From: a virus | Taxonomy: Duplodnaviria; Caudoviricetes | Virus record (IMG/VR): IMGVR_UViG_3300021164_001199 | Span: 1 to 64,000 of that record | DNA length: 64,000 nucleotides | Direction: 5' to 3' (one strand) | Part shown: in pieces, positions 1 through 64,000 of the stretch | Numbering within the stretch: the first letter of the stretch is position 1 | How the letters are laid out: every line of letters begins with the position of its first letter | Position numbers and translations under genes: made by a program | Notes under the pieces: generated by a model | Databases searched by the model: none | What the model was told of the DNA's origin: nothing | The model's input: only the letters and a program-made list of their open reading frames with translations

Positions 1-2
1 AT

Positions 3-128
3 CACCTTGATAGTTCAACTATGATGGGTAGAAATACATTAGATCTAGTTGAATTCTTAAAGAATCCATTAAATGATCATATTCTTTTAGATATTACTAA
101 AAAAGTTGAAAAGTATTGGAATTCTTAA
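3..128 (+). CDS. 3' end of a conserved capsid-region protein (crAss-like gene downstream of the major capsid protein), truncated by the window edge
   Basis: Open frame HLDSSTMMGRNTLDLVEFLKNPLNDHILLDITKKVEKYWNS* with TAA at 126-128. Assignment rests on the G..T...V.FLKNP.N pattern and its position upstream of the ring-protein gene. Confidence 0.55.
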   Translation, partial: HLDSSTMMGRNTLDLVEFLKNPLNDHILLDITKKVEKYWNS

Positions 129-157
129 TATATTATATATAAATTAAATCAATAGCT

Positions 158-304
158 ATGAAAAAAGTTACAACTGCAAAACCTAAAATGAAAAAAGGTG
201 GATCATTTCCAGATTTGAATAAAGATGGAAAAGTTACAAAAGCAGATATTTTAAAAGGTCGTGGTGTATTTAAAAAAGGTGGAACTACTAAAAGTAAATA
301 CTAA
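158..304 (+). CDS. Small basic protein (48 aa) with an EF-hand/dockerin-like loop
   Basis: Not in the ORF track. Translates to MKKVTTAKPKMKKGGSFPDLNKDGKVTKADILKGRGVFKKGGTTKSKY*. Has a DxNxDGxVxxxD loop and two KKGG motifs, and is coupled to the next gene by a TAATG overlap. Confidence 0.75.
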   Translation: MKKVTTAKPKMKKGGSFPDLNKDGKVTKADILKGRGVFKKGGTTKSKY

Positions 305-468
305 TGGCTACTAAGAAACACCCAGGATTTAAAGCAGTACAGAATAAAATTGCTAAAGAACAAGGTATATCAAAAGAATCTGCTGGAGCAATCTTAGCAA
401 GTTCTAGTAGAAATGCTTCTCCTAAAGCTAAAGCTAAAAATCCTAAACTTAAAAAAGTAAAAGGATAA
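304..468 (+). CDS. Small basic protein (54 aa)
   Basis: Not in the ORF track. Translates to MATKKHPGFKAVQNKIAKEQGISKESAGAILASSSRNASPKAKAKNPKLKKVKG*. TAATG overlaps at both ends. Confidence 0.75.
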   Translation: MATKKHPGFKAVQNKIAKEQGISKESAGAILASSSRNASPKAKAKNPKLKKVKG

Positions 469-617
469 TGGCTAAGGAAATGATTAAAAGAAAAGATGGA
501 AGTTATTCCCAGAGAGGTCTCTGGGATAACATCCGTGATAATAAGGGTTCTGGTAAAAAACCTTCTAAGAAAATGTTAGAAGAAGGGGATAAGATAAAAT
601 CTAAATCTAAGAAATAA
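468..617 (+). CDS. Small basic protein (49 aa)
   Basis: Not in the ORF track. Translates to MAKEMIKRKDGSYSQRGLWDNIRDNKGSGKKPSKKMLEEGDKIKSKSKK*. TAATG overlaps at both ends. Confidence 0.75.
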   Translation: MAKEMIKRKDGSYSQRGLWDNIRDNKGSGKKPSKKMLEEGDKIKSKSKK

Positions 618-859
618 TGGCAAAGACAGCTGCTTGGCAAAGAAAAAAAGGTAAGAATCCAGAAGGTGGATTAAATGAAGTAGGACGTAAATCTTATGAA
701 AAAGAAAACCCTGGTTCAGATTTAAAAGCTCCTCAACCTGAAGGAGGATCTAGAAAAGATTCTTTTTGTGCTAGAATGAAAGGTGTAAAAGGTCCAATGA
801 AAAAACCTGATGGAAAACCAACAAGAAAAGCATTAGCTTTAAAAAAATGGAAGTGCTAA
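617..859 (+). CDS. Small basic phage protein, DUF6321-like (80 aa)
   Basis: The AWQRKxGKNPEGGLN...RKxSFCARM...ALKKWKC pattern resembles a widespread small phage family. The family name is from memory and was not searched. Confidence 0.7.
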   Translation: MAKTAAWQRKKGKNPEGGLNEVGRKSYEKENPGSDLKAPQPEGGSRKDSFCARMKGVKGPMKKPDGKPTRKALALKKWKC

Positions 860-1283
860 CTAAAATATGTACAAAATGCAAAGTAGATAAACCATTATCT
901 GCTGAGTATTTTCCTTTACATAATAAAACTAAATCTGGTTTTGATAGTTGGTGCAAATCTTGTAGAGCTACTTATAGAAGTGAAACAAGAAGAGGACATT
1001 ATAGAAATATGATATCTGATAAAGCTTTAAAAACTATATTAGAAGAAGTTACTGAATGTACAATATGTGGAGCAAAAGAAAATTTGGTTGTAGACCATGA
1101 TCATAAAACTAATAAAATTAGAGGTCTTTTATGCAACCATTGCAATAGAGGTCTTGGTCATTTTAGAGATGATCCAGAACTTTTAGAATTTGCTAAAATT
1201 TATTTACTTGCACAATCTGAAATAAAAGCAGATATTACTAAGTATAATGATTATATAAATCACTTAAAAAGTGGAAATGTTAA
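839..1283 (+). mobile_element. Free-standing homing endonuclease insertion bounded by two copies of the host gene's 3' end
   Basis: 839-859 TTAAAAAAATGGAAGTGCTAA and 1263-1283 CTTAAAAAGTGGAAATGTTAA both encode LKKWKC*. Confidence 0.7.
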
Positions 1284-1575
1284 CTATAAATATAAACAAT
1301 TAATAACTAAAACAATGGCTAAGAAAGTAATTAAAAAAATGCAACAAGGTGGTGCAGCTCCTGCAAAAAAACAAGCTTCTATGAAAGAAGCTCTTGGAGG
1401 TTCTAGTAAAAATTATATGGGAGGGAAACCTTTAACACCACCATCAAAATCAACTTCTGATTCTACATCAAAAAAATCATCTAAACCAGCACCAGCAGGT
1501 ATGAAAGACTATTCTGAAATGGATAGAACAAAACTATATAAAAAAGGTGGTCCTGTTAAAAAAGGTAAATGCTAA
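847..1575 (+). CDS. Endonuclease VII-type (His-Me finger) homing endonuclease with no stop codon of its own; it reads in frame into the small basic gene starting at 1315
   Basis: N-terminal CxxC..CxxC zinc ribbon (CTKC, CKSC), then CTIC...VDHDH...IRGLLCNHCNRGLGHFRDD, the canonical endonuclease VII motif. After about aa 156 the composition changes abruptly to a Lys/Gly-rich sequence beginning MAKKVIKK. Confidence 0.85.
   Translation: MEVLTKICTKCKVDKPLSAEYFPLHNKTKSGFDSWCKSCRATYRSETRRGHYRNMISDKALKTILEEVTECTICGAKENLVVDHDHKTNKIRGLLCNHCNRGLGHFRDDPELLEFAKIYLLAQSEIKADITKYNDYINHLKSGNVNYKYKQLITKTMAKKVIKKMQQGGAAPAKKQASMKEALGGSSKNYMGGKPLTPPSKSTSDSTSKKSSKPAPAGMKDYSEMDRTKLYKKGGPVKKGKC
1315..1575 (+). CDS. 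Small basic protein (86 aa), probably independently initiated
   Basis: ATG preceded by an A-rich leader (taataactaaaacaATG). The product MAKKVIKKMQQGG...YKKGGPVKKGKC has the same composition and GG motifs as its neighbours. Confidence 0.65.
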   Translation: MAKKVIKKMQQGGAAPAKKQASMKEALGGSSKNYMGGKPLTPPSKSTSDSTSKKSSKPAPAGMKDYSEMDRTKLYKKGGPVKKGKC

Positions 1576-1576
1576 T

Positions 1577-1765
1577 ATGATGAAAAAGAATTGTAAAGGT
1601 GGTGTTAAAGTTGGTTTGAATGGTAATGTTGCTGTTCAAACCAAACCAGGTTCTAAAGGTGTAGGGCCCACTAAAACTGAGAAAGCTACAGTTCAAAAAA
1701 CTCCAGGATCAAAAGGAGTTGGTAAATCTAAAACAGCTAAGGCCGTAGTAAGCCCTAAAAAATAA
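1577..1765 (+). CDS. Small basic protein (62 aa) with an internal repeat
   Basis: ATG lies 1 nt after the upstream TAA, so it is preferred over the ORF track start at 1547. Contains the repeat VQTKPGSKGVG / VQKTPGSKGVG. Confidence 0.65.
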   Translation: MMKKNCKGGVKVGLNGNVAVQTKPGSKGVGPTKTEKATVQKTPGSKGVGKSKTAKAVVSPKK

Positions 1766-1770
1766 TATAA

Positions 1771-2475
1771 ATGAATGTATCAACTATACAGATTAAAGTC
1801 AAAGAAAGGCTGAACAAGCTATCTTCTAATGATTATGACAATATTGAATGTTGGCAAATTATAGAAGCTTTTAATAAAGCTCAACTACAATGGGTGCGTA
1901 GACAACTTCATGGTTTTAATCAATTTAAAGAAGGTGATGAACAATCTAAACGTAGAGTTGATGATTTACAAATATTATTAACAGACTTTCCTTTAGTTCT
2001 AACTGATAGACAATTGTTTTATGAATCAACAATTTGGCCTACAGATTATTTAGAATATAAAAAGGTAACTGCTTATGCTATTAATGATTGTTGTCCTGAT
2101 CCTAGAAGATTAATGCTTTATTTAACTGAGGAAGCAAATGTTGATCTGCATTTAACTGATGTTAATAGAATGCCTAGTTTTGAATGGGGAGAAACATTTA
2201 ATACATTAGTTGGTAATAAAATTAGAATTTATACTGATAGTAAATTTGAGATCCAAAAAGCATCTTTAATGTATTACAGAAAACCAATATTTATTGAGAT
2301 AGCTAATTGTGTTAATCCATATTCAGGAGCAACTTCTGCAAATGATGTAAATCCTGAATTTAAAGATGATATAGTTGAGTTATTAATTGATGAATCAGTT
2401 GGAATTATTGCTGGTGATATAGAATCTATGAATCAATATCAAAGATCTCAACAAGAAGTAGAAAAAAATAATTAA
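1771..2475 (+). CDS. Putative tail ring / head-tail adaptor protein (crAss-like)
   Basis: 234 aa with an IIEAFNKAQ...EQSKRRVDDLQ.L...YYRKP pattern, in the position expected for crAss-like ring proteins. Confidence 0.65.
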   Translation: MNVSTIQIKVKERLNKLSSNDYDNIECWQIIEAFNKAQLQWVRRQLHGFNQFKEGDEQSKRRVDDLQILLTDFPLVLTDRQLFYESTIWPTDYLEYKKVTAYAINDCCPDPRRLMLYLTEEANVDLHLTDVNRMPSFEWGETFNTLVGNKIRIYTDSKFEIQKASLMYYRKPIFIEIANCVNPYSGATSANDVNPEFKDDIVELLIDESVGIIAGDIESMNQYQRSQQEVEKNN

Positions 2476-2548
2476 TCTTGGGATAAATTTGGAAATAACA
2501 AAAAAAAGAATTAATATATATTATTAACTAACTTAAATTTTTATAAAA

Positions 2549-3931
2549 ATGGCTTATTTTAATCACGCTTTCCAGAAAGTATTTATTGGTACTGCTGGAA
2601 TTAATCAATCAGGCTCAACAAATGCCTTAACAACATTGCAGTATGGTTTATACAATGCAAAAACATTTGCAAACTATACAACAGGTACAACTGCACCATT
2701 TTTCCTTGCATCAGGTTCTATCTATGCAAATGATAAAATTGGTCCTTATCATGGAGGCTACAAAGAATCTAACAAATCTAAGGAGATCAATCCTAAGTAC
2801 ATTAATGCATTTTACAAAGTAGTAGATAAAGTGTCTACTCAATCTGTAACAATTATTGGTAAAACTGATTCTTCTGCAACATCAAGTTGCGTATGTCCAG
2901 AATTTGCTTGTGGACAAACTTATAGATTACGTTTAGATATTAAAGGTTCTCCTGCTTTACGTTTCTTAAATCACCAATTGTATAGTACTGTTGATGCTTA
3001 CACAGGATGTTGTGCAAATCCTGCATCTCCTGCTAATGTAGATCCAGTTACTGTATTTGTACAATGGGCTTTGCAAATTGCAAACAACCCTTTCCTTTCT
3101 CAATTTGTTGCTCCTCTTGTTAGATATACACTTGATATTACTGCAGGTTCTCCAACTTGGGTAACTTTAGATTCAGTTGCAGAACTTGAAGCTTATGTAG
3201 CTGCAACAACTGGAATTGATGATATATGTGTAGGTTTACAATTAACTGGTGCTTATGTTGATACAGTATTTGGAGATTGTTCTTTCAGTCCAATGGATCA
3301 TTTTGAAAAAGAACCAATCCAAATTTTTGCATCATTTGTAGATGATACTGGAGATCCTTGTCAATATCAATCTGTATGTGTTACACGTCCAGTTTTAGGT
3401 AAACAAGGTGAAGGATATGGTGAAACAGTAATCCGTGATTTGATTCTTTCTGAATCTTATTCTCAAAATTACTTTAATGATGATCCAAGAATTCGTGAGA
3501 TAACTCAAGGTAATTCTATTTACTCAGCAGTAGATCGTGCAGCTAAATATACAGCATACTATTTACTTCATAGTGTTCCTAGATTTAACAATCCTTCTGG
3601 AACATTTGATAATGATCAATACTTGTTAAAATTAGTTGTACCTGGTTCAATATTTACTACTGCTACTGCAAATAATGCTGGAGATGCTACAATTCTTGTA
3701 GGAAGTCTTACAGGAATTGTTGCTGGTATGAGATTATATGTAAATGGAGTATTATCAGCTAATACTGTAGTATCTACTACTGGTCCTGCAACTGTAACCA
3801 TGAGTGGTAACCAAGCTGTAACATCTGGTGATGTTTTAGAATTCAAATTAGCTTCATCTTATGCTTTTGAAACAATAATTTTAGCATCTTTAGCAGCTGC
3901 TAATAATCCTGTTACATTAGAAAATTTCTAA
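2549..3931 (+). CDS. Abundant structural protein, probably an auxiliary capsid protein
   Basis: 460 aa, beta-rich and Ala/Thr/Gly-rich. It has its own AT-rich leader and a downstream terminator. Synteny matches crAss-like capsid modules. Confidence 0.55.
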   Translation: MAYFNHAFQKVFIGTAGINQSGSTNALTTLQYGLYNAKTFANYTTGTTAPFFLASGSIYANDKIGPYHGGYKESNKSKEINPKYINAFYKVVDKVSTQSVTIIGKTDSSATSSCVCPEFACGQTYRLRLDIKGSPALRFLNHQLYSTVDAYTGCCANPASPANVDPVTVFVQWALQIANNPFLSQFVAPLVRYTLDITAGSPTWVTLDSVAELEAYVAATTGIDDICVGLQLTGAYVDTVFGDCSFSPMDHFEKEPIQIFASFVDDTGDPCQYQSVCVTRPVLGKQGEGYGETVIRDLILSESYSQNYFNDDPRIREITQGNSIYSAVDRAAKYTAYYLLHSVPRFNNPSGTFDNDQYLLKLVVPGSIFTTATANNAGDATILVGSLTGIVAGMRLYVNGVLSANTVVSTTGPATVTMSGNQAVTSGDVLEFKLASSYAFETIILASLAAANNPVTLENF

Positions 3932-3953
3932 GTGCTACCTTAGACTAAACATT

Positions 3954-3986
3954 AGAGGGAGGAAAATTTTCCTCCCTTTTTTGTTT
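3954..3986 (+). terminator. Rho-independent terminator
   Basis: AGGGAGGAAA-AT-TTTCCTCCCT stem followed by TTTTTGTTTT. Confidence 0.85.
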
Positions 3987-4027
3987 TATACAATTTTATT
4001 TGTAAATTATCTATATACATACAATCA

Positions 4028-4573
4028 ATGGAACAACATAATCTAGCTTTAAATATTCCTGATATACTTAATACTTGTGTTATTAAGATAGAAGATGTAA
4101 GTGATTATAGTGACTTACTAGAAGTATCTTGTCCATTATTGCAAATAACTCCTCCAGGATTTACATTTGCTGTACATTTTCATGATTTACCAAATCTGTT
4201 TACAAGAATATATAATGCTGCAGATTTAGGATTAGGTAGTGCTGGAGATCAATTACCTGATGGAGTTTATGTTATTAGATACAGTGTAGCACCACAAGAT
4301 GCATTAGGAAATAATAAAGTATTTATTGAATATAATTATTTGAGAACTGCAGTAATAATGGATAGTTATTACAATCTTCTTTGTACTTTAGAGTTGACTA
4401 CTTGTGAACCAGATATTGATATCAAAGAAAAATTAAATGAATTAAGATATATCAGAATGCTAATTGATGGAGCAAAATCTAAAGTAGAATATTGCCATTC
4501 AATTAGAGAAGGTATGGACTTATATAATTACGCTTTAAAACTTTTAAATAGATTAGATTGTCAAACCTGTTAA
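4028..4573 (+). CDS. Putative tail hub / fibre attachment structural protein
   Basis: 181 aa with an LPDGVYVIRYSV beta strand and a C-terminal helical region ending in CQTC. Assigned by synteny. Confidence 0.45.
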   Translation: MEQHNLALNIPDILNTCVIKIEDVSDYSDLLEVSCPLLQITPPGFTFAVHFHDLPNLFTRIYNAADLGLGSAGDQLPDGVYVIRYSVAPQDALGNNKVFIEYNYLRTAVIMDSYYNLLCTLELTTCEPDIDIKEKLNELRYIRMLIDGAKSKVEYCHSIREGMDLYNYALKLLNRLDCQTC

Positions 4574-4583
4574 AACCAATAAC

Positions 4584-4763
4584 ATGAAATGTCCAAATTG
4601 CAATAGAACACTAACTTGTGGATGCCAAAAGGCTAAAGCACAAAATGGTAAAATAGTATGTAACAGTTGTGTTGCATCTTATAATAATGCCTTAAAAGGT
4701 AAGGCAAGAACAAATAACATTACAAATCTTGTAGTAACTGCAAAAAGAATTGATAATTTATGA
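4584..4763 (+). CDS. Small Cys-rich (zinc-finger-like) protein, 59 aa
   Basis: Not in the ORF track. Translates to MKCPNCNRTLTCGCQKAKAQNGKIVCNSCVASYNN...IDNL*. ATGA overlap with the 4760 gene. Confidence 0.7.
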   Translation: MKCPNCNRTLTCGCQKAKAQNGKIVCNSCVASYNNALKGKARTNNITNLVVTAKRIDNL

Positions 4764-5395
4764 TACCATCTAAGAATACCATAAGTACTAATGCTAAGTT
4801 TGCTCAAGAAGTGTATAAAGCATTTCTTAATAGAAAGCATGGAATTGGTTCTTGTTGTGGTGTTGAATTAGATAGATATTATACTAAAAAAGAAAATTGT
4901 GATTTAGCTCATAGAATCCTAGATGGATATTGTATGGCTGAACCTGTTATACCCATAGCCCCAGATTGTCCAGTAGAATGTATTGAAGGATCTTATGCAA
5001 CAGCATATTTTAATTTAATCGGTTTATCTTATCCTATAATAACAGTAGATCCTCCAAGTACATATATTAATATTACTAGTTCTTTATTATCAGTACCATA
5101 TCAATATGAAGTTGACAGAAGTCAAGTTTATTCATTTTCTAGTGCAGATATATCTGTATTTATTCAAGATTTTAATGAAACACTAGTTGATGATCTTATT
5201 CCTTTTACATTATCATTTACTGAAACAATTCCAGGGGCAATGGGTTACGGATTAGTATTGACTTCAAATGACAAAACTAATATCTATAATGATATTACTA
5301 TGAATATTGAATTAACTAATTTAGGATCTGCAGGAGATTACTATGATTTAAATTTTGAATCAACAATAAGTGGTGGAGTTGTTTCTACCTGTTAA
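4760..5395 (+). CDS. Putative tail structural protein
   Basis: 211 aa with a Cys-containing N-terminal helix (GIGSCC) and a beta-rich acidic C-terminus. Lies in the tail gene cluster. Confidence 0.45.
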   Translation: MIPSKNTISTNAKFAQEVYKAFLNRKHGIGSCCGVELDRYYTKKENCDLAHRILDGYCMAEPVIPIAPDCPVECIEGSYATAYFNLIGLSYPIITVDPPSTYINITSSLLSVPYQYEVDRSQVYSFSSADISVFIQDFNETLVDDLIPFTLSFTETIPGAMGYGLVLTSNDKTNIYNDITMNIELTNLGSAGDYYDLNFESTISGGVVSTC

Positions 5396-5427
5396 AAATT
5401 TTGTATATTATAATATATCTATAAAGC

Positions 5428-6954
5428 ATGTTACCAACTAAATCAAATCATACAAAAGATGGATGTGTTACAACATCCTCTAATTGCGTTATATGGCAAG
5501 GTCCAGATCTTGGTTGTATTCATTTATGTACTGGTGATACTGTTAGTGATGTAATAGCTAAACTTGCTACAGATCTATGTGATATATTAGATCAAACATC
5601 AATTACTAGTTTTGACATTGCTTGTTTAGGTGCTGCACCTGCACCAACTAATTTTAATGCTTTAGTTCAATTAATTATTGATAGAATTTGTGCATTAGAA
5701 GAAGGAACAGGTGGTGGAGGTGGAGGTATTATTGTACCAGGTGGTTGTCCAGATTGTCCTGTAGCTTTACCAGAATGTTTACAATATACTAATCCAGCTA
5801 CGGGAAGTCTTGTTACTCAACTTAATTTAAATCAGTATGCTGCTTTTTTAGCTGGAGAAATATGTAAAATAATTGCAGATATTGATACACTTCAAGAAAC
5901 TGTATTACAAAATAGTACTGATATAACAAATTTAGAAGATAGAGTAACTGTATTAGAAGTTGATGCTGAAAGAGATTTAGTATTACCTAATGTTAATATT
6001 AGTTGTATAACAGGAGTTACTCAAACTCCTTTAAATACAGCTGTTGTACGTATAGCTGATGAACTTTGTGGATTAGAAAATATATTAGGTAATAATTCAG
6101 ATTTAGCTGCTTCTATATTAACACAGTGTAATGGCTTAAACACATCACCAGTATTATCTGGAACTGGTTTAATGAATAATATACCAGGATGGGTACCAAC
6201 AGTACAAAATGTTGCAGAGTCTATAAATAATTTATGGTTAACAATCTGTGATATGAGAAGTGCTATTCAAACAATTCAATTGAATTGCTGTCCAACACTT
6301 TGCTCAACAATTAATGTGGCACTTACAATAACAGTAGATACTCAAATAAACTTTGCATTTACTGGTACAATTCCTACAGAATTTTTTGAATGCAATCCTT
6401 TAGGTACATCTTTTACAATTGTAGGAGATGGTTATAGTGGAGTAGTACCTCCATTCTTAGTTAAACCTAGAATTGGTGGAACTTATAGTATTAATATTCC
6501 ACCAGGATTAAACGTAAATGCTGACTTTAGTGTTACTGCTAACTTATGTTTACAAAATAGTGAAGGAAGTGAATGTCAATCTGTATTAGCATATAACTAT
6601 ACTTCTATAATTAGTTGTCCTACCGTGACTATAGTACCATCTGTTACTTCACTTGTTTGGTCATTCTTAAATGCTACATCAGCACCTATTTATTATAAAG
6701 CTGAATTATTTAATTCTGCGGGTACTACAGTAGTAAGTAGTACTACAATATCAAATCCTGCAATAGGAACAGTAACTCAAACTATATCTGGTTTATCAGC
6801 AAGTACTAGTTATAAATTAAGAATAAGCTATAGTATTGATAATAGAACATTTACACAATGTCCATTTAGTTCTATAGTTACATTAAGTCCAGGATGTACA
6901 GAAATTGAAACTGAATCAATTACAACTGAAATAACATTTACACCAAATACATAA
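5428..6954 (+). CDS. Tail fibre/spike-like protein with Cys-rich repeats, coiled coil and C-terminal FN3-like domain
   Basis: SSNCVIWQGPDLGCI N-terminal motif, heptad segment (IADIDTLQETV...LEDRVTVLE), and an ISGLSASTSYKLRI FN3-type strand. Confidence 0.6.
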   Translation: MLPTKSNHTKDGCVTTSSNCVIWQGPDLGCIHLCTGDTVSDVIAKLATDLCDILDQTSITSFDIACLGAAPAPTNFNALVQLIIDRICALEEGTGGGGGGIIVPGGCPDCPVALPECLQYTNPATGSLVTQLNLNQYAAFLAGEICKIIADIDTLQETVLQNSTDITNLEDRVTVLEVDAERDLVLPNVNISCITGVTQTPLNTAVVRIADELCGLENILGNNSDLAASILTQCNGLNTSPVLSGTGLMNNIPGWVPTVQNVAESINNLWLTICDMRSAIQTIQLNCCPTLCSTINVALTITVDTQINFAFTGTIPTEFFECNPLGTSFTIVGDGYSGVVPPFLVKPRIGGTYSINIPPGLNVNADFSVTANLCLQNSEGSECQSVLAYNYTSIISCPTVTIVPSVTSLVWSFLNATSAPIYYKAELFNSAGTTVVSSTTISNPAIGTVTQTISGLSASTSYKLRISYSIDNRTFTQCPFSSIVTLSPGCTEIETESITTEITFTPNT

Positions 6955-6960
6955 TAAGAT

Positions 6961-8367
6961 ATGAGCTGTGATCACTCTCAACCATGTGGTTGTAATCAAG
7001 ACGAACTAACAACACTTCCAGATCCATGTGATACTACACCTTGTATAGATGGTGAACCATGTGAACAGGTTATTGATTGTAATTGTGTTAGATATAACGG
7101 AGCTCCTATTCCTCAATTAAATGTTGAAACAGGAGAATCATTATGTAATATTATTAGTGAACTAGCAGCACTGGGTGGAATACCTGGTGAAGAGGGTCTA
7201 AGTGCATATCAGATTTGGCTTGATGAAGGTAATACAGGAGATGAACAAGATTTTCTTGATTCATTAATTGGTGATCCAGGAACTACTGGAGCAAATGGAA
7301 TAAAAGGAAGAGCAGGATTAGCAGGATATATTCCACAAGATGATACAGGTTGGGTTGATTTATTGGGATTTGATCATTATGTTTCTTCTGTAGGTTCTGT
7401 AGTTTTAACCAAACCACAAGCAAGAAGAATAGGAAGAAATGTATATTTAAAAGGTTTAGCTGTTATACCATTATCAAGTAATGCTGGTACAACAATGATA
7501 AGAATAGCATCTTCTGTAGCTACTAATATAAATAAAATTTATGAAAATGAACCTTACTGTCAAGTATATACTGGAACAGGTGGTGTTACAACAATTCCTG
7601 GTGGTGCTTTAAGATTTAATAAAGAATCATCAATAATACCAAGTTCTGTTTTAAATGTTACTGCAGATTCAACTTTTGTAAAGTATAACACAATTGTAAA
7701 TAGAAGAATAAGAAATACTGCTGATGTATCATTAAATTTAACAAGTGTATTTACAATATCATTATCTTCTGCTGGTGTTTTAACAATTGCAACACCAAAA
7801 GATGTTGAAGAAAATTTACCTACAAATGATTATGGTTTAGGTTCTAACTTATTAAGATTATTAACCTCAAATGTTGCAAAAGATAATTTTGCTACTGACT
7901 TAAGAAATTTAAGTTTTGATGATATACCTACTGCAGCAAATACAAGTATAGTTGTACCACCTGATTCAGGTTCTGCTGAATTTCCATTTGCTGTTGATGC
8001 TAGTAATGAAGAATCAGTAGGTGGTTTTTTCTTTTCATTAGATGGGTTTATGCTTACTTTACCAAAAGTAACACCAGCAACTTTTTCAGGTACTCCTGCA
8101 GCTGGTTCAATTACATCAAGTCAAGCAAATATAACAGCTACAATTTTAGCAGCAGGTGGAGGAACTTTATATTATGTTGGTGTATGTTATAGTACAGTTA
8201 CTAATCCAACAGTTAATGATGATTACTTTTTAACAACTGCTGCTGTAGGTGCTATGAGTGTTACTATAACAGGATTACAAGCAACAACATTATATTACTT
8301 TAGAGTTTTTGCAGTAAATGAAAATGGAATAACCTATTCCACACAAAACACTTTTACAACTTTATAA
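6961..8367 (+). CDS. Tail fibre-like protein with a short collagen-like segment and C-terminal FN3 domain
   Basis: Cys-rich N-terminus (CVRYNG, similar to the 5428 gene), the collagen-associated GLSAYQIWLDEGNTGDEQDFLDSL motif, Gly-X-Y triplets, and an ITGLQATTLYYFRVFAVNENG FN3 signature. Confidence 0.65.
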   Translation: MSCDHSQPCGCNQDELTTLPDPCDTTPCIDGEPCEQVIDCNCVRYNGAPIPQLNVETGESLCNIISELAALGGIPGEEGLSAYQIWLDEGNTGDEQDFLDSLIGDPGTTGANGIKGRAGLAGYIPQDDTGWVDLLGFDHYVSSVGSVVLTKPQARRIGRNVYLKGLAVIPLSSNAGTTMIRIASSVATNINKIYENEPYCQVYTGTGGVTTIPGGALRFNKESSIIPSSVLNVTADSTFVKYNTIVNRRIRNTADVSLNLTSVFTISLSSAGVLTIATPKDVEENLPTNDYGLGSNLLRLLTSNVAKDNFATDLRNLSFDDIPTAANTSIVVPPDSGSAEFPFAVDASNEESVGGFFFSLDGFMLTLPKVTPATFSGTPAAGSITSSQANITATILAAGGGTLYYVGVCYSTVTNPTVNDDYFLTTAAVGAMSVTITGLQATTLYYFRVFAVNENGITYSTQNTFTTL

Positions 8368-8370
8368 ACC

Positions 8371-9423
8371 ATGATAGTAGAATTAAATTTAAATTGGACA
8401 TATCCTACAACACCAACTTCACCATATCCAGTAACAATTTACTGGAAACGTGTTGATTTAACAAGTTATAGTACTTTTAATATATCTGATGGATCAACAG
8501 GAACAGCTAGTATTACTACAGTTCTTACTTATACAGATTATATTACTACAGATTGTAATTTAGAATATGAAGGATATATTATACCAAATTGTTTTATAGG
8601 TTCATTAACAGATTGTGATCCTGATGGTCCTTCATGTCCATCTTCTAATAGAGTTTATTGGACTGCAACTGTAGATGCTACTGAACATCAAGCATGTAGA
8701 TCAATATCAGCAACCTGTGATGAAGGTGGAGTAATAGGTTTAAATATTGATCCAGCAACATTAAGTGCTCAAACATATGCATCAGAACCAACTTTAAGTA
8801 TTACTGGTGGTGATGGTGCTGGTTTCACAGCAACACTAACTTATGATTCTGGAACTAAAAAAGTAACAGGATTTACAATTACTGATCCAGGTTCTGGATA
8901 TACAACATTACCAACTGTAGAAATTTCACCATCTGATACATCTGTTACATTAGAATTAGATGTTGTAGTAGGTTGTGATACTTTTGAATATACTTGTTGT
9001 GCTAATGGTGACTCTTATATTGGATTTGTTAATGTTGGAGAATCTGTACAATTTTGTGTAGAGCCTAGTGAAACTGCATTGGATCCTTTTGAACCAGGTG
9101 TTGCTAATACAATTGGTGATTATTCATTTATTGTGGAAGGATGCTGTACAGGAGGTTCAGGAACAACTAGATACCAATTAACATTTACTAGTCCTAACAG
9201 TACATTATATCCATTTTTAGATGTTTATTATTCTGAACCAGGTGGTAAAGCTTGTGTAGAAGGAATAAGATTACTTAATGGAATTTCTGCAACTGTATGT
9301 GCTATTACAGGTACATTAACTGCAGCAAGTGCTAGTGTTGCTGTTCCATCTTCAGATTTAGGAGATAACACATGGTTGTTTTCAAATTATTTAACAGCAA
9401 CTGTTGTATCATCTCCTTGTTAA
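8371..9423 (+). CDS. Cys-rich virion structural (tail appendage) protein
   Basis: Has a GGDGAGFTATL...VTGFTITDPGSGYTTLPTVEIS motif of the kind seen in phage tail/baseplate proteins. Thr/Ser/Gly/Cys-rich. Confidence 0.55.
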   Translation: MIVELNLNWTYPTTPTSPYPVTIYWKRVDLTSYSTFNISDGSTGTASITTVLTYTDYITTDCNLEYEGYIIPNCFIGSLTDCDPDGPSCPSSNRVYWTATVDATEHQACRSISATCDEGGVIGLNIDPATLSAQTYASEPTLSITGGDGAGFTATLTYDSGTKKVTGFTITDPGSGYTTLPTVEISPSDTSVTLELDVVVGCDTFEYTCCANGDSYIGFVNVGESVQFCVEPSETALDPFEPGVANTIGDYSFIVEGCCTGGSGTTRYQLTFTSPNSTLYPFLDVYYSEPGGKACVEGIRLLNGISATVCAITGTLTAASASVAVPSSDLGDNTWLFSNYLTATVVSSPC

Positions 9424-9459
9424 TTAAGATTGCGTTTTGTTGGTTTTTCGTAGTCTATG

Positions 9460-9489
9460 GAACCCTGGCTTTTGCTGGGGTTTCTTTTT
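9460..9489 (+). terminator. Rho-independent terminator
   Basis: AACCCTGGC-TTTT-GCTGGGGTT stem (with G:U pairs) followed by TCTTTTT. Confidence 0.75.
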
Positions 9490-9501
9490 AATAAAAAATT
9501 A

Positions 9502-9509
9502 TATATTTG
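9502..9509 (+). promoter_or_regulatory. Bacteroidota-type sigma70 -7 element
   Basis: TATATTTG matches TAnnTTTG. It lies just after a terminator and about 20 nt before the ATG at 9530. No canonically spaced -33 TTTG was seen. Confidence 0.5.
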
Positions 9510-9529
9510 TTTAATCAAATTTTTTAAAA

Positions 9530-10711
9530 ATGAAGAACATTGAACAAAAGCTTAGAAAATTTTTAAAATGGAAAAAATCATTTGCTTACATGGCTAGTAA
9601 GCTTGATATATCTGAAGAAAAAGTTAAAAAAGAAATACAAAGAATTAAACTTTTAGATAGTAATACACAAAAAGGAGTATTTGAATCTAAAGTTAATCTG
9701 GATAATAAAACAACTGAATTAAAGGCAATTGCTTTTAGTGAACCACAAAGTCCAGAAGAAATAATTGAACTTCTAAAAATTGATACTAGTATATGGAAGC
9801 TATCCTCATATTGGAATAAGCAACAATCCAATCATTGGCTAGTATCTGCACTAGTAACACAAAAGACACTCACACAAGATAATCTTCTAGTTGAGTGTCT
9901 TTCTAATTTTAAACCAGATTATATACCACTTAAGAAATCTGAAATTCATGTAAATGATACAGAAGAAAATAGTTGTGCTATAATTTCAATACAAGATTTA
10001 CATTTTGGTAAAGAAGGAAATGAAGATATTAAATATAGATTTAAAAAATCATTATATAAACTTTTATCAAGTTGTTATACTGCTCACAAACTAAACAAAA
10101 TAATATACGTTGTAGGAGGTGATTTAATCAACGTAGATACATTTACTGGGACAACAACTAGTGGAACACCAGTTGACTCATCAAAGAATGCTATAGAGTC
10201 TTATTCGGAGGCATTTAAAACAATGTACTGGAGTATTAACTTACTCAAACAATTTTGTAATGAATTACAAGTAGTTTATATTCCAGGTAATCATGATAGA
10301 CTAAGTTCATTTCATTTAGCTCATGCATTAGAAAATTCTATTAGAGATGAAAATATTATATGGGATTGTGAATACTCAGAAAGAAAAGTTATAACCTATG
10401 GTATAAATATGTTTGGGTTTGAACATGGTGATACTAAAGTTGAACCATTAATCTATGCTACAGAATTTTCTAAAGATTGGGGTAACACAAGTCATAGAGT
10501 AATATTCACAGGACATAGACATATTAAAAAAACTACAACTATTGTTACTGAAAATGAAGTCAATGGTATATCAATAAAGATACTCCCATCATTGTCTAAT
10601 ACAGACTATTGGCATTATCATAATAAATATACTGGTTCCAAAAGGTCTGCTGTTATGGAAATCTATTCTGAAACTGAAGGAAAAGTTGCAGAATATAACG
10701 TAACATTTTAA
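9530..10711 (+). CDS. Calcineurin-like metallophosphoesterase with a possible N-terminal HTH
   Basis: Motifs DLH, GGDLIN, GNHD, HGD and GHRH appear in the canonical order. Confidence 0.85.
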   Translation: MKNIEQKLRKFLKWKKSFAYMASKLDISEEKVKKEIQRIKLLDSNTQKGVFESKVNLDNKTTELKAIAFSEPQSPEEIIELLKIDTSIWKLSSYWNKQQSNHWLVSALVTQKTLTQDNLLVECLSNFKPDYIPLKKSEIHVNDTEENSCAIISIQDLHFGKEGNEDIKYRFKKSLYKLLSSCYTAHKLNKIIYVVGGDLINVDTFTGTTTSGTPVDSSKNAIESYSEAFKTMYWSINLLKQFCNELQVVYIPGNHDRLSSFHLAHALENSIRDENIIWDCEYSERKVITYGINMFGFEHGDTKVEPLIYATEFSKDWGNTSHRVIFTGHRHIKKTTTIVTENEVNGISIKILPSLSNTDYWHYHNKYTGSKRSAVMEIYSETEGKVAEYNVTF

Positions 10712-10739
10712 TATATCCTTCTTTTTTAGTAGATTATAT

Positions 10740-11321
10740 ATGAGATATTATAGTAAACCTAATTTAAACGCTCCTAGACATAGACCTAAAAGATATTTAA
10801 TTTTAAATGAAGACTTTGTAAAAAGAATACATCAAAAGTATCCAGAAACAAAACATTTAAAATTAGGAGATCTTAGAAATATAATAGGAAAGTTTAATGA
10901 TGAAATATGGGAAACAGTAATAAATAATAGAGATGGTGTTGAACTGCCAAACAATCTTGGTTATCTTTTTATTGGAGTGTGTCAGAGACCTACAAAGTAT
11001 AATAAAAATTATATTAACTCAAAAGAATATAAAACAGATATACGACATAGAAATTATGAAACAGATGAGAAACTAGCTAAAATCTTTTATAGTAACTATT
11101 CTAAAAAATATTTATTTAAGAATAGAGAACTATGGGAATTTAAAGGGTATAGAAATTTTACCAGGAAAGTATCAGAGACTTTTTCAGAGAACTGGAAAAG
11201 ATATGTTGAGGTAGATAAAAATTCTTATATATCTAAGATTCTAAAAAGAGAAAAAGCTAAAGATTATGCTAAGAAATATTTTGTTGTACCAGATGATTAT
11301 AATGAATTTAATTTAGAATAA
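10740..11321 (+). CDS. IHF/HU-like DNA-binding protein (crAss-like)
   Basis: Basic 193-aa protein with a helix followed by GVELPNNLGYLFI, resembling the HU/IHF arm. It sits directly upstream of the ring/muzzle genes, as in crAss-like phages. Confidence 0.55.
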   Translation: MRYYSKPNLNAPRHRPKRYLILNEDFVKRIHQKYPETKHLKLGDLRNIIGKFNDEIWETVINNRDGVELPNNLGYLFIGVCQRPTKYNKNYINSKEYKTDIRHRNYETDEKLAKIFYSNYSKKYLFKNRELWEFKGYRNFTRKVSETFSENWKRYVEVDKNSYISKILKREKAKDYAKKYFVVPDDYNEFNLE

Positions 11322-11322
11322 A

Positions 11323-11997
11323 ATGGCAATCATAAGAGATACAGTATCACGGGTAAGAACATTAATAAAAGCTAATACAGAAGATGCTTTTGTTACAGAT
11401 AGATTTATCTATTCTGAAGTGGCAAAATATGCTCACATGTTTATTAAAAGAGATAATGTAGCAAATACTATTATTAACTTTAATACTATCATTAAAACTC
11501 TTCCTTGTGTGGAATTAATAGAAGTAGATAAAGTAAGTGATAGTTGTTGTGCTACTATCAGAAGTGGATGTACTATTAGAAGAACTAAAGATAAAATTCC
11601 CCATGTTGTAGAATGTAGATATGGACCAATCTTTAGATCAGTTACAACTTTAGATAATTCTAATGATTTTACATTAACAACCCCTAATACATTTAACTCA
11701 ATTACTGGGACCACAACTTATAGATATAATAAAACATTATACTTCTGGTATATAAATGGATTCTTATATTTTCCTAATGTTGATTTTGACTATGTTAAAA
11801 TTGAAGGAATATTTGAAGATTCAATAGATCCATTTGTTTGTGATAAAGAACTTCAATGTATATACAGACAAGATGATGATATATTTATTCCAGATTATTT
11901 ATTGCCAGAAATTGAACAACTTGTAATTAAAGATTTAATTATGAGAATTCAAGTACCAGCAGAAACATCAGATGATAAACAAAATATAAATAGATAA
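11323..11997 (+). CDS. Tail ring/tubular protein
   Basis: 224 aa with YINGFLYF...IEGIFEDS...DDIFIP and C-terminal DDKQN patterns. Assigned by synteny. Confidence 0.6.
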   Translation: MAIIRDTVSRVRTLIKANTEDAFVTDRFIYSEVAKYAHMFIKRDNVANTIINFNTIIKTLPCVELIEVDKVSDSCCATIRSGCTIRRTKDKIPHVVECRYGPIFRSVTTLDNSNDFTLTTPNTFNSITGTTTYRYNKTLYFWYINGFLYFPNVDFDYVKIEGIFEDSIDPFVCDKELQCIYRQDDDIFIPDYLLPEIEQLVIKDLIMRIQVPAETSDDKQNINR

Positions 11998-12863
11998 TGA
12001 GCAGCCTATATAATTATACTCTTAAGTATAGAACATTTAATCAATTGTTAAATGAGATGTATGTTGAGTTTCAAAGTCCTTCAATGGATAAAACTATTGA
12101 ACCTCAACACCTTATCAAAGTTGCAATGAGAGTTAATTATGATCTTGGTCTAAGAGTTCAGAGAACAAGAGAAACTGTACTAGACATTAGTAACAGTAAA
12201 GCTAAATTACCTCTTAACTTTAGTAGTTTAAACTTTGCATTATTATGTGGAAGTTATACTGTAACTACTCCTGTAATCCAGGGAACTCAATCAGAAGATA
12301 TTATTGTTAATCAAGGTAACTGTGGAAATGAAACTGATTGTAATGCACCATATACTTGTTTAAATGATTGTGGTGGTTATGTACAATTAATACAACGTTT
12401 CAAAACAGAGACAAGAACTTATAATCAAAATTATCCATTAAGACTAAGTGAGTCAAGGGAAGTTTCATGTTCATGTCCTAATGTAAAAAATCATGCAAGT
12501 AATTCAGGATACATCCGTGATGGTTTTCTATTTGTAGATTTTGAAGTTGGTAATGTTTATATTAACTACCAATCTACAATGGAAGATGATGATGGTAATT
12601 TACTTGTTGCTGATCATCCACTTTTAAATGAATATTATGAATATGCCTTAAAGCAAAGGCTTGTTGAAAATAGAGTTTTATTGGGTGATAAAGAATCTGT
12701 TGGTGTTCTTCAATTATTAGAACAAAGATTAAGAGCATCAAGAAATAACGCATTGTCTTTTGTTAATACTCCAAACTTTGCTGAACTAAAAAAGATTTGG
12801 GAAATTAATAGAGCATCAATGTATGACAAATACTATGACATGTTTAAATCATATAGACGATGA
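11997..12863 (+). CDS. Tail ring/tubular protein
   Basis: 288 aa with AKLPLNF and GNVYINY...DDDGNLLVADHP...EY motifs. Coupled by TAATG and located immediately upstream of the muzzle gene. Confidence 0.6.
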   Translation: MSSLYNYTLKYRTFNQLLNEMYVEFQSPSMDKTIEPQHLIKVAMRVNYDLGLRVQRTRETVLDISNSKAKLPLNFSSLNFALLCGSYTVTTPVIQGTQSEDIIVNQGNCGNETDCNAPYTCLNDCGGYVQLIQRFKTETRTYNQNYPLRLSESREVSCSCPNVKNHASNSGYIRDGFLFVDFEVGNVYINYQSTMEDDDGNLLVADHPLLNEYYEYALKQRLVENRVLLGDKESVGVLQLLEQRLRASRNNALSFVNTPNFAELKKIWEINRASMYDKYYDMFKSYRR

Positions 12864-13222
12864 GTTTTATCAAAAGTTTCAAATTAGATTTATATGCCTG
12901 CAAGATATCTGTTATTGTAGCTGATGATATATTTGAAGAAGAGAAAAAACTATATAATAAATATGGTGAAGACTATGATGATTATATGAGTGCTGATGGT
13001 CTATGTTTATATTTTATTCATGACCATTATTATATACTATTAAAAAAAGATGCGATTACTCACAATCTTATAGCACACGAATTATATCATACTGTTTGTG
13101 CTATCATGGATCATAGAATAATAGATGATGAAGAAGCAAGAGCTTGGTTGATTGGATATGTTACATCACTTATTTATCAAGCATTTGATAAAGCAAAAAT
13201 TGAAATAAAAAATGGCCACTAG
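12860..13222 (+). CDS. Small zincin-like metallopeptidase
   Basis: IAHELYH (HExxH) plus a downstream DEEARAWL glutamate. Confidence 0.6.
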   Translation: MSFIKSFKLDLYACKISVIVADDIFEEEKKLYNKYGEDYDDYMSADGLCLYFIHDHYYILLKKDAITHNLIAHELYHTVCAIMDHRIIDDEEARAWLIGYVTSLIYQAFDKAKIEIKNGH

Positions 13223-16200
13223 ACAAGATAATTCTGAAAACTCTCAACAAAGTAATTCATCTGATGCATCATTGAATACCTTTAATAAAGGTATGATGAT
13301 GGACATAGATGATATTGTTGTTCCACAAGGTGTATGGTTAAAAGCTAGAAATGCTATTAATAACTCTGATAAAGGACACTTAGGTGTTTTAGGTAATGAA
13401 CCATCTAATACATTTTGTGATGCTATAGCTAATCAATTTATTGTTATTGGTTTAATTTATATTACAGATGGTGTATGGTCTGTTTTTTCAACAAATAATA
13501 TTAATTCTGAAATAGGTATATACAAAGAAGATGAATGTTCATATAGACGTTTATTCCGTGATTTAAATAATTGTTTAAATTTTAAAACTACACATTTAAT
13601 TAAAGGAGTATCTAAAGAACAATTTGATTGTTCAAGACAACTCTATTGGGCAGATGGTTTTAATCCAGATAGAACAATTGGAATAAAACAAGACTTAAGC
13701 GGACTTGTAGATGAATATTATTTTAATAATAAAACAGAGCAAACTACTGGAGATGCTGATGAAATTTGTGAAATAGATGATTATGATACAACTAGATTAA
13801 ACTGTGATAAAACTAGACTAGCTCAATTAGTAAAGCCTCCTTGTATTGATCTGAGAAGAAGTAATTTTTCTGGAAGTATAGGAAATGGATCATATCAAGT
13901 ATTTATTGCATATACTGTAAATGAACAAAGAGTAACTGATTATATTGGTATAAGTAATGTTCAACCATTATATACACATGAAAATATAAATAGTTCATTA
14001 GAAATAGTTGTATCAGAAATAGATGAGAGATTTGATGAATATGAATTAGTAATTGTTAGTTTCTTTAATCAACAAACAGTTGCAAAAAAACTAGGAATTT
14101 ATAGTACAGGTTCAGGTACCATAACTGTAGATTACATAAACACAGAATTACCATCAGTACCTATTTCTCAAATTCCAATAATATCAACTGTCTATGAAAG
14201 ATCAGAGGCAATGTATAGAAATGGTGATTACTTATTAAGAGTTGCACCTACAGGATATTTAGATTTTAACTATCAACCTAGAGCTAATCAAATTACTGCT
14301 AAATGGTTTGCTTCTACACAACCTGAAAACTATTATACTAATGGTGGTAATAAAACTACATACTTAAGAGATGAAGTATATTCATTTTTTATTAGATGGG
14401 TTTATGATACAGGTTACAAATCTCCTTCTTTTCATATACCAGGTAGAGATAAAAATTCTACAGATTCATTAACACAAGGAATAGATCATGCTGCATCTAC
14501 TGCAGATCCAATAGAAAATACATTACAACTTTGGCAAATAAAAAATACAGCAACTAAAACTGCTCCTTTTGGACCCATTGATTATAATACACCTTTAGAT
14601 ATTAATTATCCAAATGTAGTTGCTGAAGGTCAAATGGGTTATTGGGAATCTACAGAAATGTATCCTAATGATAAACCAGAAGTATGGAATGTAGGTGATC
14701 CAAATCATCCAGAATGGGATTTATGTGGACAAAGAATTAGACATCATAAGTTTCCAGATACAGATTTAATACCACACTTCATTGGTGATGATACAGATTT
14801 ATTTATTAAAACACATGTTAATCATAATAACTTTTGTGCTACATCATTACTCTCAGGTCCCAATCAATTAGCTTTTTCTAAAGGTAGAAACTATAGAATT
14901 GTTTTACTAGGAGTAAACTTTGATAATATATTACCACCTGTAGATGAAGATGGTAACTTAATTCCTGGAATTATAGGATATGAAATACTTAGAGGAACAA
15001 GAGAAAATAATAGAACTATTATTGCTAAGGGTGTTATTACTAATTTAAGAGAATATGATTATCCTGAATTTACTAATACACAAACTGAAAAAAAAGGATT
15101 AATATTAAATTATCCATTTAATGACTTAAGAGATGATGAATTATTATCTAGAATAAAAGTAGATGGTGGTTGTAATAATCCTTGTAATTTTGTTGACTAT
15201 CCTTTACTTAATATTTTTAATAGAAGGTATGTAGCATTTCATTCACCAGATACAAACTTTGGTAATCCATTTTTAGATGTAGATGAAATTAAATATACAG
15301 GAGAATTACAAGGTGTTGCTGAAGGATATTTTACTGAAGTAAATAAACATCCCAAACATGCTTTACCAAATGATGGGGCTTTAATTATAGCTATGATATT
15401 TGGTTTTATTACTGCATTAAATTATACAGTATTTAGTGGTACTGCTAGTGGTACTGCTGATTTTTATACAGAAATAGGTGGAAATGCAACAGCTATGGGT
15501 AATAAACCACCTATTGATGATTTACCTGTATTTGTAGATGCTATTGTTAGTGCTATAATGAAACCTATTGCATTAGTATATTATACAATTCAAATAGCTC
15601 AAGGTTATCTTGATGCAATGATGGCATTAATGTCAACAAGACAATATGCATTACAACATAAGGCTCATTGTTTCTATTCTAATTTTGTAAGAATGAGACC
15701 AGTAAGGCAAAATGTTTTAAGATCAGGATATATAAAAGATTCAAGACAAAGTTTAGATGATATATATACAATAAATAATGTATATAGAACTAATTTTGTA
15801 TTTCTAAATACAAATAGAGACTGTGTATTTCCAACTTTAAGAGATACTAGTAGATACTCTGTTCATAAAGTATTAGGTTATAATGATATTAGAATTTTAG
15901 ATCCAACTAATAAAAGAGTATCAGTTACATCATCATGTATGTATGCTTCTTTAAAAGTTAAAATAAGAAACTTATATGGACAATTAAATTCTATTAGACA
16001 ACTACTTATTTCTCCATGTGTATTTAATGTGCCATCAAATCAAGATGCAAATACTATTGTACCAGGAACTAAGTATGATGTGTATGGTGGTGATAATTAT
16101 ATAGGAAGATATACTGAAAAAAATACTTTCTTCTTTTTCTATGATTGGTTAATGGATCAACCAGATGGTATTGAGTTTGATTATAGAAAATACACAATGA

Positions 16201-18113
16201 TTCCATATCCTAGATATTGGATTAATACAGAAAGATACAATACTGGTCAAATATTAGATAATTTAATACCAGGACTTTTGTGTAATGATACTGATGGTGA
16301 AAGTGCATTAGAAACCATACAAGATAATACTTATCAAGATGCCTTTCCAAGTGATAATGCATCATTAGTAAGAAATAAATGTACTAGTATAACAATAAGT
16401 AATTTATTTTGTGGTGGTTCTAATGAAGATGTTTTATTAAGAATTGATGGTTGGTTCTATTTATTTTATAGTGGAGTTAAAGACTTCTTTGTAGAATCTG
16501 AAATAAATTTAGCTTTAAGAGATTATGATGAGGTTCCTGAAAAAAGATTCTATGATGAATTTACTTATACCAATCTTGACTTAATGTTTGATACTAGCAT
16601 TGTTAAAAAAGCAAACTATTATAAATATGATAAATCATTAAGTATTGCAAAATATGCTAACGTATTTCCATCTTGGAGTACATTACATCCTAGAAGTTAT
16701 AATCCAGTAGTAGCAGCAGATTGCTATCAGAGTTTTCCTAAAAGAGTAATTTATTCATTACCAAGTTCTAAAGAAAGAAAAAAAGATTATTGGAGAAACT
16801 TCTTAGCATTTAACTATAGAGACTTTACCTCAACAGTAACTTCGATTTCTCCTATTAGTATGAATGGAGCAATGATCCATTTTAAAGATATAAGTCCTGT
16901 TCAATTTATTGGAGTTGATACTTTACAAACAGATGTAGGTACAAAGATTACTATTGGTGATGGTGGATTATTTAATCAAGCATTACAAAATATAGTTAAT
17001 ACAGATGCACCTTATGAATATGGTTCATGTCAAGATAGAATGTCTATTATCAATACACCATTTGGTCTATTCTGGATTAGTCAAGATCAAGGTAAAATAT
17101 TCCAGTATGGTGGTCAGATAAAAGAGATTTCTGCAAAAGGTATGAGATGGTGGTTTGCTAGATATTTAAAATATGAATTAATAACAGCATTTCCAGATTT
17201 TAATATTTTACAAAATCCTGTAGCAGGTATTGGATGTCAAGCAATTTATGATAATAAGAATCAAATAATTTATTTCTCTAAGAGAGATTACAGACCTTTA
17301 GATCCAAATTTAGTTTATAGTCCAGAAGCTAATAAATTTACAATAACTTCACTTGGATTAAGAGATATAAAATTAACTGATAAGAGATATTTTGAAGATG
17401 CTTCATGGACTATATCATATGATCCTAAAACTGAAGCATGGATTTCTTTTCATGACTGGCATCCTAACTTTATGATACCAGAAAGAAATACTTTCACTAC
17501 AGTTATAGGAGGTAGTTTCTGGAAACATAATAATACTTGTTCAAGCTTTTGTAATTTTTATAATGTAGATTATCCATTTGAAATTGAAACTATTGTTAAT
17601 AGTGGTCAAACAGTAACTACTACAAGAAGTGTTGAGTATATGATGGAAGCATATAGATATGCTGAAAATTGTTTTGATGCACATCATCTATTAGATTACA
17701 ACTTTGATGAAATGATAGTTTATAATACTGAACAAATTTCTGGTATATTAAAGTTAAATTTGAATTCTAAAAATGAACCTTTTATAAATCTAACTTATCC
17801 TATTGTTAATCCTCAAGGTTATATAGATGTGTTATATAGTAAAGAAGAAAACAAATATAGAGTTAATCAGTTCTTTGATATTACTTTAGATAGAGGAGAG
17901 TATTCAGGTAATACTAATATAGTATGGAATACTCAAGCTAATGGTTATGTTAAAAATATAAATCAAGCTTCTGTTAATTATAACAAGGATCCATTTCAAC
18001 ATAAAAAATTTAGACACTATTCTAATAAAGTATTATTTAGAAAGAACGTGAATAACAATATCAAAATGTTCTTTAAAATATTTAATGTTAAACAGCAGAT
18101 CTCAATGCGATGA
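13212..18113 (+). CDS. Tail stabilisation / muzzle protein (crAss-like, P22 gp10-related)
   Basis: 1633 aa. N-terminal NTFNKGMMMD...ARNA, LYWADGFNPDR, RDEVYSFFIRW, IRHHKFPD, and C-terminal WTISYD...WISFHDWHP motifs. Synteny agrees. Confidence 0.75.
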   Translation: MATRQDNSENSQQSNSSDASLNTFNKGMMMDIDDIVVPQGVWLKARNAINNSDKGHLGVLGNEPSNTFCDAIANQFIVIGLIYITDGVWSVFSTNNINSEIGIYKEDECSYRRLFRDLNNCLNFKTTHLIKGVSKEQFDCSRQLYWADGFNPDRTIGIKQDLSGLVDEYYFNNKTEQTTGDADEICEIDDYDTTRLNCDKTRLAQLVKPPCIDLRRSNFSGSIGNGSYQVFIAYTVNEQRVTDYIGISNVQPLYTHENINSSLEIVVSEIDERFDEYELVIVSFFNQQTVAKKLGIYSTGSGTITVDYINTELPSVPISQIPIISTVYERSEAMYRNGDYLLRVAPTGYLDFNYQPRANQITAKWFASTQPENYYTNGGNKTTYLRDEVYSFFIRWVYDTGYKSPSFHIPGRDKNSTDSLTQGIDHAASTADPIENTLQLWQIKNTATKTAPFGPIDYNTPLDINYPNVVAEGQMGYWESTEMYPNDKPEVWNVGDPNHPEWDLCGQRIRHHKFPDTDLIPHFIGDDTDLFIKTHVNHNNFCATSLLSGPNQLAFSKGRNYRIVLLGVNFDNILPPVDEDGNLIPGIIGYEILRGTRENNRTIIAKGVITNLREYDYPEFTNTQTEKKGLILNYPFNDLRDDELLSRIKVDGGCNNPCNFVDYPLLNIFNRRYVAFHSPDTNFGNPFLDVDEIKYTGELQGVAEGYFTEVNKHPKHALPNDGALIIAMIFGFITALNYTVFSGTASGTADFYTEIGGNATAMGNKPPIDDLPVFVDAIVSAIMKPIALVYYTIQIAQGYLDAMMALMSTRQYALQHKAHCFYSNFVRMRPVRQNVLRSGYIKDSRQSLDDIYTINNVYRTNFVFLNTNRDCVFPTLRDTSRYSVHKVLGYNDIRILDPTNKRVSVTSSCMYASLKVKIRNLYGQLNSIRQLLISPCVFNVPSNQDANTIVPGTKYDVYGGDNYIGRYTEKNTFFFFYDWLMDQPDGIEFDYRKYTMIPYPRYWINTERYNTGQILDNLIPGLLCNDTDGESALETIQDNTYQDAFPSDNASLVRNKCTSITISNLFCGGSNEDVLLRIDGWFYLFYSGVKDFFVESEINLALRDYDEVPEKRFYDEFTYTNLDLMFDTSIVKKANYYKYDKSLSIAKYANVFPSWSTLHPRSYNPVVAADCYQSFPKRVIYSLPSSKERKKDYWRNFLAFNYRDFTSTVTSISPISMNGAMIHFKDISPVQFIGVDTLQTDVGTKITIGDGGLFNQALQNIVNTDAPYEYGSCQDRMSIINTPFGLFWISQDQGKIFQYGGQIKEISAKGMRWWFARYLKYELITAFPDFNILQNPVAGIGCQAIYDNKNQIIYFSKRDYRPLDPNLVYSPEANKFTITSLGLRDIKLTDKRYFEDASWTISYDPKTEAWISFHDWHPNFMIPERNTFTTVIGGSFWKHNNTCSSFCNFYNVDYPFEIETIVNSGQTVTTTRSVEYMMEAYRYAENCFDAHHLLDYNFDEMIVYNTEQISGILKLNLNSKNEPFINLTYPIVNPQGYIDVLYSKEENKYRVNQFFDITLDRGEYSGNTNIVWNTQANGYVKNINQASVNYNKDPFQHKKFRHYSNKVLFRKNVNNNIKMFFKIFNVKQQISMR

Positions 18114-21100
18114 AAAAAAGGCTTAAAAAATTCATAGTAGATCCAAAAGGACAATACAATCATCCAGGAAAAAATACTTATATACCAAATGCTAAAGGTA
18201 GTATAACAATGAAAGGAGTGCCTTATCCTGTATTAGGTATAGATGATCAAGGTAATCAACAAATGATGTATCCTAATGAAGACTATCAATTTCCAGGAAA
18301 TGGTGTATATGAAATACCAATGGCTCAAAATGGAGGAACCTTTAATCCAGATACAGATGAGTTTATTGAATTTAATGATGAGTTACCACAAAGTGATAGT
18401 AAGTATAATCAAAAAAGAGCTGATGAATTAGGTTATAAACCTGATGAAACTGGACATTTACCATCTGTAGATTATACAAATGGTATGTGGTTAAAATCTA
18501 AAGAGCATCCTACAGCTTGGATGGAGTATCTTTATGGGTATACTTTAAATCCAGAATTAAATAAAAATACAAATGTTGTAATAAATCCAGAAGGTTATTT
18601 TGGAAAGAATCAATTACAATACATAAATAAAAAATATGGTGGTGCATTCAACCCAGACACGGATGAATTCATAGGATTTGCAGATGAGTTACCTCAAGCA
18701 CAAGAAGGTTTAGAAAAAAAAGGATTTGATTCATTATCTGAATCTCAAAAAGCATTATTACAAAAAGGTAATAATCTAGATAAAGTAAAAGGATGGTATG
18801 AAAAATATCCTGATGAAATGCAAAATTATAAAGCATTTATAGATCAACATAATGCTGATGATTACTTAAAACTATATGATACTGAAAAAGAAAAGTTTGA
18901 TGAGTCAGTTAAAAATAATGCTGATTGGCATAAAGACTGGTATGCAAAAAGAGCACAGTTACCACAATTTAAAGATGTAGCTACACAAAGACTTAATAAT
19001 TATACTGATCAAGATCTTGAATCTACTACTTTAGTAGATCCCGTTAATTTTGCATTTAATTTATGGAAAGATCAAAAACAAGATATGAAATGGCGTTTAC
19101 AAAAAAATAGTGAAACTGGTAAATTTGAAGTTAAACCTGTAGATCGAGATTCACCACCTTCTAAATTTGAATTTCCTACTGATAAATTATTTGGTGAATA
19201 TGATCCTAGTACAAAAAAAGTATTGGTAAATTCTAAATTAGTCAATCAAGGATATTATGATGTAAATGGTAAACTTTATAATCAAACAGTTACACATGAA
19301 AATGATCATAAACAAGATTATGATTATCCACAAGAAGGAACAACAAAAAATATTTCACTAAATGATTGGAAAAATTATGATGATAATTATTCTAAATATT
19401 TATTAGATCAAGAAGGTACATATGAAAATCCTAGAAAAGATCCCTTACAAGATGTATTAGGTTATAATAATATTATATCAGATAATAGAACAGATAATGG
19501 TAAAGATTTATATCAATATCAACCAAAAGAAGTTAGAACACGTTTAGATGTTTGGAGACAATATAATAATATAGATGCTTTAAAACAATATTCTGAAGAT
19601 GAAATAAGAAGTATTATACAAAATAATAGTAAAGATCCTAATACTCCAAGGAATATAAAAGAGTTATATCAAACTATTGACAATCCTAGTAAGTTAAGGT
19701 ATCTACATAATAGTTATGTTAGTAATGATAAACAAAGTCCATTAGATAGATTTTTACCACAAAATTATATACAAAAAGCTCAGACAGGAATTGAATTAAT
19801 AGATTGGGATAATGCAAAAAAATATATGCCTTGGAAAACTAAAACTAAATTTTCCCCATCTAAAGTATTACTTAGAGAATTAGGTAATGTTAGTAGATAT
19901 AATAATTCAGAAGAAGGTATTATAAAAGAACCATATAAGAATTCACATGAAGTATACATGGATGATAAAAAAGGATGGAGAAAAGTTTCACCTGAAGATT
20001 ATGAAATGTATAAAAAACAATATCCTGGTTCTGATACACCTTCAGGATGGATAATGAATAATAAACAAACTGGAGGTAGTTTACAAAAATATCAAATTAA
20101 AGGACAAGATAATATTCAAACAACTCCTGCAGTTTCAACAGGAGTAAATCTTAATATACGTCAAATAGATCCTTCAGTTAAATTTGCTGCACCAAAAAAA
20201 TCTCCTTATGAACAACTATCATCATTAAGTCAGGAAGCATATAATCAATACAGTAATACATTATCTGATGTAGATAAGTGGCCTCAATTATCTGGTAAAA
20301 CAATTAACTTAACAACAGATAGATATAGAGGTGCAAATGTTCCAGTTGAATATATTGATATGTTGACTAGTTCTGCTAAAAAATTTAAAATAGATCCATA
20401 TCTATTATATGCAATAGCTGGTAGAGAATCTACTTTTGGACAAGGAACATTAGCTAATAAACAAAGAAACATATCACCAATAGAATTAGTTTCAGGTTGG
20501 AATATTGCTAGTCAATATGAACCATATGATTATACAAGATTTTTAGCAGATAATAGAACTCCAAGTGTTAAAACAAATAAAAACAAACATGGTTATTATT
20601 ACAGTATAGATTCAGATAATAGAGATAGTACTTTAAATCAAATTAGTAATTATATAACTGATAATGATTTAATAGATAAATATAAAAAGAAATTAGAGTC
20701 TACTCCTAAAATTAATTATACAAATCCATATGATTTTCTTGCAGAATTTATTATAAAAAATGGAGTTGATAAATATAATCCAGGTGATCCTGATTATAAA
20801 AATAAAATTAATAATGAAATTTCATTACTAAAAAAAGATTCTGCATTTTCTAAATATGTTAATAAAAAACAAAATGGTGGTAGTCTAGAACAATATCAAA
20901 AGAAAGGACAAGTTGTATCTTATCCATCTACAGCAATGACTTATAATGATAATAGATCATTCTTTGATAGTCATGCTGTATTAAATGATAACCCAAGATA
21001 TAATGAATGGTTGAAAAAAAATATATATGAAGGTAACATAGCATATGATCCTAATACTGGAATGTCATATCCTTTAAATAAAAAGATTTCAATTCCAGAA

Positions 21101-24100
21101 GGGAGAGCTGAAAGAGCAACTGAAGCCTATACTAAAAAAGGAGTTAATCAAAGATTAAATACAAATAAAGATGCTAGAAGAGATGTTGTTACTCAATCTA
21201 TGATTGATGTGGGATCTAATCCTTTATTCTATGCACCAGGTGCTATTGCTGCTACACCATTTATTGCACCAGCAGCAGCTACTGTAGGTGCAGCAATGAG
21301 TGCTCCAATGTCTATAGGTTCAGTAGCATTACCAATTACTGGATTAGACGCATTAGGATTAGGTTTTGGGATGAAAGGTGCAAGTCAATTAACTAATGAT
21401 TTGAGTTCTGGATATTATGGATCTGATGCACCAACTGCTGATAAAATTGCAAGAGGTATAGAAACAGGATTAGATATAGGATTTTCACCTGGAGTAATTC
21501 AAGGTCTTGGAACAGGAGTTAGAGGACTAGGTCAAGCTGGTAAATATATCATGAATAATGCTAATCTAGGTCAAAAATTAAGAAATCAAGTTGGATCAGT
21601 AATGTTATCACGTAGTTTAAATAATGGTAAAATTCCAATTGAAGCTATTCCTGAAATACAAAGAATAGATCCAATAAACCGTAGTTCAGTAAATGTTAAA
21701 AACGATTTTTTAAAAAACATGTCTGAAGAAGATTACAATAGTGTAATACAATCAATTTATAATAATAACAAAGTATCTTTTGATAATCCATTAATTCAAT
21801 TTAAATCAAGCAGACCTGTAAGTTCAACTTTACCATTAAATTTTAATACAAGAGAAGGATTCTTATTTAAAGAAAAATTTTGTTTACCTGGTAGTGAATG
21901 TGCAAAATCATCTAATGCAGTAGCAAATAAAATATATACAGATATTACTGGTAAAGAATTTAATGTTGGTGATAATGCTCATAATGCTTGGCATCTAGAA
22001 GATCAAATGACTAGATTCGGTGCAATACCTGTTGAAAGTATGGATGAATTTAAAGTAGGTGATAGATTATTAATGGGTAATGGAGTTGACCAATCTACAT
22101 ATGTTCCAGGATATACAGCTGATCCAAATATCAGACATGCTGGTACTTATGCTGGACTAATGGAACATGAAGGTAATTTTTACCAAACATTATTTGAAAG
22201 TGGTAAAGATAATCCAATGTATTTAAATAGTATTCATAATCCTTTTACTGGACCTAATACTTTACAAAAAGCATTCAGACCTAAACAATTTATTGGAAAT
22301 GAATTTGGAGAAAATTTAGTTGATAAAAATATCAGATATGCATTTCGAGATAAACCATCTGTAGCAGAATATAGTTCTCAAAATAAAAATGTTCAAGCTT
22401 TATTAACTGAAGCTGAATCATATAGAGAAAAAATTAAAAGAATGCATGATTTAACAAATGATGAATTTGATGAAATGTTAAATAGTCTAATTGGTATCGG
22501 TGCTCAAGAAACAAAACTTAATAGAGCATTGCCAGGTTCTAAATTAGCTAAAGCTAAAATTAAATTACAAAATATGTTAACTAGTGCTGGTTTAACAGCA
22601 CCAATAAAAAATACTATAAATACTGGTAAAAATATTGCAAATAAAGTATTATCTAAATCATCATCTTTACCTGAATATCCTGGAACAAGTGTTATTGAAA
22701 TGGAATCTGCTAAATTAGCAGAATCAGCAGGTATGTCATATGCTGATGCACTTAAAAGTGTAAAGAGTAAATATCAACCTAGAATGGCTTTTACACCATC
22801 TACAGTAGAACCTTCTAAAGGAATGTTTAGACAAAAATTTAAAACAGAAAATGCAAGAACCTCAAATTTTGAATCAACAATAAATGAGGATGAAGTAGGT
22901 CATGGATTAAGTCAAATGAGTGAAAATTATAATATAATAAAAAAATTATATCCTGATGCAACACCTAGACAACTAATAGATTTAACTACATTAATGTGGA
23001 ATAGTCCAGGAAAAGCTAAAAATAAAGAGTTAGTAGATTTCTTTTTATTTGGTAAAAATAATCCTAATCCTGATAAATTTAAATTTGATTATGTAACTAA
23101 AGTAAAAAATCAAAGAAATAAACTAATTGATATTAAACCAAAAGGTGTAGAAGATTATAATGAAGTTTTTAGGAATGGAAATTACCCAGAAATACAATAT
23201 CAAAAAGGTGGTTCCTTTAACCCCAATACTGATGAATTTATTGAATATAGTGATGACTTAGATACTTATCAAAAAGCTGGACAAGTTAAACCAACTTATT
23301 TATCACCTGAACAATTAGGTGCTAGACAAGTAATGCAAGCTAGTACTACAAATGTTGCACCTGTTGCTCCAAAACTTCAAGCATCTCAATATTATGCACA
23401 AGCTCAGAAAGATATTAGTAATATAAAATTATCTGATGATGACTTCAGAAAAAAATATGGTACTAATAAACATACTTGGCAAATGAAAACTGATCCACAG
23501 TATAAAGCACAAGTAGAAGCTGAAGCTATAGAATTAGCTAAAAGAAATGGAACTATAGATTTACCATCTTCAAATATGTTTAGTAAATCATATGCAGGGA
23601 ATCCTAATCTTAACTACATGATTCCTAATGGATTAACTGGTGATGCTAGAAGAAGTTATGAAGAATCTCAAATGAATGTAGTTGGTGCAGCATTACCAAT
23701 ACCAGGATTACAACAAATGGGTAGAATACCATCTATAGGACAAGCTTTAGGTACAGAAACTGGTTTATTATCTAATGTTTATAAAATAAATCCTTGGGCA
23801 GAAAGATTAAATGATGCAAATAAATCATATAGAGTTGCTGGATTAGATGCTTTTGAAGATTTTAAAAATACAGGAATATTAAGAAGTCAAAGAATTTTAC
23901 CTGAAAATGCAACTTTTTTAGATAGAGTAGCAGCAAGGTCTACAGGATTTCCATCATTTCAAAAAGGATATGCTGATATGGCATATGCTCCAAAAGAAGG
24001 TGCGGTTATATTTGAAACAGGACTTCCTACATTTAAAAGAGGAGAGATTAATCCTATAACAGGACGTCCTATTAAAGGAGGTCATTATGCTCATAGAGTT

Positions 24101-25096
24101 ATTAATCCTGAAACAGGTGTAACTATGTCACAAATACCTGGTAAAGATATTAGAGTATTTAATGATAAACCTAATTGGTTAATGGGATATGAGCAATTAG
24201 AAATTCCTAATTTAAATGTAAACTCAAATATGGGATTTGCTAACATAAGACCAAATCCAGAACAATTAAAAGATGCGTATGGATTTTTACGAAGAAGACA
24301 ATTTATTAAAGAATTACAAAAACAAGGTTTAATAGGTAAAAATTTTGAAGATTTAAATTATGCAGCAAGAAGTACAGATAAAACAAATGCATTAACTAAA
24401 CTAGCTTTAGAAAAAGAAGCTACACGTTTTAGAGGAGTTGAAGGTTCCGTACCTAAAAGTGGTAAAGGTACACAAGAATATACTGGATACAATTTTGATA
24501 TGTCAAAACCTGCATGGGGTAATGAAATATCTGAATTTGAAAATATGATAAATGCAGGGGTAGATTTTAATGATCCTATATCAATTGCTAAATATCAAGC
24601 AGTACACATACCAATGGAACAATATGGTTATAGATCTGGTATGCCAACCATGAAATATGTAGATGCTTTATATACTGGAAGTTATCCAACTGGATATGGA
24701 AAGTATATGTTTAAATTAAAGTCTCCAAGAGATTTTAGTACAGGTAATTATCAAGATTGGTTTAATAAATACCATAATTTAAAAAGTAGAGATTTTAATA
24801 AATTGGCTGTTAAAGATGGATATTATAATACTTCATTTATTCCTGAGAATTCTTATGATTTACCAGTACTTTTAGATAGAAATTCAGTAGTAGGAAAAAA
24901 AGGACAAAAGATGTTTGATATTGATGAAAGTTATCCTTTTATGAATTATAAAAACTTAAATAAAGATCAACAAATAGAATACAACAAATATTTAAAAAAA
25001 TTAAAGGATGATTGGAATACAGGTTGGAAAGGTCAATACCAAAAAGGTGGTACCTTTGATCCAAATATAGATGAATTCTTAAGTTTCGTAGACTGA
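18110..25096 (+). CDS. Modular virion cargo polyprotein (2328 aa) with zincin-, lysozyme/SLT-, NlpC/P60- and ART-like modules
   Basis: HENDH (19295-19309) plus PKEVRTRL; AIAGRESTFG...YNPG; CLPGSECAK...RHAGTY; IGAQETKL...SKGMFRQK...WN; SYRVAG and RFRGV...ALYTG...YG. Modules are separated by GG linkers. Confidence 0.6.
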   Translation: MKKRLKKFIVDPKGQYNHPGKNTYIPNAKGSITMKGVPYPVLGIDDQGNQQMMYPNEDYQFPGNGVYEIPMAQNGGTFNPDTDEFIEFNDELPQSDSKYNQKRADELGYKPDETGHLPSVDYTNGMWLKSKEHPTAWMEYLYGYTLNPELNKNTNVVINPEGYFGKNQLQYINKKYGGAFNPDTDEFIGFADELPQAQEGLEKKGFDSLSESQKALLQKGNNLDKVKGWYEKYPDEMQNYKAFIDQHNADDYLKLYDTEKEKFDESVKNNADWHKDWYAKRAQLPQFKDVATQRLNNYTDQDLESTTLVDPVNFAFNLWKDQKQDMKWRLQKNSETGKFEVKPVDRDSPPSKFEFPTDKLFGEYDPSTKKVLVNSKLVNQGYYDVNGKLYNQTVTHENDHKQDYDYPQEGTTKNISLNDWKNYDDNYSKYLLDQEGTYENPRKDPLQDVLGYNNIISDNRTDNGKDLYQYQPKEVRTRLDVWRQYNNIDALKQYSEDEIRSIIQNNSKDPNTPRNIKELYQTIDNPSKLRYLHNSYVSNDKQSPLDRFLPQNYIQKAQTGIELIDWDNAKKYMPWKTKTKFSPSKVLLRELGNVSRYNNSEEGIIKEPYKNSHEVYMDDKKGWRKVSPEDYEMYKKQYPGSDTPSGWIMNNKQTGGSLQKYQIKGQDNIQTTPAVSTGVNLNIRQIDPSVKFAAPKKSPYEQLSSLSQEAYNQYSNTLSDVDKWPQLSGKTINLTTDRYRGANVPVEYIDMLTSSAKKFKIDPYLLYAIAGRESTFGQGTLANKQRNISPIELVSGWNIASQYEPYDYTRFLADNRTPSVKTNKNKHGYYYSIDSDNRDSTLNQISNYITDNDLIDKYKKKLESTPKINYTNPYDFLAEFIIKNGVDKYNPGDPDYKNKINNEISLLKKDSAFSKYVNKKQNGGSLEQYQKKGQVVSYPSTAMTYNDNRSFFDSHAVLNDNPRYNEWLKKNIYEGNIAYDPNTGMSYPLNKKISIPEGRAERATEAYTKKGVNQRLNTNKDARRDVVTQSMIDVGSNPLFYAPGAIAATPFIAPAAATVGAAMSAPMSIGSVALPITGLDALGLGFGMKGASQLTNDLSSGYYGSDAPTADKIARGIETGLDIGFSPGVIQGLGTGVRGLGQAGKYIMNNANLGQKLRNQVGSVMLSRSLNNGKIPIEAIPEIQRIDPINRSSVNVKNDFLKNMSEEDYNSVIQSIYNNNKVSFDNPLIQFKSSRPVSSTLPLNFNTREGFLFKEKFCLPGSECAKSSNAVANKIYTDITGKEFNVGDNAHNAWHLEDQMTRFGAIPVESMDEFKVGDRLLMGNGVDQSTYVPGYTADPNIRHAGTYAGLMEHEGNFYQTLFESGKDNPMYLNSIHNPFTGPNTLQKAFRPKQFIGNEFGENLVDKNIRYAFRDKPSVAEYSSQNKNVQALLTEAESYREKIKRMHDLTNDEFDEMLNSLIGIGAQETKLNRALPGSKLAKAKIKLQNMLTSAGLTAPIKNTINTGKNIANKVLSKSSSLPEYPGTSVIEMESAKLAESAGMSYADALKSVKSKYQPRMAFTPSTVEPSKGMFRQKFKTENARTSNFESTINEDEVGHGLSQMSENYNIIKKLYPDATPRQLIDLTTLMWNSPGKAKNKELVDFFLFGKNNPNPDKFKFDYVTKVKNQRNKLIDIKPKGVEDYNEVFRNGNYPEIQYQKGGSFNPNTDEFIEYSDDLDTYQKAGQVKPTYLSPEQLGARQVMQASTTNVAPVAPKLQASQYYAQAQKDISNIKLSDDDFRKKYGTNKHTWQMKTDPQYKAQVEAEAIELAKRNGTIDLPSSNMFSKSYAGNPNLNYMIPNGLTGDARRSYEESQMNVVGAALPIPGLQQMGRIPSIGQALGTETGLLSNVYKINPWAERLNDANKSYRVAGLDAFEDFKNTGILRSQRILPENATFLDRVAARSTGFPSFQKGYADMAYAPKEGAVIFETGLPTFKRGEINPITGRPIKGGHYAHRVINPETGVTMSQIPGKDIRVFNDKPNWLMGYEQLEIPNLNVNSNMGFANIRPNPEQLKDAYGFLRRRQFIKELQKQGLIGKNFEDLNYAARSTDKTNALTKLALEKEATRFRGVEGSVPKSGKGTQEYTGYNFDMSKPAWGNEISEFENMINAGVDFNDPISIAKYQAVHIPMEQYGYRSGMPTMKYVDALYTGSYPTGYGKYMFKLKSPRDFSTGNYQDWFNKYHNLKSRDFNKLAVKDGYYNTSFIPENSYDLPVLLDRNSVVGKKGQKMFDIDESYPFMNYKNLNKDQQIEYNKYLKKLKDDWNTGWKGQYQKGGTFDPNIDEFLSFVD
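18320..25096 (+). repeat. Dispersed linker repeats inside the 2328-aa ORF
   Basis: GGxF(N/D)Pxx DEF copies at about 18320-18391, 18629-18709, 23198-23284 and 25037-25096. KQxGGSLxxYQxKGQ copies at about 20063-20107 and 20864-20911. A KAQTG half-copy at about 19775-19789. Confidence 0.9.
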
Positions 25097-25139
25097 TAAA
25101 ATTTTTGTAAATTAATAGTATATTTAGAATAACACCATT

Positions 25140-28100
25140 ATGAGAAAAGCACTAGTAAGACGTGGAGGTCAAGTCATTGAAGTAGATGTAGATGACAACT
25201 ACGTAAACCAATTACGTAAAGCAAAAAAAGGTTTACAAGTTTCTAAATCTGCTAGTGATCCATGTCCACCTGATTATTATTGGGATGAAGATGAAGGAAA
25301 ATGTGTTCCTATGTCTGCTACACTTCCTAAAAGAGAAGAGTTGTTTACTAATCCAGAAATGATAAAAGATTTACAAAGATTAAATGATAAGAGAAGGATT
25401 ATTGACTATAAACAATATTATAGAAAAACAAGAGATGATTTTTGGAATGAAAATTTTAAGGGACCATATATAATAGATGATAAGGGTAGACAAGTACCAG
25501 ATCAAAATTCTCCTGAGTTTATTAATTATAAAAAATTAGTAGAGGAACGTTTTAAAGATATGCCTGATCCTTATAAAAAATCATTTAAACTACCAGATGA
25601 TTTTAAAAAGAAAGATTTTTATCCTAAAGATGGTGAGTGGGATGAAGATTCTAAAAAGGAATTTAATCAGTTTTTTAATCCTGAACCTACTGAACAAGAA
25701 AAAGAAGAAGGAATTTTAAAAGAATACTTAAAAAGTAAACCTCAAGTAAATCCAGATTTTTATTATAAGGATATTCCAGCTAATGATCCCGTACAACAAT
25801 ATAAAATGAATCAGGATCAATTACGTGATTATAGATATGAAGAGGAATGGTGTCCATGTTATAAAATGAAGGAAGAACTAATTGCAGGAAGAATGGTAAC
25901 AAAAAAAGTTTGTGTACCATGTGAGCAGGCAAAGATGGGTGGAAGTCTTGCTAAATTTATGCAGGTTGGTGGAGAAGGATCTAGTTATCCTCTAAATAAT
26001 AGAGGTGAAGAAATTAGATACCGTAAAGAATTTGATAGAAATGGTAAACGTATAATTAAAGAAACATCAGGCTATCCTGCTGATTTAGAAGAAGGTGATC
26101 CAAGAACTACAAAGCGTACTAAAATAGTATTGAATGATGATGGTAGTGGGAGATTTGTAACTAGAAAATCTGGATTTTTTAATTATTTTGATCCAATAAG
26201 AGGTTATTATCAAGGTCCACCAAGATATTCAGAAACTTTACCTAGTGGTTCTGAATTTAATTCACAACCTACTTATCAAATGGGTGGTACTCCTCAAGGA
26301 CAAATGGCACAGATGCCTCCACAACAAGGTCAAGGTTTTGAACAAGATCAAGTAATGCAATTGATTCAAGCCTATGCTCAAGCTATGGGTATATCTGCAG
26401 AAGAGATTATTCAACAACTTCAGCAAATGGATCCTCAAGCTCAACAACAAGCTATTCAACAAATGGCTCAAGAGTTACAAGGAGGACAACCACAACAACA
26501 AGCACCTCAACAAGAAATGCCACCTGAACAAATGATGCAAAGAGGTGGTAATTCAAAAGGTGCTGATACACTTGAGATGAGTACACCTGAATATAAGAAT
26601 GATTATTTTGCTAAGTTAACTCAAAAATTTGGTCAAAATAATTATGACAAAGCTTTCATGAAAGATATGAATAGTGAATTTCAAAAATTTCAAGCAGGTG
26701 GTTATATTCAAAATGCTGATGGAACACAATCATATGATTTAGGTAGTGGATTTGATCCTAACAAATTATCTAAAGCAAATATGTTTCAAGATTATGCTAA
26801 CCAAAAAAAAGAAGATGGAAATACTTTTGGTGCATTTACAAATTTATTATATACAGGAGCAGAAAAAGTTGGTAAGGCTGCAAATACAGCAGCTCAAGTT
26901 GCAATGACTGCAGCAGGTGTTCCTCCAGGAGTAACTAACTCTTTAACTAAACCTAAAGGAAAAGATGGTTCAGGTGGATTTGATCCTTCTCAATTAATAT
27001 CAATGTTTGCTAAATATGGTGGTAACTTACCTAAGTATCAAACAGATGGACAATTTACTTCTGGTATAGGAACTTTTGGTAATTCTCCTGCATGGAATTT
27101 TGGTAATAGTGGATTAGATAATTTTATGAATGAATTTGAAATAAAAAATCCTAATTACGGAAATCAAGTTCAACCAGCTCCAGTATCTAATATTAAAATG
27201 GCTGATCAATCAAAAAATAAACCTAGTGGTTTAGATTTTGGTCCACAAGATGATCCTATAACAACTAATGCAACTAATCCAAATAAAGATAAAGAATTAA
27301 TTGCGGGTCCTGATTCTGTTAAAAAACCAAATTTTAGTTTATCAGAAATGGGAGCTGGTAAAGGAATGGGACCAGCTGTAGCTGGTTTATTTGAAGCAAT
27401 GGGTAATAAGGGTAAAGCTAAACAAGCAGAAGCATTTGCACAAAATGCATTTATTTCTGATAACTTATTTACATCAAATACAGGAGATAGAATAGATAGG
27501 GGAGATTATGTAATGAACACTCAACCTAATAATGCTAATTTTAGACCAGATCAAAATATACCAATGGGGCCATTTGCTAGTGAGTTTGGTAAGTATGGTA
27601 TGCAAGTAGCTAAAGTAGGAGTACAAGTACAGAATCCTTATATGTCTAATCCATACTCACATCCAGAAGCTATTCTTTATGGTGAACCAGATCCTAAAGT
27701 ATCTAATACTTTAAAACCAGTTAAAAGAGAAAATGCTAATCTAGAAGCAGAAGTTGGTGAAGTAGCTGTTACTCCAAGTGGACCAGATGGTGTACCTAAA
27801 TTCTTTAAGATAGGTGGTAAGAATCACTATGATGGTGGTACTCCATTAAATCTTCCTGAGAATACTTTTATATTCTCTAAGACTAGATCTATGATTATCA
27901 AAGATCCAAAGATTCTTAAAGAATTAACAGGATCAACTAAACCAGCAACACCTGCAGATTTAGCTAAGAAATTTGACTATTCAGAATATGTAGCAACAAT
28001 TCAAAATAAAAATTCTGATCCAGTAGAAAGAAAAACTGCTGAATTCATGATTGAGAATATGATGTATAAACTTGGTCAAATTGCTATTATACAAGAAGCT

Positions 28101-29588
28101 AAAAAAGGATTCCCTAATGGTATACCTTTGGTGGCTGTACCATACTTAGAAAAAGCAGGTATTGCTCCAGAAAGTATACTACCTCAAATACAACAAGAAC
28201 AACCTCCAATGGATCCAGGAATGCAACAACAAATGATGCAACAACCTCAAGAGCAAATGGATCCTAGAATGATGCAAGAACAAATGCAACCAATGCCAGA
28301 AGAAATGATGATGCCTCCTATGGCTAGATATGGTGGTACTAATTTAGAAAGATATCAGACTAAAGGTCAAGTACTTACTCCTGAGCAGGTTGCAGCTGCA
28401 GATCAAGCTTTAGGAAGAATTGAACATTATAAAATAAGAGGTCAAGGTAATGCAGATGCAATGGCAGGATATAAAGCACAAATTGATAGTCTTTATAGAA
28501 ATCCAATGTATGATATTAAAGCAAAAGTAGATTCATTAGATAATATATATCCTACAGTAGTAAGTAAATTTACAGATGTACCTTGGAATCAAGTTTTTGA
28601 TCCTAATAAAACTTATAATAAAAATTTAATTTATAGAAAAGAAAATATTAGTGATGCTAGTATTGATTATTTAAAAAAGAATAGTCCAGAAGAATTAGAA
28701 AAATTTGAAAATAGACCTAATCCATATTTTAAAAGCTATAATTATAAAAAAGTAGGTGGTACTAATATAATGGGTGGTCCTGTGATACCAGCTTATCAAA
28801 CAGGTAATCAAGTTAAAGGAAATTTTGCTCAAAAAGTTTTATCAGGTAAAAATCCAATCACAAATCAAGAAGCTATTCCAACTAAAAAAAATAATTCATA
28901 CATGCCAGAAGCATGGACACTTTATGCAAAAGCAATAAGATCTAGAAATTTAGATGAAATAAATGCTGCAGCTGACTATTTTGAAAAAATAGATGTACCA
29001 AATAGTTTAGGTACAAGTTTCCTTAAACCCTTTATTTTACAAACTGAACAAGATGTTTTTGATAATGCAGCAGCAGCTCTAAGAGATAGATCAAAAATGT
29101 TAATAAAAGATAGTGAACAAGCAACTATGTCTGCTAGACAATTTGAAGAAAATAAAAAATTATCTGATTTTAGAAATAAGTTAATTGAACTAAAAAAATC
29201 AATTCCTTATAATTTAGAAAATATTAGTAAAATAGAAAAAATAAATGAGGCTATAAAAGAAACAGCTAAATTTAGTCCTTCAAAAAATTCAAATAATTGG
29301 TTTTTATTACCTCAGTTTGACATATTTGATAATAATTATGATAGTCCTAATTCTTTAATAAATAAATATAGTAATTTATTTACAGAAGATCCTTCTTCTA
29401 AAACATCTAAAGAACCAGCTAAATCTAAAACAACTATGGCTGCAGATAGTGCATCTAAATCTACTCCAACTGCTGTACAAGCTCCTGTTAAAAAAGAAAA
29501 ATCAAAATCTACTACTAATGCTTCAAGTAACAAACAACCAAGAATTAAAAAAGTAGAAAGTCTTGATGGATATGAAATTTTAGATTAA
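25140..29588 (+). CDS. Virion cargo (ejection) protein with Gln/Met/Pro low-complexity tracts
   Basis: Core motif ANLEAEVGE...IGGKNHYDGGTPLNLPENTFIFS resembles the crAss-like cargo protein that follows the muzzle gene. Contains many xQxGG/AxYGG motifs. Confidence 0.55.
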   Translation: MRKALVRRGGQVIEVDVDDNYVNQLRKAKKGLQVSKSASDPCPPDYYWDEDEGKCVPMSATLPKREELFTNPEMIKDLQRLNDKRRIIDYKQYYRKTRDDFWNENFKGPYIIDDKGRQVPDQNSPEFINYKKLVEERFKDMPDPYKKSFKLPDDFKKKDFYPKDGEWDEDSKKEFNQFFNPEPTEQEKEEGILKEYLKSKPQVNPDFYYKDIPANDPVQQYKMNQDQLRDYRYEEEWCPCYKMKEELIAGRMVTKKVCVPCEQAKMGGSLAKFMQVGGEGSSYPLNNRGEEIRYRKEFDRNGKRIIKETSGYPADLEEGDPRTTKRTKIVLNDDGSGRFVTRKSGFFNYFDPIRGYYQGPPRYSETLPSGSEFNSQPTYQMGGTPQGQMAQMPPQQGQGFEQDQVMQLIQAYAQAMGISAEEIIQQLQQMDPQAQQQAIQQMAQELQGGQPQQQAPQQEMPPEQMMQRGGNSKGADTLEMSTPEYKNDYFAKLTQKFGQNNYDKAFMKDMNSEFQKFQAGGYIQNADGTQSYDLGSGFDPNKLSKANMFQDYANQKKEDGNTFGAFTNLLYTGAEKVGKAANTAAQVAMTAAGVPPGVTNSLTKPKGKDGSGGFDPSQLISMFAKYGGNLPKYQTDGQFTSGIGTFGNSPAWNFGNSGLDNFMNEFEIKNPNYGNQVQPAPVSNIKMADQSKNKPSGLDFGPQDDPITTNATNPNKDKELIAGPDSVKKPNFSLSEMGAGKGMGPAVAGLFEAMGNKGKAKQAEAFAQNAFISDNLFTSNTGDRIDRGDYVMNTQPNNANFRPDQNIPMGPFASEFGKYGMQVAKVGVQVQNPYMSNPYSHPEAILYGEPDPKVSNTLKPVKRENANLEAEVGEVAVTPSGPDGVPKFFKIGGKNHYDGGTPLNLPENTFIFSKTRSMIIKDPKILKELTGSTKPATPADLAKKFDYSEYVATIQNKNSDPVERKTAEFMIENMMYKLGQIAIIQEAKKGFPNGIPLVAVPYLEKAGIAPESILPQIQQEQPPMDPGMQQQMMQQPQEQMDPRMMQEQMQPMPEEMMMPPMARYGGTNLERYQTKGQVLTPEQVAAADQALGRIEHYKIRGQGNADAMAGYKAQIDSLYRNPMYDIKAKVDSLDNIYPTVVSKFTDVPWNQVFDPNKTYNKNLIYRKENISDASIDYLKKNSPEELEKFENRPNPYFKSYNYKKVGGTNIMGGPVIPAYQTGNQVKGNFAQKVLSGKNPITNQEAIPTKKNNSYMPEAWTLYAKAIRSRNLDEINAAADYFEKIDVPNSLGTSFLKPFILQTEQDVFDNAAAALRDRSKMLIKDSEQATMSARQFEENKKLSDFRNKLIELKKSIPYNLENISKIEKINEAIKETAKFSPSKNSNNWFLLPQFDIFDNNYDSPNSLINKYSNLFTEDPSSKTSKEPAKSKTTMAADSASKSTPTAVQAPVKKEKSKSTTNASSNKQPRIKKVESLDGYEILD

Positions 29589-29612
29589 TAATAATTTATA
29601 AAATAAAAAATT

Positions 29613-31112
29613 ATGTATACTCAATATAACATGTTTTATCCAGAACTTCCTAAAGCTCAAGGTGGTACTGAAACAAAAGTTAAAGATGAAGTTGGAGATA
29701 TCATTGAAGTTAATGGTAAAAAATATAAAGTTGTAAGTATTAATGCAACTACAGGTAAACCACAAATTAAACTTTTAGATGAAAAAGAATTAAGATTTGT
29801 ACAATACCAAGATGAAAAATTAAAACCTGCTTCAGAAAAAGGTTGGACTGTTAGAAAAAGTAAAACCCCATATGATCCTTATGGAGCACAAAAATATGAT
29901 CCAAAATCAGGAGGATATACATATAACAATCAACCATTAGATTGGAATGACTTTAAAGAAAGACATAAAGAATTAATTGAAACAGAATTAGGTATACCAT
30001 ATGATCAATGGGAAAAACAAGTAAAATCTCCAAATAAAGCTACCAGAGAAGCAGCTACTTTAAAATTTCAAGAAGGTTATAATAGATGGTATAAAGAAGC
30101 AACTGGAGAAGAATATTTTAGTGGAGACACAGAAAAATTACCATATGGTAAAGATAGTAAACCTGGTATTTATACAACTAGTGCTCCTGGTTTATCTAAA
30201 CCTAAAGTTCCATCTACAATTACAAAAACTGAAGAAGATAAAAATACTGCTCAACAAATTACAGCAGGTAAACAAGGACCTCCAGGAGATATACCAGAAG
30301 TAGGTTGGTTTCCTCAAGATGTTAATAATCTATATGGTGCATTAGCAGATTGGACAGGAACTAAAAAATATATGCCTTGGATGCCACAAGCAGACTTTCA
30401 ATATTATGATCCTACATTTTATGATCCATCTAGAGCATTAGCTAATATTAATGAACAAACTAACATAGGTACTCAAGGATTAAATGCTTATGGAAATGAT
30501 CAAGCTTATGCAGCAGGTTATAATCAAATGCAAGGTAAAGCTGCAGAACAAGCTGCTAATACTTTAGGACAATATGAGAATTTAAATGTTGGAGTAGCTA
30601 ATGATGCTGCTAGATATAATGCTGAAGTAGATACTAAACAAGCATTATACAATGCCCAGAAAACTGGTAACTATTATGATCAAACTACTATAGCAAATCA
30701 ACAGTTTGATAATGCTACTAAACAAAATAGACGTAATACTATTAATGCTTTTAATACAGGTATTACTAATAGAGCTATGGCTAATACTTTAAACTATATG
30801 AATCCTTATGAGTATTTTATAGATCCAGCAACTGGAGGAATTAGATTTAATAAAAACAATGTACCTAGCAATTTAGATGATACATATAAAGCAGATGCTC
30901 AAAGAAGAGAAGAACAATTAGCTAAATTTTTAGGTGATACTAAATGGTCATCCTATGATAATGATGCTAAATTTGAAATCTATGATAGATTATATCCAAG
31001 TGAATTTTCACCAGGTAATTATAGAAAACAAAAAGGATCAATTCCTCAACAAGATGATATGTATATGAGAATGATGCAAATGATGATGGGTTCTGGTGCT
31101 TATCCTGGATAA
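29613..31112 (+). CDS. Putative virion cargo protein, possibly the separated C-terminal part of the preceding cargo protein
   Basis: 499 aa, no Cys, with an Asn/Gln/Ala-rich helical C-half. Begins with ELPKAQGG. Confidence 0.45.
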   Translation: MYTQYNMFYPELPKAQGGTETKVKDEVGDIIEVNGKKYKVVSINATTGKPQIKLLDEKELRFVQYQDEKLKPASEKGWTVRKSKTPYDPYGAQKYDPKSGGYTYNNQPLDWNDFKERHKELIETELGIPYDQWEKQVKSPNKATREAATLKFQEGYNRWYKEATGEEYFSGDTEKLPYGKDSKPGIYTTSAPGLSKPKVPSTITKTEEDKNTAQQITAGKQGPPGDIPEVGWFPQDVNNLYGALADWTGTKKYMPWMPQADFQYYDPTFYDPSRALANINEQTNIGTQGLNAYGNDQAYAAGYNQMQGKAAEQAANTLGQYENLNVGVANDAARYNAEVDTKQALYNAQKTGNYYDQTTIANQQFDNATKQNRRNTINAFNTGITNRAMANTLNYMNPYEYFIDPATGGIRFNKNNVPSNLDDTYKADAQRREEQLAKFLGDTKWSSYDNDAKFEIYDRLYPSEFSPGNYRKQKGSIPQQDDMYMRMMQMMMGSGAYPG

Positions 31113-31120
31113 ACAAATTG

Positions 31121-31151
31121 AATAAACTTTATAAGTTTAATAAACTTTATA
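31121..31151. promoter_or_regulatory. Repeat/palindrome element upstream of the giant-protein operon
   Basis: AATAAACTTTATA direct repeat at 31121-31133 and 31139-31151, overlapping a TAAACTT-tat-AAGTTTA inverted repeat at 31123-31139. Confidence 0.45.
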
Positions 31152-31172
31152 TATTTTTGTATATATTATAAT

Positions 31173-33929
31173 ATGGCTACATACTTACCAGGTGTCACGG
31201 ATGTGATCCCACAGTTTCAACCTTTCACTCCTAATTTTGATTTTTATAATCAAGCTTTACAATTAAAGCATGAACAATATCAACAAGGGTATAAGCAATT
31301 AAGTGGATTATATTCTACAATATTAAATTCTCCACTTACAAGAGATGAAAATATAAGTAGAAGAGATCAATTTTTTAAAAATACTGATAAAGAAATTAAA
31401 AAGATTTCTGGTGTAGACTTATCATTACCACAAAACGTACAAGCAGCTTCACAAATTTTTAAACCATTCTATCAAGATAAACCAATGATGGTAGATATGG
31501 TAGTAACTAAATCTATTGATGATTCAAGAACTGCTCATGAAATATTAAAGAATTGTGTTGGTAAAAATTGTGAAAAATTTGGTGCCTGGGATGAAGGTTT
31601 AAAAGCAGTAGAATATAAAAGAGAAGAATTTAAAAAAACTGGTACAGATGAATCATTAAACTTTGGTAAAGTATCTTATACTCCAAGAGTTAAATATGCT
31701 GAAGATGTATTAAAGTTTTTAAAAGAACAAAAATTTAAAATTACAAGAGAAGTAAATACAGGAAGATATAATGTAACATATGAAAATGGTGACCTATTAG
31801 AGAAACCATTATATAATATGATTAGAACATTATATGAAGATGATAGCAATGTAACAGCAATGTATGATACTAAAGCATATGTTGCTAGAAAAGATTATGC
31901 TAGATCAAATGCTCCATTATTTAATGGATCTGAAGAAGAAGCAGAAAAACAATATTTAACTGAAAGAGCTGATGCTATATCTCAGTCTTTAGATGGTCAA
32001 TTATCTCAAATGGATTTAGAATTAAATTCTTCTAAAGCTAAATTGAAATTACTTGAATCTAAGATTAAAAGTACTGGTATTTCAATGGATAGTAAAGATG
32101 CTCAACAATATAGATACTTAAGTCAAGTAGTACCAGTATTAGAAAAAGGTAGAAACAATCTAGTAAGAAATAAAGAATATTTTACTGATCTTGGTTCTGT
32201 TGATATTAAAACTCTTAGAGGTAGAGTAGATGGTCTTGTAGCAAATGAATATTTTGATAATGATGTTAGAGATATTGCTCATAATTATGCTGATGCAACA
32301 AGTTCAGTTACATTAAAAGCAGATCCATTTGCAGTAGAAGAATTTAGTTCAGCACTTACATTACGTAATCAACAAGCAATGGCTGCACTTAATTTTAAGT
32401 ATGATATTGCTAAACTAGATTATAAAGATCAGTTAGAAAGAAAACAAACTGCTGATCTATTAGGTGCTGGTGAAAAACTTAATGTCACTACTGGAAATCT
32501 TAGTGATGATAATATGAGTAAAGAAGATTTATATACTACTAACACTAAAACTATTGAATCAGAAACAACTGCGTATATGGATAATATGCGTGATGTATTA
32601 ACAGATGTTTATAATCATTTATATAATGCATCTAAAGATAATAGTGAACAAGGTGATATTGCTAAAAAAGACTTTGCAAAATTATTTCCAGGAGCAAAAC
32701 CAGGTGAAGATAGTTTTAATAAATATTATAGTTGGGCTAGAGGTTATAAAACTTATGAAAATAAATATAACCAAGCATTAACATTAATAAAGGGTAATGA
32801 TTTATATAAAGATTTACTTACTAATAAATCTGCAGCAATAAATAATGCAAATAGACAAAAGTTAACTGTTGATGCTATTGCTAAATTACAAGCTCAAAAT
32901 GTGGGAAAGATAAAAACCTCAATGAAAAATGATATAGAATCTAAATTAGATTCAGATTATATTCCATATGTAGATATATTTTTTACAAAACAAAATGGTA
33001 TACTTTCTAAAGTTGAATTTCAAACTAAATTAGAATCATTAAGTATAGATGCTGAGGACTCTGGTGAAATATATGATGATATGACAGAAGAATACATGAG
33101 ACAGTATTCTGATGGTTCAAGAAATGAAAGTGTTAGGGTAAGACCCTTCTATGGTGAAGTAGTTCAAGATGGTGGTGGTGGAGCTATTGGTATTAAACCA
33201 GTACAACTTGATGCAAATCCTTTAAAGAAACTTAGTGAGAATTATGCAGCTGCACAATCAATATTAAGTGATATTCAGAATTCAGGATTTCAATTAAAAG
33301 AAGGTTCTGCAGCAACAGTAGATATGGTTCAACAATTCATTAGAGACTTTTCTAAAGAGTATGATCCTAAGAAAGAAAATGCTAAAATGCCTTTAGCTAG
33401 TTTTAAATATGAAGGTATATCTGATAAAGAAGGTTTTGCTAAAGTTACCATAACTCCTGATAAACAATGGTTAGAAGATAATATTGTAGGAGCTAAAAAA
33501 GATATTGAATCTGAAGAATTTAATAAACTAACAAAAGGATTTGAATTATATATTCCAAAAGATAAAGCTAATAATGTATTAGAATCTAGAAATAAAACTT
33601 TTGCAGATGTAATATTTGATGCTAATGACAATAAAGTTCAAATTGGAGAAGTAAATGATAGAGCTGGATATGCAACTATAACTAGAGATCCTACTAATAA
33701 TTCATTTTCAGTATTTCAAAAAAATCCAAGATGGAATCCAAATACATTAGAACCAGAACCATTTGAGTACACAACAAATTCTTTACGTGGTGCAGATGCA
33801 GATAGGTTAATGAATGAAATTCAAGCTAGGGTTGAAATGTCTAAACAAACAGTTATGCAAATTGATGCAAGTTTAGAAGCTATAAAAAATAAAACTAAAA
33901 ATCCTCAAGAGATATTAAACGGTAAATAA
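31173..33929 (+). CDS. Large virion/ejection protein (918 aa)
   Basis: N-terminus MATYLPGVTD..PQFQPFTPNFDFY followed by helical/coiled-coil segments. It is the first gene of the tightly coupled giant-gene block. Confidence 0.5.
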   Translation: MATYLPGVTDVIPQFQPFTPNFDFYNQALQLKHEQYQQGYKQLSGLYSTILNSPLTRDENISRRDQFFKNTDKEIKKISGVDLSLPQNVQAASQIFKPFYQDKPMMVDMVVTKSIDDSRTAHEILKNCVGKNCEKFGAWDEGLKAVEYKREEFKKTGTDESLNFGKVSYTPRVKYAEDVLKFLKEQKFKITREVNTGRYNVTYENGDLLEKPLYNMIRTLYEDDSNVTAMYDTKAYVARKDYARSNAPLFNGSEEEAEKQYLTERADAISQSLDGQLSQMDLELNSSKAKLKLLESKIKSTGISMDSKDAQQYRYLSQVVPVLEKGRNNLVRNKEYFTDLGSVDIKTLRGRVDGLVANEYFDNDVRDIAHNYADATSSVTLKADPFAVEEFSSALTLRNQQAMAALNFKYDIAKLDYKDQLERKQTADLLGAGEKLNVTTGNLSDDNMSKEDLYTTNTKTIESETTAYMDNMRDVLTDVYNHLYNASKDNSEQGDIAKKDFAKLFPGAKPGEDSFNKYYSWARGYKTYENKYNQALTLIKGNDLYKDLLTNKSAAINNANRQKLTVDAIAKLQAQNVGKIKTSMKNDIESKLDSDYIPYVDIFFTKQNGILSKVEFQTKLESLSIDAEDSGEIYDDMTEEYMRQYSDGSRNESVRVRPFYGEVVQDGGGGAIGIKPVQLDANPLKKLSENYAAAQSILSDIQNSGFQLKEGSAATVDMVQQFIRDFSKEYDPKKENAKMPLASFKYEGISDKEGFAKVTITPDKQWLEDNIVGAKKDIESEEFNKLTKGFELYIPKDKANNVLESRNKTFADVIFDANDNKVQIGEVNDRAGYATITRDPTNNSFSVFQKNPRWNPNTLEPEPFEYTTNSLRGADADRLMNEIQARVEMSKQTVMQIDASLEAIKNKTKNPQEILNGK

Positions 33930-33931
33930 TA

Positions 33932-36900
33932 ATGGAAGATATCTTCAAAGATTCAAACACAGTTATTACTCCAGAACTAAATGATTTTTATTCTAATTCA
34001 TTTTTAGTAAAAGGTAATCCAGCTGATGAAAATGTATTACCTGCACCACAAGTTGGTGGTGATAATGATGATAAAGCTAATGTTAGATCTTTAATTAATA
34101 AGCTTAATAACATATCTGATTTATCTAAAAATAATATATCTAATCTACAAGCTACTTATACAGATCCATTAAAGGATGCTAAAATGTTTGCTTTTAATCC
34201 TACTTATAAAGGATTAAATTGGGATAGATATAAAAGTCATTCAGCATTTAATGAATTAGGATTTGATCCATTTAGAGATAATGAGAAGTTTTATAATGAT
34301 AATACTTCTATCTATTCTGATATTACTAGAGGTATTCAAGGTTTTGGTAAAATAACTGCTAGTGCCTTTATGAATACTGCAGCAGATTTACCAAGATTAT
34401 TAACAGGTAATTGGGATCCTAATACAGAAGCAGCAAAAGAAACAGAAAGAATTATGGCTGAGACAATGTCCACTAGAGGAACATTTGGTTCAAGTGTAAT
34501 TAACTTTGGTATCAATGCTGGTTTTACTGTAGGTATTATAGGTGAATTAATAGCAGAAGAAATGATACTTGGTTTAGCTGGTTTAGCTGGTGCACCAGAA
34601 ACTGGTGGTGCTTCATTAGGAGCAGCTGGTTATTTAATGGCAGTTAGAGCAGGATTAGCAGGTAGTAAAATTGCAGGACTTGGAAAAACAACAGGAGCAT
34701 TATTAAAGACTATTAAAAATTTAGATAATGCTGTAGATGCAAAAAAATACTTCAATCAATTTGGAAGAGGGGCTGCTGAATTTTTAAACCCATTACAAGC
34801 AACTACTGACTTAGCTAAGAATTTTAAAAACTTAAATGGACTAGGACAAACAGCTAGAGCTGCTAAAAGCTTTGGTGCCTTTTTTAAAGATATAAGAGAT
34901 ATTAATAGATCTTTTTCTGAAGCTAAACTAGAAGGTGGGTTTGTTCAAAATGCAATGTTTGAAAAACTTTTAAATGAAGCTTATGCAAATGGTAAAACAC
35001 CAACACCAGAAGAAATAGATAAAATTAAAGAAGCTTCATTACATGCTGGTTATGTGAATCAAATGGTAAACTTTCCAGTTATACATTATACTAACAATAT
35101 TGCATTTGGAAATTTAGTTAAACCACTTAATAGATTAATTGGATCTACAGAAGACTCAATTAAAATATTAAATAAGACTATAACTGCAGACATAACTAGA
35201 AAAAAAGTATTTCAAGAATTAGCAGGAGGTTGGAAAGAGTCACTTAAAAGAGGTTTTAATCCTAAACTAATGGCTAAGAATAGTCTTAACTATTTTTCAG
35301 CAAACTTAGCAGAAGGTTTACAAGAATCATTTCAGGAAGCATCAGCAATTGCTATAGAAGATTATTATACTAAACAGTTTATTAATGAGAATAGTATAGT
35401 AAGAAATCAATATGAATTAAGCATACTTGATAGTTATGGTAAAGGTATTGGTGAACAATTTAGTGCTCAAGGTGCTGAGACTTTCTTAAGTGGTTTCCTA
35501 ATGGGAGGACTGATGGGTAGAGGTGGTAAGATAGCTAGAAAAATAGGTACTGGATTAAATGAAAGTTCAAATAAAGTAAAAGACTTATTTTATTCTAAAA
35601 CTGATCCAGAAAAATATAAAGAAATTAAAGAAAAAAGAGAAATAGCAAAAGCAGAAAAAGAAGCTAAGATTAAAAAATATGATGAGTTTAGAACTAATCT
35701 TATTAATAGTCTAAATGATTTTTATGAAGATGCTGGTAAAATGTTCTCTCGTGATTTAGCACATATGTCAGCTCAAGAAATACTTGATGCTAAAGCTAAA
35801 CAAGCACAAGAAACTGGTGATGATAAATTCTTAATTGATTTTACAGATGCATCATTATTTGAAAGTGTAAGTAATGCTTTATACTTTGGTAAGTTTGATT
35901 TATATCTAGAACACTTAGATAAAATTAAATCATTAGATGATCAAGGTTTAATGGAAGCTATGGGTATTGATGATGCTCAAGCTGGTAGACAAAGATTAGA
36001 AGTATCTATTGAAAGAGCAAAAGAAATTAAAAGTAGATCAAAGAAGTTCTCAGAAAACCCTTATAAATATAATGATTATAAAGAGGGCACAGATGAGTAC
36101 AATGAAATGGTTTTAATGCATAATGCTTTTGAAGATGCTAAACAATCAGCAATATTTACCCCATATCAATTTGATAGGGTACTATCAAGAATGAATTCAA
36201 TTGCTGAATCATTTTCTAGTATTGATTTAGTAGCTAATGGTAATGCAACTGAATTCCTACATCTATTTGGTGTAGATAATATTCTTAATGAGGTAGAAAT
36301 TTTAGATAATGAAATACAATCATTAAAAGATGGTACCAGAGAGAATGAAGCATTAGCTAGAAGAAAAGAAAAACAAATTAAAGATTTAGCTGAAGTACGT
36401 GATGCAATAATTGCTCATAGAGCTTATTTTAAAGCATTAAAAGAAACTGATACAGTTGATACTTCATATGAGAAAAATCTTAAAAATGCTTTTATAAAAT
36501 ACTTAGGGTCTTATGGTGAAAATAAAAGTAGAATATTAAAGTCTGATAAACTTGATGATGCTTTCAAACTATTTCATGATTATTATAGATTAAATATAGA
36601 TGCTGAATATCTTAGTAAGAGTGTTGCTATAGTAGCAGATCCCGATTTCTTAAGACAAGAATCTTTAAGAAGATATAATGCATTAAAGAAACAATATACA
36701 AATAGAAAAGAATTAATAAAAAAGAAATGGGATACTTATCTTAGAAAGATAGGATTAAATGGTGTATTCCAAAAGTTATATGAAGCTGGTTTTGCTGGAG
36801 ATCCAGAACAAATGGTTGCATATAACTTATCAGGAGGAAAAACACCTGTAAATCTATTTTATAGAATATCTGACTTTAGTAGAGTAACTGCAGCTGATGT

Positions 36901-39298
36901 AGAAGACATTAAAAAGATTAAAGAGATTTTTGATGAGTATGAAGATATAACTGGTATAACTAAAGCTAAAGAAGAAGCTGCAAAAAAAGCTGCTGAGGCT
37001 GCTGCTAAAAAACTAGAAGAAGAAGCTGAAGCTGCTAGAGTAGCTGCAAAAGAAAAAGCTCTTGATATATATACTCCAGAAACTAAAGCTAAACTAGTAG
37101 CAGACTATGAAAACTATCCAGAGAAAGATACTGAATCTTTTGAAGAGTATTTAGAAACACCTAGAGCAGCAGTTATAATCTATAAGGAAAAACAAAAAGA
37201 ACAACAACTAACTCCTGCTGAATTATTAGGTCAATTTATATCTGGTTTAGCTACAGATCAAGGATTAAAAATAATAGAAGCTAGTTTACTCAAATCAGGT
37301 AAATTTATTATTTCTAATATATCTAGAGCTACTTCAGAACAAAGACAAAAAATAGATTCAGATATAGAAAAACTTAGAAATAAATATACTGAAAAGAATA
37401 TTGTAACTAGAATAGAAAATGGTAATCTTATTATTGAAGTAGATATAAGACCAACACCTATTAATATAAATGAACCAACTCCAAAAACATTTCAAGAATT
37501 AAAAAGTGAAATAGAAAGACTAAGAGCAGAAGAAGAAACTAAGTATGCTGCTATGTCTGATCCTAATGATGCAGTAGCAAGAGCTAAAATTTATGAGGAG
37601 TATAATGTTTTAATAACTCCTTTAATAAAAGAAGCAGAAGCAGACATAAAAGCAAGAAAAGAAAAAGATATAAATTCAATATCAACAGATCCTATTAAGG
37701 AACCTTCTGAGTATAATGCTTATATATCTAAAATCAATGATATATATAATGCAGAACTAGAATCTTTAAAGAAAAAAGAAACACCACAAACTAAAGTACA
37801 ATCTTCTACAATAGAAGGTCAAGTAGGTACTTCTAATTATACTGTAGAAGAAGGATTAATCTTTTATGAAAATGAAGATGGATCTAGAAGACCAGTAGCT
37901 AATCCTGATGGTAGACCTATTTTAGATGTTATTAAATCTGATATAGAAAATAGAAGAAATGAAGAGTTAACAAAATATGATGAAGGAAAATTAACTAATA
38001 CTGAAATAAAAGTTAATAATTATAAAGCTTATATACATTCAACCCCAACAAATGTTATTTTAAAAATAGGAGATAGATATGGAGAAATAATTTTTGAAGG
38101 TTCTGGTATTTATGGGTATAATCTTGAAAAACTTATAAATGCAGAAACAGGGAATACTATAGAGCAACAGCATAATGGAAGAGATGTAATACAATCTAAA
38201 TATAATGAAGAACTAACTGCTTTAGAATCTGAACAACCTAAAAAAGAAGAGCCTGAAGTAAAAGAAGCATTTCCTTTATCTCCACAGTTTGAAGGTAAGA
38301 TAATTTACTTCTCTCCAGGTTTAGGAAAAACTACATTAGTAAATCAGTATCCAGATCAGTTTGTAGATATGGATGTATTACTATATGAAGAATTTAAAGA
38401 TGAACCTGGATTTGAAGATGCAACACCAGAAACTTTTGGTACAGCTATTTCTGCAATTTATAAAAATTTAAAAATTACTGGACAACCTGCTGAGGCATTT
38501 AATGTAATTAAAAATAAACTTTATGATAATGCATTTAAAAAAGCTAAAGAATTAACTAAGCAAGGTAAAACAGTATTAACAGGATCTGGTGCCTTTATTT
38601 CTAAAGCTGATTTTAGTGTAAAAGCTAATGATGAAAAAATATCTAAGGAACAGTTACTGAATAAAAATCCAAATATGGATGAAATAGATCTTTCAGAAGC
38701 TTTAAGTGGTATAAGAAGAAATGAAAATAGAAACAATATATTATTATCTGTTGATAAAGATTCATTCATTCAATTCTTAATGGGTAACTACGATATTCTT
38801 AAATATATCAATGAAGATATAACATTTAAACAACTTGATGAATTAGGTAAATTTATGATGGCTCCATTATCTCCAGAAGTTATGGAAGCTTTTAGTAAAA
38901 AAATGGAATATTTTCAAGCTAGAGAATTATTATTTAGTAGCTTGCAGCCTGGTGACACAGTCATTATATATAATGAAAAAACTGGTAAAAATTATACAAC
39001 TAAAATAATGAATAAAAAAGATGCAAATAGTTATAATTTAGAAATTGTACCTGATGGAAGTTCATATCTAATGCGTAGTAATCTTCCCAACTTAATAAAT
39101 GTCATACCAACACAAGGTACTAGTGAAGGTATTAAAATAGATGAAGTAGATAACTCAGATGCTGAAGATAATAAAACAAAAGTAAATGATGTTGCTACAG
39201 AAACAGAAAGATTAAAAGCTTTATTAAATGAATCATTCAATGATGATGATTTATTTGAAGATGCTGAAGACCCTAATAATTGTAAAATTAAAAAGTAA
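33932..39298 (+). CDS. Giant virion/ejection protein (1788 aa) with a Gly/Ala-rich membrane-like segment and a degenerate P-loop domain
   Basis: Hydrophobic stretch GIIGELIAEEMILGLAGLAGAPETGGASLGAAGYLMAV. IIYFSPGLGKTTL...FVDMD at about 38300-38374. Single Cys at aa 1784. Confidence 0.55.
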   Translation: MEDIFKDSNTVITPELNDFYSNSFLVKGNPADENVLPAPQVGGDNDDKANVRSLINKLNNISDLSKNNISNLQATYTDPLKDAKMFAFNPTYKGLNWDRYKSHSAFNELGFDPFRDNEKFYNDNTSIYSDITRGIQGFGKITASAFMNTAADLPRLLTGNWDPNTEAAKETERIMAETMSTRGTFGSSVINFGINAGFTVGIIGELIAEEMILGLAGLAGAPETGGASLGAAGYLMAVRAGLAGSKIAGLGKTTGALLKTIKNLDNAVDAKKYFNQFGRGAAEFLNPLQATTDLAKNFKNLNGLGQTARAAKSFGAFFKDIRDINRSFSEAKLEGGFVQNAMFEKLLNEAYANGKTPTPEEIDKIKEASLHAGYVNQMVNFPVIHYTNNIAFGNLVKPLNRLIGSTEDSIKILNKTITADITRKKVFQELAGGWKESLKRGFNPKLMAKNSLNYFSANLAEGLQESFQEASAIAIEDYYTKQFINENSIVRNQYELSILDSYGKGIGEQFSAQGAETFLSGFLMGGLMGRGGKIARKIGTGLNESSNKVKDLFYSKTDPEKYKEIKEKREIAKAEKEAKIKKYDEFRTNLINSLNDFYEDAGKMFSRDLAHMSAQEILDAKAKQAQETGDDKFLIDFTDASLFESVSNALYFGKFDLYLEHLDKIKSLDDQGLMEAMGIDDAQAGRQRLEVSIERAKEIKSRSKKFSENPYKYNDYKEGTDEYNEMVLMHNAFEDAKQSAIFTPYQFDRVLSRMNSIAESFSSIDLVANGNATEFLHLFGVDNILNEVEILDNEIQSLKDGTRENEALARRKEKQIKDLAEVRDAIIAHRAYFKALKETDTVDTSYEKNLKNAFIKYLGSYGENKSRILKSDKLDDAFKLFHDYYRLNIDAEYLSKSVAIVADPDFLRQESLRRYNALKKQYTNRKELIKKKWDTYLRKIGLNGVFQKLYEAGFAGDPEQMVAYNLSGGKTPVNLFYRISDFSRVTAADVEDIKKIKEIFDEYEDITGITKAKEEAAKKAAEAAAKKLEEEAEAARVAAKEKALDIYTPETKAKLVADYENYPEKDTESFEEYLETPRAAVIIYKEKQKEQQLTPAELLGQFISGLATDQGLKIIEASLLKSGKFIISNISRATSEQRQKIDSDIEKLRNKYTEKNIVTRIENGNLIIEVDIRPTPININEPTPKTFQELKSEIERLRAEEETKYAAMSDPNDAVARAKIYEEYNVLITPLIKEAEADIKARKEKDINSISTDPIKEPSEYNAYISKINDIYNAELESLKKKETPQTKVQSSTIEGQVGTSNYTVEEGLIFYENEDGSRRPVANPDGRPILDVIKSDIENRRNEELTKYDEGKLTNTEIKVNNYKAYIHSTPTNVILKIGDRYGEIIFEGSGIYGYNLEKLINAETGNTIEQQHNGRDVIQSKYNEELTALESEQPKKEEPEVKEAFPLSPQFEGKIIYFSPGLGKTTLVNQYPDQFVDMDVLLYEEFKDEPGFEDATPETFGTAISAIYKNLKITGQPAEAFNVIKNKLYDNAFKKAKELTKQGKTVLTGSGAFISKADFSVKANDEKISKEQLLNKNPNMDEIDLSEALSGIRRNENRNNILLSVDKDSFIQFLMGNYDILKYINEDITFKQLDELGKFMMAPLSPEVMEAFSKKMEYFQARELLFSSLQPGDTVIIYNEKTGKNYTTKIMNKKDANSYNLEIVPDGSSYLMRSNLPNLINVIPTQGTSEGIKIDEVDNSDAEDNKTKVNDVATETERLKALLNESFNDDDLFEDAEDPNNCKIKK

Positions 39299-42200
39299 TG
39301 GCTTGTCTTACACAAAAACAATTAGATAACATATTTAAATCAATTGGTAATTATTTTAAAAATTTAAATGATCCAAAAGATTATAATCACTTAGAACATC
39401 TATTATATATTTATAATAAAGGTATATCTAGTGGAATGACACCAGCAACAGCTCTATCATATGTGCAAGCTGTACCTAAACTAGTTCAAGCATATAAAGC
39501 TATAACTGGAATTAAATTAATTAAAGATGAAAATATTCAAGTAGCAAGACTTGAGTCTGATTTTGAAGATAATGATTTAAATTTTATTGCAGATACTTTA
39601 GAATTAACTAGTGAAAAAGAACCTGAAGAAATTACTGAAGTAACAACAGATGAGGTAGTTGCACCTAAAGGTCAAACATTAAAAATATTTACTGCTAAGA
39701 CAAATGATCCAACTTCTACTACTGGTCCTGATGAAAGAAAGGATGATGGTACTCAAAGTATAGATCCTAAGAAAACTTGGTACCACGGATTTACACGTAA
39801 ACTTATTGCTAATGCTGTAAGTGGATTTGATGGTTCTACTATAACAATTAAAAATCATACTGGCTTTAAACTTAAAGCTATCAAAATGTCTGAGATTCCT
39901 TATGAGGAATTATATGATTTTCTAAAAACTCAAAGTTTATCTGAAGAGCAATTAAAAGCAATATTAGATAGAGACCAGATTGTAGCATTAGTAATTACTG
40001 ATAATAATGGTAAAATATTAAAGTTTAATCAAGATTATGCAGTTGCACCTGATGGAAAGTTAATATACTTTCAAATGAGAGATACTAACTATGATTTACT
40101 AGATGTTGTAGGAGCAAGAGGTGTAATTCAAAGTGTTGAAGAAATATCTAGTAATTTAAATATATCTTATAAAGAAGCAGAAAGAAGAGTTAGAGAAGGT
40201 GTAAATAATTTAAGAGCAATCCAGAAAGGAGTATTTGAAAATAAAAATGTAATACTTGATATTACTGGAGGCAGTCGTGGCTACTTACCTTTACTAGAAA
40301 AAAATATTAAACTGAATTATCAAACTGCTCCATCTACATTAGGTCAAGTAGTTGCTAATATGGATTACTTTGAAATTAGTTACAATACTACTGGTGGAAC
40401 AACTAATAGATTTATTACTCTATATGGTAATACGATTAATTTATTTACACGTAAGGCAAATGATGAAGAATTAAGTCTATTTAGTGATGCTGTTGTAGAA
40501 AACTTATTAAATTCTGATGATACTACTGTAGGTTTAGAATTCTTAAGTCAGTATTTAGCAATGACTAATTCTAATAAGAATGAACTTAGAAAATTACTTG
40601 AAAGTATTAAAGAATCAAGAGATAAAGAAAATGGTGTAGATAGATTAAAAAAATATTTAAAAACAGCAGGTTCTAATAAGAATGGTTTTTGGTTAACATA
40701 CCAAAAAGAATTACCTGAATATTTTGGTATTAAGAATGGAGAACTTGCTATTATCAATAGAGAAGAGTATTATAATTTTTGGAAAGATGTTTTAAAAACA
40801 GCTTTACCATTAAATGATGATGATAAAGTACAATTGTTTAATTCATATTTAAATTTTGAAATTGATAATAAAACTAAAGAAACTTTAGGATTAAGTAAAT
40901 CTGAAGAACCTAAAATAGAAAAGAAAACTAGTGCTATTGTAGCAAATACAAATTTTGACATAGATTCTTTAATGAAAGAAAAAGGAATATCTTCTGAAGC
41001 TACAAAGAAACAAATTCAAGATGCTTTAGATTGGTATGAAAATAGTCCTTTAAAAAATGTAGTACCTGTTAATGTACTTTTTAATGTTTTAAATTCAAAT
41101 TCAAAAGCTGTTTGGGAAAGATCAGGAATTACTTTATTTTTTGGTTCTAACTACACAGATTTATATCATGAGGCTTGGCATGCTTTCTCTCAATTGTTTT
41201 TAACAATAGATGACAAACAAAAGTTATATGCTGAAATTGGAAAAATGTCTGGAACATTTGCTTTACCAGGTGGTGGTAGAATTAAATATTCAGATGCAAA
41301 ACCAGTTCAAATAGAAGAGTTATTAGCTGAAGACTTTAGACAATATAGATTATCTAATGGTACAAAAGTATTTGGGCAAAGACCAGTGACTAATAGAATC
41401 TTTTCTCAAATTTTAAAGTTATTAAATTGGTTATTTGATAAAGTTTCATATCAACAAACACAAACAGATTTTAATTCATTAAAGAATGTAAAAACATTAT
41501 ATGATAAATTATATCTAGGTAACTTCATAGATATGAAACCTGATGCTAAAAATATCATGTTTGGTTCATTAGCATCTCCTATAGGTTCAGTAGAAAATGG
41601 TACTCAATTAACTATTACTCAATCAAATGAAATAGCAGATACAATGGATGCTATTATATCTGATGTATTAGAAAATATTGCAAAAGAAACTGGTAAAGTT
41701 ATTATTGGTAACTTTTTAAATTCTAAGAATTCAATTAAATATGTTTATGGTAAAATAAAAGAAGCTTTTGAAAAAAGAGTAGTTGAATTAAGTGAAGATG
41801 TAGTAGCCAATGAGTATGCTATAAACTTATTAAATATTGCTATAACTGACTTTGGAAATATAGATGATACAATAGATAACAAGAAATTAAATGATAGCAC
41901 AACTATATCGTATCACCTTAGAAGATCTAAGATATTAGATTTTAAAACTAAAACTTTAGATGATAATGATGAAAAAACTGTTGACTTAGATACACATATT
42001 AAAAAAGAATTAGCTGATAATGGTGAACTATCTTTTGAAGAACTAGCAAATGAAAGAGTATTATTTCTTATTAAAACATTAAAACAATATGATTCTAATG
42101 GTAATGTAGAAATGAATGACTTAGGCTTTCCTAAACTTGTTAAATTCAACAAAGTATTAGGAATTCTAATTAGAGAACTTAATAATAACTCAGGGCCTAA

Positions 42201-45200
42201 ATCTATTAAAGCTAAACTAGAAGCATTGAGAGATAATGGTCAACATGAAATTGGTGAACTATTAATTAAACTAGGTGATTTAGATTTAGTAAAAGAAGAT
42301 GATAAAGCAGATATCATGAATGCTTGGATCTTATTTGCTAATAGTTTTAATACAACATCACTACCATTAATTATTACAAGATTAGAACAAACTACAAATA
42401 GAGATGAAAATACATTTGAATATTCTTTATATAACACTCAAGGTAAATTAGATTTATCAAATACTAAAAGAAAGTTTATTCAAGAGTTTTCTATAAATAG
42501 ATTAAATAGATTCACTTCAGAATTTGAAGGATTAAAAGTTATTGATAAAAATAAACTAGAGAACTTCAATATACAAGAATATAATAACTTACAATTTGGA
42601 GATCCTAAAAAATTCAATAAGGCTGTATTATTCTATAATGCTATTGGTATTCCAGTAGGTAAATCTGAACAATACAAAGAATTACTAAGTAATAAAACTG
42701 TATTAGAAGGAGTAACTTATATCTATAACATGCTTATGGAATATAAGAGTAAAGGAAAGAATAGTGACTTTATTCCAGATCATATAAACTATTTAACTAA
42801 ATCAAAAGAAGGTAATCAGTCTAATGTAATTGATACAGTTATCCAAGCATATCTTAAAGTAGAAGATATAGTTAGTACATTTAGTTTACTAAATGCTGAA
42901 GGTAATAGGCAATATGAGAATGTTCTTAATAATACAATTACTATTACAAAGAATGGACTTAATGATGTAAATACATTTCAGGAATTTTATAGTAAACCTG
43001 AGTTTGCACATTTTAATCCTGCAATAAATCCAATGGTTAGAAACTCTCAAGTATTAAAAAAATTATTTGGAGAAGATTTAACTGGTAGAATAGATACCTT
43101 AAACTTAAGTAATTACTCTGGTATACAGTTAGATAAAGATGGTGTGAATATAAACTCAGTTTCTATTACAGAAACAGATACAGCTACAAAATTTTACATT
43201 GATTTATATTCTTATATCAATAATGGTTATGTGGAACTACCAAGACATGCTGATAAGAAAATGGCATTAGCATATCATACTTCTAAAAATCCACATTTTA
43301 TTACACCTACTTCATATTATCAAAGTCCTGAGTTATCAGATGACAAGTTTTTTAAAATCATGTTTGGTTATTTAAAAGCAGAGCATGAAAGAGTTCAGGA
43401 TATTAGAAACAATACTATTAGTGATTTAGATTATTTTCCAGAGTTTAAAAATCAAGGAAAAGAGTTCTTGATATTCCATGACATCTTAACTCCTGAATTA
43501 AAAAATAAACTATATGATACTTCTATAGAAGAATTAGCTGCCTTAAATTCTGATACTCAATTACATAAAGAAATTAAAGATAGAATAGTAGCATACTTAT
43601 CAAATCTAACTTCTAAAAATAAAGTTGTATTTGATGAAATGAATTATTTAGATGCTGACTCAATTAAAAAATTAATTAAACCAGGGTTTGTTAATCAAGG
43701 ATTGAGTAATGACGAAAAAGCAAATAGACTAGTTAGAGCTTATAGTGCTAACTCATTCATATCATTTGTAGAATCTACCATATTATTCTATGGTGACATA
43801 GCTGCATATAACTTATTAAAAGAAGAATTTCATAAACGTAATGCTTCTGCAGGTTCTACAGGTAGAACATTTATTAGTGATCCTGAATTTCTATATGCAT
43901 ATAAAAAACATTTTGGTAATAAGTATGCTAACAAACAAGGATATAAATCTTATGGTGTTGCAGATAATGGTGTTTTAAGAACAGCTGTATTTGATGATAT
44001 ACAAGTGCAAAATGATGATTTAATAAAAGAATATAAAATACTATTTGAAAAACAATATACTAAAGATTATACAGCATTTGGATTAACTGGTAAAGCTTTA
44101 ACAGATAAAGTAGAAGCAGAAGTAAAAAAATCAATTGCTAAATATTTTGAAAAAGAAATTAAAGAAGGTGATGGTCAAGGTTGGTTAACTTTTGATGCTT
44201 ATAGAATGCTGGCAAAGCTTTCTAATGAGTGGTCTCCAGCTCAAGAGGAACTATACAATAAAATTGTAGAAGGTAAAGATATAGGTATAAATGAGATAGT
44301 TAAAAACTTTCCTCCTAGGAAATATCAATACTATGGTCCAATTGTAACAGAAAAGTATCATTTAAATGCTCTTCATAAGTTTTCATTAATGCCACTTATA
44401 CCTAGTGTTATTAAGGATACAAATCTTGCACAGATACATGAAAGAATGATGAACAGTAATGTTCAATATGCTACATTTAAATCTGGTTCCAAAACTGCTA
44501 CAAGAACATATGAAAATGGAAAATCTGATCAATTTTATACAGATTTATCAGTTAGAAAAGCAATGCCTAAAGATGCTGCATTATTAATTAATGAGATCAA
44601 TATTAAATATTTACGTAATCAAGTATCTATTAATGATGAATTCAAAGAAGAAGTAGTATTCTCTACTCAAATGAGAAAATTAATCATTAATGAGTTATTT
44701 GAAAAAGGTATTCCATTAAATGCTAATGTAGAAGAACTAGTAAAATCTTACTTAAGAAATATTGAAAGATATATTGAATTTAATAAACAAGAGTTAAGAG
44801 ATGAAATAGAACTTAAAAGTGATGGTAAGTTTAATGCAGAATCTTTAGCTAAGATTATTAAAATTGAAATGTCTAGAAGAGATTTTCCTGAACACTTGCA
44901 AGATACTGTAACTAAAATTGAAAATGGAAATTTTGCTTATGACTTATCCTATGCATTAAATGCTGAAGACATTGAAAAGATTTTATTCTCAATTGTAAAT
45001 AAAAGAATTGTAAGAAGAAAAGTAAATGGTGAACCATTAATTCAAGCTGCTGTATCTGGTTTTGAAAGTGAAAGACCTGACTTAACTAATGCTACTGAAG
45101 AAGACTTAGTTAAATATAGAGCTGATGAACTTAAATTCTATAGAGTAGATCCAGTAACTGGTAAAACATTACCAATGCAAGTTAAAATTGCATTACAAGG

Positions 45201-48200
45201 AAAGTTTAAAAAACTATTATATTTAGAACATAATGGTCAAGTAATTGGGACTAGAGATAATTTAAATAAAGCATTAAAAGATTCTGAATGGATGAAAGTA
45301 CATGGTAAAATGGTTACCCTTGTGGGTGTACGTATTCCAGTTCAAGGATTTAATTCAATGGAAATGATGGAAGTTGCAGAATTCTTAGATGAATCTGCAG
45401 GTAACATTGTAGTTGCTCCAACACAGATTGTATCTAAATCAGGTGGTGACTTTGATATTGATAAGTTATCTATATTCTTTCCTAATATTGAAAAAGTTGG
45501 TAATAAAATATTCTTATCAAGATATGATAGATCAATCAAAGAATCAACAGGTGAATTAAAAGGTAAAATTTCTGATTTAAAGAAAAGAATAAAAGAAATT
45601 AAAGGTGATTCACAAAAAGAATTTGAAAATCTTAAGAAACAAAAACAATTTAGTAAACTTGAAAATACTGAAAAACAGTTAATTAATCAATTGTATGAAA
45701 ACTACAATAGACTACTTGCAGAGAACAATAATTTAATAGAACTTTGGTCAAAAGAATCTGCTAATACTAGAAAAGGTAAAATTTTATCTAATGAAATTGA
45801 TGAACTAAAAAATATTTCTATTTCATTTGAAGATAAATTCCAAGAGTTAACTTTAGCAGAAGCTGAATTAAAACAAAATTTAAAAGTATACTATGGTGCC
45901 TTTTATGAAGATAAGCAACAAAAATTCTGGGATACTCAAGATGTAAAATTACAAGTTGTATTTGATGAAATGAATATCATTAAGGAGAAATTAATTAATT
46001 CTTCTAATAGTGCATATGAAAATGATATTACTCAAGACATTATAAATATTCTTTCAGCTCCTGAAATTGCTGCAGCATTAGTTAGACCTAATGATACTGA
46101 CTTAGTACAGCCATTATCTAAAGACATGCTTAAGTATTTTGCTAAGTCATATAATCCAAAAGAAAATTTTAATACAGATCCTTCAATAATGGAATTTGTT
46201 GATGATCTAGAAACTAATCCTGAAAAGAAAAATAAAATAAGACCTGTATCACCTACTAGAATATTTGAAACAAGATATAATATTTATAAACAATACTCTA
46301 ACTCAGTTGGTAAAAGAGCTTTAGGTATAGGTGCCGTAGATAATGCTTATAATGCACTATTCAATCAAGTTGGTTTGTACCTAAATGATGAATATGAACA
46401 TGTCAGAACTGATAAAAAAACAGGTAAGGATATAACTCAAATAAGAAAGAATAGATTACTATTAAGTCATAACAAAATGAATAATGGTAAAATATCTTTA
46501 TCTAATATATTCAATACAGAAGGAACTAAAATATCTGATTTAATTAATCAGTTGATCAATGGTTGGGTAGATGTTGCTAAAGATCCTTGGATTGCTTATG
46601 TAATGGGTACTCCTGAAGCATCACCATCTTTATTATACTTAGTACAAGCTGGTGTACCATTTAAACAAGCTGTATACTTCCTAGCTAATCCATTAGTAAG
46701 ACAATACTTTGATACTCTTAAGAAAATGGAAAGCCCATTAGCTGCTTTAAGTCAATCAATTGAGGAAAATGATTATGGTGATCCTATAATAAAATCTAAA
46801 TTACCTGAAAATGAATTTAGACTTAAAGCTGAAATGTTAGGTTATGGTAAATCAGATTATCCAAATGGTCATCAGTTATATGATAGGATTCAAGACTATA
46901 CAAAAGGATTTGAAAATATAACAGAAAAAGAACTATTTGATAGATTAGAGGCTAGTATACAACCAGGTTGGTCACGTAATGAAACAGACATGGCTGTATT
47001 AGCGCACTTCATAGAAATACTTGATGTAGCAAAAGGACTATTTAAAATTAAATCATCTCTAAACTTTGATACTAAGACATCTGCTACAATGTATGATGCT
47101 TATGCAAGAAGTCAAAAAAGAGATTTAATTGTTAGTGATAATGAAGATGAGGTAAATATTCTTAAGATATTTCCAAAGCATAAGTTAAAAGCATTATATG
47201 AAGATACTATTCTTCACAACTTTGATGTGAGTGACATGCAAATGGAAATGTTTAAAGATTTATATGGTGTTAGAAATAATCCTAATTTAAATAAATATTT
47301 ATACGAATTCTATAAGAATAGTTTAATATTTGGAAGTAATATATTTGATAGAGTAAAACAAATTTTTGGTGGAAATGATAAAATGATTTCTGAATTCAAA
47401 AATGATTTTACTACAGCTATTACTTTATCTGCTCTAAGAGATATTGGTGTTACAGAAACTATGTACAAAGGATATGAAGTTGTACAAGTTAATAGTAAAG
47501 AATATGAAAAAGTTATAAATAAAAAAGTAAATAAATCTTTACCTACTGATAAATTATATTTTGCTAAAAATAATTATACTAAAGATACTCCAGAGAAATA
47601 TCCAAAGTATGGTTTTATTTTTACTGAGAATGCAGAAAAACTAGGTACTAATTATAATGTATCAACAACTCAAGCAGTTATTAGAACTAATAAAAAAGGA
47701 GAAAGAAATCCTAATGCATTAGCTATTGTAACTAAGAAAATGCAGAAAGCTGGGGCTAACTTTACAAATTCTGAAGCAGATTTTAATCAGTTTAAAGAAC
47801 TTAATACTAAGTTGATTAATGACATAGTTGATTCTAAGTTTGAAAGAATTATAGTTCCTACTGGTGGATTTGCAATGGAAAAAGCACAACTACCTACAAG
47901 GTTTGCAGAATGGTTACAGAATGAATTGCAAACTAAATTAGGTATTGCTACAGAATTAGTTGATAGAGGAACTGGAATGAGTGGCTTAACTAACTCTAAA
48001 AAATATGAAGAACCTACTACTCAACAATCTACCAATCCACTAGTAGAAGCAGGAATTAAACCTACTGATATGTATGGTAATGCTGCTAAAGATATCCAGA
48101 TGGCATCTGAATCTACTCAGTTTATTGGATTTGGTACTATAATGAAAGAAGGTAATGTATCTTCTACAGATAAATATGCTAAAGCTTGGGGTAACAAAGC

Positions 48201-51200
48201 TAATACTGGAGAATATACTGCTAATGATATAATTATGGTATCTGGTAGTGGTAACTTTGGTAGAGGTGGTGTGGATAAAACAGAAGAAGCAGCAGCAATT
48301 AAAAAAACATTATCTGAAAAATATAAACCTTTATTATTAAAAGCTATAGAAGCTGGTGCCTCTTTTAGAATTGGTAACCAATATGCTAAAGGTAATTTAT
48401 CTGATGAAACTGTTGCTAAATTTTTACAACAAAAAGGATATACTGAAGAAAAACTTAATGGATATTCTAGATGGAATGCTCCTGTTAAACCAAAGGGAGA
48501 AAAAGTTGCGGATGGTATATATGTAAATCAAGAAGGTTTATCACCACAAGAAGAACTTGAATTATTTGAACTTATTAGACCAGTACTAGAAGAACAAGCT
48601 GTTAAAAGTAATGCAGGTAAGAATGCTCCAAAAATGGCAGGTCTAGGTCTTAACTGGGATTATGTTAATGGAGTGACTAAAAGAAGAGATAATGGATTTG
48701 AAAAAATTGATATACAAGATCCTTTAAGAAAGAATAGTGCATATGGGTGGTTTACATCTTCATCTACTGGTGAGAAATTAGGTTCTATATCTAAAAGAAT
48801 GGTAGAGTTAATGAGTAAAGCTACTGGTATAGATGTTACTGATTATGATGGTTCTATTATAAATATTTATAATTCAGATAGTTTTATTGGTAATCATCCT
48901 GATATTGATGAAAGTAAAACAGCAGAAAAATATCCTGTTGTTGTTGTTAATATAGGAGGTCCAGGAAATATTGTATTAGGTAGTGATAAGGTAAATTTAA
49001 AATCAGGAGCAGGTTATGTATTTGGTGTTGATGGTAAAAATAGAACCATATCTCATTCTACTTACGCATCACCTATTAAAGGTACATTACCAGCTATAAC
49101 TACTGCTATGGATGGTGAAACATTAAAAGCTGGTTCTTATAGAGTTTCAATTACAATGAGAAGAGTCATGCCTTTAAAGAAAGGAATGCCTGAATCTCCA
49201 AAAGTTATTTCTAAAAAACCATCTACTAGTGCTAATGAATTTGATATAGCAGATAAATTAACACCTATAGAACAAAACTTTAAAGATGGTTCAGGTGGTA
49301 GACAAATGCAACCACAGTTTAAAGGTAAATCTACTATGGATCTTATTATGTCAGGAGATAGAACTAGAACTACTAGAGCTAAGACTGATGTTGGAAGAAT
49401 GTTGAAAGACTATAACCTTTCTAAAATTGAAGATCTTGTTGGTAAAATTATACGCATGACAGATAATACAGGTAAACAAGTCTATACTAGAATTACTAAA
49501 GTTGCTCCATTTACACAAGAATATCAAGATTCTACATGGAAAAAAGAAGGCTGGGAAAAGTCTGTAACAGATAAACTTGTTGGACAGTATCCTTATGCTA
49601 TAGAGTTTGAAGTAGTAAATAAACCTACTCAATCATCTACTAGTACTAATATTGGACCAGAAACTATAATTAATGTATATTCTAAAGATAAAAATGGATT
49701 TGAAGATTTGAGCAATTTTGCTGAAAGATCTGTTAAGCTTGGTAATGAAACTTTTAGAACTCCTGAAGGTGCTTATCAAGCTATGAAAATTTGGTTTACA
49801 AATGCTGCTTTATTACGTACACCTATTAGTAAAGAAAATCTTGAAATATTAGAAAAATTAAAAACAGCTTCAGGTCTAGAAGCAAAAGCTTTAGGAAATA
49901 ATATTACAGATTTATCTAAAGACACCTGGGATAGAGATTCATCAGGTGTAATGAAAAATATTTTAACACTTTCATTTCAACAAAATTCTAAAGCTTTAGA
50001 TAAACTTCTTTCTACTGGTAATGCTACTCTAACTCATACTCAAGATAAAACTAAGTGGAAAACTGAATTTCCTAAATTATTAATGGAAGTTAGAAATGAA
50101 CTTAGAGGTGAACAACCTAAAGTTAATGAGCCAGTTGAAGTAGAACAAGTTCCCACTAAGGGAACTAATATACCAGGATATATTCCTACAGGAGTATTTA
50201 TTCAAGATGATAAAATGTATGTTGATAAAGATACATTATATGAACAATTTGAAACTCAAGAATATTCTACCAATAATACACAAGCATATGGAACTATTAT
50301 AACAACTCCTGAAGGTGGTAAATTCTATTTACAAAAAGTAAGTCCAAGGACTTTCAATGATAACTTTAGTGAGTATGTAAAGTTTGTAATGGAAAGAGAA
50401 TATCAGAGAAGTGTATTAAAAGCTTCAGACATAACCAATTTTGATGAACTACTTAAAACAACTACTGCTAAATTAATAACTCCTAAAAAAGTACAAATTA
50501 ATATTGCTGAATTACAAAATAAACTTAAAACAGATGTGGCATTTGTAGGTAATAAATATGGACTAGAAGATTTAGTAGACGTATATTCTGGTGAAGTGAT
50601 TTATGATAATTTGAAGCCTGGCTTTAGAAAACCAGGAATTTATGAACAATATACAATAACTGAAGAAAGAGGGTCTGCTGTAAAATATAAAATAATTGAA
50701 AGTTATTTAACTAATAAAGCATTAAAGAATATTCTTAATTCTTATTCTTATATGCAGGATCCAGAGAATTCATATGCCAGACAATTATTAGATTTAGTAA
50801 AAAAATATAAGTTAGCAAAAGACTATAGTCTTCTTGATGCATTGACACTTAATAAGTCTAATGGTAATGACATCTTTAATTTAGTATTTAAAGAAGGTAA
50901 ACCTGATTCTAATACTATAGATAACTATATTGATGAATTAATGAGACTATCTAATCCTGATGTTGAAAAACATCCAGATATACATATTAATAAAGAGATT
51001 TCTGAATTCTTTGATAAATTTCAATATTATGTATTGTTATCTAGTGGATTTAGTTCAGGTAACAAATATTCATTAAATTCTATTATATCTCAAGAAAAGA
51101 TATTAAACTATACTAATTCAGATGCAATTAAAAAAGCAACTAATAGAATTTTAAATGATTCAGATTATTATGGTAAAGTTGAAAAAACTTTAAATATTTT

Positions 51201-51861
51201 TACTGATAAGTTTTTAAGACATAGGTTAGGTATTATTGTAAATCCAAGATCTAAAATAGTTACTAATATTGCAGGATTTTCAATTGATAATTCTAATAGA
51301 ATTAAAAAGTATATATCTCAAGGTATATCTAAACCTGTAACAGAATATCCTAATGTAGATATTTTTGATGATACTCTGAAAAAAGTAAATGATTCATTAT
51401 ATTTAATTGATCTAGATTTAATAAGACAACAAGGAAATCAAGCTGCTTTATCTGGTGATAAAAAATATTTTACTAATGCAGTTTTAAAATTAGCTGAGAC
51501 ACATGATGATAAATTGTTTATTTTTACAGCAGCTGATCAAATTCCAGTAACTGTTAAAGCAAGTAATATATCAATCTTTAATACACCAGAACAAATTAGA
51601 AATGCTGAATTTGAAGGACCTATTATTTTATCAAGCAAAGGATTAAAAGGAAAAACTGATGTTGGAACTGCTATGTTATCTGAAGCACTATTTGAAAAAT
51701 ATAGAATTAAAAATCCTGGATTTCAAAAAGGAATTGCCAAACTTACTATTCGTGAAATGATGAATAGTGACTCTTTTATAACATCAATAGATGTAATTGA
51801 TAGTATTAGATTAAAATCTCATGCTATATTAGACGAATTAAATAACTCTTGTAATATATAA
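39298..51861 (+). CDS. Single-chain virion RNA polymerase (two-barrel, crAss/phi14:2 gp66-like), 4187 aa, with an N-terminal zincin and inserted accessory domains
   Basis: Catalytic GGDFDIDK (DFDID at 45448-45462), RIPVQG (45331), DGQG (44170), KFSLMPL, GKRALGIGA and VDVAKDP. Zincin HEAWH (41167-41181) with EELLAEDF. AlkB, ASCH and NADAR motifs at about 48490-50110. Confidence 0.9.
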   Translation: MACLTQKQLDNIFKSIGNYFKNLNDPKDYNHLEHLLYIYNKGISSGMTPATALSYVQAVPKLVQAYKAITGIKLIKDENIQVARLESDFEDNDLNFIADTLELTSEKEPEEITEVTTDEVVAPKGQTLKIFTAKTNDPTSTTGPDERKDDGTQSIDPKKTWYHGFTRKLIANAVSGFDGSTITIKNHTGFKLKAIKMSEIPYEELYDFLKTQSLSEEQLKAILDRDQIVALVITDNNGKILKFNQDYAVAPDGKLIYFQMRDTNYDLLDVVGARGVIQSVEEISSNLNISYKEAERRVREGVNNLRAIQKGVFENKNVILDITGGSRGYLPLLEKNIKLNYQTAPSTLGQVVANMDYFEISYNTTGGTTNRFITLYGNTINLFTRKANDEELSLFSDAVVENLLNSDDTTVGLEFLSQYLAMTNSNKNELRKLLESIKESRDKENGVDRLKKYLKTAGSNKNGFWLTYQKELPEYFGIKNGELAIINREEYYNFWKDVLKTALPLNDDDKVQLFNSYLNFEIDNKTKETLGLSKSEEPKIEKKTSAIVANTNFDIDSLMKEKGISSEATKKQIQDALDWYENSPLKNVVPVNVLFNVLNSNSKAVWERSGITLFFGSNYTDLYHEAWHAFSQLFLTIDDKQKLYAEIGKMSGTFALPGGGRIKYSDAKPVQIEELLAEDFRQYRLSNGTKVFGQRPVTNRIFSQILKLLNWLFDKVSYQQTQTDFNSLKNVKTLYDKLYLGNFIDMKPDAKNIMFGSLASPIGSVENGTQLTITQSNEIADTMDAIISDVLENIAKETGKVIIGNFLNSKNSIKYVYGKIKEAFEKRVVELSEDVVANEYAINLLNIAITDFGNIDDTIDNKKLNDSTTISYHLRRSKILDFKTKTLDDNDEKTVDLDTHIKKELADNGELSFEELANERVLFLIKTLKQYDSNGNVEMNDLGFPKLVKFNKVLGILIRELNNNSGPKSIKAKLEALRDNGQHEIGELLIKLGDLDLVKEDDKADIMNAWILFANSFNTTSLPLIITRLEQTTNRDENTFEYSLYNTQGKLDLSNTKRKFIQEFSINRLNRFTSEFEGLKVIDKNKLENFNIQEYNNLQFGDPKKFNKAVLFYNAIGIPVGKSEQYKELLSNKTVLEGVTYIYNMLMEYKSKGKNSDFIPDHINYLTKSKEGNQSNVIDTVIQAYLKVEDIVSTFSLLNAEGNRQYENVLNNTITITKNGLNDVNTFQEFYSKPEFAHFNPAINPMVRNSQVLKKLFGEDLTGRIDTLNLSNYSGIQLDKDGVNINSVSITETDTATKFYIDLYSYINNGYVELPRHADKKMALAYHTSKNPHFITPTSYYQSPELSDDKFFKIMFGYLKAEHERVQDIRNNTISDLDYFPEFKNQGKEFLIFHDILTPELKNKLYDTSIEELAALNSDTQLHKEIKDRIVAYLSNLTSKNKVVFDEMNYLDADSIKKLIKPGFVNQGLSNDEKANRLVRAYSANSFISFVESTILFYGDIAAYNLLKEEFHKRNASAGSTGRTFISDPEFLYAYKKHFGNKYANKQGYKSYGVADNGVLRTAVFDDIQVQNDDLIKEYKILFEKQYTKDYTAFGLTGKALTDKVEAEVKKSIAKYFEKEIKEGDGQGWLTFDAYRMLAKLSNEWSPAQEELYNKIVEGKDIGINEIVKNFPPRKYQYYGPIVTEKYHLNALHKFSLMPLIPSVIKDTNLAQIHERMMNSNVQYATFKSGSKTATRTYENGKSDQFYTDLSVRKAMPKDAALLINEINIKYLRNQVSINDEFKEEVVFSTQMRKLIINELFEKGIPLNANVEELVKSYLRNIERYIEFNKQELRDEIELKSDGKFNAESLAKIIKIEMSRRDFPEHLQDTVTKIENGNFAYDLSYALNAEDIEKILFSIVNKRIVRRKVNGEPLIQAAVSGFESERPDLTNATEEDLVKYRADELKFYRVDPVTGKTLPMQVKIALQGKFKKLLYLEHNGQVIGTRDNLNKALKDSEWMKVHGKMVTLVGVRIPVQGFNSMEMMEVAEFLDESAGNIVVAPTQIVSKSGGDFDIDKLSIFFPNIEKVGNKIFLSRYDRSIKESTGELKGKISDLKKRIKEIKGDSQKEFENLKKQKQFSKLENTEKQLINQLYENYNRLLAENNNLIELWSKESANTRKGKILSNEIDELKNISISFEDKFQELTLAEAELKQNLKVYYGAFYEDKQQKFWDTQDVKLQVVFDEMNIIKEKLINSSNSAYENDITQDIINILSAPEIAAALVRPNDTDLVQPLSKDMLKYFAKSYNPKENFNTDPSIMEFVDDLETNPEKKNKIRPVSPTRIFETRYNIYKQYSNSVGKRALGIGAVDNAYNALFNQVGLYLNDEYEHVRTDKKTGKDITQIRKNRLLLSHNKMNNGKISLSNIFNTEGTKISDLINQLINGWVDVAKDPWIAYVMGTPEASPSLLYLVQAGVPFKQAVYFLANPLVRQYFDTLKKMESPLAALSQSIEENDYGDPIIKSKLPENEFRLKAEMLGYGKSDYPNGHQLYDRIQDYTKGFENITEKELFDRLEASIQPGWSRNETDMAVLAHFIEILDVAKGLFKIKSSLNFDTKTSATMYDAYARSQKRDLIVSDNEDEVNILKIFPKHKLKALYEDTILHNFDVSDMQMEMFKDLYGVRNNPNLNKYLYEFYKNSLIFGSNIFDRVKQIFGGNDKMISEFKNDFTTAITLSALRDIGVTETMYKGYEVVQVNSKEYEKVINKKVNKSLPTDKLYFAKNNYTKDTPEKYPKYGFIFTENAEKLGTNYNVSTTQAVIRTNKKGERNPNALAIVTKKMQKAGANFTNSEADFNQFKELNTKLINDIVDSKFERIIVPTGGFAMEKAQLPTRFAEWLQNELQTKLGIATELVDRGTGMSGLTNSKKYEEPTTQQSTNPLVEAGIKPTDMYGNAAKDIQMASESTQFIGFGTIMKEGNVSSTDKYAKAWGNKANTGEYTANDIIMVSGSGNFGRGGVDKTEEAAAIKKTLSEKYKPLLLKAIEAGASFRIGNQYAKGNLSDETVAKFLQQKGYTEEKLNGYSRWNAPVKPKGEKVADGIYVNQEGLSPQEELELFELIRPVLEEQAVKSNAGKNAPKMAGLGLNWDYVNGVTKRRDNGFEKIDIQDPLRKNSAYGWFTSSSTGEKLGSISKRMVELMSKATGIDVTDYDGSIINIYNSDSFIGNHPDIDESKTAEKYPVVVVNIGGPGNIVLGSDKVNLKSGAGYVFGVDGKNRTISHSTYASPIKGTLPAITTAMDGETLKAGSYRVSITMRRVMPLKKGMPESPKVISKKPSTSANEFDIADKLTPIEQNFKDGSGGRQMQPQFKGKSTMDLIMSGDRTRTTRAKTDVGRMLKDYNLSKIEDLVGKIIRMTDNTGKQVYTRITKVAPFTQEYQDSTWKKEGWEKSVTDKLVGQYPYAIEFEVVNKPTQSSTSTNIGPETIINVYSKDKNGFEDLSNFAERSVKLGNETFRTPEGAYQAMKIWFTNAALLRTPISKENLEILEKLKTASGLEAKALGNNITDLSKDTWDRDSSGVMKNILTLSFQQNSKALDKLLSTGNATLTHTQDKTKWKTEFPKLLMEVRNELRGEQPKVNEPVEVEQVPTKGTNIPGYIPTGVFIQDDKMYVDKDTLYEQFETQEYSTNNTQAYGTIITTPEGGKFYLQKVSPRTFNDNFSEYVKFVMEREYQRSVLKASDITNFDELLKTTTAKLITPKKVQINIAELQNKLKTDVAFVGNKYGLEDLVDVYSGEVIYDNLKPGFRKPGIYEQYTITEERGSAVKYKIIESYLTNKALKNILNSYSYMQDPENSYARQLLDLVKKYKLAKDYSLLDALTLNKSNGNDIFNLVFKEGKPDSNTIDNYIDELMRLSNPDVEKHPDIHINKEISEFFDKFQYYVLLSSGFSSGNKYSLNSIISQEKILNYTNSDAIKKATNRILNDSDYYGKVEKTLNIFTDKFLRHRLGIIVNPRSKIVTNIAGFSIDNSNRIKKYISQGISKPVTEYPNVDIFDDTLKKVNDSLYLIDLDLIRQQGNQAALSGDKKYFTNAVLKLAETHDDKLFIFTAADQIPVTVKASNISIFNTPEQIRNAEFEGPIILSSKGLKGKTDVGTAMLSEALFEKYRIKNPGFQKGIAKLTIREMMNSDSFITSIDVIDSIRLKSHAILDELNNSCNI

Positions 51862-51863
51862 TT

Positions 51864-54800
51864 ATGGCTTGCAAAATAATTAGAAATGAAGATGGTACTG
51901 TAGATAGAGTACTTGCTGATAATAATGAACGTTCAATTCTCTATAATCAAATTAGAGAAACAACAACTGAAGAACAAGCCTTATTAGATTATTCTGGAAC
52001 GTTTACAGAAGAGTTTAAAAATGTAATTGAATCATTTAAAAACTCAGAAGATAGTACTAACATATATGATGAGAATGGAGAAGTCCAGTATTACATATAT
52101 GATTATATTATGCATCCTGAAAAGTTCTTTGGTCAAAATAATGTAGTTAATACTAAATTTCAAAAAGATAGAAATAATAATTTAAGAATTGCTGGATTAT
52201 CTTATTTAGTAGGCACTTTAGAAATGCTTTCTGTGAAATTTGGATTATCTTATGAAGTTATTTTTGATGAAAGTAATCCTAACAAAGGATATATAGATGT
52301 AATATCTTATGGTAAACCCACTATTATAATAAATGCTTCTAAAGCTTCACATGACACTCCTTTACATGAGTATGGTCATATTTTTATAAATCTTATTAAA
52401 TTATCCAATAAAAACTTATATTCAAATTTAGTAAAAGAAATATTAAATACAGAAATAGGTAAAAAAGAATTATCCGATGTTAAAAATTATTATTCAAATT
52501 ATACTTTAGAAGAACAAATTGAAGAAACAATAGTTGAACTATTAGGCAGATATGCTAGAAATGAGTTTGATCCTGAATCAGGTATACATAAAACAATTAA
52601 AAAAATATGGAATACTATATTAGAATTTTTATCTAAGACATTCAATGTTGAAATTAAAGATATTTCTCCAAACATGTCAATTGAACAACTTTCTAAACTT
52701 TTAAGTAATCCTAATGTAAACTTTAATCAAAAATCTTTCATAGAACAAAATTTAGAAACTATTAAGAATACTAACATTAAAAATAAAGAAAGATTAGAAA
52801 ATGAATATACCGATTTTAAAAAGATTAATAATCCATCATTAATAAGAGAAAATGGTTATACGTTAATTATAAACAAAAATGAGTTTGATATATTTAAAAA
52901 GGAAATAGAAACTACCATCAATAGTATAAAAGAATATAGTAAAAGTCAACTATTAATAGATATTAATAATATTAAATCTGAAATTACAACTTTTCAAGAA
53001 AGAAACAATTTTGATTACAGTAGATATCCTATGTTTACTAAAATTTTAAAATTTTTTCATCCAACTCCAAACACTGCATTATATGTATTAGATAGAGAAA
53101 TACAAAATGGAAATTTAGATAATGAAATTAAAGATAATTTAAAATTTTTAGATAAATCACTAACTGAAATAACACAAGATGTATTATCTGGATATATGAT
53201 AAGTGATCAATTAGGAATAAAAATTCCAGATTTTTATAAAATGTCATCTTATACATTTAGCAGTTTTAATTCTGTTGAAGAAATTGAAAATAGTTTTATA
53301 GATAAACTTTCTGAATTGAATAAAATAATTCAAAATCCTGAAAAATCTGACTCTTATTATGATCGTAGTTTTAAATTTTCAACAGAAACTGATACATATA
53401 AAGTATATGGAAAATTTAAAGATGGAAATATAAGTATTAGTTTTAGTTCTGATAAGTATGGAATGAAAGATGTGAATAATAGTCTTTTTTTCAAAATTCT
53501 TCCTAAAGTTATAGATTCAATTTCTTATATGTTTTCAGATTTAGAATATAACACTATATCATTTACTCCCGTTTCTGGAGAATCATCTAAAGGTAGAGAT
53601 TTAAGGCTTAAAGGATATAATATTTTTGCTAAAAGACTTTTTGGACAATTTAGTTTAGTAGCAGAAAATGATAATACTACTATTATTCCTATTCCTGAAA
53701 TGTTTAAAAATCAAATACATATAAAAGAAAATATGTATCAGAAAGACAGGACTGATATACCTGTTATACAATCAGCCCAGTTTAATCAAATACAAAATGA
53801 TACTAATGAAAATATTGCAGTTGAAGTATTAAATAAAATTGCAAATAGAATATCTAAAAATCTAAATGGGGTGCCTTATAATAGTATTGAAGAAGCTGAT
53901 GCTGTATCTTTGTTAGCTTCTACTAAAGAGAAATATACTGGTCAACCAGCATTCTTTTATAATGGTCAAGTATACTTTATAAAAGATAAATTAAACTTAG
54001 AAAACTTATTCCATGAATTTAGTCACCCTTTCATTAAGGCTATTAAGAAAACAAACCCTGGTCTTTTTAATAAATTATATGACAATCTTATTCAAACAGA
54101 AGAAGGTCAAAAACTTAAAGATCTAGTTAAAGAATATTATAACCATGATGAAAATTCTGAAGAGTTTAAAGAAGAAATGCTAGTAAGAGCATTAACTACT
54201 AGAGCTAGAAATAATGAATTAAAAGTTCAAGAGAGTTCTGGTTTTGATAAGTTAATGAATCAATTGTGGTATGCTGTTAAACAAATAATACGTAAGATAT
54301 TTGGTAAGGTTAAAATAGACAAGTTAAATGAGAATACAACTCTAGATGAACTTGTAAAAATGCTTAATAATGAATCTTTTGAAATTAGTGCAAAAGATAT
54401 TACAGATTCAGAAAGAGCAGATTTTAATAATCTAAAAAAAGAGTCAGTTAAAGAACTAATATCTAAAGCTAATGCTACATTAGTTCAAAGTAATATTGAC
54501 AAATTATTTAAATTAATAAGGTCTGGTCAACAAGTTTTAGAACAAGGTGAAACAAACTATCCTGGCTTAGAAGAAAGTATTTCAAAAGAAAAATTAGATA
54601 GTCCTTTTCAAGAAGAATACAATGCAATATCTAGATATCAAACATATACTAAAACTAATGAAGAACCTTTAGATTTAGTAAACTATAGAGAAAAACAAAT
54701 TGAAGGTTTAGTTTTATCTATAGAAGCTTATAATGACTCTATTGAAAAAATAATTCTTGAAATTAATAGATTAAAATCAGATCCCAATTCAATTGTAACT

Positions 54801-57800
54801 ATTTCTAAAAATATGTATTTCTTGAAAATACTTAAACAAACTTTACAAACGTTTGTGGAATTAAGACAAGAAATGACAGATGCAGGAGTTAATGTAGCTA
54901 GTCCCATATTTCAATTACTAACTAAAGCAACTATTAATGCTGAATCTGGTATTAGAATAATATATGAAGAAAATAAGAAAGCATTACCTTTAGTATTAGC
55001 ACCACATTTAAAAGGAATCAATGAAGTACTTATTAAAGAATTTAATAAAGTAATTGAGGAAATGGTTGCTAGAGGTTCATCTCGTGAAGCAATTGCTGCT
55101 AAGGAAAGAGAAAGAGATAGTTATCTTAGAGATGAGAATACATTAGCTAAAGTAATGGTTGGTGAAACACCAGAGCCAGCAGGATTAGGTTTAAGTACTT
55201 TAGTTGAAAGTGCTGTATCTAGTCCAGATGAATTAATATCAAGTTTTGCGTTATATGTTAAGGAAGCTTTAATTGATGTAGAACTTAATGCTACTGCAAA
55301 CTTTAATGATTTCTTAGCTGATACTAGAAAACTTTTAAAAGACGCAGGATTAGATGATTTTAAATTAGTATCCAAACTTGGTAAGATTATTACTTTTAAA
55401 GAAGAACTAGGATATACTGACCCTAAAACAGGAGAATTCAAAACTCATGAAGTTCATACATTTTTAAATAAATTTAAAGGATATGAATTAGTATTATCTA
55501 AATTTAAATATGATATAAATAAAGCATTAGAGAATGGTGATTCAGAATTAGCGGCATCTCTTGAAATGGACCGTGAGGAATGGAAAAGAACATATATGCA
55601 TGATAAATGGAAACCTGAAGTTTATAAAATATATGATGTCTTCAAAAAAACTTATGTTAACTCTGCAGGAGTTACTGTTGAAATTGGCAAAATGGCCAAA
55701 GAAAGATATAATAAAATAATGGATAATATCAATAATGGTATTAAACTCATTGATGATGAATTAGAGAGAGTTGAAATTCAGAATAGAATGAAAATTGATA
55801 CTCTATGGGTAGATTATAAAAAATTATTTAGTAAATATGATGATGATGGTCTTCTCAAAACAGGAGATGAAATGGCTATTACAGAAACATTACTAGAATA
55901 TAGAGCTCAAAGAAAGGAATATTTTGAATGGGAGTCAGATGAAAGTCCTGATAGTATGCCTATTCTTAGATTTAAGAAAGCTAGAAGTTTATTTATAGAT
56001 CAACTATTAACTAAGTTTGAGAGATCTGATCTAGAATTTGCTCAGAAGTTACAAGAGTGGGATGATATGAATACTAGAAAGGTTATTGATAAACAATTCT
56101 ATGTAGATAAAGCCTTAATACTTGAAAAAATAAATGAAATATATAATAGTTTATCAGGTTCTTTTGCAGAAGATTCTAAAATTGTAAAAGAAACTAAAGA
56201 GTATTGGGATTTAATTATTAATCAACTGTATGCTTACAGAGATGAGGAAAATCATCCTAATGGACTTTTAGTTTCTAAAGAAAAAATAGCTGAGATTAAA
56301 AAAGCTCAAGAAAAAATCCAGGAACTACAAGACATGATTAAAAATGGAAATGGTTTATCTAGAGCAGAAACAAGAGAATATAGAAGATTAGATGAATTAG
56401 TAAAACGTGGAATTGAGTTATCTGCAAAAGACTATTCTGACTATGAAAATTTAGAAATTAGATCTAATTTTTCTTCAATACCAAAAGGAGTTAAAAGTGA
56501 TTTAAAGAAATTATATGCTGATCTTGAAAATTTACAAAGTAAAAAAGCTACTGATTATTATTTAGAAGTTTATAATTATCAGATTGACTTACATAATCGT
56601 AGACAAGAAGCAAAAGGATTACCTGTTACAGTGAAACATTTTGATAGATTTGCTATTGATTATGATGCATTAGATAGAGGGTTTGTAGAGAGTGTATTTA
56701 AAAAAGATCCAGAGTTTAAAAAATGGTTCATGGCTAATCACGTTGAAGTAGAAAGATGGGATGATGAACTTCAAATGAGAGTAATAAGATTTGAAAGATT
56801 ATTCTTATGGAATCAAATTGAACCTAGAGACTCTAAATATAAAAAAAGAGTTCAATGGAGAGATGAAACAGGTAGAGATATATTTGTATGGGGATTACCT
56901 TCTTTATCATATTACAAACAAAATATTAAACCAGAATATGCTACTGAAGAAATTGTAGGAGAAACTGTAGATAATAGAGGTAACTATTTGCCAAGAGAAA
57001 ATGTAGTTAATAGTCCTTATATTAATCAAGCATATTTTGATTTAAAAAGAGATAATATAGGTGCATTTAACTTACTTGAAAAAATTAAAGAGTATCATAT
57101 TAAGTTTCAAGAAAAAGCTGATAAATCTGATAGATTATGGATGCAAGTTCCTAGATATGAAAAGACTAGTAAAGAACTTACAGAAACTAATAAGTTTTTT
57201 TCTGATAAAACTTCAACTGCTAAAGCTGCACTTAAGAATTTTTTAAATAAATTTAAAGTAAATGCTGAAGATACTGATGAAGGTTTAGGTGTTGAAGATA
57301 AATTTAAACTTACAAGATTAGACTTCTTTAATGATGATGAACAAAAAATTCATATATCAGGTAAACCATTAATAGATGAAGATCAAGTATCATTAGATGT
57401 AATTACATCTGTGCTTAGACATATGCATTCAGTTGAGAGAGCTCATAAATTAGCTGAGATTGAACCAATTGCAAAAGCATTAATGGAATTAATGAATGAT
57501 CCTAAAAATCAACCTAAAGATATTACTAAAGCTAGTATGTATCATTGGATTACTCAAAAGATACCAATATTTGCTAATAAAAAAGGTGAGAATATTAGAG
57601 CTAAGGCAATTAAAGGATTAATAGACAGAACTTTCTATAATGTTCAGCAAACAGGATTTGGTTCTGATGCTATAGTTCTACAGAAATTATCTAAAGTAAT
57701 GATGAAAGCTGCATCTTTTGGATTCTTTGCCTTAGATATACCTTCAGCTGTTAAAAATAGATTTGGTCAACAGTTACAACAAGCTATTGAATTAGCTGCT

Positions 57801-59021
57801 GGAACAAGTTATGATGGAAAGAGTTTCCTAAAAGGGAAAATTATTGCATCTAAAGCTATGTTAGAAATATCTGGATCTATTTATAGCAAAGGTAAACTTC
57901 CATACTATGCTCAATTAGTAAATGCTTTTGATCCATCGCAAGGTATGGCTATGGATAAACTACCACTGTATATTACAAGAACAATTTATAAGGATGTTGC
58001 TTCTCCAGGAAACATTTTAATGTCACCTAGAAAATTCTTAGAAATTGAAGGAACATTAGAGTTTTTCTTTGGTGTAATGGAATTTACTAAAGTAGATCAG
58101 ACTATCAATGGTGTTACTACACAAATTCCATATCATGAAGCTTTTGAGTTAGTTAATGATAGACTAAAATTAAGAGAAGGTATTGATGAGAAATGGGATT
58201 TAGGAGGAAGTGAATTCAAAAGAAAAAGAATATTCATACAGGAAAAGCAAAATATTCTAAATGGAGTCTATTCTAAATTTGATCAACCAGAAGGTAATAG
58301 ATATTTGTTCTATAGAATGTTTATGTTCTTAAGAAAATTCTTCATTACAGGTATGGTAAATAGATTTGGTTTTTCAGGATCCTTATTTGCTCCTAGATTT
58401 AGAAGAAATAATGCATCTCAAACTTTAGAAATGGGATACTGGATACAAAGTGCTAGAGCATTAGCAAAACTATTAGTTACTACAGGTAAACACTGGCACT
58501 TTATGAGACCATCTGAGAAAGGTGCTGTATATAAAGCTTTAACTGAAATGGCATTGTTAACTATATTGTCTGCTTTAATTCCAATGTTATTTGGTTGGGA
58601 TGGAGATGATGATGATAAATATGAGAAACTAAGGAAGAGACAAGGTGGACCATTAGGTTCAGATGATTTTGAAATGGGTGGATGGTTAGCTAATCATTTA
58701 TTATATCAAACAATGAGTGTTGCTTCTGAGAATATGCAGTATTATAAAGTAGGATTCTATTCTGATATGCTTAGTAACTTTAACTTAGCAAACGGACCAT
58801 CATTACAAACTTATGGTAAAATATTAGGTGATATTATTAATATGGTAACAGATGATGATGCAGCATATTATAAAAAAGATGTTGGTCCATATTCTTGGCA
58901 AAAAGCAGAATCAGCTAAAATTCTTAATCACGTAGCTAAAATGTTCTCATTAACTGGTAAGACATTAGATCCATCAAAAGCAATTCAAGATTTTAAATCA
59001 GCAGAAAATATATATAAATAA
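51864..59021 (+). CDS. Giant polyvalent virion protein (2385 aa) with two zincin-like domains
   Basis: HEYGH (52365-52379) and HEFSH (54012-54026), each followed by EE. Long helical body and a C-terminal hydrophobic helix (MALLTILSALIPMLF). Single Cys at aa 3. Confidence 0.65.
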   Translation: MACKIIRNEDGTVDRVLADNNERSILYNQIRETTTEEQALLDYSGTFTEEFKNVIESFKNSEDSTNIYDENGEVQYYIYDYIMHPEKFFGQNNVVNTKFQKDRNNNLRIAGLSYLVGTLEMLSVKFGLSYEVIFDESNPNKGYIDVISYGKPTIIINASKASHDTPLHEYGHIFINLIKLSNKNLYSNLVKEILNTEIGKKELSDVKNYYSNYTLEEQIEETIVELLGRYARNEFDPESGIHKTIKKIWNTILEFLSKTFNVEIKDISPNMSIEQLSKLLSNPNVNFNQKSFIEQNLETIKNTNIKNKERLENEYTDFKKINNPSLIRENGYTLIINKNEFDIFKKEIETTINSIKEYSKSQLLIDINNIKSEITTFQERNNFDYSRYPMFTKILKFFHPTPNTALYVLDREIQNGNLDNEIKDNLKFLDKSLTEITQDVLSGYMISDQLGIKIPDFYKMSSYTFSSFNSVEEIENSFIDKLSELNKIIQNPEKSDSYYDRSFKFSTETDTYKVYGKFKDGNISISFSSDKYGMKDVNNSLFFKILPKVIDSISYMFSDLEYNTISFTPVSGESSKGRDLRLKGYNIFAKRLFGQFSLVAENDNTTIIPIPEMFKNQIHIKENMYQKDRTDIPVIQSAQFNQIQNDTNENIAVEVLNKIANRISKNLNGVPYNSIEEADAVSLLASTKEKYTGQPAFFYNGQVYFIKDKLNLENLFHEFSHPFIKAIKKTNPGLFNKLYDNLIQTEEGQKLKDLVKEYYNHDENSEEFKEEMLVRALTTRARNNELKVQESSGFDKLMNQLWYAVKQIIRKIFGKVKIDKLNENTTLDELVKMLNNESFEISAKDITDSERADFNNLKKESVKELISKANATLVQSNIDKLFKLIRSGQQVLEQGETNYPGLEESISKEKLDSPFQEEYNAISRYQTYTKTNEEPLDLVNYREKQIEGLVLSIEAYNDSIEKIILEINRLKSDPNSIVTISKNMYFLKILKQTLQTFVELRQEMTDAGVNVASPIFQLLTKATINAESGIRIIYEENKKALPLVLAPHLKGINEVLIKEFNKVIEEMVARGSSREAIAAKERERDSYLRDENTLAKVMVGETPEPAGLGLSTLVESAVSSPDELISSFALYVKEALIDVELNATANFNDFLADTRKLLKDAGLDDFKLVSKLGKIITFKEELGYTDPKTGEFKTHEVHTFLNKFKGYELVLSKFKYDINKALENGDSELAASLEMDREEWKRTYMHDKWKPEVYKIYDVFKKTYVNSAGVTVEIGKMAKERYNKIMDNINNGIKLIDDELERVEIQNRMKIDTLWVDYKKLFSKYDDDGLLKTGDEMAITETLLEYRAQRKEYFEWESDESPDSMPILRFKKARSLFIDQLLTKFERSDLEFAQKLQEWDDMNTRKVIDKQFYVDKALILEKINEIYNSLSGSFAEDSKIVKETKEYWDLIINQLYAYRDEENHPNGLLVSKEKIAEIKKAQEKIQELQDMIKNGNGLSRAETREYRRLDELVKRGIELSAKDYSDYENLEIRSNFSSIPKGVKSDLKKLYADLENLQSKKATDYYLEVYNYQIDLHNRRQEAKGLPVTVKHFDRFAIDYDALDRGFVESVFKKDPEFKKWFMANHVEVERWDDELQMRVIRFERLFLWNQIEPRDSKYKKRVQWRDETGRDIFVWGLPSLSYYKQNIKPEYATEEIVGETVDNRGNYLPRENVVNSPYINQAYFDLKRDNIGAFNLLEKIKEYHIKFQEKADKSDRLWMQVPRYEKTSKELTETNKFFSDKTSTAKAALKNFLNKFKVNAEDTDEGLGVEDKFKLTRLDFFNDDEQKIHISGKPLIDEDQVSLDVITSVLRHMHSVERAHKLAEIEPIAKALMELMNDPKNQPKDITKASMYHWITQKIPIFANKKGENIRAKAIKGLIDRTFYNVQQTGFGSDAIVLQKLSKVMMKAASFGFFALDIPSAVKNRFGQQLQQAIELAAGTSYDGKSFLKGKIIASKAMLEISGSIYSKGKLPYYAQLVNAFDPSQGMAMDKLPLYITRTIYKDVASPGNILMSPRKFLEIEGTLEFFFGVMEFTKVDQTINGVTTQIPYHEAFELVNDRLKLREGIDEKWDLGGSEFKRKRIFIQEKQNILNGVYSKFDQPEGNRYLFYRMFMFLRKFFITGMVNRFGFSGSLFAPRFRRNNASQTLEMGYWIQSARALAKLLVTTGKHWHFMRPSEKGAVYKALTEMALLTILSALIPMLFGWDGDDDDKYEKLRKRQGGPLGSDDFEMGGWLANHLLYQTMSVASENMQYYKVGFYSDMLSNFNLANGPSLQTYGKILGDIINMVTDDDAAYYKKDVGPYSWQKAESAKILNHVAKMFSLTGKTLDPSKAIQDFKSAENIYK

Positions 59022-59027
59022 TTAATT

Positions 59028-59159
59028 ATGAAAAAGGGAACAGCAGTAAGTAAATCTATTAAATCAAAAGTTAAAAGAAAGGGAGTTCATAGTAAAAACA
59101 AGAACTCCCGTTCTAAAAACTCTAAGAATTATGCAAAAAAATATAAAGGTCAAGGTTGA
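59028..59159 (+). CDS. Small basic protein (43 aa) ending in YKGQG
   Basis: Not in the ORF track. Translates to MKKGTAVSKSIKSKVKRKGVHSKNKNSRSKNSKNYAKKYKGQG*. Last + strand gene; overlaps the convergent ORF by 10 nt. Confidence 0.65.
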   Translation: MKKGTAVSKSIKSKVKRKGVHSKNKNSRSKNSKNYAKKYKGQG

Positions 59160-59458
59160 ATTATAGGTTCTAAATCTAGTAATTTTCTAGAGTTTTCATC
59201 ATGAGGTTGGAATACTGTAGTATGATATCTTTTAATAGCATGCATAGTATAAATGACAAAAAATTCACTTATAGATTTTTCCTCTTTATTTATAACCCTA
59301 TTAGTGTAATATAATGCTCTTAGATGAGATAATATTTCTTTATCATCATATCCACTAGCTTTTGACATCATCACTGCTAAGTTAAAATCATCTATTAGTG
59401 GTGACATAAACATATCATTAATTGTCACTAAAGATTTAAGGTTTTCATTTTTTTTCAT
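59150..59458 (-). CDS. Hypothetical protein
   Basis: 102-aa ORF, last gene of the - strand block. No recognisable motif. Confidence 0.5.
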   Translation of the reverse strand: MKKNENLKSLVTINDMFMSPLIDDFNLAVMMSKASGYDDKEILSHLRALYYTNRVINKEEKSISEFFVIYTMHAIKRYHTTVFQPHDENSRKLLDLEPIIQP

Positions 59459-59484
59459 AAAAAAAGGGGAGTGTTTAGCTCCCC
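59459..59484 (-). terminator. Rho-independent terminator (- strand)
   Basis: GGGGAG-7nt-CTCCCC stem followed by a T7 run on the - strand. Confidence 0.7.
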
Positions 59485-59490
59485 GTTGGT

Positions 59491-59712
59491 TTAATCAAAA
59501 CTAATGTTATTTTCATTCATGATATCACGTAACTTATCTCTAACTTTGACATAAGTATCATAAGCATCTTCACTAAGTGCATCATTATATTTGATTTCAG
59601 ATCTTAAGTGTTGATCTAAATCCCATAATGCTAAGTAATAGGAATTTGCTTTTGTTGACATTGTAAACTCTGCATTGTCATCAGGCAAGTTAAATTCAAG
59701 AATTGCTTTCAT
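59491..59712 (-). CDS. Conserved small phage hypothetical protein
   Basis: MKAILEFNLPDD..EF.M..KA.....LWDLDQ.LRS..KY. The ATG at 59712 is preferred over the upstream alternative start. Confidence 0.6.
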   Translation of the reverse strand: MKAILEFNLPDDNAEFTMSTKANSYYLALWDLDQHLRSEIKYNDALSEDAYDTYVKVRDKLRDIMNENNISFD

Positions 59713-60094
59713 CTTCAAAGAATTGTTTTAAGTTAGGTCTTTCATAAGTTTCAGGCTTTAATATTTTACCATCTTCTCTCCTTCTTACTTTACCATCAGG
59801 TTCAAGTTTGGTCATGTTACTTCTATGTATTTCATTAAATACATCTACAATAACATCTTGCATACCGTGAGCTATTATAGTACCCAAAAGGATATATAGC
59901 TTATCACCTAATGCATCAGCAATTTCAACTAAGTCTTTTTTAGTTGCTCCAACATGATACTCTTGATTCTCTTCAAACATTAAAGAGAATCTAAGATCAA
60001 CTTCTTTATTTTCTAAATTAGTTGGTTCTGTATTATATGGAATATCAAAAGCTTCATTGAATTCAATTAGTTTATTAATAAGATCCTGTATCAT
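59696..60094 (-). CDS. MazG-like (PRA-PH family) nucleoside triphosphate pyrophosphohydrolase
   Basis: EENQEY...EIADALGDKLYI...EIHRSNMTKL..DGK...REDGKILKP. Confidence 0.85.
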   Translation of the reverse strand: MIQDLINKLIEFNEAFDIPYNTEPTNLENKEVDLRFSLMFEENQEYHVGATKKDLVEIADALGDKLYILLGTIIAHGMQDVIVDVFNEIHRSNMTKLEPDGKVRRREDGKILKPETYERPNLKQFFEDESNS

Positions 60095-60452
60095 AAATTA
60101 GATTATTGTTATTATTTGTTTCTTTTAATCTTTCAAGCAACATTGCTCTAAGTAATAAGAGATAATTAATATTATCTCCTATCTTTTCATCTACATATTC
60201 TTGAGTATAATGTCCACGTACTTCTCCACCTATTTCTAGATCTGTGACAATATCTCTAATACTAATTATATGTTTTACCATATAGTGCCATAGTACTCCT
60301 TCTCTTGTATCACACATTGATACTCCTATACCATTTTCAAAATTAGCAAAAGCATTATACTCCTTAGAATATTCTTTTCCTTTTTGCTTAAGGGTTTCCA
60401 TTAAGTGCATTAAAGCATCTTCACTTGATTTTATAAATTCATCTCTTTTCAT
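60075..60452 (-). CDS. All-alpha NTP-pyrophosphatase-like / nucleotide-modification-associated (DUF1599-like) protein
   Basis: KGKEYS...FANFE...KH...EKIGDNINYLLLL pattern. Confidence 0.5.
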   Translation of the reverse strand: MKRDEFIKSSEDALMHLMETLKQKGKEYSKEYNAFANFENGIGVSMCDTREGVLWHYMVKHIISIRDIVTDLEIGGEVRGHYTQEYVDEKIGDNINYLLLLRAMLLERLKETNNNNNLIYDTGSY

Positions 60453-62437
60453 TAGAATAAAGCTAATTGTTGTTGTTTATAAGTAGGAATTATTTTTGTT
60501 ATTTCTTCTTCAACTTTACCTAAATAATACAGTTTATCAATATCATATTCACTAAAGTCTTTGTTAATATCAATCTTATTAAGAAGTGTTTGTTTATTTT
60601 CTCCTGCAATAACATTGATGACTCTTTTGTCAATTATATTGTATTTGTAATATTTTTTACCTTTTTTACTTACTAGTAGTCTTAGAACTTTTTGTTGAGG
60701 TACACCTTCATTATCTTGAAAAACCCAATCAGAACCTTTAATTTTGGTACCAATACAGAAATCAAAAATATCTTTGTTATTATCTATATACTCATCTGGT
60801 TTTATATCCTTGATGAAATAGTTATAAATAGCTTTTGGTATAACTAATGCACTATGATTCTTATGTAGAGGAAGATTAAAGAAATCAAGTCTACCTTTAC
60901 ACTTTGTTGCATTATAAAAATATTTATCATCCTTTATAGTAAACTTATAATGAGGATATTCTATCATTATTTTGTCATAGTCTTCCTTTGATACTTCTTT
61001 GTCTTTTAATACAGCAATATAGTTATTTACATCAGCAATAATCATTTCTTTATATTGATCATGTTCTAACTTCAACTTTGTTATTTTTTCCCATTGAGCA
61101 CAAATTTCAAGATATTTATCTATATACTTTACAGGAATCATTGTTTCTAAACCATCTGTATTTTGCATGATTGGAAAGCAATGTGGTATTCCCTGGGTTA
61201 ACATCTCATATAACATGCATAGACTAAGTTGCCCATTCATAGTTATTCTCATTGTAAACTCTGGATCATATAGAAAACAATCTTTATCATTACTTAAACC
61301 ATAAGTTGAATTAAGAATAATTTTATATACATAGTTCTTTGGATCTTTTTTAGATAGTTTTCTACGTTCATCAAAGAACCATTCATATTGCTCACAGAAT
61401 TCAGCTTTAGGTAAATGAGCAGGAGCCCATTGATTTTGGATAGCTAGATTTGGATAAAATGATGTAACATCACTAGTCATAATAACCATTTGTTCATTTG
61501 ATCTATAAATACCTTTTTCTATGGCACCATGTAAACCACCTAAACCAAATACGGTCTTTACTCCTTTGTAATTTAAAGTATATTTAAATGCATCTTTAGT
61601 TTGTAACGGATCTATTTCTACTTCTTTGAAAGCTTCATGTAGTTCTTGAAATTCTTTAGTTTCAAATTTAATATAGTCAAGAAGAATATCCTTAACTACA
61701 ATCTTTTCTCTGAATGTTCTTTGTTTTTTTAACTCTGATTTACTTATTCCTGTTTTCTTTGATAAGAAATATAAGAATAATTCCTTTGACATTTTTGGTT
61801 CAGAAGCACTGAATAGGTTTATACCATATTCATTAGTAAGAGTCTTCCTTAAATCTATTTGATCTTTACTTTGATGTAGTATCCATTTAGTTGCTTTGAC
61901 ATCATTTAAACAATAATCAATGATCATATCTATTTGATCAGATTCAATCCAAGCAGCGTGATGTAATGGCATATCTACTATGTTATGCCATTTAGAAGTA
62001 AACTCAATCCATTTCAATGAAGATGCTTTAGCTGGGTTATCCCAATGATTAAGTTTAAATACATCTATTTGTCTTATAGATAAATCCTTCTCACTAAAAT
62101 CAGCAAATCCTTCATCATTTTTCTTCTCAATAATATATTGAGCATATTCATATAGCCAATTTGCTATTGATTCACCATTTTCTTCATCATACAAAACTTC
62201 TTGATTATGAAGCAAGTACTGAGTAATCTGAGAGTCAAAAGCTAAACCATTATATGAGATATGCCATTCATTATTTGAAGCATTTTGATTTAAGAAATTA
62301 AGTAGTTCTTTAATTTGATTTTTACTTTTATGAACTACAAATACCTTAGTTTCTTCTGTCTTATAATGTTCAAAGCATCCTATGAAGCAATTAATTATCG
62401 TCTCATAATCCATTACATAATGATTCATCATATACAA
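60452..62437 (-). CDS. Family B DNA polymerase with 3'-5' exonuclease
   Basis: Exonuclease motifs DYET, YNGLAFD and YCLND. Polymerase motifs SDVTSFYPN, KIILNSTYG and QNTDG. The true start is probably an ATG at 62431 or 62428. Confidence 0.92.
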   Translation of the reverse strand: MYMMNHYVMDYETIINCFIGCFEHYKTEETKVFVVHKSKNQIKELLNFLNQNASNNEWHISYNGLAFDSQITQYLLHNQEVLYDEENGESIANWLYEYAQYIIEKKNDEGFADFSEKDLSIRQIDVFKLNHWDNPAKASSLKWIEFTSKWHNIVDMPLHHAAWIESDQIDMIIDYCLNDVKATKWILHQSKDQIDLRKTLTNEYGINLFSASEPKMSKELFLYFLSKKTGISKSELKKQRTFREKIVVKDILLDYIKFETKEFQELHEAFKEVEIDPLQTKDAFKYTLNYKGVKTVFGLGGLHGAIEKGIYRSNEQMVIMTSDVTSFYPNLAIQNQWAPAHLPKAEFCEQYEWFFDERRKLSKKDPKNYVYKIILNSTYGLSNDKDCFLYDPEFTMRITMNGQLSLCMLYEMLTQGIPHCFPIMQNTDGLETMIPVKYIDKYLEICAQWEKITKLKLEHDQYKEMIIADVNNYIAVLKDKEVSKEDYDKIMIEYPHYKFTIKDDKYFYNATKCKGRLDFFNLPLHKNHSALVIPKAIYNYFIKDIKPDEYIDNNKDIFDFCIGTKIKGSDWVFQDNEGVPQQKVLRLLVSKKGKKYYKYNIIDKRVINVIAGENKQTLLNKIDINKDFSEYDIDKLYYLGKVEEEITKIIPTYKQQQLALF

Positions 62438-62441
62438 TTTT

Positions 62442-62472
62442 AAAAAACAAAAAAAGGGGAATTACCCCCTTT
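62442..62472 (-). terminator. Terminator-like hairpin between the 62493 ORF and the DNA polymerase gene
   Basis: AAAGGGG-6nt-CCCCTTT stem with a T-run downstream on the - strand. Confidence 0.55.
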
Positions 62473-62492
62473 CCTTGTTAATAGTAATAAAA

Positions 62493-62873
62493 TTAAGCTA
62501 GAACGGCTTGAGTCTCAAAATACTTATTAGAATTAAAAGTATCATAGTTAATACTAAACATTTCTAAAAAACTTTTAATCTCAGCTTTGTCTGTAATATA
62601 ATATTCGTGAAATGTTTGAATAGTTTTTCTTTCCTCACGGTAAGGTTTACCATTCATTCTAGGTTTACCTTTACCAACTGGTACTGGATCACCATTTTCA
62701 TCTACACGTGGAATCATGTGAAATGATTCTTTAGATTCTTTTAGAAACAGAACTAATACTTTAGTTTCTGTATCAAAGATTCCTTCTACATATGGGCAAT
62801 CTCCTGTTATAGGTATCATCCTAAAGGCTTCACGCCCTTCCCATTCGGATGAAATCATTAGCATATTCTTCAT
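62493..62873 (-). CDS. Hypothetical protein
   Basis: 126-aa ORF with its own -7 promoter element and a downstream hairpin. Confidence 0.6.
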   Translation of the reverse strand: MKNMLMISSEWEGREAFRMIPITGDCPYVEGIFDTETKVLVLFLKESKESFHMIPRVDENGDPVPVGKGKPRMNGKPYREERKTIQTFHEYYITDKAEIKSFLEMFSINYDTFNSNKYFETQAVLA

Positions 62874-62887
62874 TATTTTGGTTTTTA

Positions 62888-62895
62888 CAAAGATA
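62888..62895 (-). promoter_or_regulatory. Bacteroidota-type sigma70 -7 element
   Basis: TATCTTTG on the - strand, followed by TAAAAA, 14 nt before the ATG at 62873. Confidence 0.6.
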
Positions 62896-62901
62896 CATAA
62901 G

Positions 62902-63471
62902 TTATTTTGTTAAATCCAATTCTAGAAGTTCTAATTTAAGATCTTCTTTTTCAAAATCAGGTTTTTCACAAAGTTCTCCAACTTCAACTAAAGCTGCTTT
63001 CACAGTTTTAAAATCATCAGATGATAATATTTCAGCATATTTGTCTATATACTTATCAGGATACAGATAACTATCTATATACTCCTGGTGTGTTTTAGAC
63101 TGCTTAAAGAAACTTAAAACATTTTGTTTATAGTCTTCATTAAATTTTGAATATTTACCTTCAACAAAGGCAGAAAATTCATACTTATATAAACTAAGAT
63201 CAAAGATATAAACTGCTTTTTCTTCTCCTACATATTGAAAATCATCAAATTTAGGATTAGCAAATAGTTTTATCTTCTCAAATGTTTTAAATTCTTGATC
63301 TTGCCTAATATGATATAGGCAAATCAATTTATTATCATCTACACTATAATGATCTTTCCAAGAAATATAAGTTTCTATTGGAGTAACACTACTACCACGC
63401 TTTATGTCTAAAGCTGGATATAAGAAAATTCTTGATTTTTGTATGTATTCAATATACAACTGTTTAATCAT
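62902..63471 (-). CDS. Hypothetical protein
   Basis: 189 aa with QKSRIFLYP.L and GKYSK motifs. Lies in the replication block. Confidence 0.6.
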   Translation of the reverse strand: MIKQLYIEYIQKSRIFLYPALDIKRGSSVTPIETYISWKDHYSVDDNKLICLYHIRQDQEFKTFEKIKLFANPKFDDFQYVGEEKAVYIFDLSLYKYEFSAFVEGKYSKFNEDYKQNVLSFFKQSKTHQEYIDSYLYPDKYIDKYAEILSSDDFKTVKAALVEVGELCEKPDFEKEDLKLELLELDLTK

Positions 63472-63483
63472 AAGATTAATATT

Positions 63484-63999
63484 TTACAAAGTTACATTCC
63501 CCATAGCGAATCTATAGGGTAAAGTGAAATCACCACTATTAAGGTGGTATTTTGCTTCTTCAACTCTTTGTATAAACTTAGATGTCCATAACTCCATTGT
63601 TTCATTTGACACTGGAAAGCAATATACTTGCTCATAAGTATCATAAACTATGAAATTAAATTCAATGGTCCAAAGTTCTTGGTCTTTGAATCTAGATAAT
63701 ATTTGGTTTTTAACTAATTTGTAATATATAGCAGCTTGGAGCCAATAGTTATAATACTGAACTGTTTCTTCAAAATCTACTATAGATTTACCTGTGGTTT
63801 TTAAATCATTAATTCTTACAACTTTGTTTTGATAATCTATAACTAAATTATCTAATACACCTTTGAATCCAAAATCTTGTTCTTTATCAAAATACTTAAG
63901 CTCAATCTCATTAAAGCATTCTAATAGTTCCCAGGAACTTTGTGTAACTAATTTGCTTGATACTACTTTGTCTTCTTTAATTCTCTCAACACCTTTAAC
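63484..63999 (-). CDS. PD-(D/E)xK (RecB/Cas4/exonuclease VIII-like) nuclease, 5'-truncated by the window edge
   Basis: Not in the ORF track. Reads NEIEL...FKGVLDNLVID...INDLKTT...YNYWLQAAIY...LPYRFAMGNVTL*. Confidence 0.8.
   Translation of the reverse strand, partial: VKGVERIKEDKVVSSKLVTQSSWELLECFNEIELKYFDKEQDFGFKGVLDNLVIDYQNKVVRINDLKTTGKSIVDFEETVQYYNYWLQAAIYYKLVKNQILSRFKDQELWTIEFNFIVYDTYEQVYCFPVSNETMELWTSKFIQRVEEAKYHLNSGDFTLPYRFAMGNVTL
63487..63494 (-). promoter_or_regulatory. Bacteroidota-type sigma70 -7 element
   Basis: TAACTTTG on the - strand, followed by TAAAAT, 15 nt before the ATG at 63471. It is embedded in the last codons of the upstream nuclease gene. Confidence 0.55.
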
Positions 64000-64000
64000 A

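Follow-up and report, generated by a model that had tools for sequence, protein, structure and literature searches.

The 64,000-nucleotide stretch of viral DNA analysed here (the window) carries an uninterrupted open reading frame on the plus strand at positions 18110-25096, encoding a protein of 2328 amino acids. Its start is overlapped by the stop of a gene for a crassvirus muzzle protein, the genes for Ring_2 and Ring_1 also lie upstream, and giant ORFs of the polymerase block follow downstream. This gene order is repeated on the contig of a relative (L004) and in crAss001, where the position after the muzzle gene is occupied by the cargo protein gp45. From gene order we strongly infer that, among the cargo or ejection genes of this uncultured crAss-like phage, known from an IMG/VR record, the 2328-aa gene comes first. 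The product probably travels inside the particle and enters the host by injection; this host is expected to belong to the Bacteroidota. Megablast and tblastn searches with the gene found no match in 50,697 phage records, and PHROGs has no family for the protein.

A preliminary description of this DNA proposed that seven linkers divide the protein and that the reading frame ends on one of them. We confirmed both points, finding four class A tags, two class B tags and one degenerate joint (Table 1). Class A tags match GG-x-F-N-P-x-T-D-E-F-[IL]-x-F-x-D and are located at aa 75, 177, 1700 and 2313, with the last copy forming the C-terminus and reaching the stop codon. When the whole window was searched in six frames with the regular expression GG.[FL][NDE]P[ND][TI]DEF, exactly four matches were returned, every one in-frame within this ORF. 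Class B tags (GG-S-L-x-x-Y-Q-x-K-G-Q) are present at aa 655 and aa 923, and the KAQTG joint at aa 549-560 lacks GG and is a degenerate version of the second half of the tag. The joints and the C-terminus share a peptide with a [Y/K]-[Q/K]-x-G-G core. What comes after this core in this lineage is the acidic-aromatic 14-mer x-F-N-P-x-T-D-E-F-I-x-F-x-D, the sequence L-x-x-Y-Q-x-x-G-Q, or the two combined. We found no published description of this junction tag in the literature.

Table 1. Modules and junction tags of the 2328-aa protein, with the adjoining genes.
Feature	Position (nt)	Strand	Position (aa)	Sequence features and evidence
Crassvirus muzzle protein (upstream gene)	13212..18113	+		Pfam crAss_MUZ PF25731, E 4.5e-35
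M1, conserved N-terminal beta domain	18110..18319	+	1-70	phmmer, AF2
Tag A1	18320..18400	+	71-97	MAQNGG-TFNPDTDEFIEFND-ELPQ...; motif match
M2, small module	18401..18625	+	98-172	alignments of relatives
Tag A2	18626..18709	+	173-200	motif match; left edge of cassette swap with P0002
M3, HExxH zincin-like module	18710..19753	+	201-548	HENDH at aa 396-400 (nt 19295-19309)
Degenerate joint	19754..19789	+	549-560	LPQNYIQKAQTG; homology breakpoints at aa 550-577
M4, small module	19790..20059	+	561-650	alignments of relatives
Tag B1	20060..20107	+	651-666	NKQTGG-SLQKYQIKGQ; motif and breakpoints
M5, lysozyme-superfamily-like module	20108..20863	+	667-918	Pfam
Tag B2	20864..20911	+	919-934	KKQNGG-SLEQYQKKGQ; right edge of cassette swap with P0002
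M6	20912..23188	+	935-1693	hydrophobic segment, Cys/His peptidase-like and SLT-like parts
M6, hydrophobic Gly/Ala-rich segment	21224-21373	+	1039-1088	Kyte-Doolittle >1.2, 19-residue windows
M6, Cys/His peptidase-like part				C1258 and C1264 (the only two Cys); IRHAG at aa 1341
M6, SLT-like part				GAQETK at aa 1464
Tag A3	23189..23284	+	1694-1725	EIQYQKGG-SFNPNTDEFIEYSD-DLDTYQKAGQ; motif and breakpoints; complete two-part tag form
M7, at least three sub-modules	23285..25027	+	1726-2306	breakpoints at ~aa 1875 and aa 2030-2045
Tag A4 (C-terminus) and stop codon	25028..25096	+	2307-2328	KGQYQKGG-TFDPNIDEFLSFVD; motif match
Second tag-bearing cargo-like protein (downstream gene)	25140..29588	+		GG-NLPKYQTDGQ, GG-TNLERYQTKGQ and other [YFM]-x-GG sites

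Between tag copies, 9-13 of 16 residues are identical, and only 4-6 of these share a codon. With codons that differ among identical residues, it is the peptide that is under selection. The earlier suggestion that the linkers are DNA-level recombination joints is therefore not supported as stated, and recent DNA repeats or gene-conversion tracts are ruled out by the same codon differences. Outside the tags the protein contains a single GG, compared with 10.1 expected from shuffled sequences (P = 0.0006), and no comparable depletion was seen in the other large proteins of the phage. Tag A1, the one tag covered by the AF2 model, is predicted to be disordered, with pLDDT values below 50 at aa 75-77, 82-91 and 93-97, and the adjoining M1 is modelled confidently. 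Core motifs are also abundant in the product of the downstream gene, which has nine, the maximum for the record (0.61 per 100 aa).

M1 is matched in 3266 protein clusters by phmmer (E<=1e-3). In 151 of 180 cases the domain stands at the N-terminus, and where internal it begins 0-1 residues after a GG. Its AF2 model (pLDDT ~90) has six short strands; Foldseek found no PDB fold match at E<=0.001, a Pfam search of M1 returned nothing, and an M1 profile matched neither gp45, gp46 nor neighbouring ORFs. As far as the Foldseek result on this model shows, M1 seems to be unlike the portal-bound domain of gp45. The small modules M2 and M4 recur as separate units in other proteins: M2, which has no Pfam match, travels independently in P0047, P0050, P0051 and P0052, and M4 occurs alone, at other positions, in P0003, P0006, P0007, P0025, P0029 and P0036.

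Enzyme-like identities had been proposed for several modules, and support for them is partial. For the zincin-like M3, the H, E and H columns of the HExxH motif are invariant across nine sequences with identity as low as 33%, and in the AF2 model the motif lies in a helix (residues 198-211 of the modelled segment, aa 392-405) that follows strands. The fold assignment itself is weaker. The model has a mean pLDDT of 68 with both ends of low confidence (the C-terminal part at segment residues 345-378, aa 539-572), Foldseek found no structure at E<=0.001, and the best VIA rows are zincins of the M13 and thermolysin types with Z of 3.5-3.9, below the stated noise level of the tool. The MPTase-PolyVal model matched neither M3 nor the rest of the 2328-aa protein. 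For M5, described as SLT- or lysozyme-like, the match to Glucosaminidase PF01832 (E 6.3e-6) scores 27.3 bits, under the 30.2-bit cut-off, and that to SLT_2 is weak (E 0.054).

M6, described as NlpC/P60-like plus lysozyme-like, is the most widely shared module, with 50-78% identity in 15 aligned relatives and invariant C, H and E columns among them. Its nearest named clusters by language-model features carry CHAP together with SLT/Lysozyme_like (score 0.88-0.90), which offers a lead only. Pfam gave no match to M6; searches of PDB sequences with the single 2328-aa protein gave noise only, as did those with an M6 profile, which was dominated by the non-homologous flanks of relatives.

The last block, M7, had been taken for a single ART-like module. 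In relatives M7 splits into at least three sub-modules, whose joints (placed by the breakpoints of relatives) carry no GG tag in the 2328-aa protein. ART-like is a tentative label for this block: the ART-PolyVal model does not match the 2328-aa protein, and a Pfam search of aa 1728-2315 at E<=10 gave nothing beyond noise. An ART-PolyVal domain is present in the relative P0025 at its aa 1899-2049 (E 1.3e-13), following a part that aligns to aa 1717-2033, where the 2328-aa protein has an unrelated module.

Fifty-two long relatives share subsets of modules with the 2328-aa protein (P0001), arranged in differing orders. Of 197 BLAST segment ends, 31% lie no more than 5 aa from the GG of a tag, versus 2.9% expected, a tenfold excess of similarity breaks at tags, and the strongest concentration of homology breakpoints on the 2328-aa protein is at tag A1. 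Comparison with P0002 reveals a clean cassette swap bordered by tags A2 and B2. Module order is free, with M1 sometimes placed after M6, and M3 occurs in only 9 of 53 relatives. Other payloads found in relatives by our scans are ART-PolyVal, SET, YkuD, LysM, GH24 lysozyme and SLT, and precomputed matches alone add Amidase_2 and M23. Relatives retain the N-terminal domain and the tags and vary in module number, kind and order. These data support the idea of an expandable payload array and with the view that the linkers separate mutually unrelated modules, since inter-tag segments act as independent units. Comparing orthologues anchored on the N-terminal domain had been put forward as a check, and the module content proved variable rather than invariant.

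In 40 of 53 relatives the C-terminus lies 20 aa or fewer from a GG, whereas on average a GG occurs once in 165 aa. The A4-type ending is common to 14 relatives that have different preceding modules, and its terminal 14-mer is nearly identical. Residues preceding the GG are kept across the family, with Y at -3 and K/Q at -2. Proteins with a class A C-terminus have internal class A tags in 11 of 12 cases and those with a class C C-terminus have internal class C tags in 12 of 17, and neither group carries any internal A, C, D or E tag besides its own class, although class B tags occur in both. This matching of internal to C-terminal tags fits a lineage-specific reader. In other lineages the tags at the same place are basic (VKIKSLPK) or Trp-based (GGWLDKY). 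GG is weakly depleted in the M6 of relatives (15 versus 32 expected), and it is tolerated within their conserved CHAP-like module, as in TRHGG of P0017.

A precedent is offered by gp45 of crAss001. Its pieces aa 214-245 and 425-552 were seen bound to rings, portal and muzzle, as was a 14-residue peptide without assignment (PMC10172136). Both pieces start at or just after [FY]-G-G (AYGG at 209 and AFGG-WL at 427), and F-G-G-W is uncut inside the modelled, portal-bound piece. A further site, FAYGG-DTNP at 562, comes after this piece. The two proteins are alike in that each is encoded directly after the muzzle gene and is large, with disordered parts and a hydrophobic segment rich in Gly; in gp45, [FY]-G-G borders the resolved pieces, and the portal-bound one is followed by an acidic stretch of the form GG-x-x-N-P. 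However, gp45 has 842 aa, no recognisable enzyme modules and no M1, and GG abounds in its Gly-rich segment but is nearly restricted to joints in the 2328-aa protein. BLASTP between the two gave nothing significant, and PF25725 (crAss_CARG1) matched neither P0001 (E<=1) nor any part of the 94-kb record (E<=10). Because no homology is detectable, the precedent serves as an analogy only.

Giant cargo proteins of crAss001 run at full length, with reported bands of ~150, 270 and >300 kDa. We re-analysed the published MALDI peak lists by peptide-mass matching, bands 11-13 not being included, and assigned band 3 to gp47 and gp50, band 4 to gp49 and gp44, and bands 6-9 to fibre proteins. Neither gp45 nor the portal, whose copy number is the same, was detectable in this set, and the lists are therefore uninformative on the size of gp45.

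Taken together, the 2328-aa protein is very probably a modular cargo protein jointed by tags. We tentatively favour the view that the tags are uncut recognition or docking handles with a Gly-Gly hinge, rather than sites of proteolytic processing. The protein would resemble beads on a string, with the conserved M1 followed by exchangeable modules: the HExxH zincin-like and lysozyme-like modules, the block of hydrophobic, CHAP/NlpC-P60-like and SLT-like parts, and several without assigned function. Such content would suit a protein that is first out of the tail, opens the cell wall and helps to form a passage. The tags would be short linear handles recognised by a lineage-specific partner, most likely another cargo protein or else an interior particle surface (portal, ring or muzzle lumen). 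Tag reading would load each module and keep it extended and ejectable, and any tag-flanked module would fit the system, permitting gain, loss and swap of modules at tags. Cutting at tags may occur in addition but is not required. Support for handles comes from the gene context, peptide-level selection, the predicted disorder of tag A1 and the low confidence at both ends of the M3 model, the C-terminal tag, the matching tag classes, the gp45 precedent and the lack of a C39, C48 or MPTase-PolyVal match in the 94-kb record. Other observations point away from them: the AF2 model has tag A1 undocked on M1 in cis, internal M1 domains start where they would after a cleavage site, the protein has an HExxH module of its own, and the depletion of GG within modules is predicted more naturally by a protease site than by a handle.

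One alternative, which we consider rather unlikely, is that a protease recognises the [Y/K]-[Q/K]-x-G-G core and cuts after GG, in the head or after ejection, to release separate enzymes. The protease could be a phage zincin (M3 or the HExxH modules of the polymerase block) or some head protease, and the peptide after GG might be a removed targeting sequence or pro-peptide, like the T4 capsid-targeting sequence. Family-wide conservation of the residues before GG would be expected of such a site, as would the GG depletion (weaker in the M6 of relatives) and the position of internal M1; besides the invariant HExxH of M3, more HExxH sites are present in the cargo proteins of 4187 aa and 2385 aa. 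Zincin-driven processing has been proposed already for polyvalent proteins (PMC5512222) and for the fused polymerase-block polyproteins of crAss-like phages (bioRxiv 10.1101/2020.03.07.982082). However, the gp45 piece 425-552 continues through F-G-G-W, the giant crAss001 cargo proteins are full-length on gels, and a cut at the C-terminal tag would release just 14 residues, yet these are the best conserved part. The GG tolerated in the CHAP-like module and the scarcity of M3 among relatives also argue against processing, as does the failure to find C39, C48 or MPTase-PolyVal in the 94-kb record, which is 79% complete and lacks the portal and any head protease. An ORF at 12860-13222 encoding HELYH was rejected as a general tag protease, having only three close homologues compared with thousands of tagged phages. 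NPTH-type autocleavage and 2A-like ribosome skipping, both considered for the N-P in the tag, were rejected because relatives have N-S there (GGMYNSDTDEF in P0004) and a subsequent G-P is lacking. The likeness of Y-Q-K-G-G-(Q) to the C-terminus of Pup, a tag protein of actinobacteria, is regarded as chance; we know of no Pup system in Bacteroidota.

Two further readings dispense with a reader inside the particle. The 'boundary sequence' is an old idea of modular phage evolution, and applied in-frame it would make the tags passive hinges and evolutionary seams, flexible linkers that let modules unfold and thread the tail singly and that have no specific reader. Their apparent conservation would then be due mostly to the transfer of modules from phage to phage with the flanking sequence attached. 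The gathering of breakpoints at tags, the clean swap between two tags, the free module order and the predicted disorder of tag A1 are all compatible with this. We nevertheless judge it quite unlikely, because copies within one gene keep their residues while differing at most synonymous sites, which indicates a selected peptide, and ordinary homologous exchange would need more shared DNA than even the longest common stretches offer. Moreover, a linker has no reason to occupy the extreme C-terminus and end at a fixed residue, and simple linkers seldom comprise 16-30 near-invariant residues over thousands of proteins. Less probable still is a role after ejection. In one version the tags would serve as epitopes recognised in the envelope or cytoplasm of the host, perhaps by a periplasmic protein in the way that colicin translocation epitopes are; in another they would be loops that bind cations, fold as they emerge and so ratchet the chain from the tail. 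In the stretch N-P-D-T-D-E-F-I-E-F-N-D the residues at EF-hand loop positions 1, 3, 5 and 12 are indeed Asp or Asn and that at position 8 is Ile, the acidic 12-mer of the C-terminal copy ends exactly at loop position 12, and disordered tags would recur along a chain pulled through a narrow channel (PMC10172136). The classical pattern is broken at positions 1 (Asn), 6 (Glu for Gly) and 13, Pfam gives no EF-hand or dockerin match in the 2328-aa protein, and the basic and Trp-based tags of other lineages exclude cation binding as the general function.

Several known systems share features with the 2328-aa protein or its tags. Polyvalent proteins of phages and conjugative elements (Iyer, Burroughs, Anand, de Souza and Aravind 2017, PMC5512222) also combine many unrelated effector and wall-degrading domains in one polypeptide, are mosaic among relatives and include a zincin-like module proposed as chain processor. 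The 2328-aa protein similarly has at least seven modules, mosaic among its 52 relatives, one of which carries ART-PolyVal. However, PMC5512222 never uses the word 'linker', and so describes no linkers under that term. The hallmark models MPTase-PolyVal and ART-PolyVal are without match in the 2328-aa protein, and the tagged family is anchored on its N-terminal domain and on a constant position within the operon for tail and cargo proteins of crassviruses.

Internal proteins of T4 carry a capsid-targeting sequence, and inner-body proteins of the phiKZ type are cut by the head protease. In those systems, too, proteins that are unrelated to one another are earmarked for packaging by a short conserved peptide, which lies beside a defined processing site. 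Those tags are N-terminal and single, with demonstrated cleavage at L/I-x-E or S/A/G-x-E by an identified head protease, whereas the tags described here are internal and C-terminal, repeated and based on GG. Adenovirus and African swine fever virus process virion core polyproteins at Gly-Gly-X, and thus divide structural or core polyproteins of large DNA viruses at x-x-G-G sites; they have a dedicated clan CE cysteine protease, whereas C48 and C39 types were not found in the 94-kb record. Ejection proteins of the T7 gp16 type carry a lytic transglycosylase and likewise are virion-internal, combine a wall-cutting domain with membrane-active segments and are ejected ahead of the DNA, but their architecture does not vary, and they have neither exchangeable cassettes nor junction tags.

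The crAss-like phages are among the most abundant gut viruses and are common in the sea. How megadaltons of protein are loaded into head and tail and then ejected is a question posed by the crAss001 structure, and the junction peptide, which marks each exchangeable module of first cargo proteins, provides a concrete handle on it. Tag-bounded modules would also explain the continual change of injected enzyme sets in these phages. We think it unlikely that the tag is a general crAss-like cargo code, in which one peptide both loads the flanked module and marks a later cut. If such a code were true, the tag would do in phages what processing of core polyproteins at Gly-Gly-X does in adenovirus and African swine fever virus, and these very abundant phages could fit new enzymes for injection into a delivery system that already exists.

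The protein encoded by ORF 18110-25096 (P0001, here the target), a putative cargo protein of a crAss-like phage, is divided into modules M1 to M7 by GG-containing peptide tags, and these modules are real units. The 52 relatives (1280-4074 aa) retrieved from a large protein collection each cover only 3-34% of the query, and their module content is clearly not invariant, in keeping with the expandable payload array of the preliminary description. BLAST segments shared by the target and its relatives correspond to single modules whose order is often changed, and 31% of the 197 segment ends on the target are no more than 5 aa away from the GG of a tag, compared with 2.9% expected. For example, the target and the related protein P0002 are collinear across M1, M2 and tag A2, are then wholly unlike (714 aa, residues 205-918, versus 332 aa, residues 209-540), and resume similarity within tag B2, at YQKKGQV. 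Payloads recovered in relatives by our domain scan are ART-PolyVal, SET, YkuD, LysM, GH24 lysozyme and SLT, while Amidase_2 and M23 are represented there by precomputed matches only.

A six-frame pattern search of the 64-kb window for the long tag gave four matches, all in frame within the target ORF, and the last copy forms the protein end (TFDPNIDEFLSFVD, then a stop codon). Read side by side, the tags consist of two parts, a core [Y/K]-[Q/K]-x-G-G and then L-(P/D)-x-Y-Q-x-x-G-(Q/E). An acidic-aromatic 14-mer can be inserted between the two, and all three elements are present in tag A3. Outside its joints the target contains a single GG where 10.1 are expected (P = 0.0006). No such depletion is found in the other large proteins of this phage; it is weaker in M6 of relatives (15 versus 32), some of which have GG within the conserved peptidase-like part of that module. 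The sequence at a tag-less homology breakpoint inside M7 is reminiscent of NWLEFL and GGWLDNL, with which relatives end, and may represent a tag that has decayed.

Pairwise comparison of the type A (long) copies reveals the same codon at only 4-6 of 9-13 identical residues and 62-79% nucleotide identity, which rules out recent DNA repeats. Because these copies share residues more than codons, selection acts on the tag peptide. Ordinary homologous recombination between tag copies is unlikely, and the earlier proposal that the linkers could be recombination joints therefore holds for outcomes but not for the DNA mechanism.

Tags also end chains: 40 of 53 relatives terminate within 20 aa of a GG, the mean frequency being only one GG per 165 aa. 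C-terminal tags fall into classes represented by FNPxTDEFLxFVD, GGWLDKY, ELTxEEIxxYxxxGYxVEEI and VKIKSLPKNWKTK. Internal tags belong to the class of the protein's own C-terminal tag in 11 of 12 (class A) and 12 of 17 (class C) instances, in mutually related proteins whose counts are not independent. Among classes A, C, D and E, proteins that end in class A or C have no internal tag from outside their own class, and class B occurs in both groups. The modules that the tags flank are nevertheless unrelated. The short tag is also present in the next gene downstream of the target and is absent from the muzzle and polymerase-block proteins.

Features of the target, its surroundings and two comparison loci (aa, residues of the target unless stated)
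Feature	Position	Strand	Remarks
Three small, very basic ORFs	617-1765	+	K-x-K-C ends two of three
ORF among these	847-1575		HNH-like Cys/His N-terminal half; basic tail with K-K-x-GG sites
120-aa ORF	12860-13222	+	Between ring protein 1 and muzzle genes; conserved HELYH, minimal-zincin-like layout
Crassvirus muzzle protein	13212-18113		Upstream of target; PF25731, E 4.5e-35
Target	18110-25096	+	Open across 2328 aa
Modules M1 to M7	aa 1-70, 98-172, 201-548, 561-650, 667-918, 935-1693, 1726-2306
Long tags A1 to A4	aa 75, 177, 1700, 2313
Short tags B1, B2	aa 655, 923		Motif match, GG-S-L-x-x-Y-Q-x-K-G-Q
Degenerate joint	aa 549-560		LPQNYIQKAQTG, without GG
Breakpoint in M7	aa 2020-2026 (24167-24187)		Reads KPNWLMGYEQLE
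Second cargo-like protein, 1482 aa	25140-29588	+	Starts MRKALVRRGG-QVIEVDVDD
499-aa ORF	29613-31112	+	Tag-like …YPELPKAQGG at its aa 9-18
Giants with HExxH motifs	39298-59021	+	HEAWH (aa 624 of 4187-aa protein); HEYGH (aa 168) and HEFSH (aa 717) of 2385-aa protein
crAss001 gp45	L003:16988-19516
Gene after M1 protein, relative's contig	L004:13784-17389		Peptidase_M23; ends RRGG-FVPYYKIGGWY

Ring proteins 2 and 1 precede the muzzle gene in the window. In crAss001, the gene for gp45, cargo protein C1, comes right after the muzzle gene (PMC10172136), and on a relative's contig ring 2, ring 1 and muzzle are followed by the M1 protein and then by a further cargo gene with Peptidase_M23. From this shared gene order, the target is the cargo gene at the C1 position; homology to gp45 was not detected by BLASTP, an M1 profile or Pfam PF25725. 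The product of the Peptidase_M23 gene is likewise a cargo protein with a tag and carries a wall-cutting payload.

The 3′ side of the target is occupied by a tag-rich protein of 1482 aa, two ORFs of middle size and three giants of 1788, 4187 and 2385 aa. The 1482-aa protein is marked by long low-complexity stretches rich in Q, P and M and by numerous [YFM]-x-GG sites, GG-NLPKYQTDGQ and GG-TNLERYQTKGQ among them; its end, DGYEILD, resembles the class D tag (…GYxVEEI) that terminates many target relatives. The 499-aa ORF has no match in Pfam or PHROG. Pfam likewise has no match for the 120-aa HELYH ORF, of which the large protein collection contains only three close homologues. In the first 1000 aa of the 4187- and 2385-aa proteins, Pfam peptidase models find nothing.

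M1 matches 3266 clusters (50% identity) at E<=1e-3 and 1318 at E<=1e-10, in proteins of less than 100 to more than 3000 aa. In 151 of 180 cases it stands at the N-terminus, and internal copies almost always have GG or GG-P immediately before them. The pattern IVDPxGQWxHPG…ITMxGVPYPVLG…YxFPGxxVxEIP describes the target and proteins P0054-P0196. In the AF2 model, a small beta domain is predicted with confidence (pLDDT ~90) and the tag after it with low confidence. Pfam lacks a model for M1 and Foldseek retrieves no PDB structure at E<=0.001, which makes the domain a candidate to be defined as a new family.

The enzyme-like labels first given to the other modules stand only in part. In zincin-like M3, HENDH keeps its H, E and H without exception across nine sequences, down to 33% identity. 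Its AF2 model is moderate (pLDDT 68) and has no Foldseek match; a wide VIA search placed M13 zincins in the top four rows, then thermolysin, deuterolysin and other zincins, at Z of only 3.5-3.9, under the tool's noise guide. M5 has a below-threshold Glucosaminidase match (E 6e-6) and a faint SLT_2 match. M6 has a hydrophobic Gly/Ala-rich stretch (aa 1039-1088), the target's only two cysteines, invariant His and Glu columns in its alignment, and language-model neighbours of CHAP plus SLT/Lysozyme_like type (score 0.88-0.90). The label ART-like for the last block finds no support for an ART fold in the target itself; in relative P0025, an ART-PolyVal domain comes after the part aligning to target aa 1717-2033.

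An analogy for what the tags may do comes from crAss001 virions, where gp45 residues 214-245 are seen on rings R1/R2 and residues 425-552 on the portal wing (PMC10172136). We find that [FY]-G-G sites border both pieces, on which the structure paper does not comment (PMC10172136): AYGG (207-210) ends four residues ahead of the former, AFGG-WL (425-430) opens the latter, and FAYGG-DTNP, an acidic GG-DTNP stretch at 562, follows it. The same paper reports a 14-residue peptide on the muzzle without assignment. Our tentatively preferred reading is that the tags serve as recognition or docking handles with a hinge. An unlikely candidate is that they are cutting sites at which a polyprotein is cleaved. 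The conserved residues before GG, the GG depletion of the target, the way M1 begins abruptly behind GG and the existence of HExxH modules (M3 and the giant ORF proteins) would fit cleavage, as would published proposals that zincins process polyvalent proteins (PMC5512222) and fused polymerase-block polyproteins (bioRxiv 10.1101/2020.03.07.982082). However, AFGG-WL lies within the modelled piece and F-G-G-W is therefore continuous in the model, a sign that cleavage behind this particular GG is not obligatory, and the structure paper nowhere mentions cleavage or a protease (PMC10172136).

The giant cargo proteins of crAss001 are also intact, since bands of the 2018 SDS-PAGE run at ~150, 270 and >300 kDa (PMC6235969) and, when we matched peptide masses to the deposited lists of peaks (PMC6235969, supplementary file 14), band 3 was assigned to gp47 and gp50 and band 4 to gp49 and gp44. 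Neither gp45 nor the portal is detected in these MALDI lists, which are thus silent on gp45. The topmost bands 1 and 2 best match muzzle gp44 (157 kDa; band 2, 11 peaks versus 5 for the reversed sequence), which may be present as an SDS-resistant oligomer. A further point against processing is that no C39, C48 or MPTase-PolyVal family is found in the 94-kb IMG/VR virus record that contains the window, which is 79% complete (CheckV). Still less probable than cleavage is that the tags are passive seams with no specific role as targets of a reader, and action after ejection seems remote. All four are candidate readings, with the hinged handle ranked ahead of processing.

Both crassvirus cargo proteins and polyvalent proteins are already known. 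No description of a conserved tag at junctions and C-termini was found in the published literature searched, and the polyvalent-protein paper nowhere uses the word 'linker' (PMC5512222). The tag-jointed modular protein is a real observation, and the mechanism proposed for its tags is putative.

What the first reader, a model, noticed from the sequence alone, without database searches (positions are those of the whole stretch)
33932..59021. Possible disulfide-linked injection train: three giant virion proteins (8360 aa) have only four cysteines, all at the gene junctions
Seen by manual scan of the translations: the 1788-aa protein has one Cys (aa 1784, PNNCKIKK*, 39281-39283). The 4187-aa vRNAP has two (aa 3, MAC, 39304-39306; aa 4185, NSCNI*, 51850-51852). 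The 2385-aa protein has one (aa 3, MAC, 51870-51872). The outer ends of the block have none, and the genes are tightly coupled (TAATG overlap; 2-nt gap). Established: injected proteins can be Cys-depleted (the N4 vRNAP has no Cys), and crAss-like cargo is thought to pass through the tail at least partly unfolded. Inference: the terminal Cys residues join A-B-C head to tail by disulfides (or a two-chain metal clasp) into one linear chain. Such a chain could be packaged stoichiometrically, ejected in order and released by reduction in the cytoplasm. It would act as a polyprotein assembled after translation. I know of no description of this mechanism.
Basis: partly seen in the sequence, partly recalled or inferred. 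Interest (0 to 1): 0.93.

Follow-up and report, generated by a model that had tools for sequence, protein, structure and literature searches.

The report
Terminal cysteines chain crassvirus cargo proteins
Three giant proteins that this crAss-like phage probably packs and injects (one is its RNA polymerase) carry cysteine only at the ends that face the next protein; relatives keep this rule wherever the genes are separate and drop it where they are fused, which suggests the proteins are tied head to tail into one thread, a link I did not find described.

Summary
Observation confirmed exactly: 8360 residues, four cysteines, all at facing ends. The genes are the crassvirus polymerase cargo block (phi14:2 gp67/66/65; crAss001 gp47/50/49).

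The rule is conserved. In 123 de-duplicated loci, 219 of 219 separate-gene junctions have Cys on both sides and none is discordant. Outer ends lack it (0/65 and 0/6), and internal Cys is 0.007%. It is lost at fusion seams, appears at both ends of inserted cargo modules, is ignored by inserted homing endonucleases, and survives inversion of gene A. phi14:2 and crAss001 follow it.

This points to a head-to-tail inter-chain cysteine link, most likely a disulfide locking short docking segments, which would make a polyprotein after translation.

I found no paper describing it. The virion gel I found was run reducing and gp66 was purified with DTT, so the bond would have been missed. This scan noted the same pattern before in other crassvirus genomes. 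Its claim for split N4-like polymerases was not reproduced here.

The parts
33932..39298 (+). Cargo protein A, 1788 aa, 201 kDa; positional equivalent of phi14:2 gp67 / crAss001 gp47; first link of the chain
   Evidence: 36 homologues: 34 C-terminal Cys only, none N-terminal, 0 internal Cys in 77,967 aa. Equivalence to gp67/gp47 is mainly by position; direct tblastn of A against cultured phages found nothing
39281..39283 (+). Cys1784 of A (5th from the C-terminus), proposed partner of B Cys3
   Evidence: A|B junction rule 93/93
39298..51861 (+). Cargo protein B, virion RNA polymerase, 4187 aa, 476 kDa, DFDID at 2051, plus accessory NADAR (over Pfam cut-off), 2OG-Fe(II)-like and DUF7831-like (below cut-off) domains
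   Evidence: 112/120 homologues have Cys at both ends
39304..39306 (+). Cys3 of B
51850..51852 (+). Cys4185 of B, at the end of an amphipathic helix-like segment; proposed partner of C Cys3
   Evidence: B|next rule 107/107
51864..59021 (+). Cargo protein C, 2385 aa, 277 kDa; positional equivalent of phi14:2 gp65 / crAss001 gp49; last link; two HExxH motifs
   Evidence: 49 hits: 43 N-terminal Cys only, 4 none, 2 odd partial-domain hits
51870..51872 (+). Cys3 of C, at the start of an N-terminal beta-hairpin followed by three helices
   Evidence: invariant in alignment A5; AlphaFold2 model pLDDT 80; no PDB match

Best explanation
A, B (vRNAP) and C are the crassvirus polymerase cargo proteins. 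SHOWN by comparison: each free end that faces another chain member carries one Cys, and the two outer ends and the fused seams do not. INFERRED: (1) the C-terminal helix of protein n docks on the N-terminal module of protein n+1, with a different pair at each junction, which sets order and 1:1:1 stoichiometry during head assembly. (2) After lysis the paired thiols oxidise to one disulfide per junction, as other crassvirus virion disulfides do, giving a linear chain of about 950 kDa, equivalent to a fused polyprotein. (3) During ejection the cargo must partly unfold to pass a channel under 50 A; non-covalent contacts would be lost but the S-S links hold, so the chain threads as one, probably A first. 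(4) In the host cytoplasm the bonds can be reduced, or the chain may stay tethered; fused relatives show that release is not always needed. Internal Cys is purged to avoid wrong cross-links. New payload modules join the chain by acquiring a Cys at both ends.
For: 219/219 junctions concordant, 0 discordant; outer ends 0/65 and 0/6; internal Cys 52 in 733,177 aa. A+B fusions lose the N-terminal and seam Cys but keep the C-terminal one (L060, L086, L162, L163; 8 Suoliviridae). B+C fusions keep the N-terminal Cys and have none in the last 20 aa (crAss002, cr8_1, ctcc615). Inserted cargo modules of 88-1157 aa carry both Cys, giving chains of 5 or more links (L141, L155, L168). Four of the five Pfam-confirmed GIY-YIG-family inserts lack a Cys at one or both ends. 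The rule holds with gene A inverted in DAC15, cr106_1 and crAss001. Cys-flanking sequences covary between partners (partial rho 0.24 and 0.32, permutation sd about 0.04) but not between non-partners (-0.09 to 0.05). His is rare near the Cys (7/219, 5/219), so there is no conserved metal co-ligand. crAss001 virions contain inter-subunit disulfides even when grown anaerobically, and cargo must partly unfold to exit (PMC10172136).
Against: No bond was observed or modelled. Partner covariation can also come from DNA adjacency. Gut members have many internal Cys (up to 26 in cr130_1), so purging is not universal. Two loci have a C-type gene beside unrelated genes with no adjacent partner; the partner was not traced (L202, L203). 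One GIY-YIG insert (L047) has Cys near both ends (10 and -8, plus one at 22), so that control is not perfect. No thioredoxin or glutaredoxin was found in this 79% complete genome, so oxidation would be uncatalysed or host-driven. gp66 alone is active in vitro under DTT, so the link is not needed for catalysis. Unbroken N4-like vRNAPs and their neighbours manage with no Cys.
Confidence: 0.66

Rival explanations
1. The facing Cys pair binds a metal (Zn), with acidic side chains or a second copy of the junction completing the site. Same head-to-tail topology, different chemistry; it could form in the reducing cytoplasm during assembly.
For: Assembly happens in a reducing cytoplasm (established knowledge). 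The C-terminal flank is acidic, net -2. About six copies of each protein are packed, so two junctions could share a metal. The rule holds in phages of anaerobic gut hosts.
Against: One Cys per end, no conserved His or second Cys; Cys position slides from -1 to -10 and +3 to +8, which is loose for a fixed metal site; anaerobically grown crAss001 still has disulfides.
Confidence: 0.12
2. The link is a real disulfide but serves only co-packaging, stoichiometry or keeping the subunits together after entry, not ordered threading.
For: All comparative evidence concerns pairing, not timing. N4 gp50 domains stay tethered after entry (PMC13434306). Fused relatives never separate.
Against: Non-covalent docking would be enough for co-packaging; a covalent lock matters mainly when the proteins unfold, as in ejection (inference). 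Strict end-to-end polarity keeps the chain linear and unbranched.
Confidence: 0.14
3. The Cys are used for thioester chemistry (trans-splicing or ligation into a true peptide bond) or for a small modification such as a lipid.
For: The topology matches fusion exactly.
Against: The N-terminal Cys is at 3-8 with variable residues before it, so it has no free amine. Pfam showed no intein or Hint domain and no signal peptide is evident. A reducing gel of crAss001 gave bands near 150 and 270 kDa, matching monomer sizes, with gp47/49/50 detected (PMC6235969; a >300 kDa band was also cut and I could not see its identity).
Confidence: 0.04
4. Homotypic or intramolecular bonds: A-A through C-termini, C-C through N-termini, and B cyclised.
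For: The window alone cannot exclude it.
Against: In A+B fusions B keeps its C-terminal Cys without an N-terminal one, and in B+C fusions the reverse. B N- and C-flanks do not covary (-0.09).
Confidence: 0.03
5. By-product of gene-junction DNA (overlap, ribosome-binding site) or chance.
For: Genes are tightly coupled in the window; TGT is common in AT-rich genomes.
Against: Gaps range from -13 to +1314 nt, Cys position varies, both codons are used, the rule survives inversion, and neighbouring junctions such as cargo-2|A lack it.
Confidence: 0.01

Closest known systems
Crassvirales polymerase cargo block: Cellulophaga phage phi14:2 gp67-gp66-gp65 (bioRxiv 10.1101/2020.03.07.982082) and crAss001 gp47-gp50-gp49 (PMC10172136, PMC6235969)
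   Same: Three giant late genes after the muzzle and cargo genes, the middle one a DFDID two-barrel vRNAP. phi14:2 has the identical four-Cys pattern (gp67 C1797/1797; gp66 C3, C2179/2180; gp65 C3). crAss001 has gp47 C2339/2341, gp50 C5, C1334, C2404/2412, gp49 C5.
   Different: The papers read do not mention these cysteines. The window's B is about twice as long as gp66 and carries accessory domains.
Coliphage N4 gp50 / Pseudomonas DEV gp71 (Schitoviridae vRNAP)
   Same: Giant ejected polymerase, Cys-purged, beads-on-a-string NTD-RNAP-CTD passing a narrow tail (PMC11445570, PMC13434306). The A-B-C chain would be the multi-gene equivalent; PMC13434306 leaves that relation as an open question.
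   Different: Unrelated T7-type enzyme; one polypeptide with no Cys at all, including the ends.
Two-chain translocated proteins held by one interchain disulfide until reduced in the target cell (AB-toxin principle; from my own knowledge, not tested)
   Same: A single disulfide keeps chains together through translocation of an unfolded cargo.
   Different: Those usually arise by nicking one chain or by A-B subunit assembly, with two parts; here separately encoded proteins are joined end to end into an extensible chain. Works-like analogy only, no homology.
PKS/NRPS docking domains (own knowledge)
   Same: C-terminal segment of protein n pairs specifically with N-terminal segment of n+1, making separate genes equivalent to fused ones.
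   Different: Non-covalent, no cysteine lock, unrelated sequences; the C N-terminal module had no PDB match.

Membership tests
Crassvirales polymerase cargo block | Giant virion RNAP with DFDxD motif homologous to phi14:2 gp66 | tested here: met
Crassvirales polymerase cargo block | Flanked by two giant genes, downstream of a crass muzzle gene | tested here: met
   (crAss_MUZ E 4.5e-35 for 13212-18113)
Crassvirales polymerase cargo block | A and C homologous in sequence to gp67/gp47 and gp65/gp49 | tested here: inconclusive
   direct tblastn finds nothing; weak indirect hits through homologue sets for gp67, Bcn18 and cr108_1
Crassvirales polymerase cargo block | Packaged in the virion and ejected | not testable with these tools
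   shown for phi14:2 and crAss001 homologues in papers, not for this phage
Order Crassvirales | Terminase, portal and major capsid phylogeny | not tested
   the 460-aa ORF 2549-3931 had no PHROG or Pfam hit
Disulfide-linked head-to-tail chain | One Cys at each facing end, none at outer ends, co-varying with fusion, insertion and rearrangement | tested here: met
Disulfide-linked head-to-tail chain | S-S bond between the two residues in the virion | not testable with these tools
   complex prediction unavailable; no non-reducing data found
Inter-chain zinc clasp (Rad50-hook type) | Two ligands (CxxC or Cys/His) per chain | tested here: not met
   one Cys per end; His within 5 aa in 7/219 and 5/219
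Split intein / trans-splicing | Hint domain and free N-terminal nucleophile | tested here: not met
   no Pfam hit; Cys at 3-8
Schitoviridae (N4-type) vRNAP | T7-type single-chain Cys-free polymerase | tested here: not met
   B is the DFDID two-barrel type; its tblastn and PDB hits include no N4-type enzyme

The most novel reading that the evidence does not exclude
Crassviruses build a post-translational polyprotein: separately encoded ejection proteins are stitched end to end by single disulfides into one unbranched thread of about 1 MDa that is drawn through the tail in gene order. Any new payload joins by gaining a cysteine at each end, so this is a modular, redox-reversible injection train.
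Probability: 0.55. Interest if true: 0.93.

Novelty: categorically new. Interest (0 to 1): 0.86.

Why it matters
How crassviruses, the most abundant human gut phages, eject megadaltons of cargo in order is an open question; the structural paper only guesses at 'interactions with one another'. The rule gives a cheap, direct test in two cultured phages: one non-reducing gel and four named residues. It explains why the block is freely fused or split across families, and ties the three crassvirus proteins to the single-chain N4 design. It also gives an annotation rule: terminal Cys mark true starts and chain members. If true, it is a way of making a polyprotein that I did not find described for any phage. 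The genes themselves are known; the novelty rating is for the linkage, which remains unproven at the bench.

Tried and rejected
Complex prediction on the B C-terminus with the C N-terminus (alignments A6, A5) was unreachable six times and then declared unavailable: no verdict.

Foldseek of the C N-terminal model found no PDB match. PHROG and Pfam gave no family for A or C.

I looked for a complete A+B+C fusion, which should have no terminal Cys; none was found (cr130_1 gp79 is A+B only).

Earlier notes claim Cys clasps at split N4-like polymerases. In 160 N4-like loci nearly all were single-chain, and the seven breaks seen had no paired facing Cys. These scans favoured close Schitoviridae, so the claim is neither confirmed nor refuted.

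I first took three Cys-free splits of B for introns. They look like single premature stops in a continuing frame (L137, L145, L169) and were excluded as junctions.

No thioredoxin or glutaredoxin was found in the genome; the Erv/Alr search had no positive control.

Literature searches for crassvirus cysteine or disulfide terms found only tail disulfides and N4-type Cys depletion.

Full report
OBSERVATION. A script confirmed every count and coordinate. A (33932-39298, 1788 aa) has Cys1784 only; B (39298-51861, 4187 aa) has Cys3 and Cys4185; C (51864-59021, 2385 aa) has Cys3 only. Other proteins of the 94-kb genome have 1.4% Cys. The upstream Cys-poor genes (2328, 1482, 499 and 918 aa) have no terminal Cys.

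IDENTITY. B has DFDID at 2051 and matches Crassvirales virion polymerases, including phi14:2 gp66 (22% over about 600 aa). A crass muzzle gene lies upstream. This is therefore the known three-gene polymerase cargo block of a crAss-like phage. A and C are assigned mainly by position.

CONSERVATION. Of 120 B homologues (24-95% identical over the core), 112 have Cys within 15 residues of both ends, 7 at the C-end only and 1 at the N-end only; the exceptions look truncated, mis-started or fused. There are only 20 internal Cys in 426,543 aa. Of 36 A homologues, 34 have a C-terminal Cys, none an N-terminal one, and none an internal one. Of 49 C hits, 43 have an N-terminal Cys only.

JUNCTION TEST. 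I fetched 160 loci around the polymerase core; 158 had the motif and fell into 123 clusters at 85% core identity. Both facing ends had a Cys at 93 A|B, 107 B|next and 19 module|next junctions: 219 concordant, none discordant. Twelve 'neither' cases were A+B fusions, where the upstream gene is not a chain member, or premature stops. Outer ends were free: 0/65 C-termini of C and 0/6 complete N-termini of A. Background internal Cys is 7e-5 per residue, so about 0.14% of 20-aa windows would hold one by chance. The clusters are related and not independent, but the natural experiments below are separate events.

NATURAL EXPERIMENTS. (a) A+B fusion: no N-terminal Cys and the C-terminal Cys kept. Four environmental fusions of 4065-4746 aa have no other Cys at all. 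Eight Suoliviridae all end in Cys and are followed by a gene starting with Cys. (b) B+C fusion in three Intestiviridae: the N-terminal Cys is kept, none lies in the last 20 aa, and A ends in Cys in the two where A was in view. (c) Insertion: extra modules of 88-1157 aa, one an ART-PolyVal protein, carry Cys at both ends, giving chains of five or more links. GIY-YIG-family endonucleases inserted at the same places mostly do not (L047 is ambiguous). (d) Inversion: in DAC15, PhiCrAssBcn18, cr106_1 and crAss001, gene A lies on the other strand, away from the start of B, yet both Cys stay. phi14:2 has exactly the window's four-Cys pattern. An independent scan for the C-type N-terminal motif gave an upstream C-terminal Cys in 23 of 25 loci; the two exceptions are a relocated gene. 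Together these exclude a DNA-level cause and a homotypic or cyclic arrangement: the Cys mark free ends that would be joined in a fused gene.

JUNCTION ANATOMY. The N-terminal Cys is at 3-8 and the C-terminal Cys mostly at -1 to -10. Flanks are modestly amphipathic (helical moment 0.27 and 0.29 against 0.21 and 0.22 in shuffles), and the C-side is acidic. B-type and C-type N-termini are separate sequence families. Partner flanks covary after controlling for core similarity and non-partner flanks do not, although adjacency on DNA could also give this. The first 70 residues of C fold as a beta-hairpin and three helices with Cys3 at the very start (pLDDT 80), with no PDB match. There is no conserved second ligand, which favours a disulfide over a metal site.

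MECHANISM (inferred). Docking orders the proteins during assembly; oxidation after lysis locks each junction; the roughly 953-kDa chain stays continuous while unfolding through the tail; cytoplasmic reductants may release it. Supporting context from papers: crAss001 virions have inter-subunit disulfides, carry perhaps six copies of each protein, and need partial unfolding for exit (PMC10172136). Cys depletion of ejected proteins is known for Schitoviridae and ascribed to passage through the periplasm (PMC11445570). A first is suggested by its strict lack of internal Cys, also in the first 1400 or more residues of the Suoliviridae fusions, and by a hydrophobic stretch near aa 200. This is weak.

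LITERATURE. The crAss001 structure paper has no 'cysteine' and describes disulfides only in gp57 and tail parts. The gp66 preprint, the 2026 N4 paper and a Crassvirales review mention neither word. gp66 was purified with DTT and crystallised with TCEP, with the terminal residues untraced. The crAss001 virion gel was reducing. So the published work I could read would not have seen the bond. Most subscription papers were not searchable.

EARLIER SCAN NOTES. Several notes report the same rule in other crassvirus genomes; they are not independent support, and I re-derived the result from my own loci. Notes on split N4-like polymerases were not reproduced in my sample.

VERDICT. The sequence rule is real and held in all 17 named Crassvirales records I examined (Steigviridae, Suoliviridae, Intestiviridae; Crevaviridae not checked). 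My odds: head-to-tail Cys link of some chemistry about 0.9; disulfide about 0.8; disulfide chain serving ejection about 0.6. Interest 0.86.

Noticed in passing
window 617-859, 847-1575, 4028-4573, 4760-5395, 8371-9423: Five late-region proteins end in Cys as their very last residue (one in CxxC); possibly the virion-shell disulfides seen in crAss001 tail hubs.
   Followed up: no
window 31173-33929: 918-aa cargo-like protein has only Cys128 and Cys133, kept at the same positions in L001 and L002; likely an internal pair.
   Followed up: partly
window 18110-25096 and 25140-29588: Two further giant Cys-poor proteins (2 and 6 Cys, in close pairs) between the muzzle and cargo genes; the 2328-aa one has a weak glucosaminidase hit, an HExxH and a hydrophobic stretch. 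No terminal Cys, so not chain members.
   Followed up: partly
window about 47570-50110 (B aa 2758-3606): DUF7831-like, 2OG-Fe(II)-like and NADAR domains inside the polymerase protein; B length varies from about 2800 to over 5500 aa among homologues.
   Followed up: partly
L372-L376, L174-L179, L007: Gut crassviruses tolerate many internal Cys in B and C (up to 26), but Suoliviridae fusions have none in the first 1400 or more residues.
   Followed up: partly
L007:14896-27633 (crAss002 gp33): The annotated start is probably 32 codons too early; Met33 gives the usual Cys3 start.
   Followed up: partly
L006:18202-18511 (cr108_1): Fused A+B polymerase interrupted by about 300 nt that looks like a group I intron; no Cys at that break. 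Not tested against Rfam.
   Followed up: no
L202, L203:1492 onward: C-type gene with N-terminal Cys sits beside unrelated genes; its partner must lie elsewhere or be absent.
   Followed up: partly
L176:25158-25427, L179:14396-14665, L006:29445-29714: Annotated thioredoxin genes lie near the cargo block in three gut phages; none found in this genome.
   Followed up: partly
L021, L048, L121, L168: Inserted modules often end in a copy of B's last 110-140 residues, suggesting they join the chain by duplicating a junction.
   Followed up: partly

Follow-up and report, generated by a model that had tools for sequence, protein, structure and literature searches.

Cellulophaga phage phi14:2 encodes, together with gp65 and gp67, an RNA polymerase (RNAP; gp66, 2180 aa) that is packaged in the virion and translocated, and fused polyproteins of this RNAP block are known in some phages (10.1101/2020.03.07.982082). 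Virions of crAss001 contain all three RNAP-block proteins (PMC10172136). No accessory enzyme cassette has been described for gp66. Effectors carried on a virion RNAP are, however, known among the polyvalent proteins, including N4-type fusions of virion RNAP and metallopeptidase (MPTase). These are large injected proteins that combine an N4/T7-type RNAP, a zincin MPTase and variable effectors (Iyer et al. 2017, PMC5512222); no NADAR, AlkB, ASCH or SLOG domain, and no linker, is mentioned for polyvalent proteins in that paper. In RefSeq, RNAP-block proteins of Crassvirales (e.g., cr126_1 gp003 and cr130_1 gp79; DUF1768 (NADAR)/DprA-like) place NADAR, SLOG-like and DUF7831 domains in giant genes of gut crAss-like phages. 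These entries resemble the locus described here but are annotation labels only, unlike the cassette exchange and DNA joint that we report. We found no paper on crAss RNAPs with NADAR, AlkB or SLOG cassettes, on their exchange or on a DNA joint. Given that the idea of effectors on a virion RNAP is already established by the polyvalent proteins, the advance lies in a crAss-specific pool of modules and in their exchange at the DNA level.

We analyzed a 64,000-nucleotide stretch (the window) of a Caudoviricetes genome, IMG/VR record IMGVR_UViG_3300021164_001199. One giant open reading frame (Table 1) matches phi14:2 gp66 (tblastn, E 4e-16), and tblastn with this frame gave matches in 83 phage records, the majority crAss-like. 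Homology to gp66 and the DFD[IV]D motif identify its predicted product as a crAss-type virion RNAP of the gp66 family. As in phi14:2, a two-barrel RNAP with DFDID is accompanied by a zincin in the RNAP block, but here ~880 aa of swappable modules follow the core. The protein also has the features of polyvalent proteins (large size, multiple domains, a zincin MPTase and effector domains that vary between relatives), although its RNAP is of the crAss two-barrel type. Rather than forming a tail, the cassette sits within a loop of a conserved C-terminal scaffold, of which ~570 aa lie downstream. The gene lies where the structural gene block ends. In this crAss-like phage the giant RNA polymerase is most likely a packaged and injected protein, and delivery of the cassette with it and with the phage DNA is plausible from the homologues and the gene position.

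Table 1. Features of the predicted virion RNA polymerase gene and its insertion (positions in the window).
Feature	Position	Strand	Basis or remark
Predicted virion RNA polymerase polyprotein, crAss-type, 4187 aa	39298..51861	+	zincin, two-barrel RNAP, inserted cassette and C-terminal scaffold
Zincin-like metallopeptidase HExxH motif, aa 624-628	41167..41181	+	H, E, H invariant in alignment A2
RNAP catalytic DFDID motif, aa 2051-2055	45448..45462	+	motif same as phi14:2 gp66
Whole hypervariable insertion, ~880 aa	47512..50157	+	site empty in P0004
Module a: DUF7831, possibly divergent macro fold	47545..47997	+	Pfam; AF2 model
Degenerate joint word before module b, 6 mismatches to 21-mer	48019..48039	+	
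Module b: alpha/beta domain	48040..48477	+	related to second crAss insert family with SLOG-like GD.PGVD motif
Module c: predicted AlkB-type 2OG-Fe(II) dioxygenase; H3200-x-D3202, H3253, R3282/R3288	48508..49191	+	Pfam, conserved motif
Joint word before module d, core YCATCTACTAG intact, 4 mismatches to 21-mer	49213..49233	+	
Module d: predicted ASCH-like domain, Arg3355 replacing YqfB Lys21	49228..49614	+	profile match to YqfB
Joint word after module d, 2 mismatches to 21-mer	49627..49647	+	
Module e: predicted phage-type NADAR; E3490, K3497, H3580	49660..50106	+	Pfam above cut-off, YbiA match

The initial annotation divided the insertion into five back-to-back domains, and every motif that it quoted was found in place, in one frame of the polymerase gene. 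Relatives gain or lose each of the five as a unit, and thus they are separate domains. Varied domain content among related polymerases had been anticipated, and the comparison bears this out strongly: the site can be empty, or hold subsets of the modules or different ones. P0004, whose RNAP core is 81% identical, is without the entire insertion, and the fillings found in close relatives are none, a+X, a+b, a+b+c+d, a+other+c+e and a+b+c+X+d. Overall, 50 architectures were seen in 129 giant proteins. Homologues of modules b, c and d occur both N- and C-terminal to the RNAP core, and at 31 of 32 IMG/VR loci they are within frames with a DFDID-type RNAP motif or scaffold homology. DNA identity between relatives (83–87%) ends at module edges. 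Module b is 87–90% identical between polymerases with cores only ~35–38% identical, and module d is 82–84% identical where the cores share ~27–32%. Gain, loss and exchange thus involve entire modules, even where the phages have RNAP cores <40% identical, and the modules are under purifying selection (dN/dS 0.07–0.45). The initial annotation overlooked that these modules are mobile cassettes with a joint at the DNA level.

The specific activities of individual modules proved less well supported than proposed: the AlkB and NADAR identities stand, YqfB-type hydrolysis does not, and the macro and SLOG identities are unproven. Module e matches Pfam NADAR above the cut-off (E 4e-11) and also matches YbiA, confirming that assignment. 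E3490 and K3497 are conserved, and the last-strand position is occupied by His (H3580), which aligns with the YbiA Glu in ungapped register, although phmmer itself opens a one-residue gap. These features confirm module e as a NADAR of the phage (gp30.3) type with intact catalytic residues and predicted activity. Its counterpart in phage T4, AdfN (gp30.3), counters DarTG1 (PMC11257639). Like module e, it has the catalytic Glu and Lys and the phage-type His, and a DarG1-type N-terminal extension is not evident (PMC11257639, PMC11125620); it is a stand-alone gene, whereas module e, known here from sequence, is fused into a virion RNAP. In vitro the T4 protein removes ADP-ribose from guanine, yet in uninfected cells it failed to relieve DarT1 toxicity (PMC11125620, PMC11257639), and a DarT1 rescue assay of module e could therefore read falsely negative. 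The NADAR differs from that of the relative L005 by one change in 146 codons (dS 0), whereas dS in the flanks is 0.33–0.82.

Module c contains the HxD...H iron triad and the C-terminal Arg of AlkB-type 2OG-Fe(II) dioxygenases, as the initial annotation had recognized. Its own Pfam match is below the cut-off (E 1.3e-5), and among related RNAPs the best match reaches E 2.4e-17. The HxD is invariant in 27/27 homologues, with the distal His and Arg present in nearly all. The family profile and these residues support an AlkB-like dioxygenase with intact catalytic residues and predicted activity. A spore photoproduct lyase is encoded in the genome and fits plain damage repair equally well.

For module d, labelled ASCH/PUA at the outset, one line of evidence supports a predicted ASCH-like fold: its profile matches E. 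coli YqfB over the full length (pairwise E 1e-5). The hhalign score is 24.3, versus a maximum of 15.4 in 30 shuffles, at a probability of only 26%. A Pfam ASCH search with the module gave no match, and ESM Atlas returned a weak ASCH lead. Equivalents of YqfB T24, R26 and E74 are retained. However, Lys21, which is essential in YqfB-type N4-acetylcytidine (ac4C) amidohydrolases and lies in the GxKxxT/ExR octapeptide, is replaced by Arg in every family member that covers the position except one. Hydrolysis of ac4C by module d is therefore unsupported, and we rejected it as a YqfB-type amidohydrolase.

Modules a and b are without a firm family. Module a corresponds to Pfam DUF7831, and its AF2 model is confident (pLDDT 90.6). 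The best structural match of the model is the DarG macrodomain (Z 4.4, rmsd 4.2, 111 aligned), and about 20 of 50 rows of matches are macrodomains; Foldseek with the model gave no match. A GGG loop occurs in some homologues and is absent from the copy here. The macrodomain-like label it had been given is thus suggestive, a divergent macro fold at best. Module b, initially called SLOG-like, has a confidently predicted alpha/beta structure (pLDDT 86), but the only matches in fold searches were Rossmannoid folds of a generic kind (best Z 5.4). Pfam and structure searches gave no SLOG match, which a circular permutation could conceal. A further crAss insert family, which carries a GD.PGVD motif, is related to module b (hhalign 93.9%); ESM Atlas gave no usable match for b. 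The L005 insert at the same position is YspA/cpYpsA-like by motif, but is without a Pfam match, and module b does not align to that family. Sequence searches of the PDB with profiles of modules a, b and d found nothing, nor did Pfam ASCH, cpYpsA and YAcAr profiles match within the phage's own genome.

A 21-nucleotide word is found at many module edges and is fixed at silent sites. It has 81 exact matches in 63 viral stretches of IMG/VR and none in GTDB genomes, and all 81 are read in the TQ[PS]STSV frame. Allowing synonymous A/T changes adds only 7 matches, so that 81 of 88 are exact, where ~3% would be expected from codon usage. Of 54 joints, counted with related contigs included and thus not independent, 41 are no more than 25 aa from a module edge, against 5.9 expected; not one is located inside a module, against an expectation of 6.9. 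The core word has two copies in the 94-kb genome, one on each side of module d, and L005 lacks module d precisely between these two positions. A repeat finder run on the cassette returned chance-level repeats only, the joint word being too short and degenerate for it. Since the b/c and e/scaffold edges recombine with no joint word present, the word is not required for exchange. The genome encodes a Sak4-like single-strand annealing protein (SSAP) and an exonuclease VIII-like nuclease.

Could the word be a dedicated site for a site-specific recombinase or other DNA-binding factor, with integron-like in-frame cassettes in an essential gene? The silent sites are invariant across very distant phages, the word is sharply bounded (conservation of its flanks ends after ~2–3 nt) around a central ACTAGT palindrome, and module d was lost exactly between two copies. 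However, no tyrosine or serine recombinase is among the families listed for 35 scanned ORFs (the genome is ~79% complete), no attC-like hairpin was found in the conserved flanks, and the word is missing at some module edges. The C/T variants are uniform within a genome (L011 all C, L013 all T), which fits homogenization by ordinary homologous recombination. We consider such a site improbable. The broader proposal, of a dedicated in-frame cassette system in injected RNAP and cargo genes of crAss-like phages, is unlikely, although somewhat less so; the joint would be read by a recombination factor that lets unrelated phages swap effector domains, and the word would mark a large catalogue of injected anti-defence proteins.

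Because whole units are traded, often at a conserved DNA word, we infer that the inserts form a rapidly changing set of tools, injected for counter-defence or repair. They are probably an injected payload of the polyvalent type, reshuffled through recombination at a common joint and likely to function in counter-defence. A few loops of the crAss-type scaffold would accept insertions in frame, drawn from a repertoire of small domains that process nucleotides and nucleic acids and are common to crAss-like phages. The 21-nucleotide word may serve as short shared homology for the Sak4-like protein and the exonuclease VIII-like nuclease, by which modules could be spliced in frame during co-infection. 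The polyprotein would be packaged and ejected with the DNA, either intact or cleaved by the zincin. In the first minutes of infection the NADAR, and perhaps modules a and b, might clear signals derived from ADPr, or ADP-ribose marks, that host defences make; a role as virion-packaged counter-ADPr tools has been proposed for viral NADAR, Macro and SLOG domains (PMC9503650). The AlkB module may reverse base alkylation or modification early in infection, and the ASCH-like module may bind modified nucleic acid or act on a substrate besides ac4C. Fast module turnover would mirror changing host defences.

The modules could instead be general repair or housekeeping helpers that mend packaged DNA and early transcripts after alkylation, oxidative or UV damage, or that clean up nucleotides. 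AlkB functions in repair, NADARs of the YbiA type remove intermediates of riboflavin, and a uracil-DNA glycosylase is encoded in the same genome as the spore photoproduct lyase. However, quick gain and loss and cross-lineage sweeps are more typical of conflict genes, the pool also holds ART-PolyVal, cpYpsA SLOG and kinase/zeta-toxin-like P-loop members, and module e belongs to the His (gp30.3) type of NADAR, which is deployed against DarTG1. A purely housekeeping role thus seems rather unlikely. One close relative lacks all modules, so none is essential, as might be expected if they were passengers that the phage tolerates, or selfish in-frame elements, and brought it no benefit. Such elements are very improbable here, given the low dN/dS, the conserved catalytic residues and the absence of intein or nuclease features from the inserts.

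A probable payload of this type would give phages a route to deliver ready-made enzymes ahead of any gene expression, and its exchange shows how enzymes pass between distant lineages while an essential gene stays intact. For searches, the joint word offers a practical handle, as the sequences that adjoin it are domain-sized inserts, many of them without a known family. These inserts make strong candidates for new proteins that counter defence or modify nucleic acids.

All motifs quoted in the initial annotation were found where it had placed them, inside one giant ORF. It encodes a zincin HExxH motif (aa 624) and a DFDID motif (aa 2051-2055), and its core has matches to phi14:2 gp66 (E 4e-16) and in 83 phage records, the majority of them crAss-like. 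Together, these features identify the predicted product as a crAss-type virion RNAP. Virion packaging and ejection were demonstrated for homologues (10.1101/2020.03.07.982082; PMC10172136) and, by homology with these studied relatives, are plausible here. The source record is a 94-kb virus genome (~79% complete). Its crAss affinity, together with a CHU_C domain encoded by one of its genes, points to a probable host in the Bacteroidota. The replication side (59001-94062 of the whole record, L103/L104) encodes spore photoproduct lyase, a MoxR/vWA set, an IMPDH/GMP reductase-like enzyme, a CHU_C-domain protein and a Sak4-like single-strand annealing protein (SSAP). In a structural-block protein (2328 aa, window 18110-25096), aa 753-905 weakly resemble a glucosaminidase (peptidoglycan hydrolase; E 6e-4).

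Features of the giant RNAP gene and fillings of its cassette site in relatives
Feature	Position	Strand	Remark
Giant RNAP ORF, 4187 aa	39298-51861	+	contains all five modules
Whole insertion, ~880 aa	47512-50157	+	flanks contiguous in P0004
Module a	47545-47997
Module b	48040-48477
Module c	48508-49191
Module d	49228-49614
Module e	49660-50106
Site in L006			a+b
Site in L005			a+other+c+e
Site in P0002			a+b+c+d
Site in P0006			a+b+c+insert of no known family+d
Site in P0001, P0003, P0005			a+insert of no known family

The five modules form a real modular cassette. Most of the 120 homologues compared are empty at its site. In one of these proteins, P0004 (core 81% identical), both flanks are joined directly, which defines the extent of the insertion. 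Fillings differ among close relatives, and 129 giant proteins display 50 architectures, with modules N- or C-terminal to the RNAP core; thus, domain content varies among related polymerases as the initial annotation expected. ART-PolyVal, cpYpsA SLOG, SF1 helicase and kinase-like P-loops also belong to this pool. A second variable site lies right after the RNAP catalytic motif, where ~155 aa (aa ~2090-2240 of the window ORF) are missing in the close relatives L006, P0005 and P0006. Cys within the last few residues is very common in giant ORFs (the window ORF and many RNAP/cargo ORFs in L040-L102), and is invariant in two alignments of RNAP homologues (A1 and A2). The polyvalent protein concept, described for N4-type RNAPs (PMC5512222), fits the window protein. 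In RefSeq crAss genomes, RNAP-block genes labelled NADAR or DprA-like are already present, and our literature search found no paper on these crAss RNAP cassettes or their DNA joint.

Module e is a NADAR domain, as proposed: it scores above the Pfam cut-off and is alignable with YbiA. E3490 and K3497 are counterparts of catalytic E88/K95 (DarG1) and E36/K43 (T4 AdfN), and H3580 occupies the position where phage NADARs carry His, which is kept across the family. The AlkB-type 2OG-Fe(II) dioxygenase assignment of module c probably also holds: its match to 2OG-FeII_Oxy_2 (E 1.3e-5) falls short of the cut-off, E values as low as 2.4e-17 occur among related RNAPs, and the HxD...H...R set is kept across 27 homologues. 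Module d, called ASCH/PUA, has no match in Pfam, but a profile built from 43 members can be aligned with E. coli YqfB over its full length (E 1e-5). T24, R26 and E74 of YqfB are retained, but K21, the Lys essential in ASCH ac4C hydrolases, is Arg in the family. Module a belongs to DUF7831, a family occurring mostly in giant proteins; its confident predicted model has weak macrodomain likeness (best Z 4.4; macrodomains in ~20 of the top 50 rows), but no match in a Foldseek search. Module b, proposed to be SLOG-like, has a confident predicted alpha/beta fold with no specific family match in structure searches, but is homologous to a second crAss insert family bearing a SLOG-like GD.PGVD motif (hhalign 93.9%). 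We presume that its motif order may be that of a circularly permuted SLOG.

Sequence comparisons indicate that modules travel between distant phages. In 31 of 32 fetched IMG/VR loci, b, c or d sits in an ORF with an RNAP motif or window-type scaffold. Module b is 87-90% identical in polymerases with cores only ~35-38% identical to ours, and module d 82-84% identical where core identity is ~27-32%. DNA identity is 83-87% within modules and ends at their edges. A single base change over 146 codons (dS 0) separates the NADAR module of the window from that of L005, whereas scaffold dS is 0.33-0.82, which marks a very recent transfer of this module. Module dN/dS values (0.07-0.45) imply selection.

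Many module edges carry a 21-nt word, ACTCAAYCATCTACTAGTGTT. The Q[PS]STSV linkers that it encodes have identical codons in 15/15 cases, in loci fetched by protein similarity. Exact matches of the word number 81 (related contigs included), spread over 63 viral stretches; 596 Gb of prokaryote genomes contained none. All 81 use the linker reading frame, 79 in ORFs of at least 300 aa. When five silent positions were opened to A/T, which gives 32 times more words, only 7 further matches appeared, whereas codon usage alone predicts ~3% exact; five of the 7 differ by a single base and lie in genes of the same kind. Of 54 joints, 41 are no more than 25 aa away from the edge of a recognised module (5.9 expected) and none is inside such a module (6.9 expected); outside the word, conservation fades within 2-3 nt. 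The 94-kb genome has just two copies of the core YCATCTACTAG, at 49219 and 49633, flanking module d; L005 is without d, and its junction falls inside these two words. Junctions b/c and e/scaffold of the window cassette have no joint word. Word-bearing ORFs are recognisably RNAP-like within the available fragment in 36/63 cases, and a few are homologues of the neighbouring cargo genes (window 51864-59021 and 33932-39298). These homologues (in L075, L083 and L046) extend the cassette habit beyond the RNAP gene.

In the simplest model, the shared in-frame word would be a common crossover point that simultaneously encodes a flexible linker. Short homologies can be recombined by phage SSAP systems, and the genome encodes a Sak4-like SSAP and an exonuclease VIII-like nuclease. 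The word may be kept invariant because copies matching the pool exchange more, and also by homogenisation, since its variant is uniform per locus (all C in L011, all T in L013). A dedicated site-specific recombination system serving the word seems improbable: no recombinase is among the matches listed for 35 scanned ORFs of this ~79% complete genome.

Viral NADAR, Macro and SLOG domains were proposed as virion-packaged counters to ADPr-based immunity (PMC9503650), and T4 NADAR counters DarTG1 (PMC11257639). The cassette NADAR, and perhaps modules a and b, would likewise be packaged and counteract such immunity. The main rival, a plain repair role, is consistent with the photoproduct lyase also encoded in the genome; we consider it rather unlikely. 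Further same-site inserts of no known family in close relatives (P0001 aa 2905-3165, P0003 aa 2917-3178, P0005 aa 2761-2877, P0006 aa 3146-3256 and P0010 aa 2629-2782) are candidate new injected effectors.
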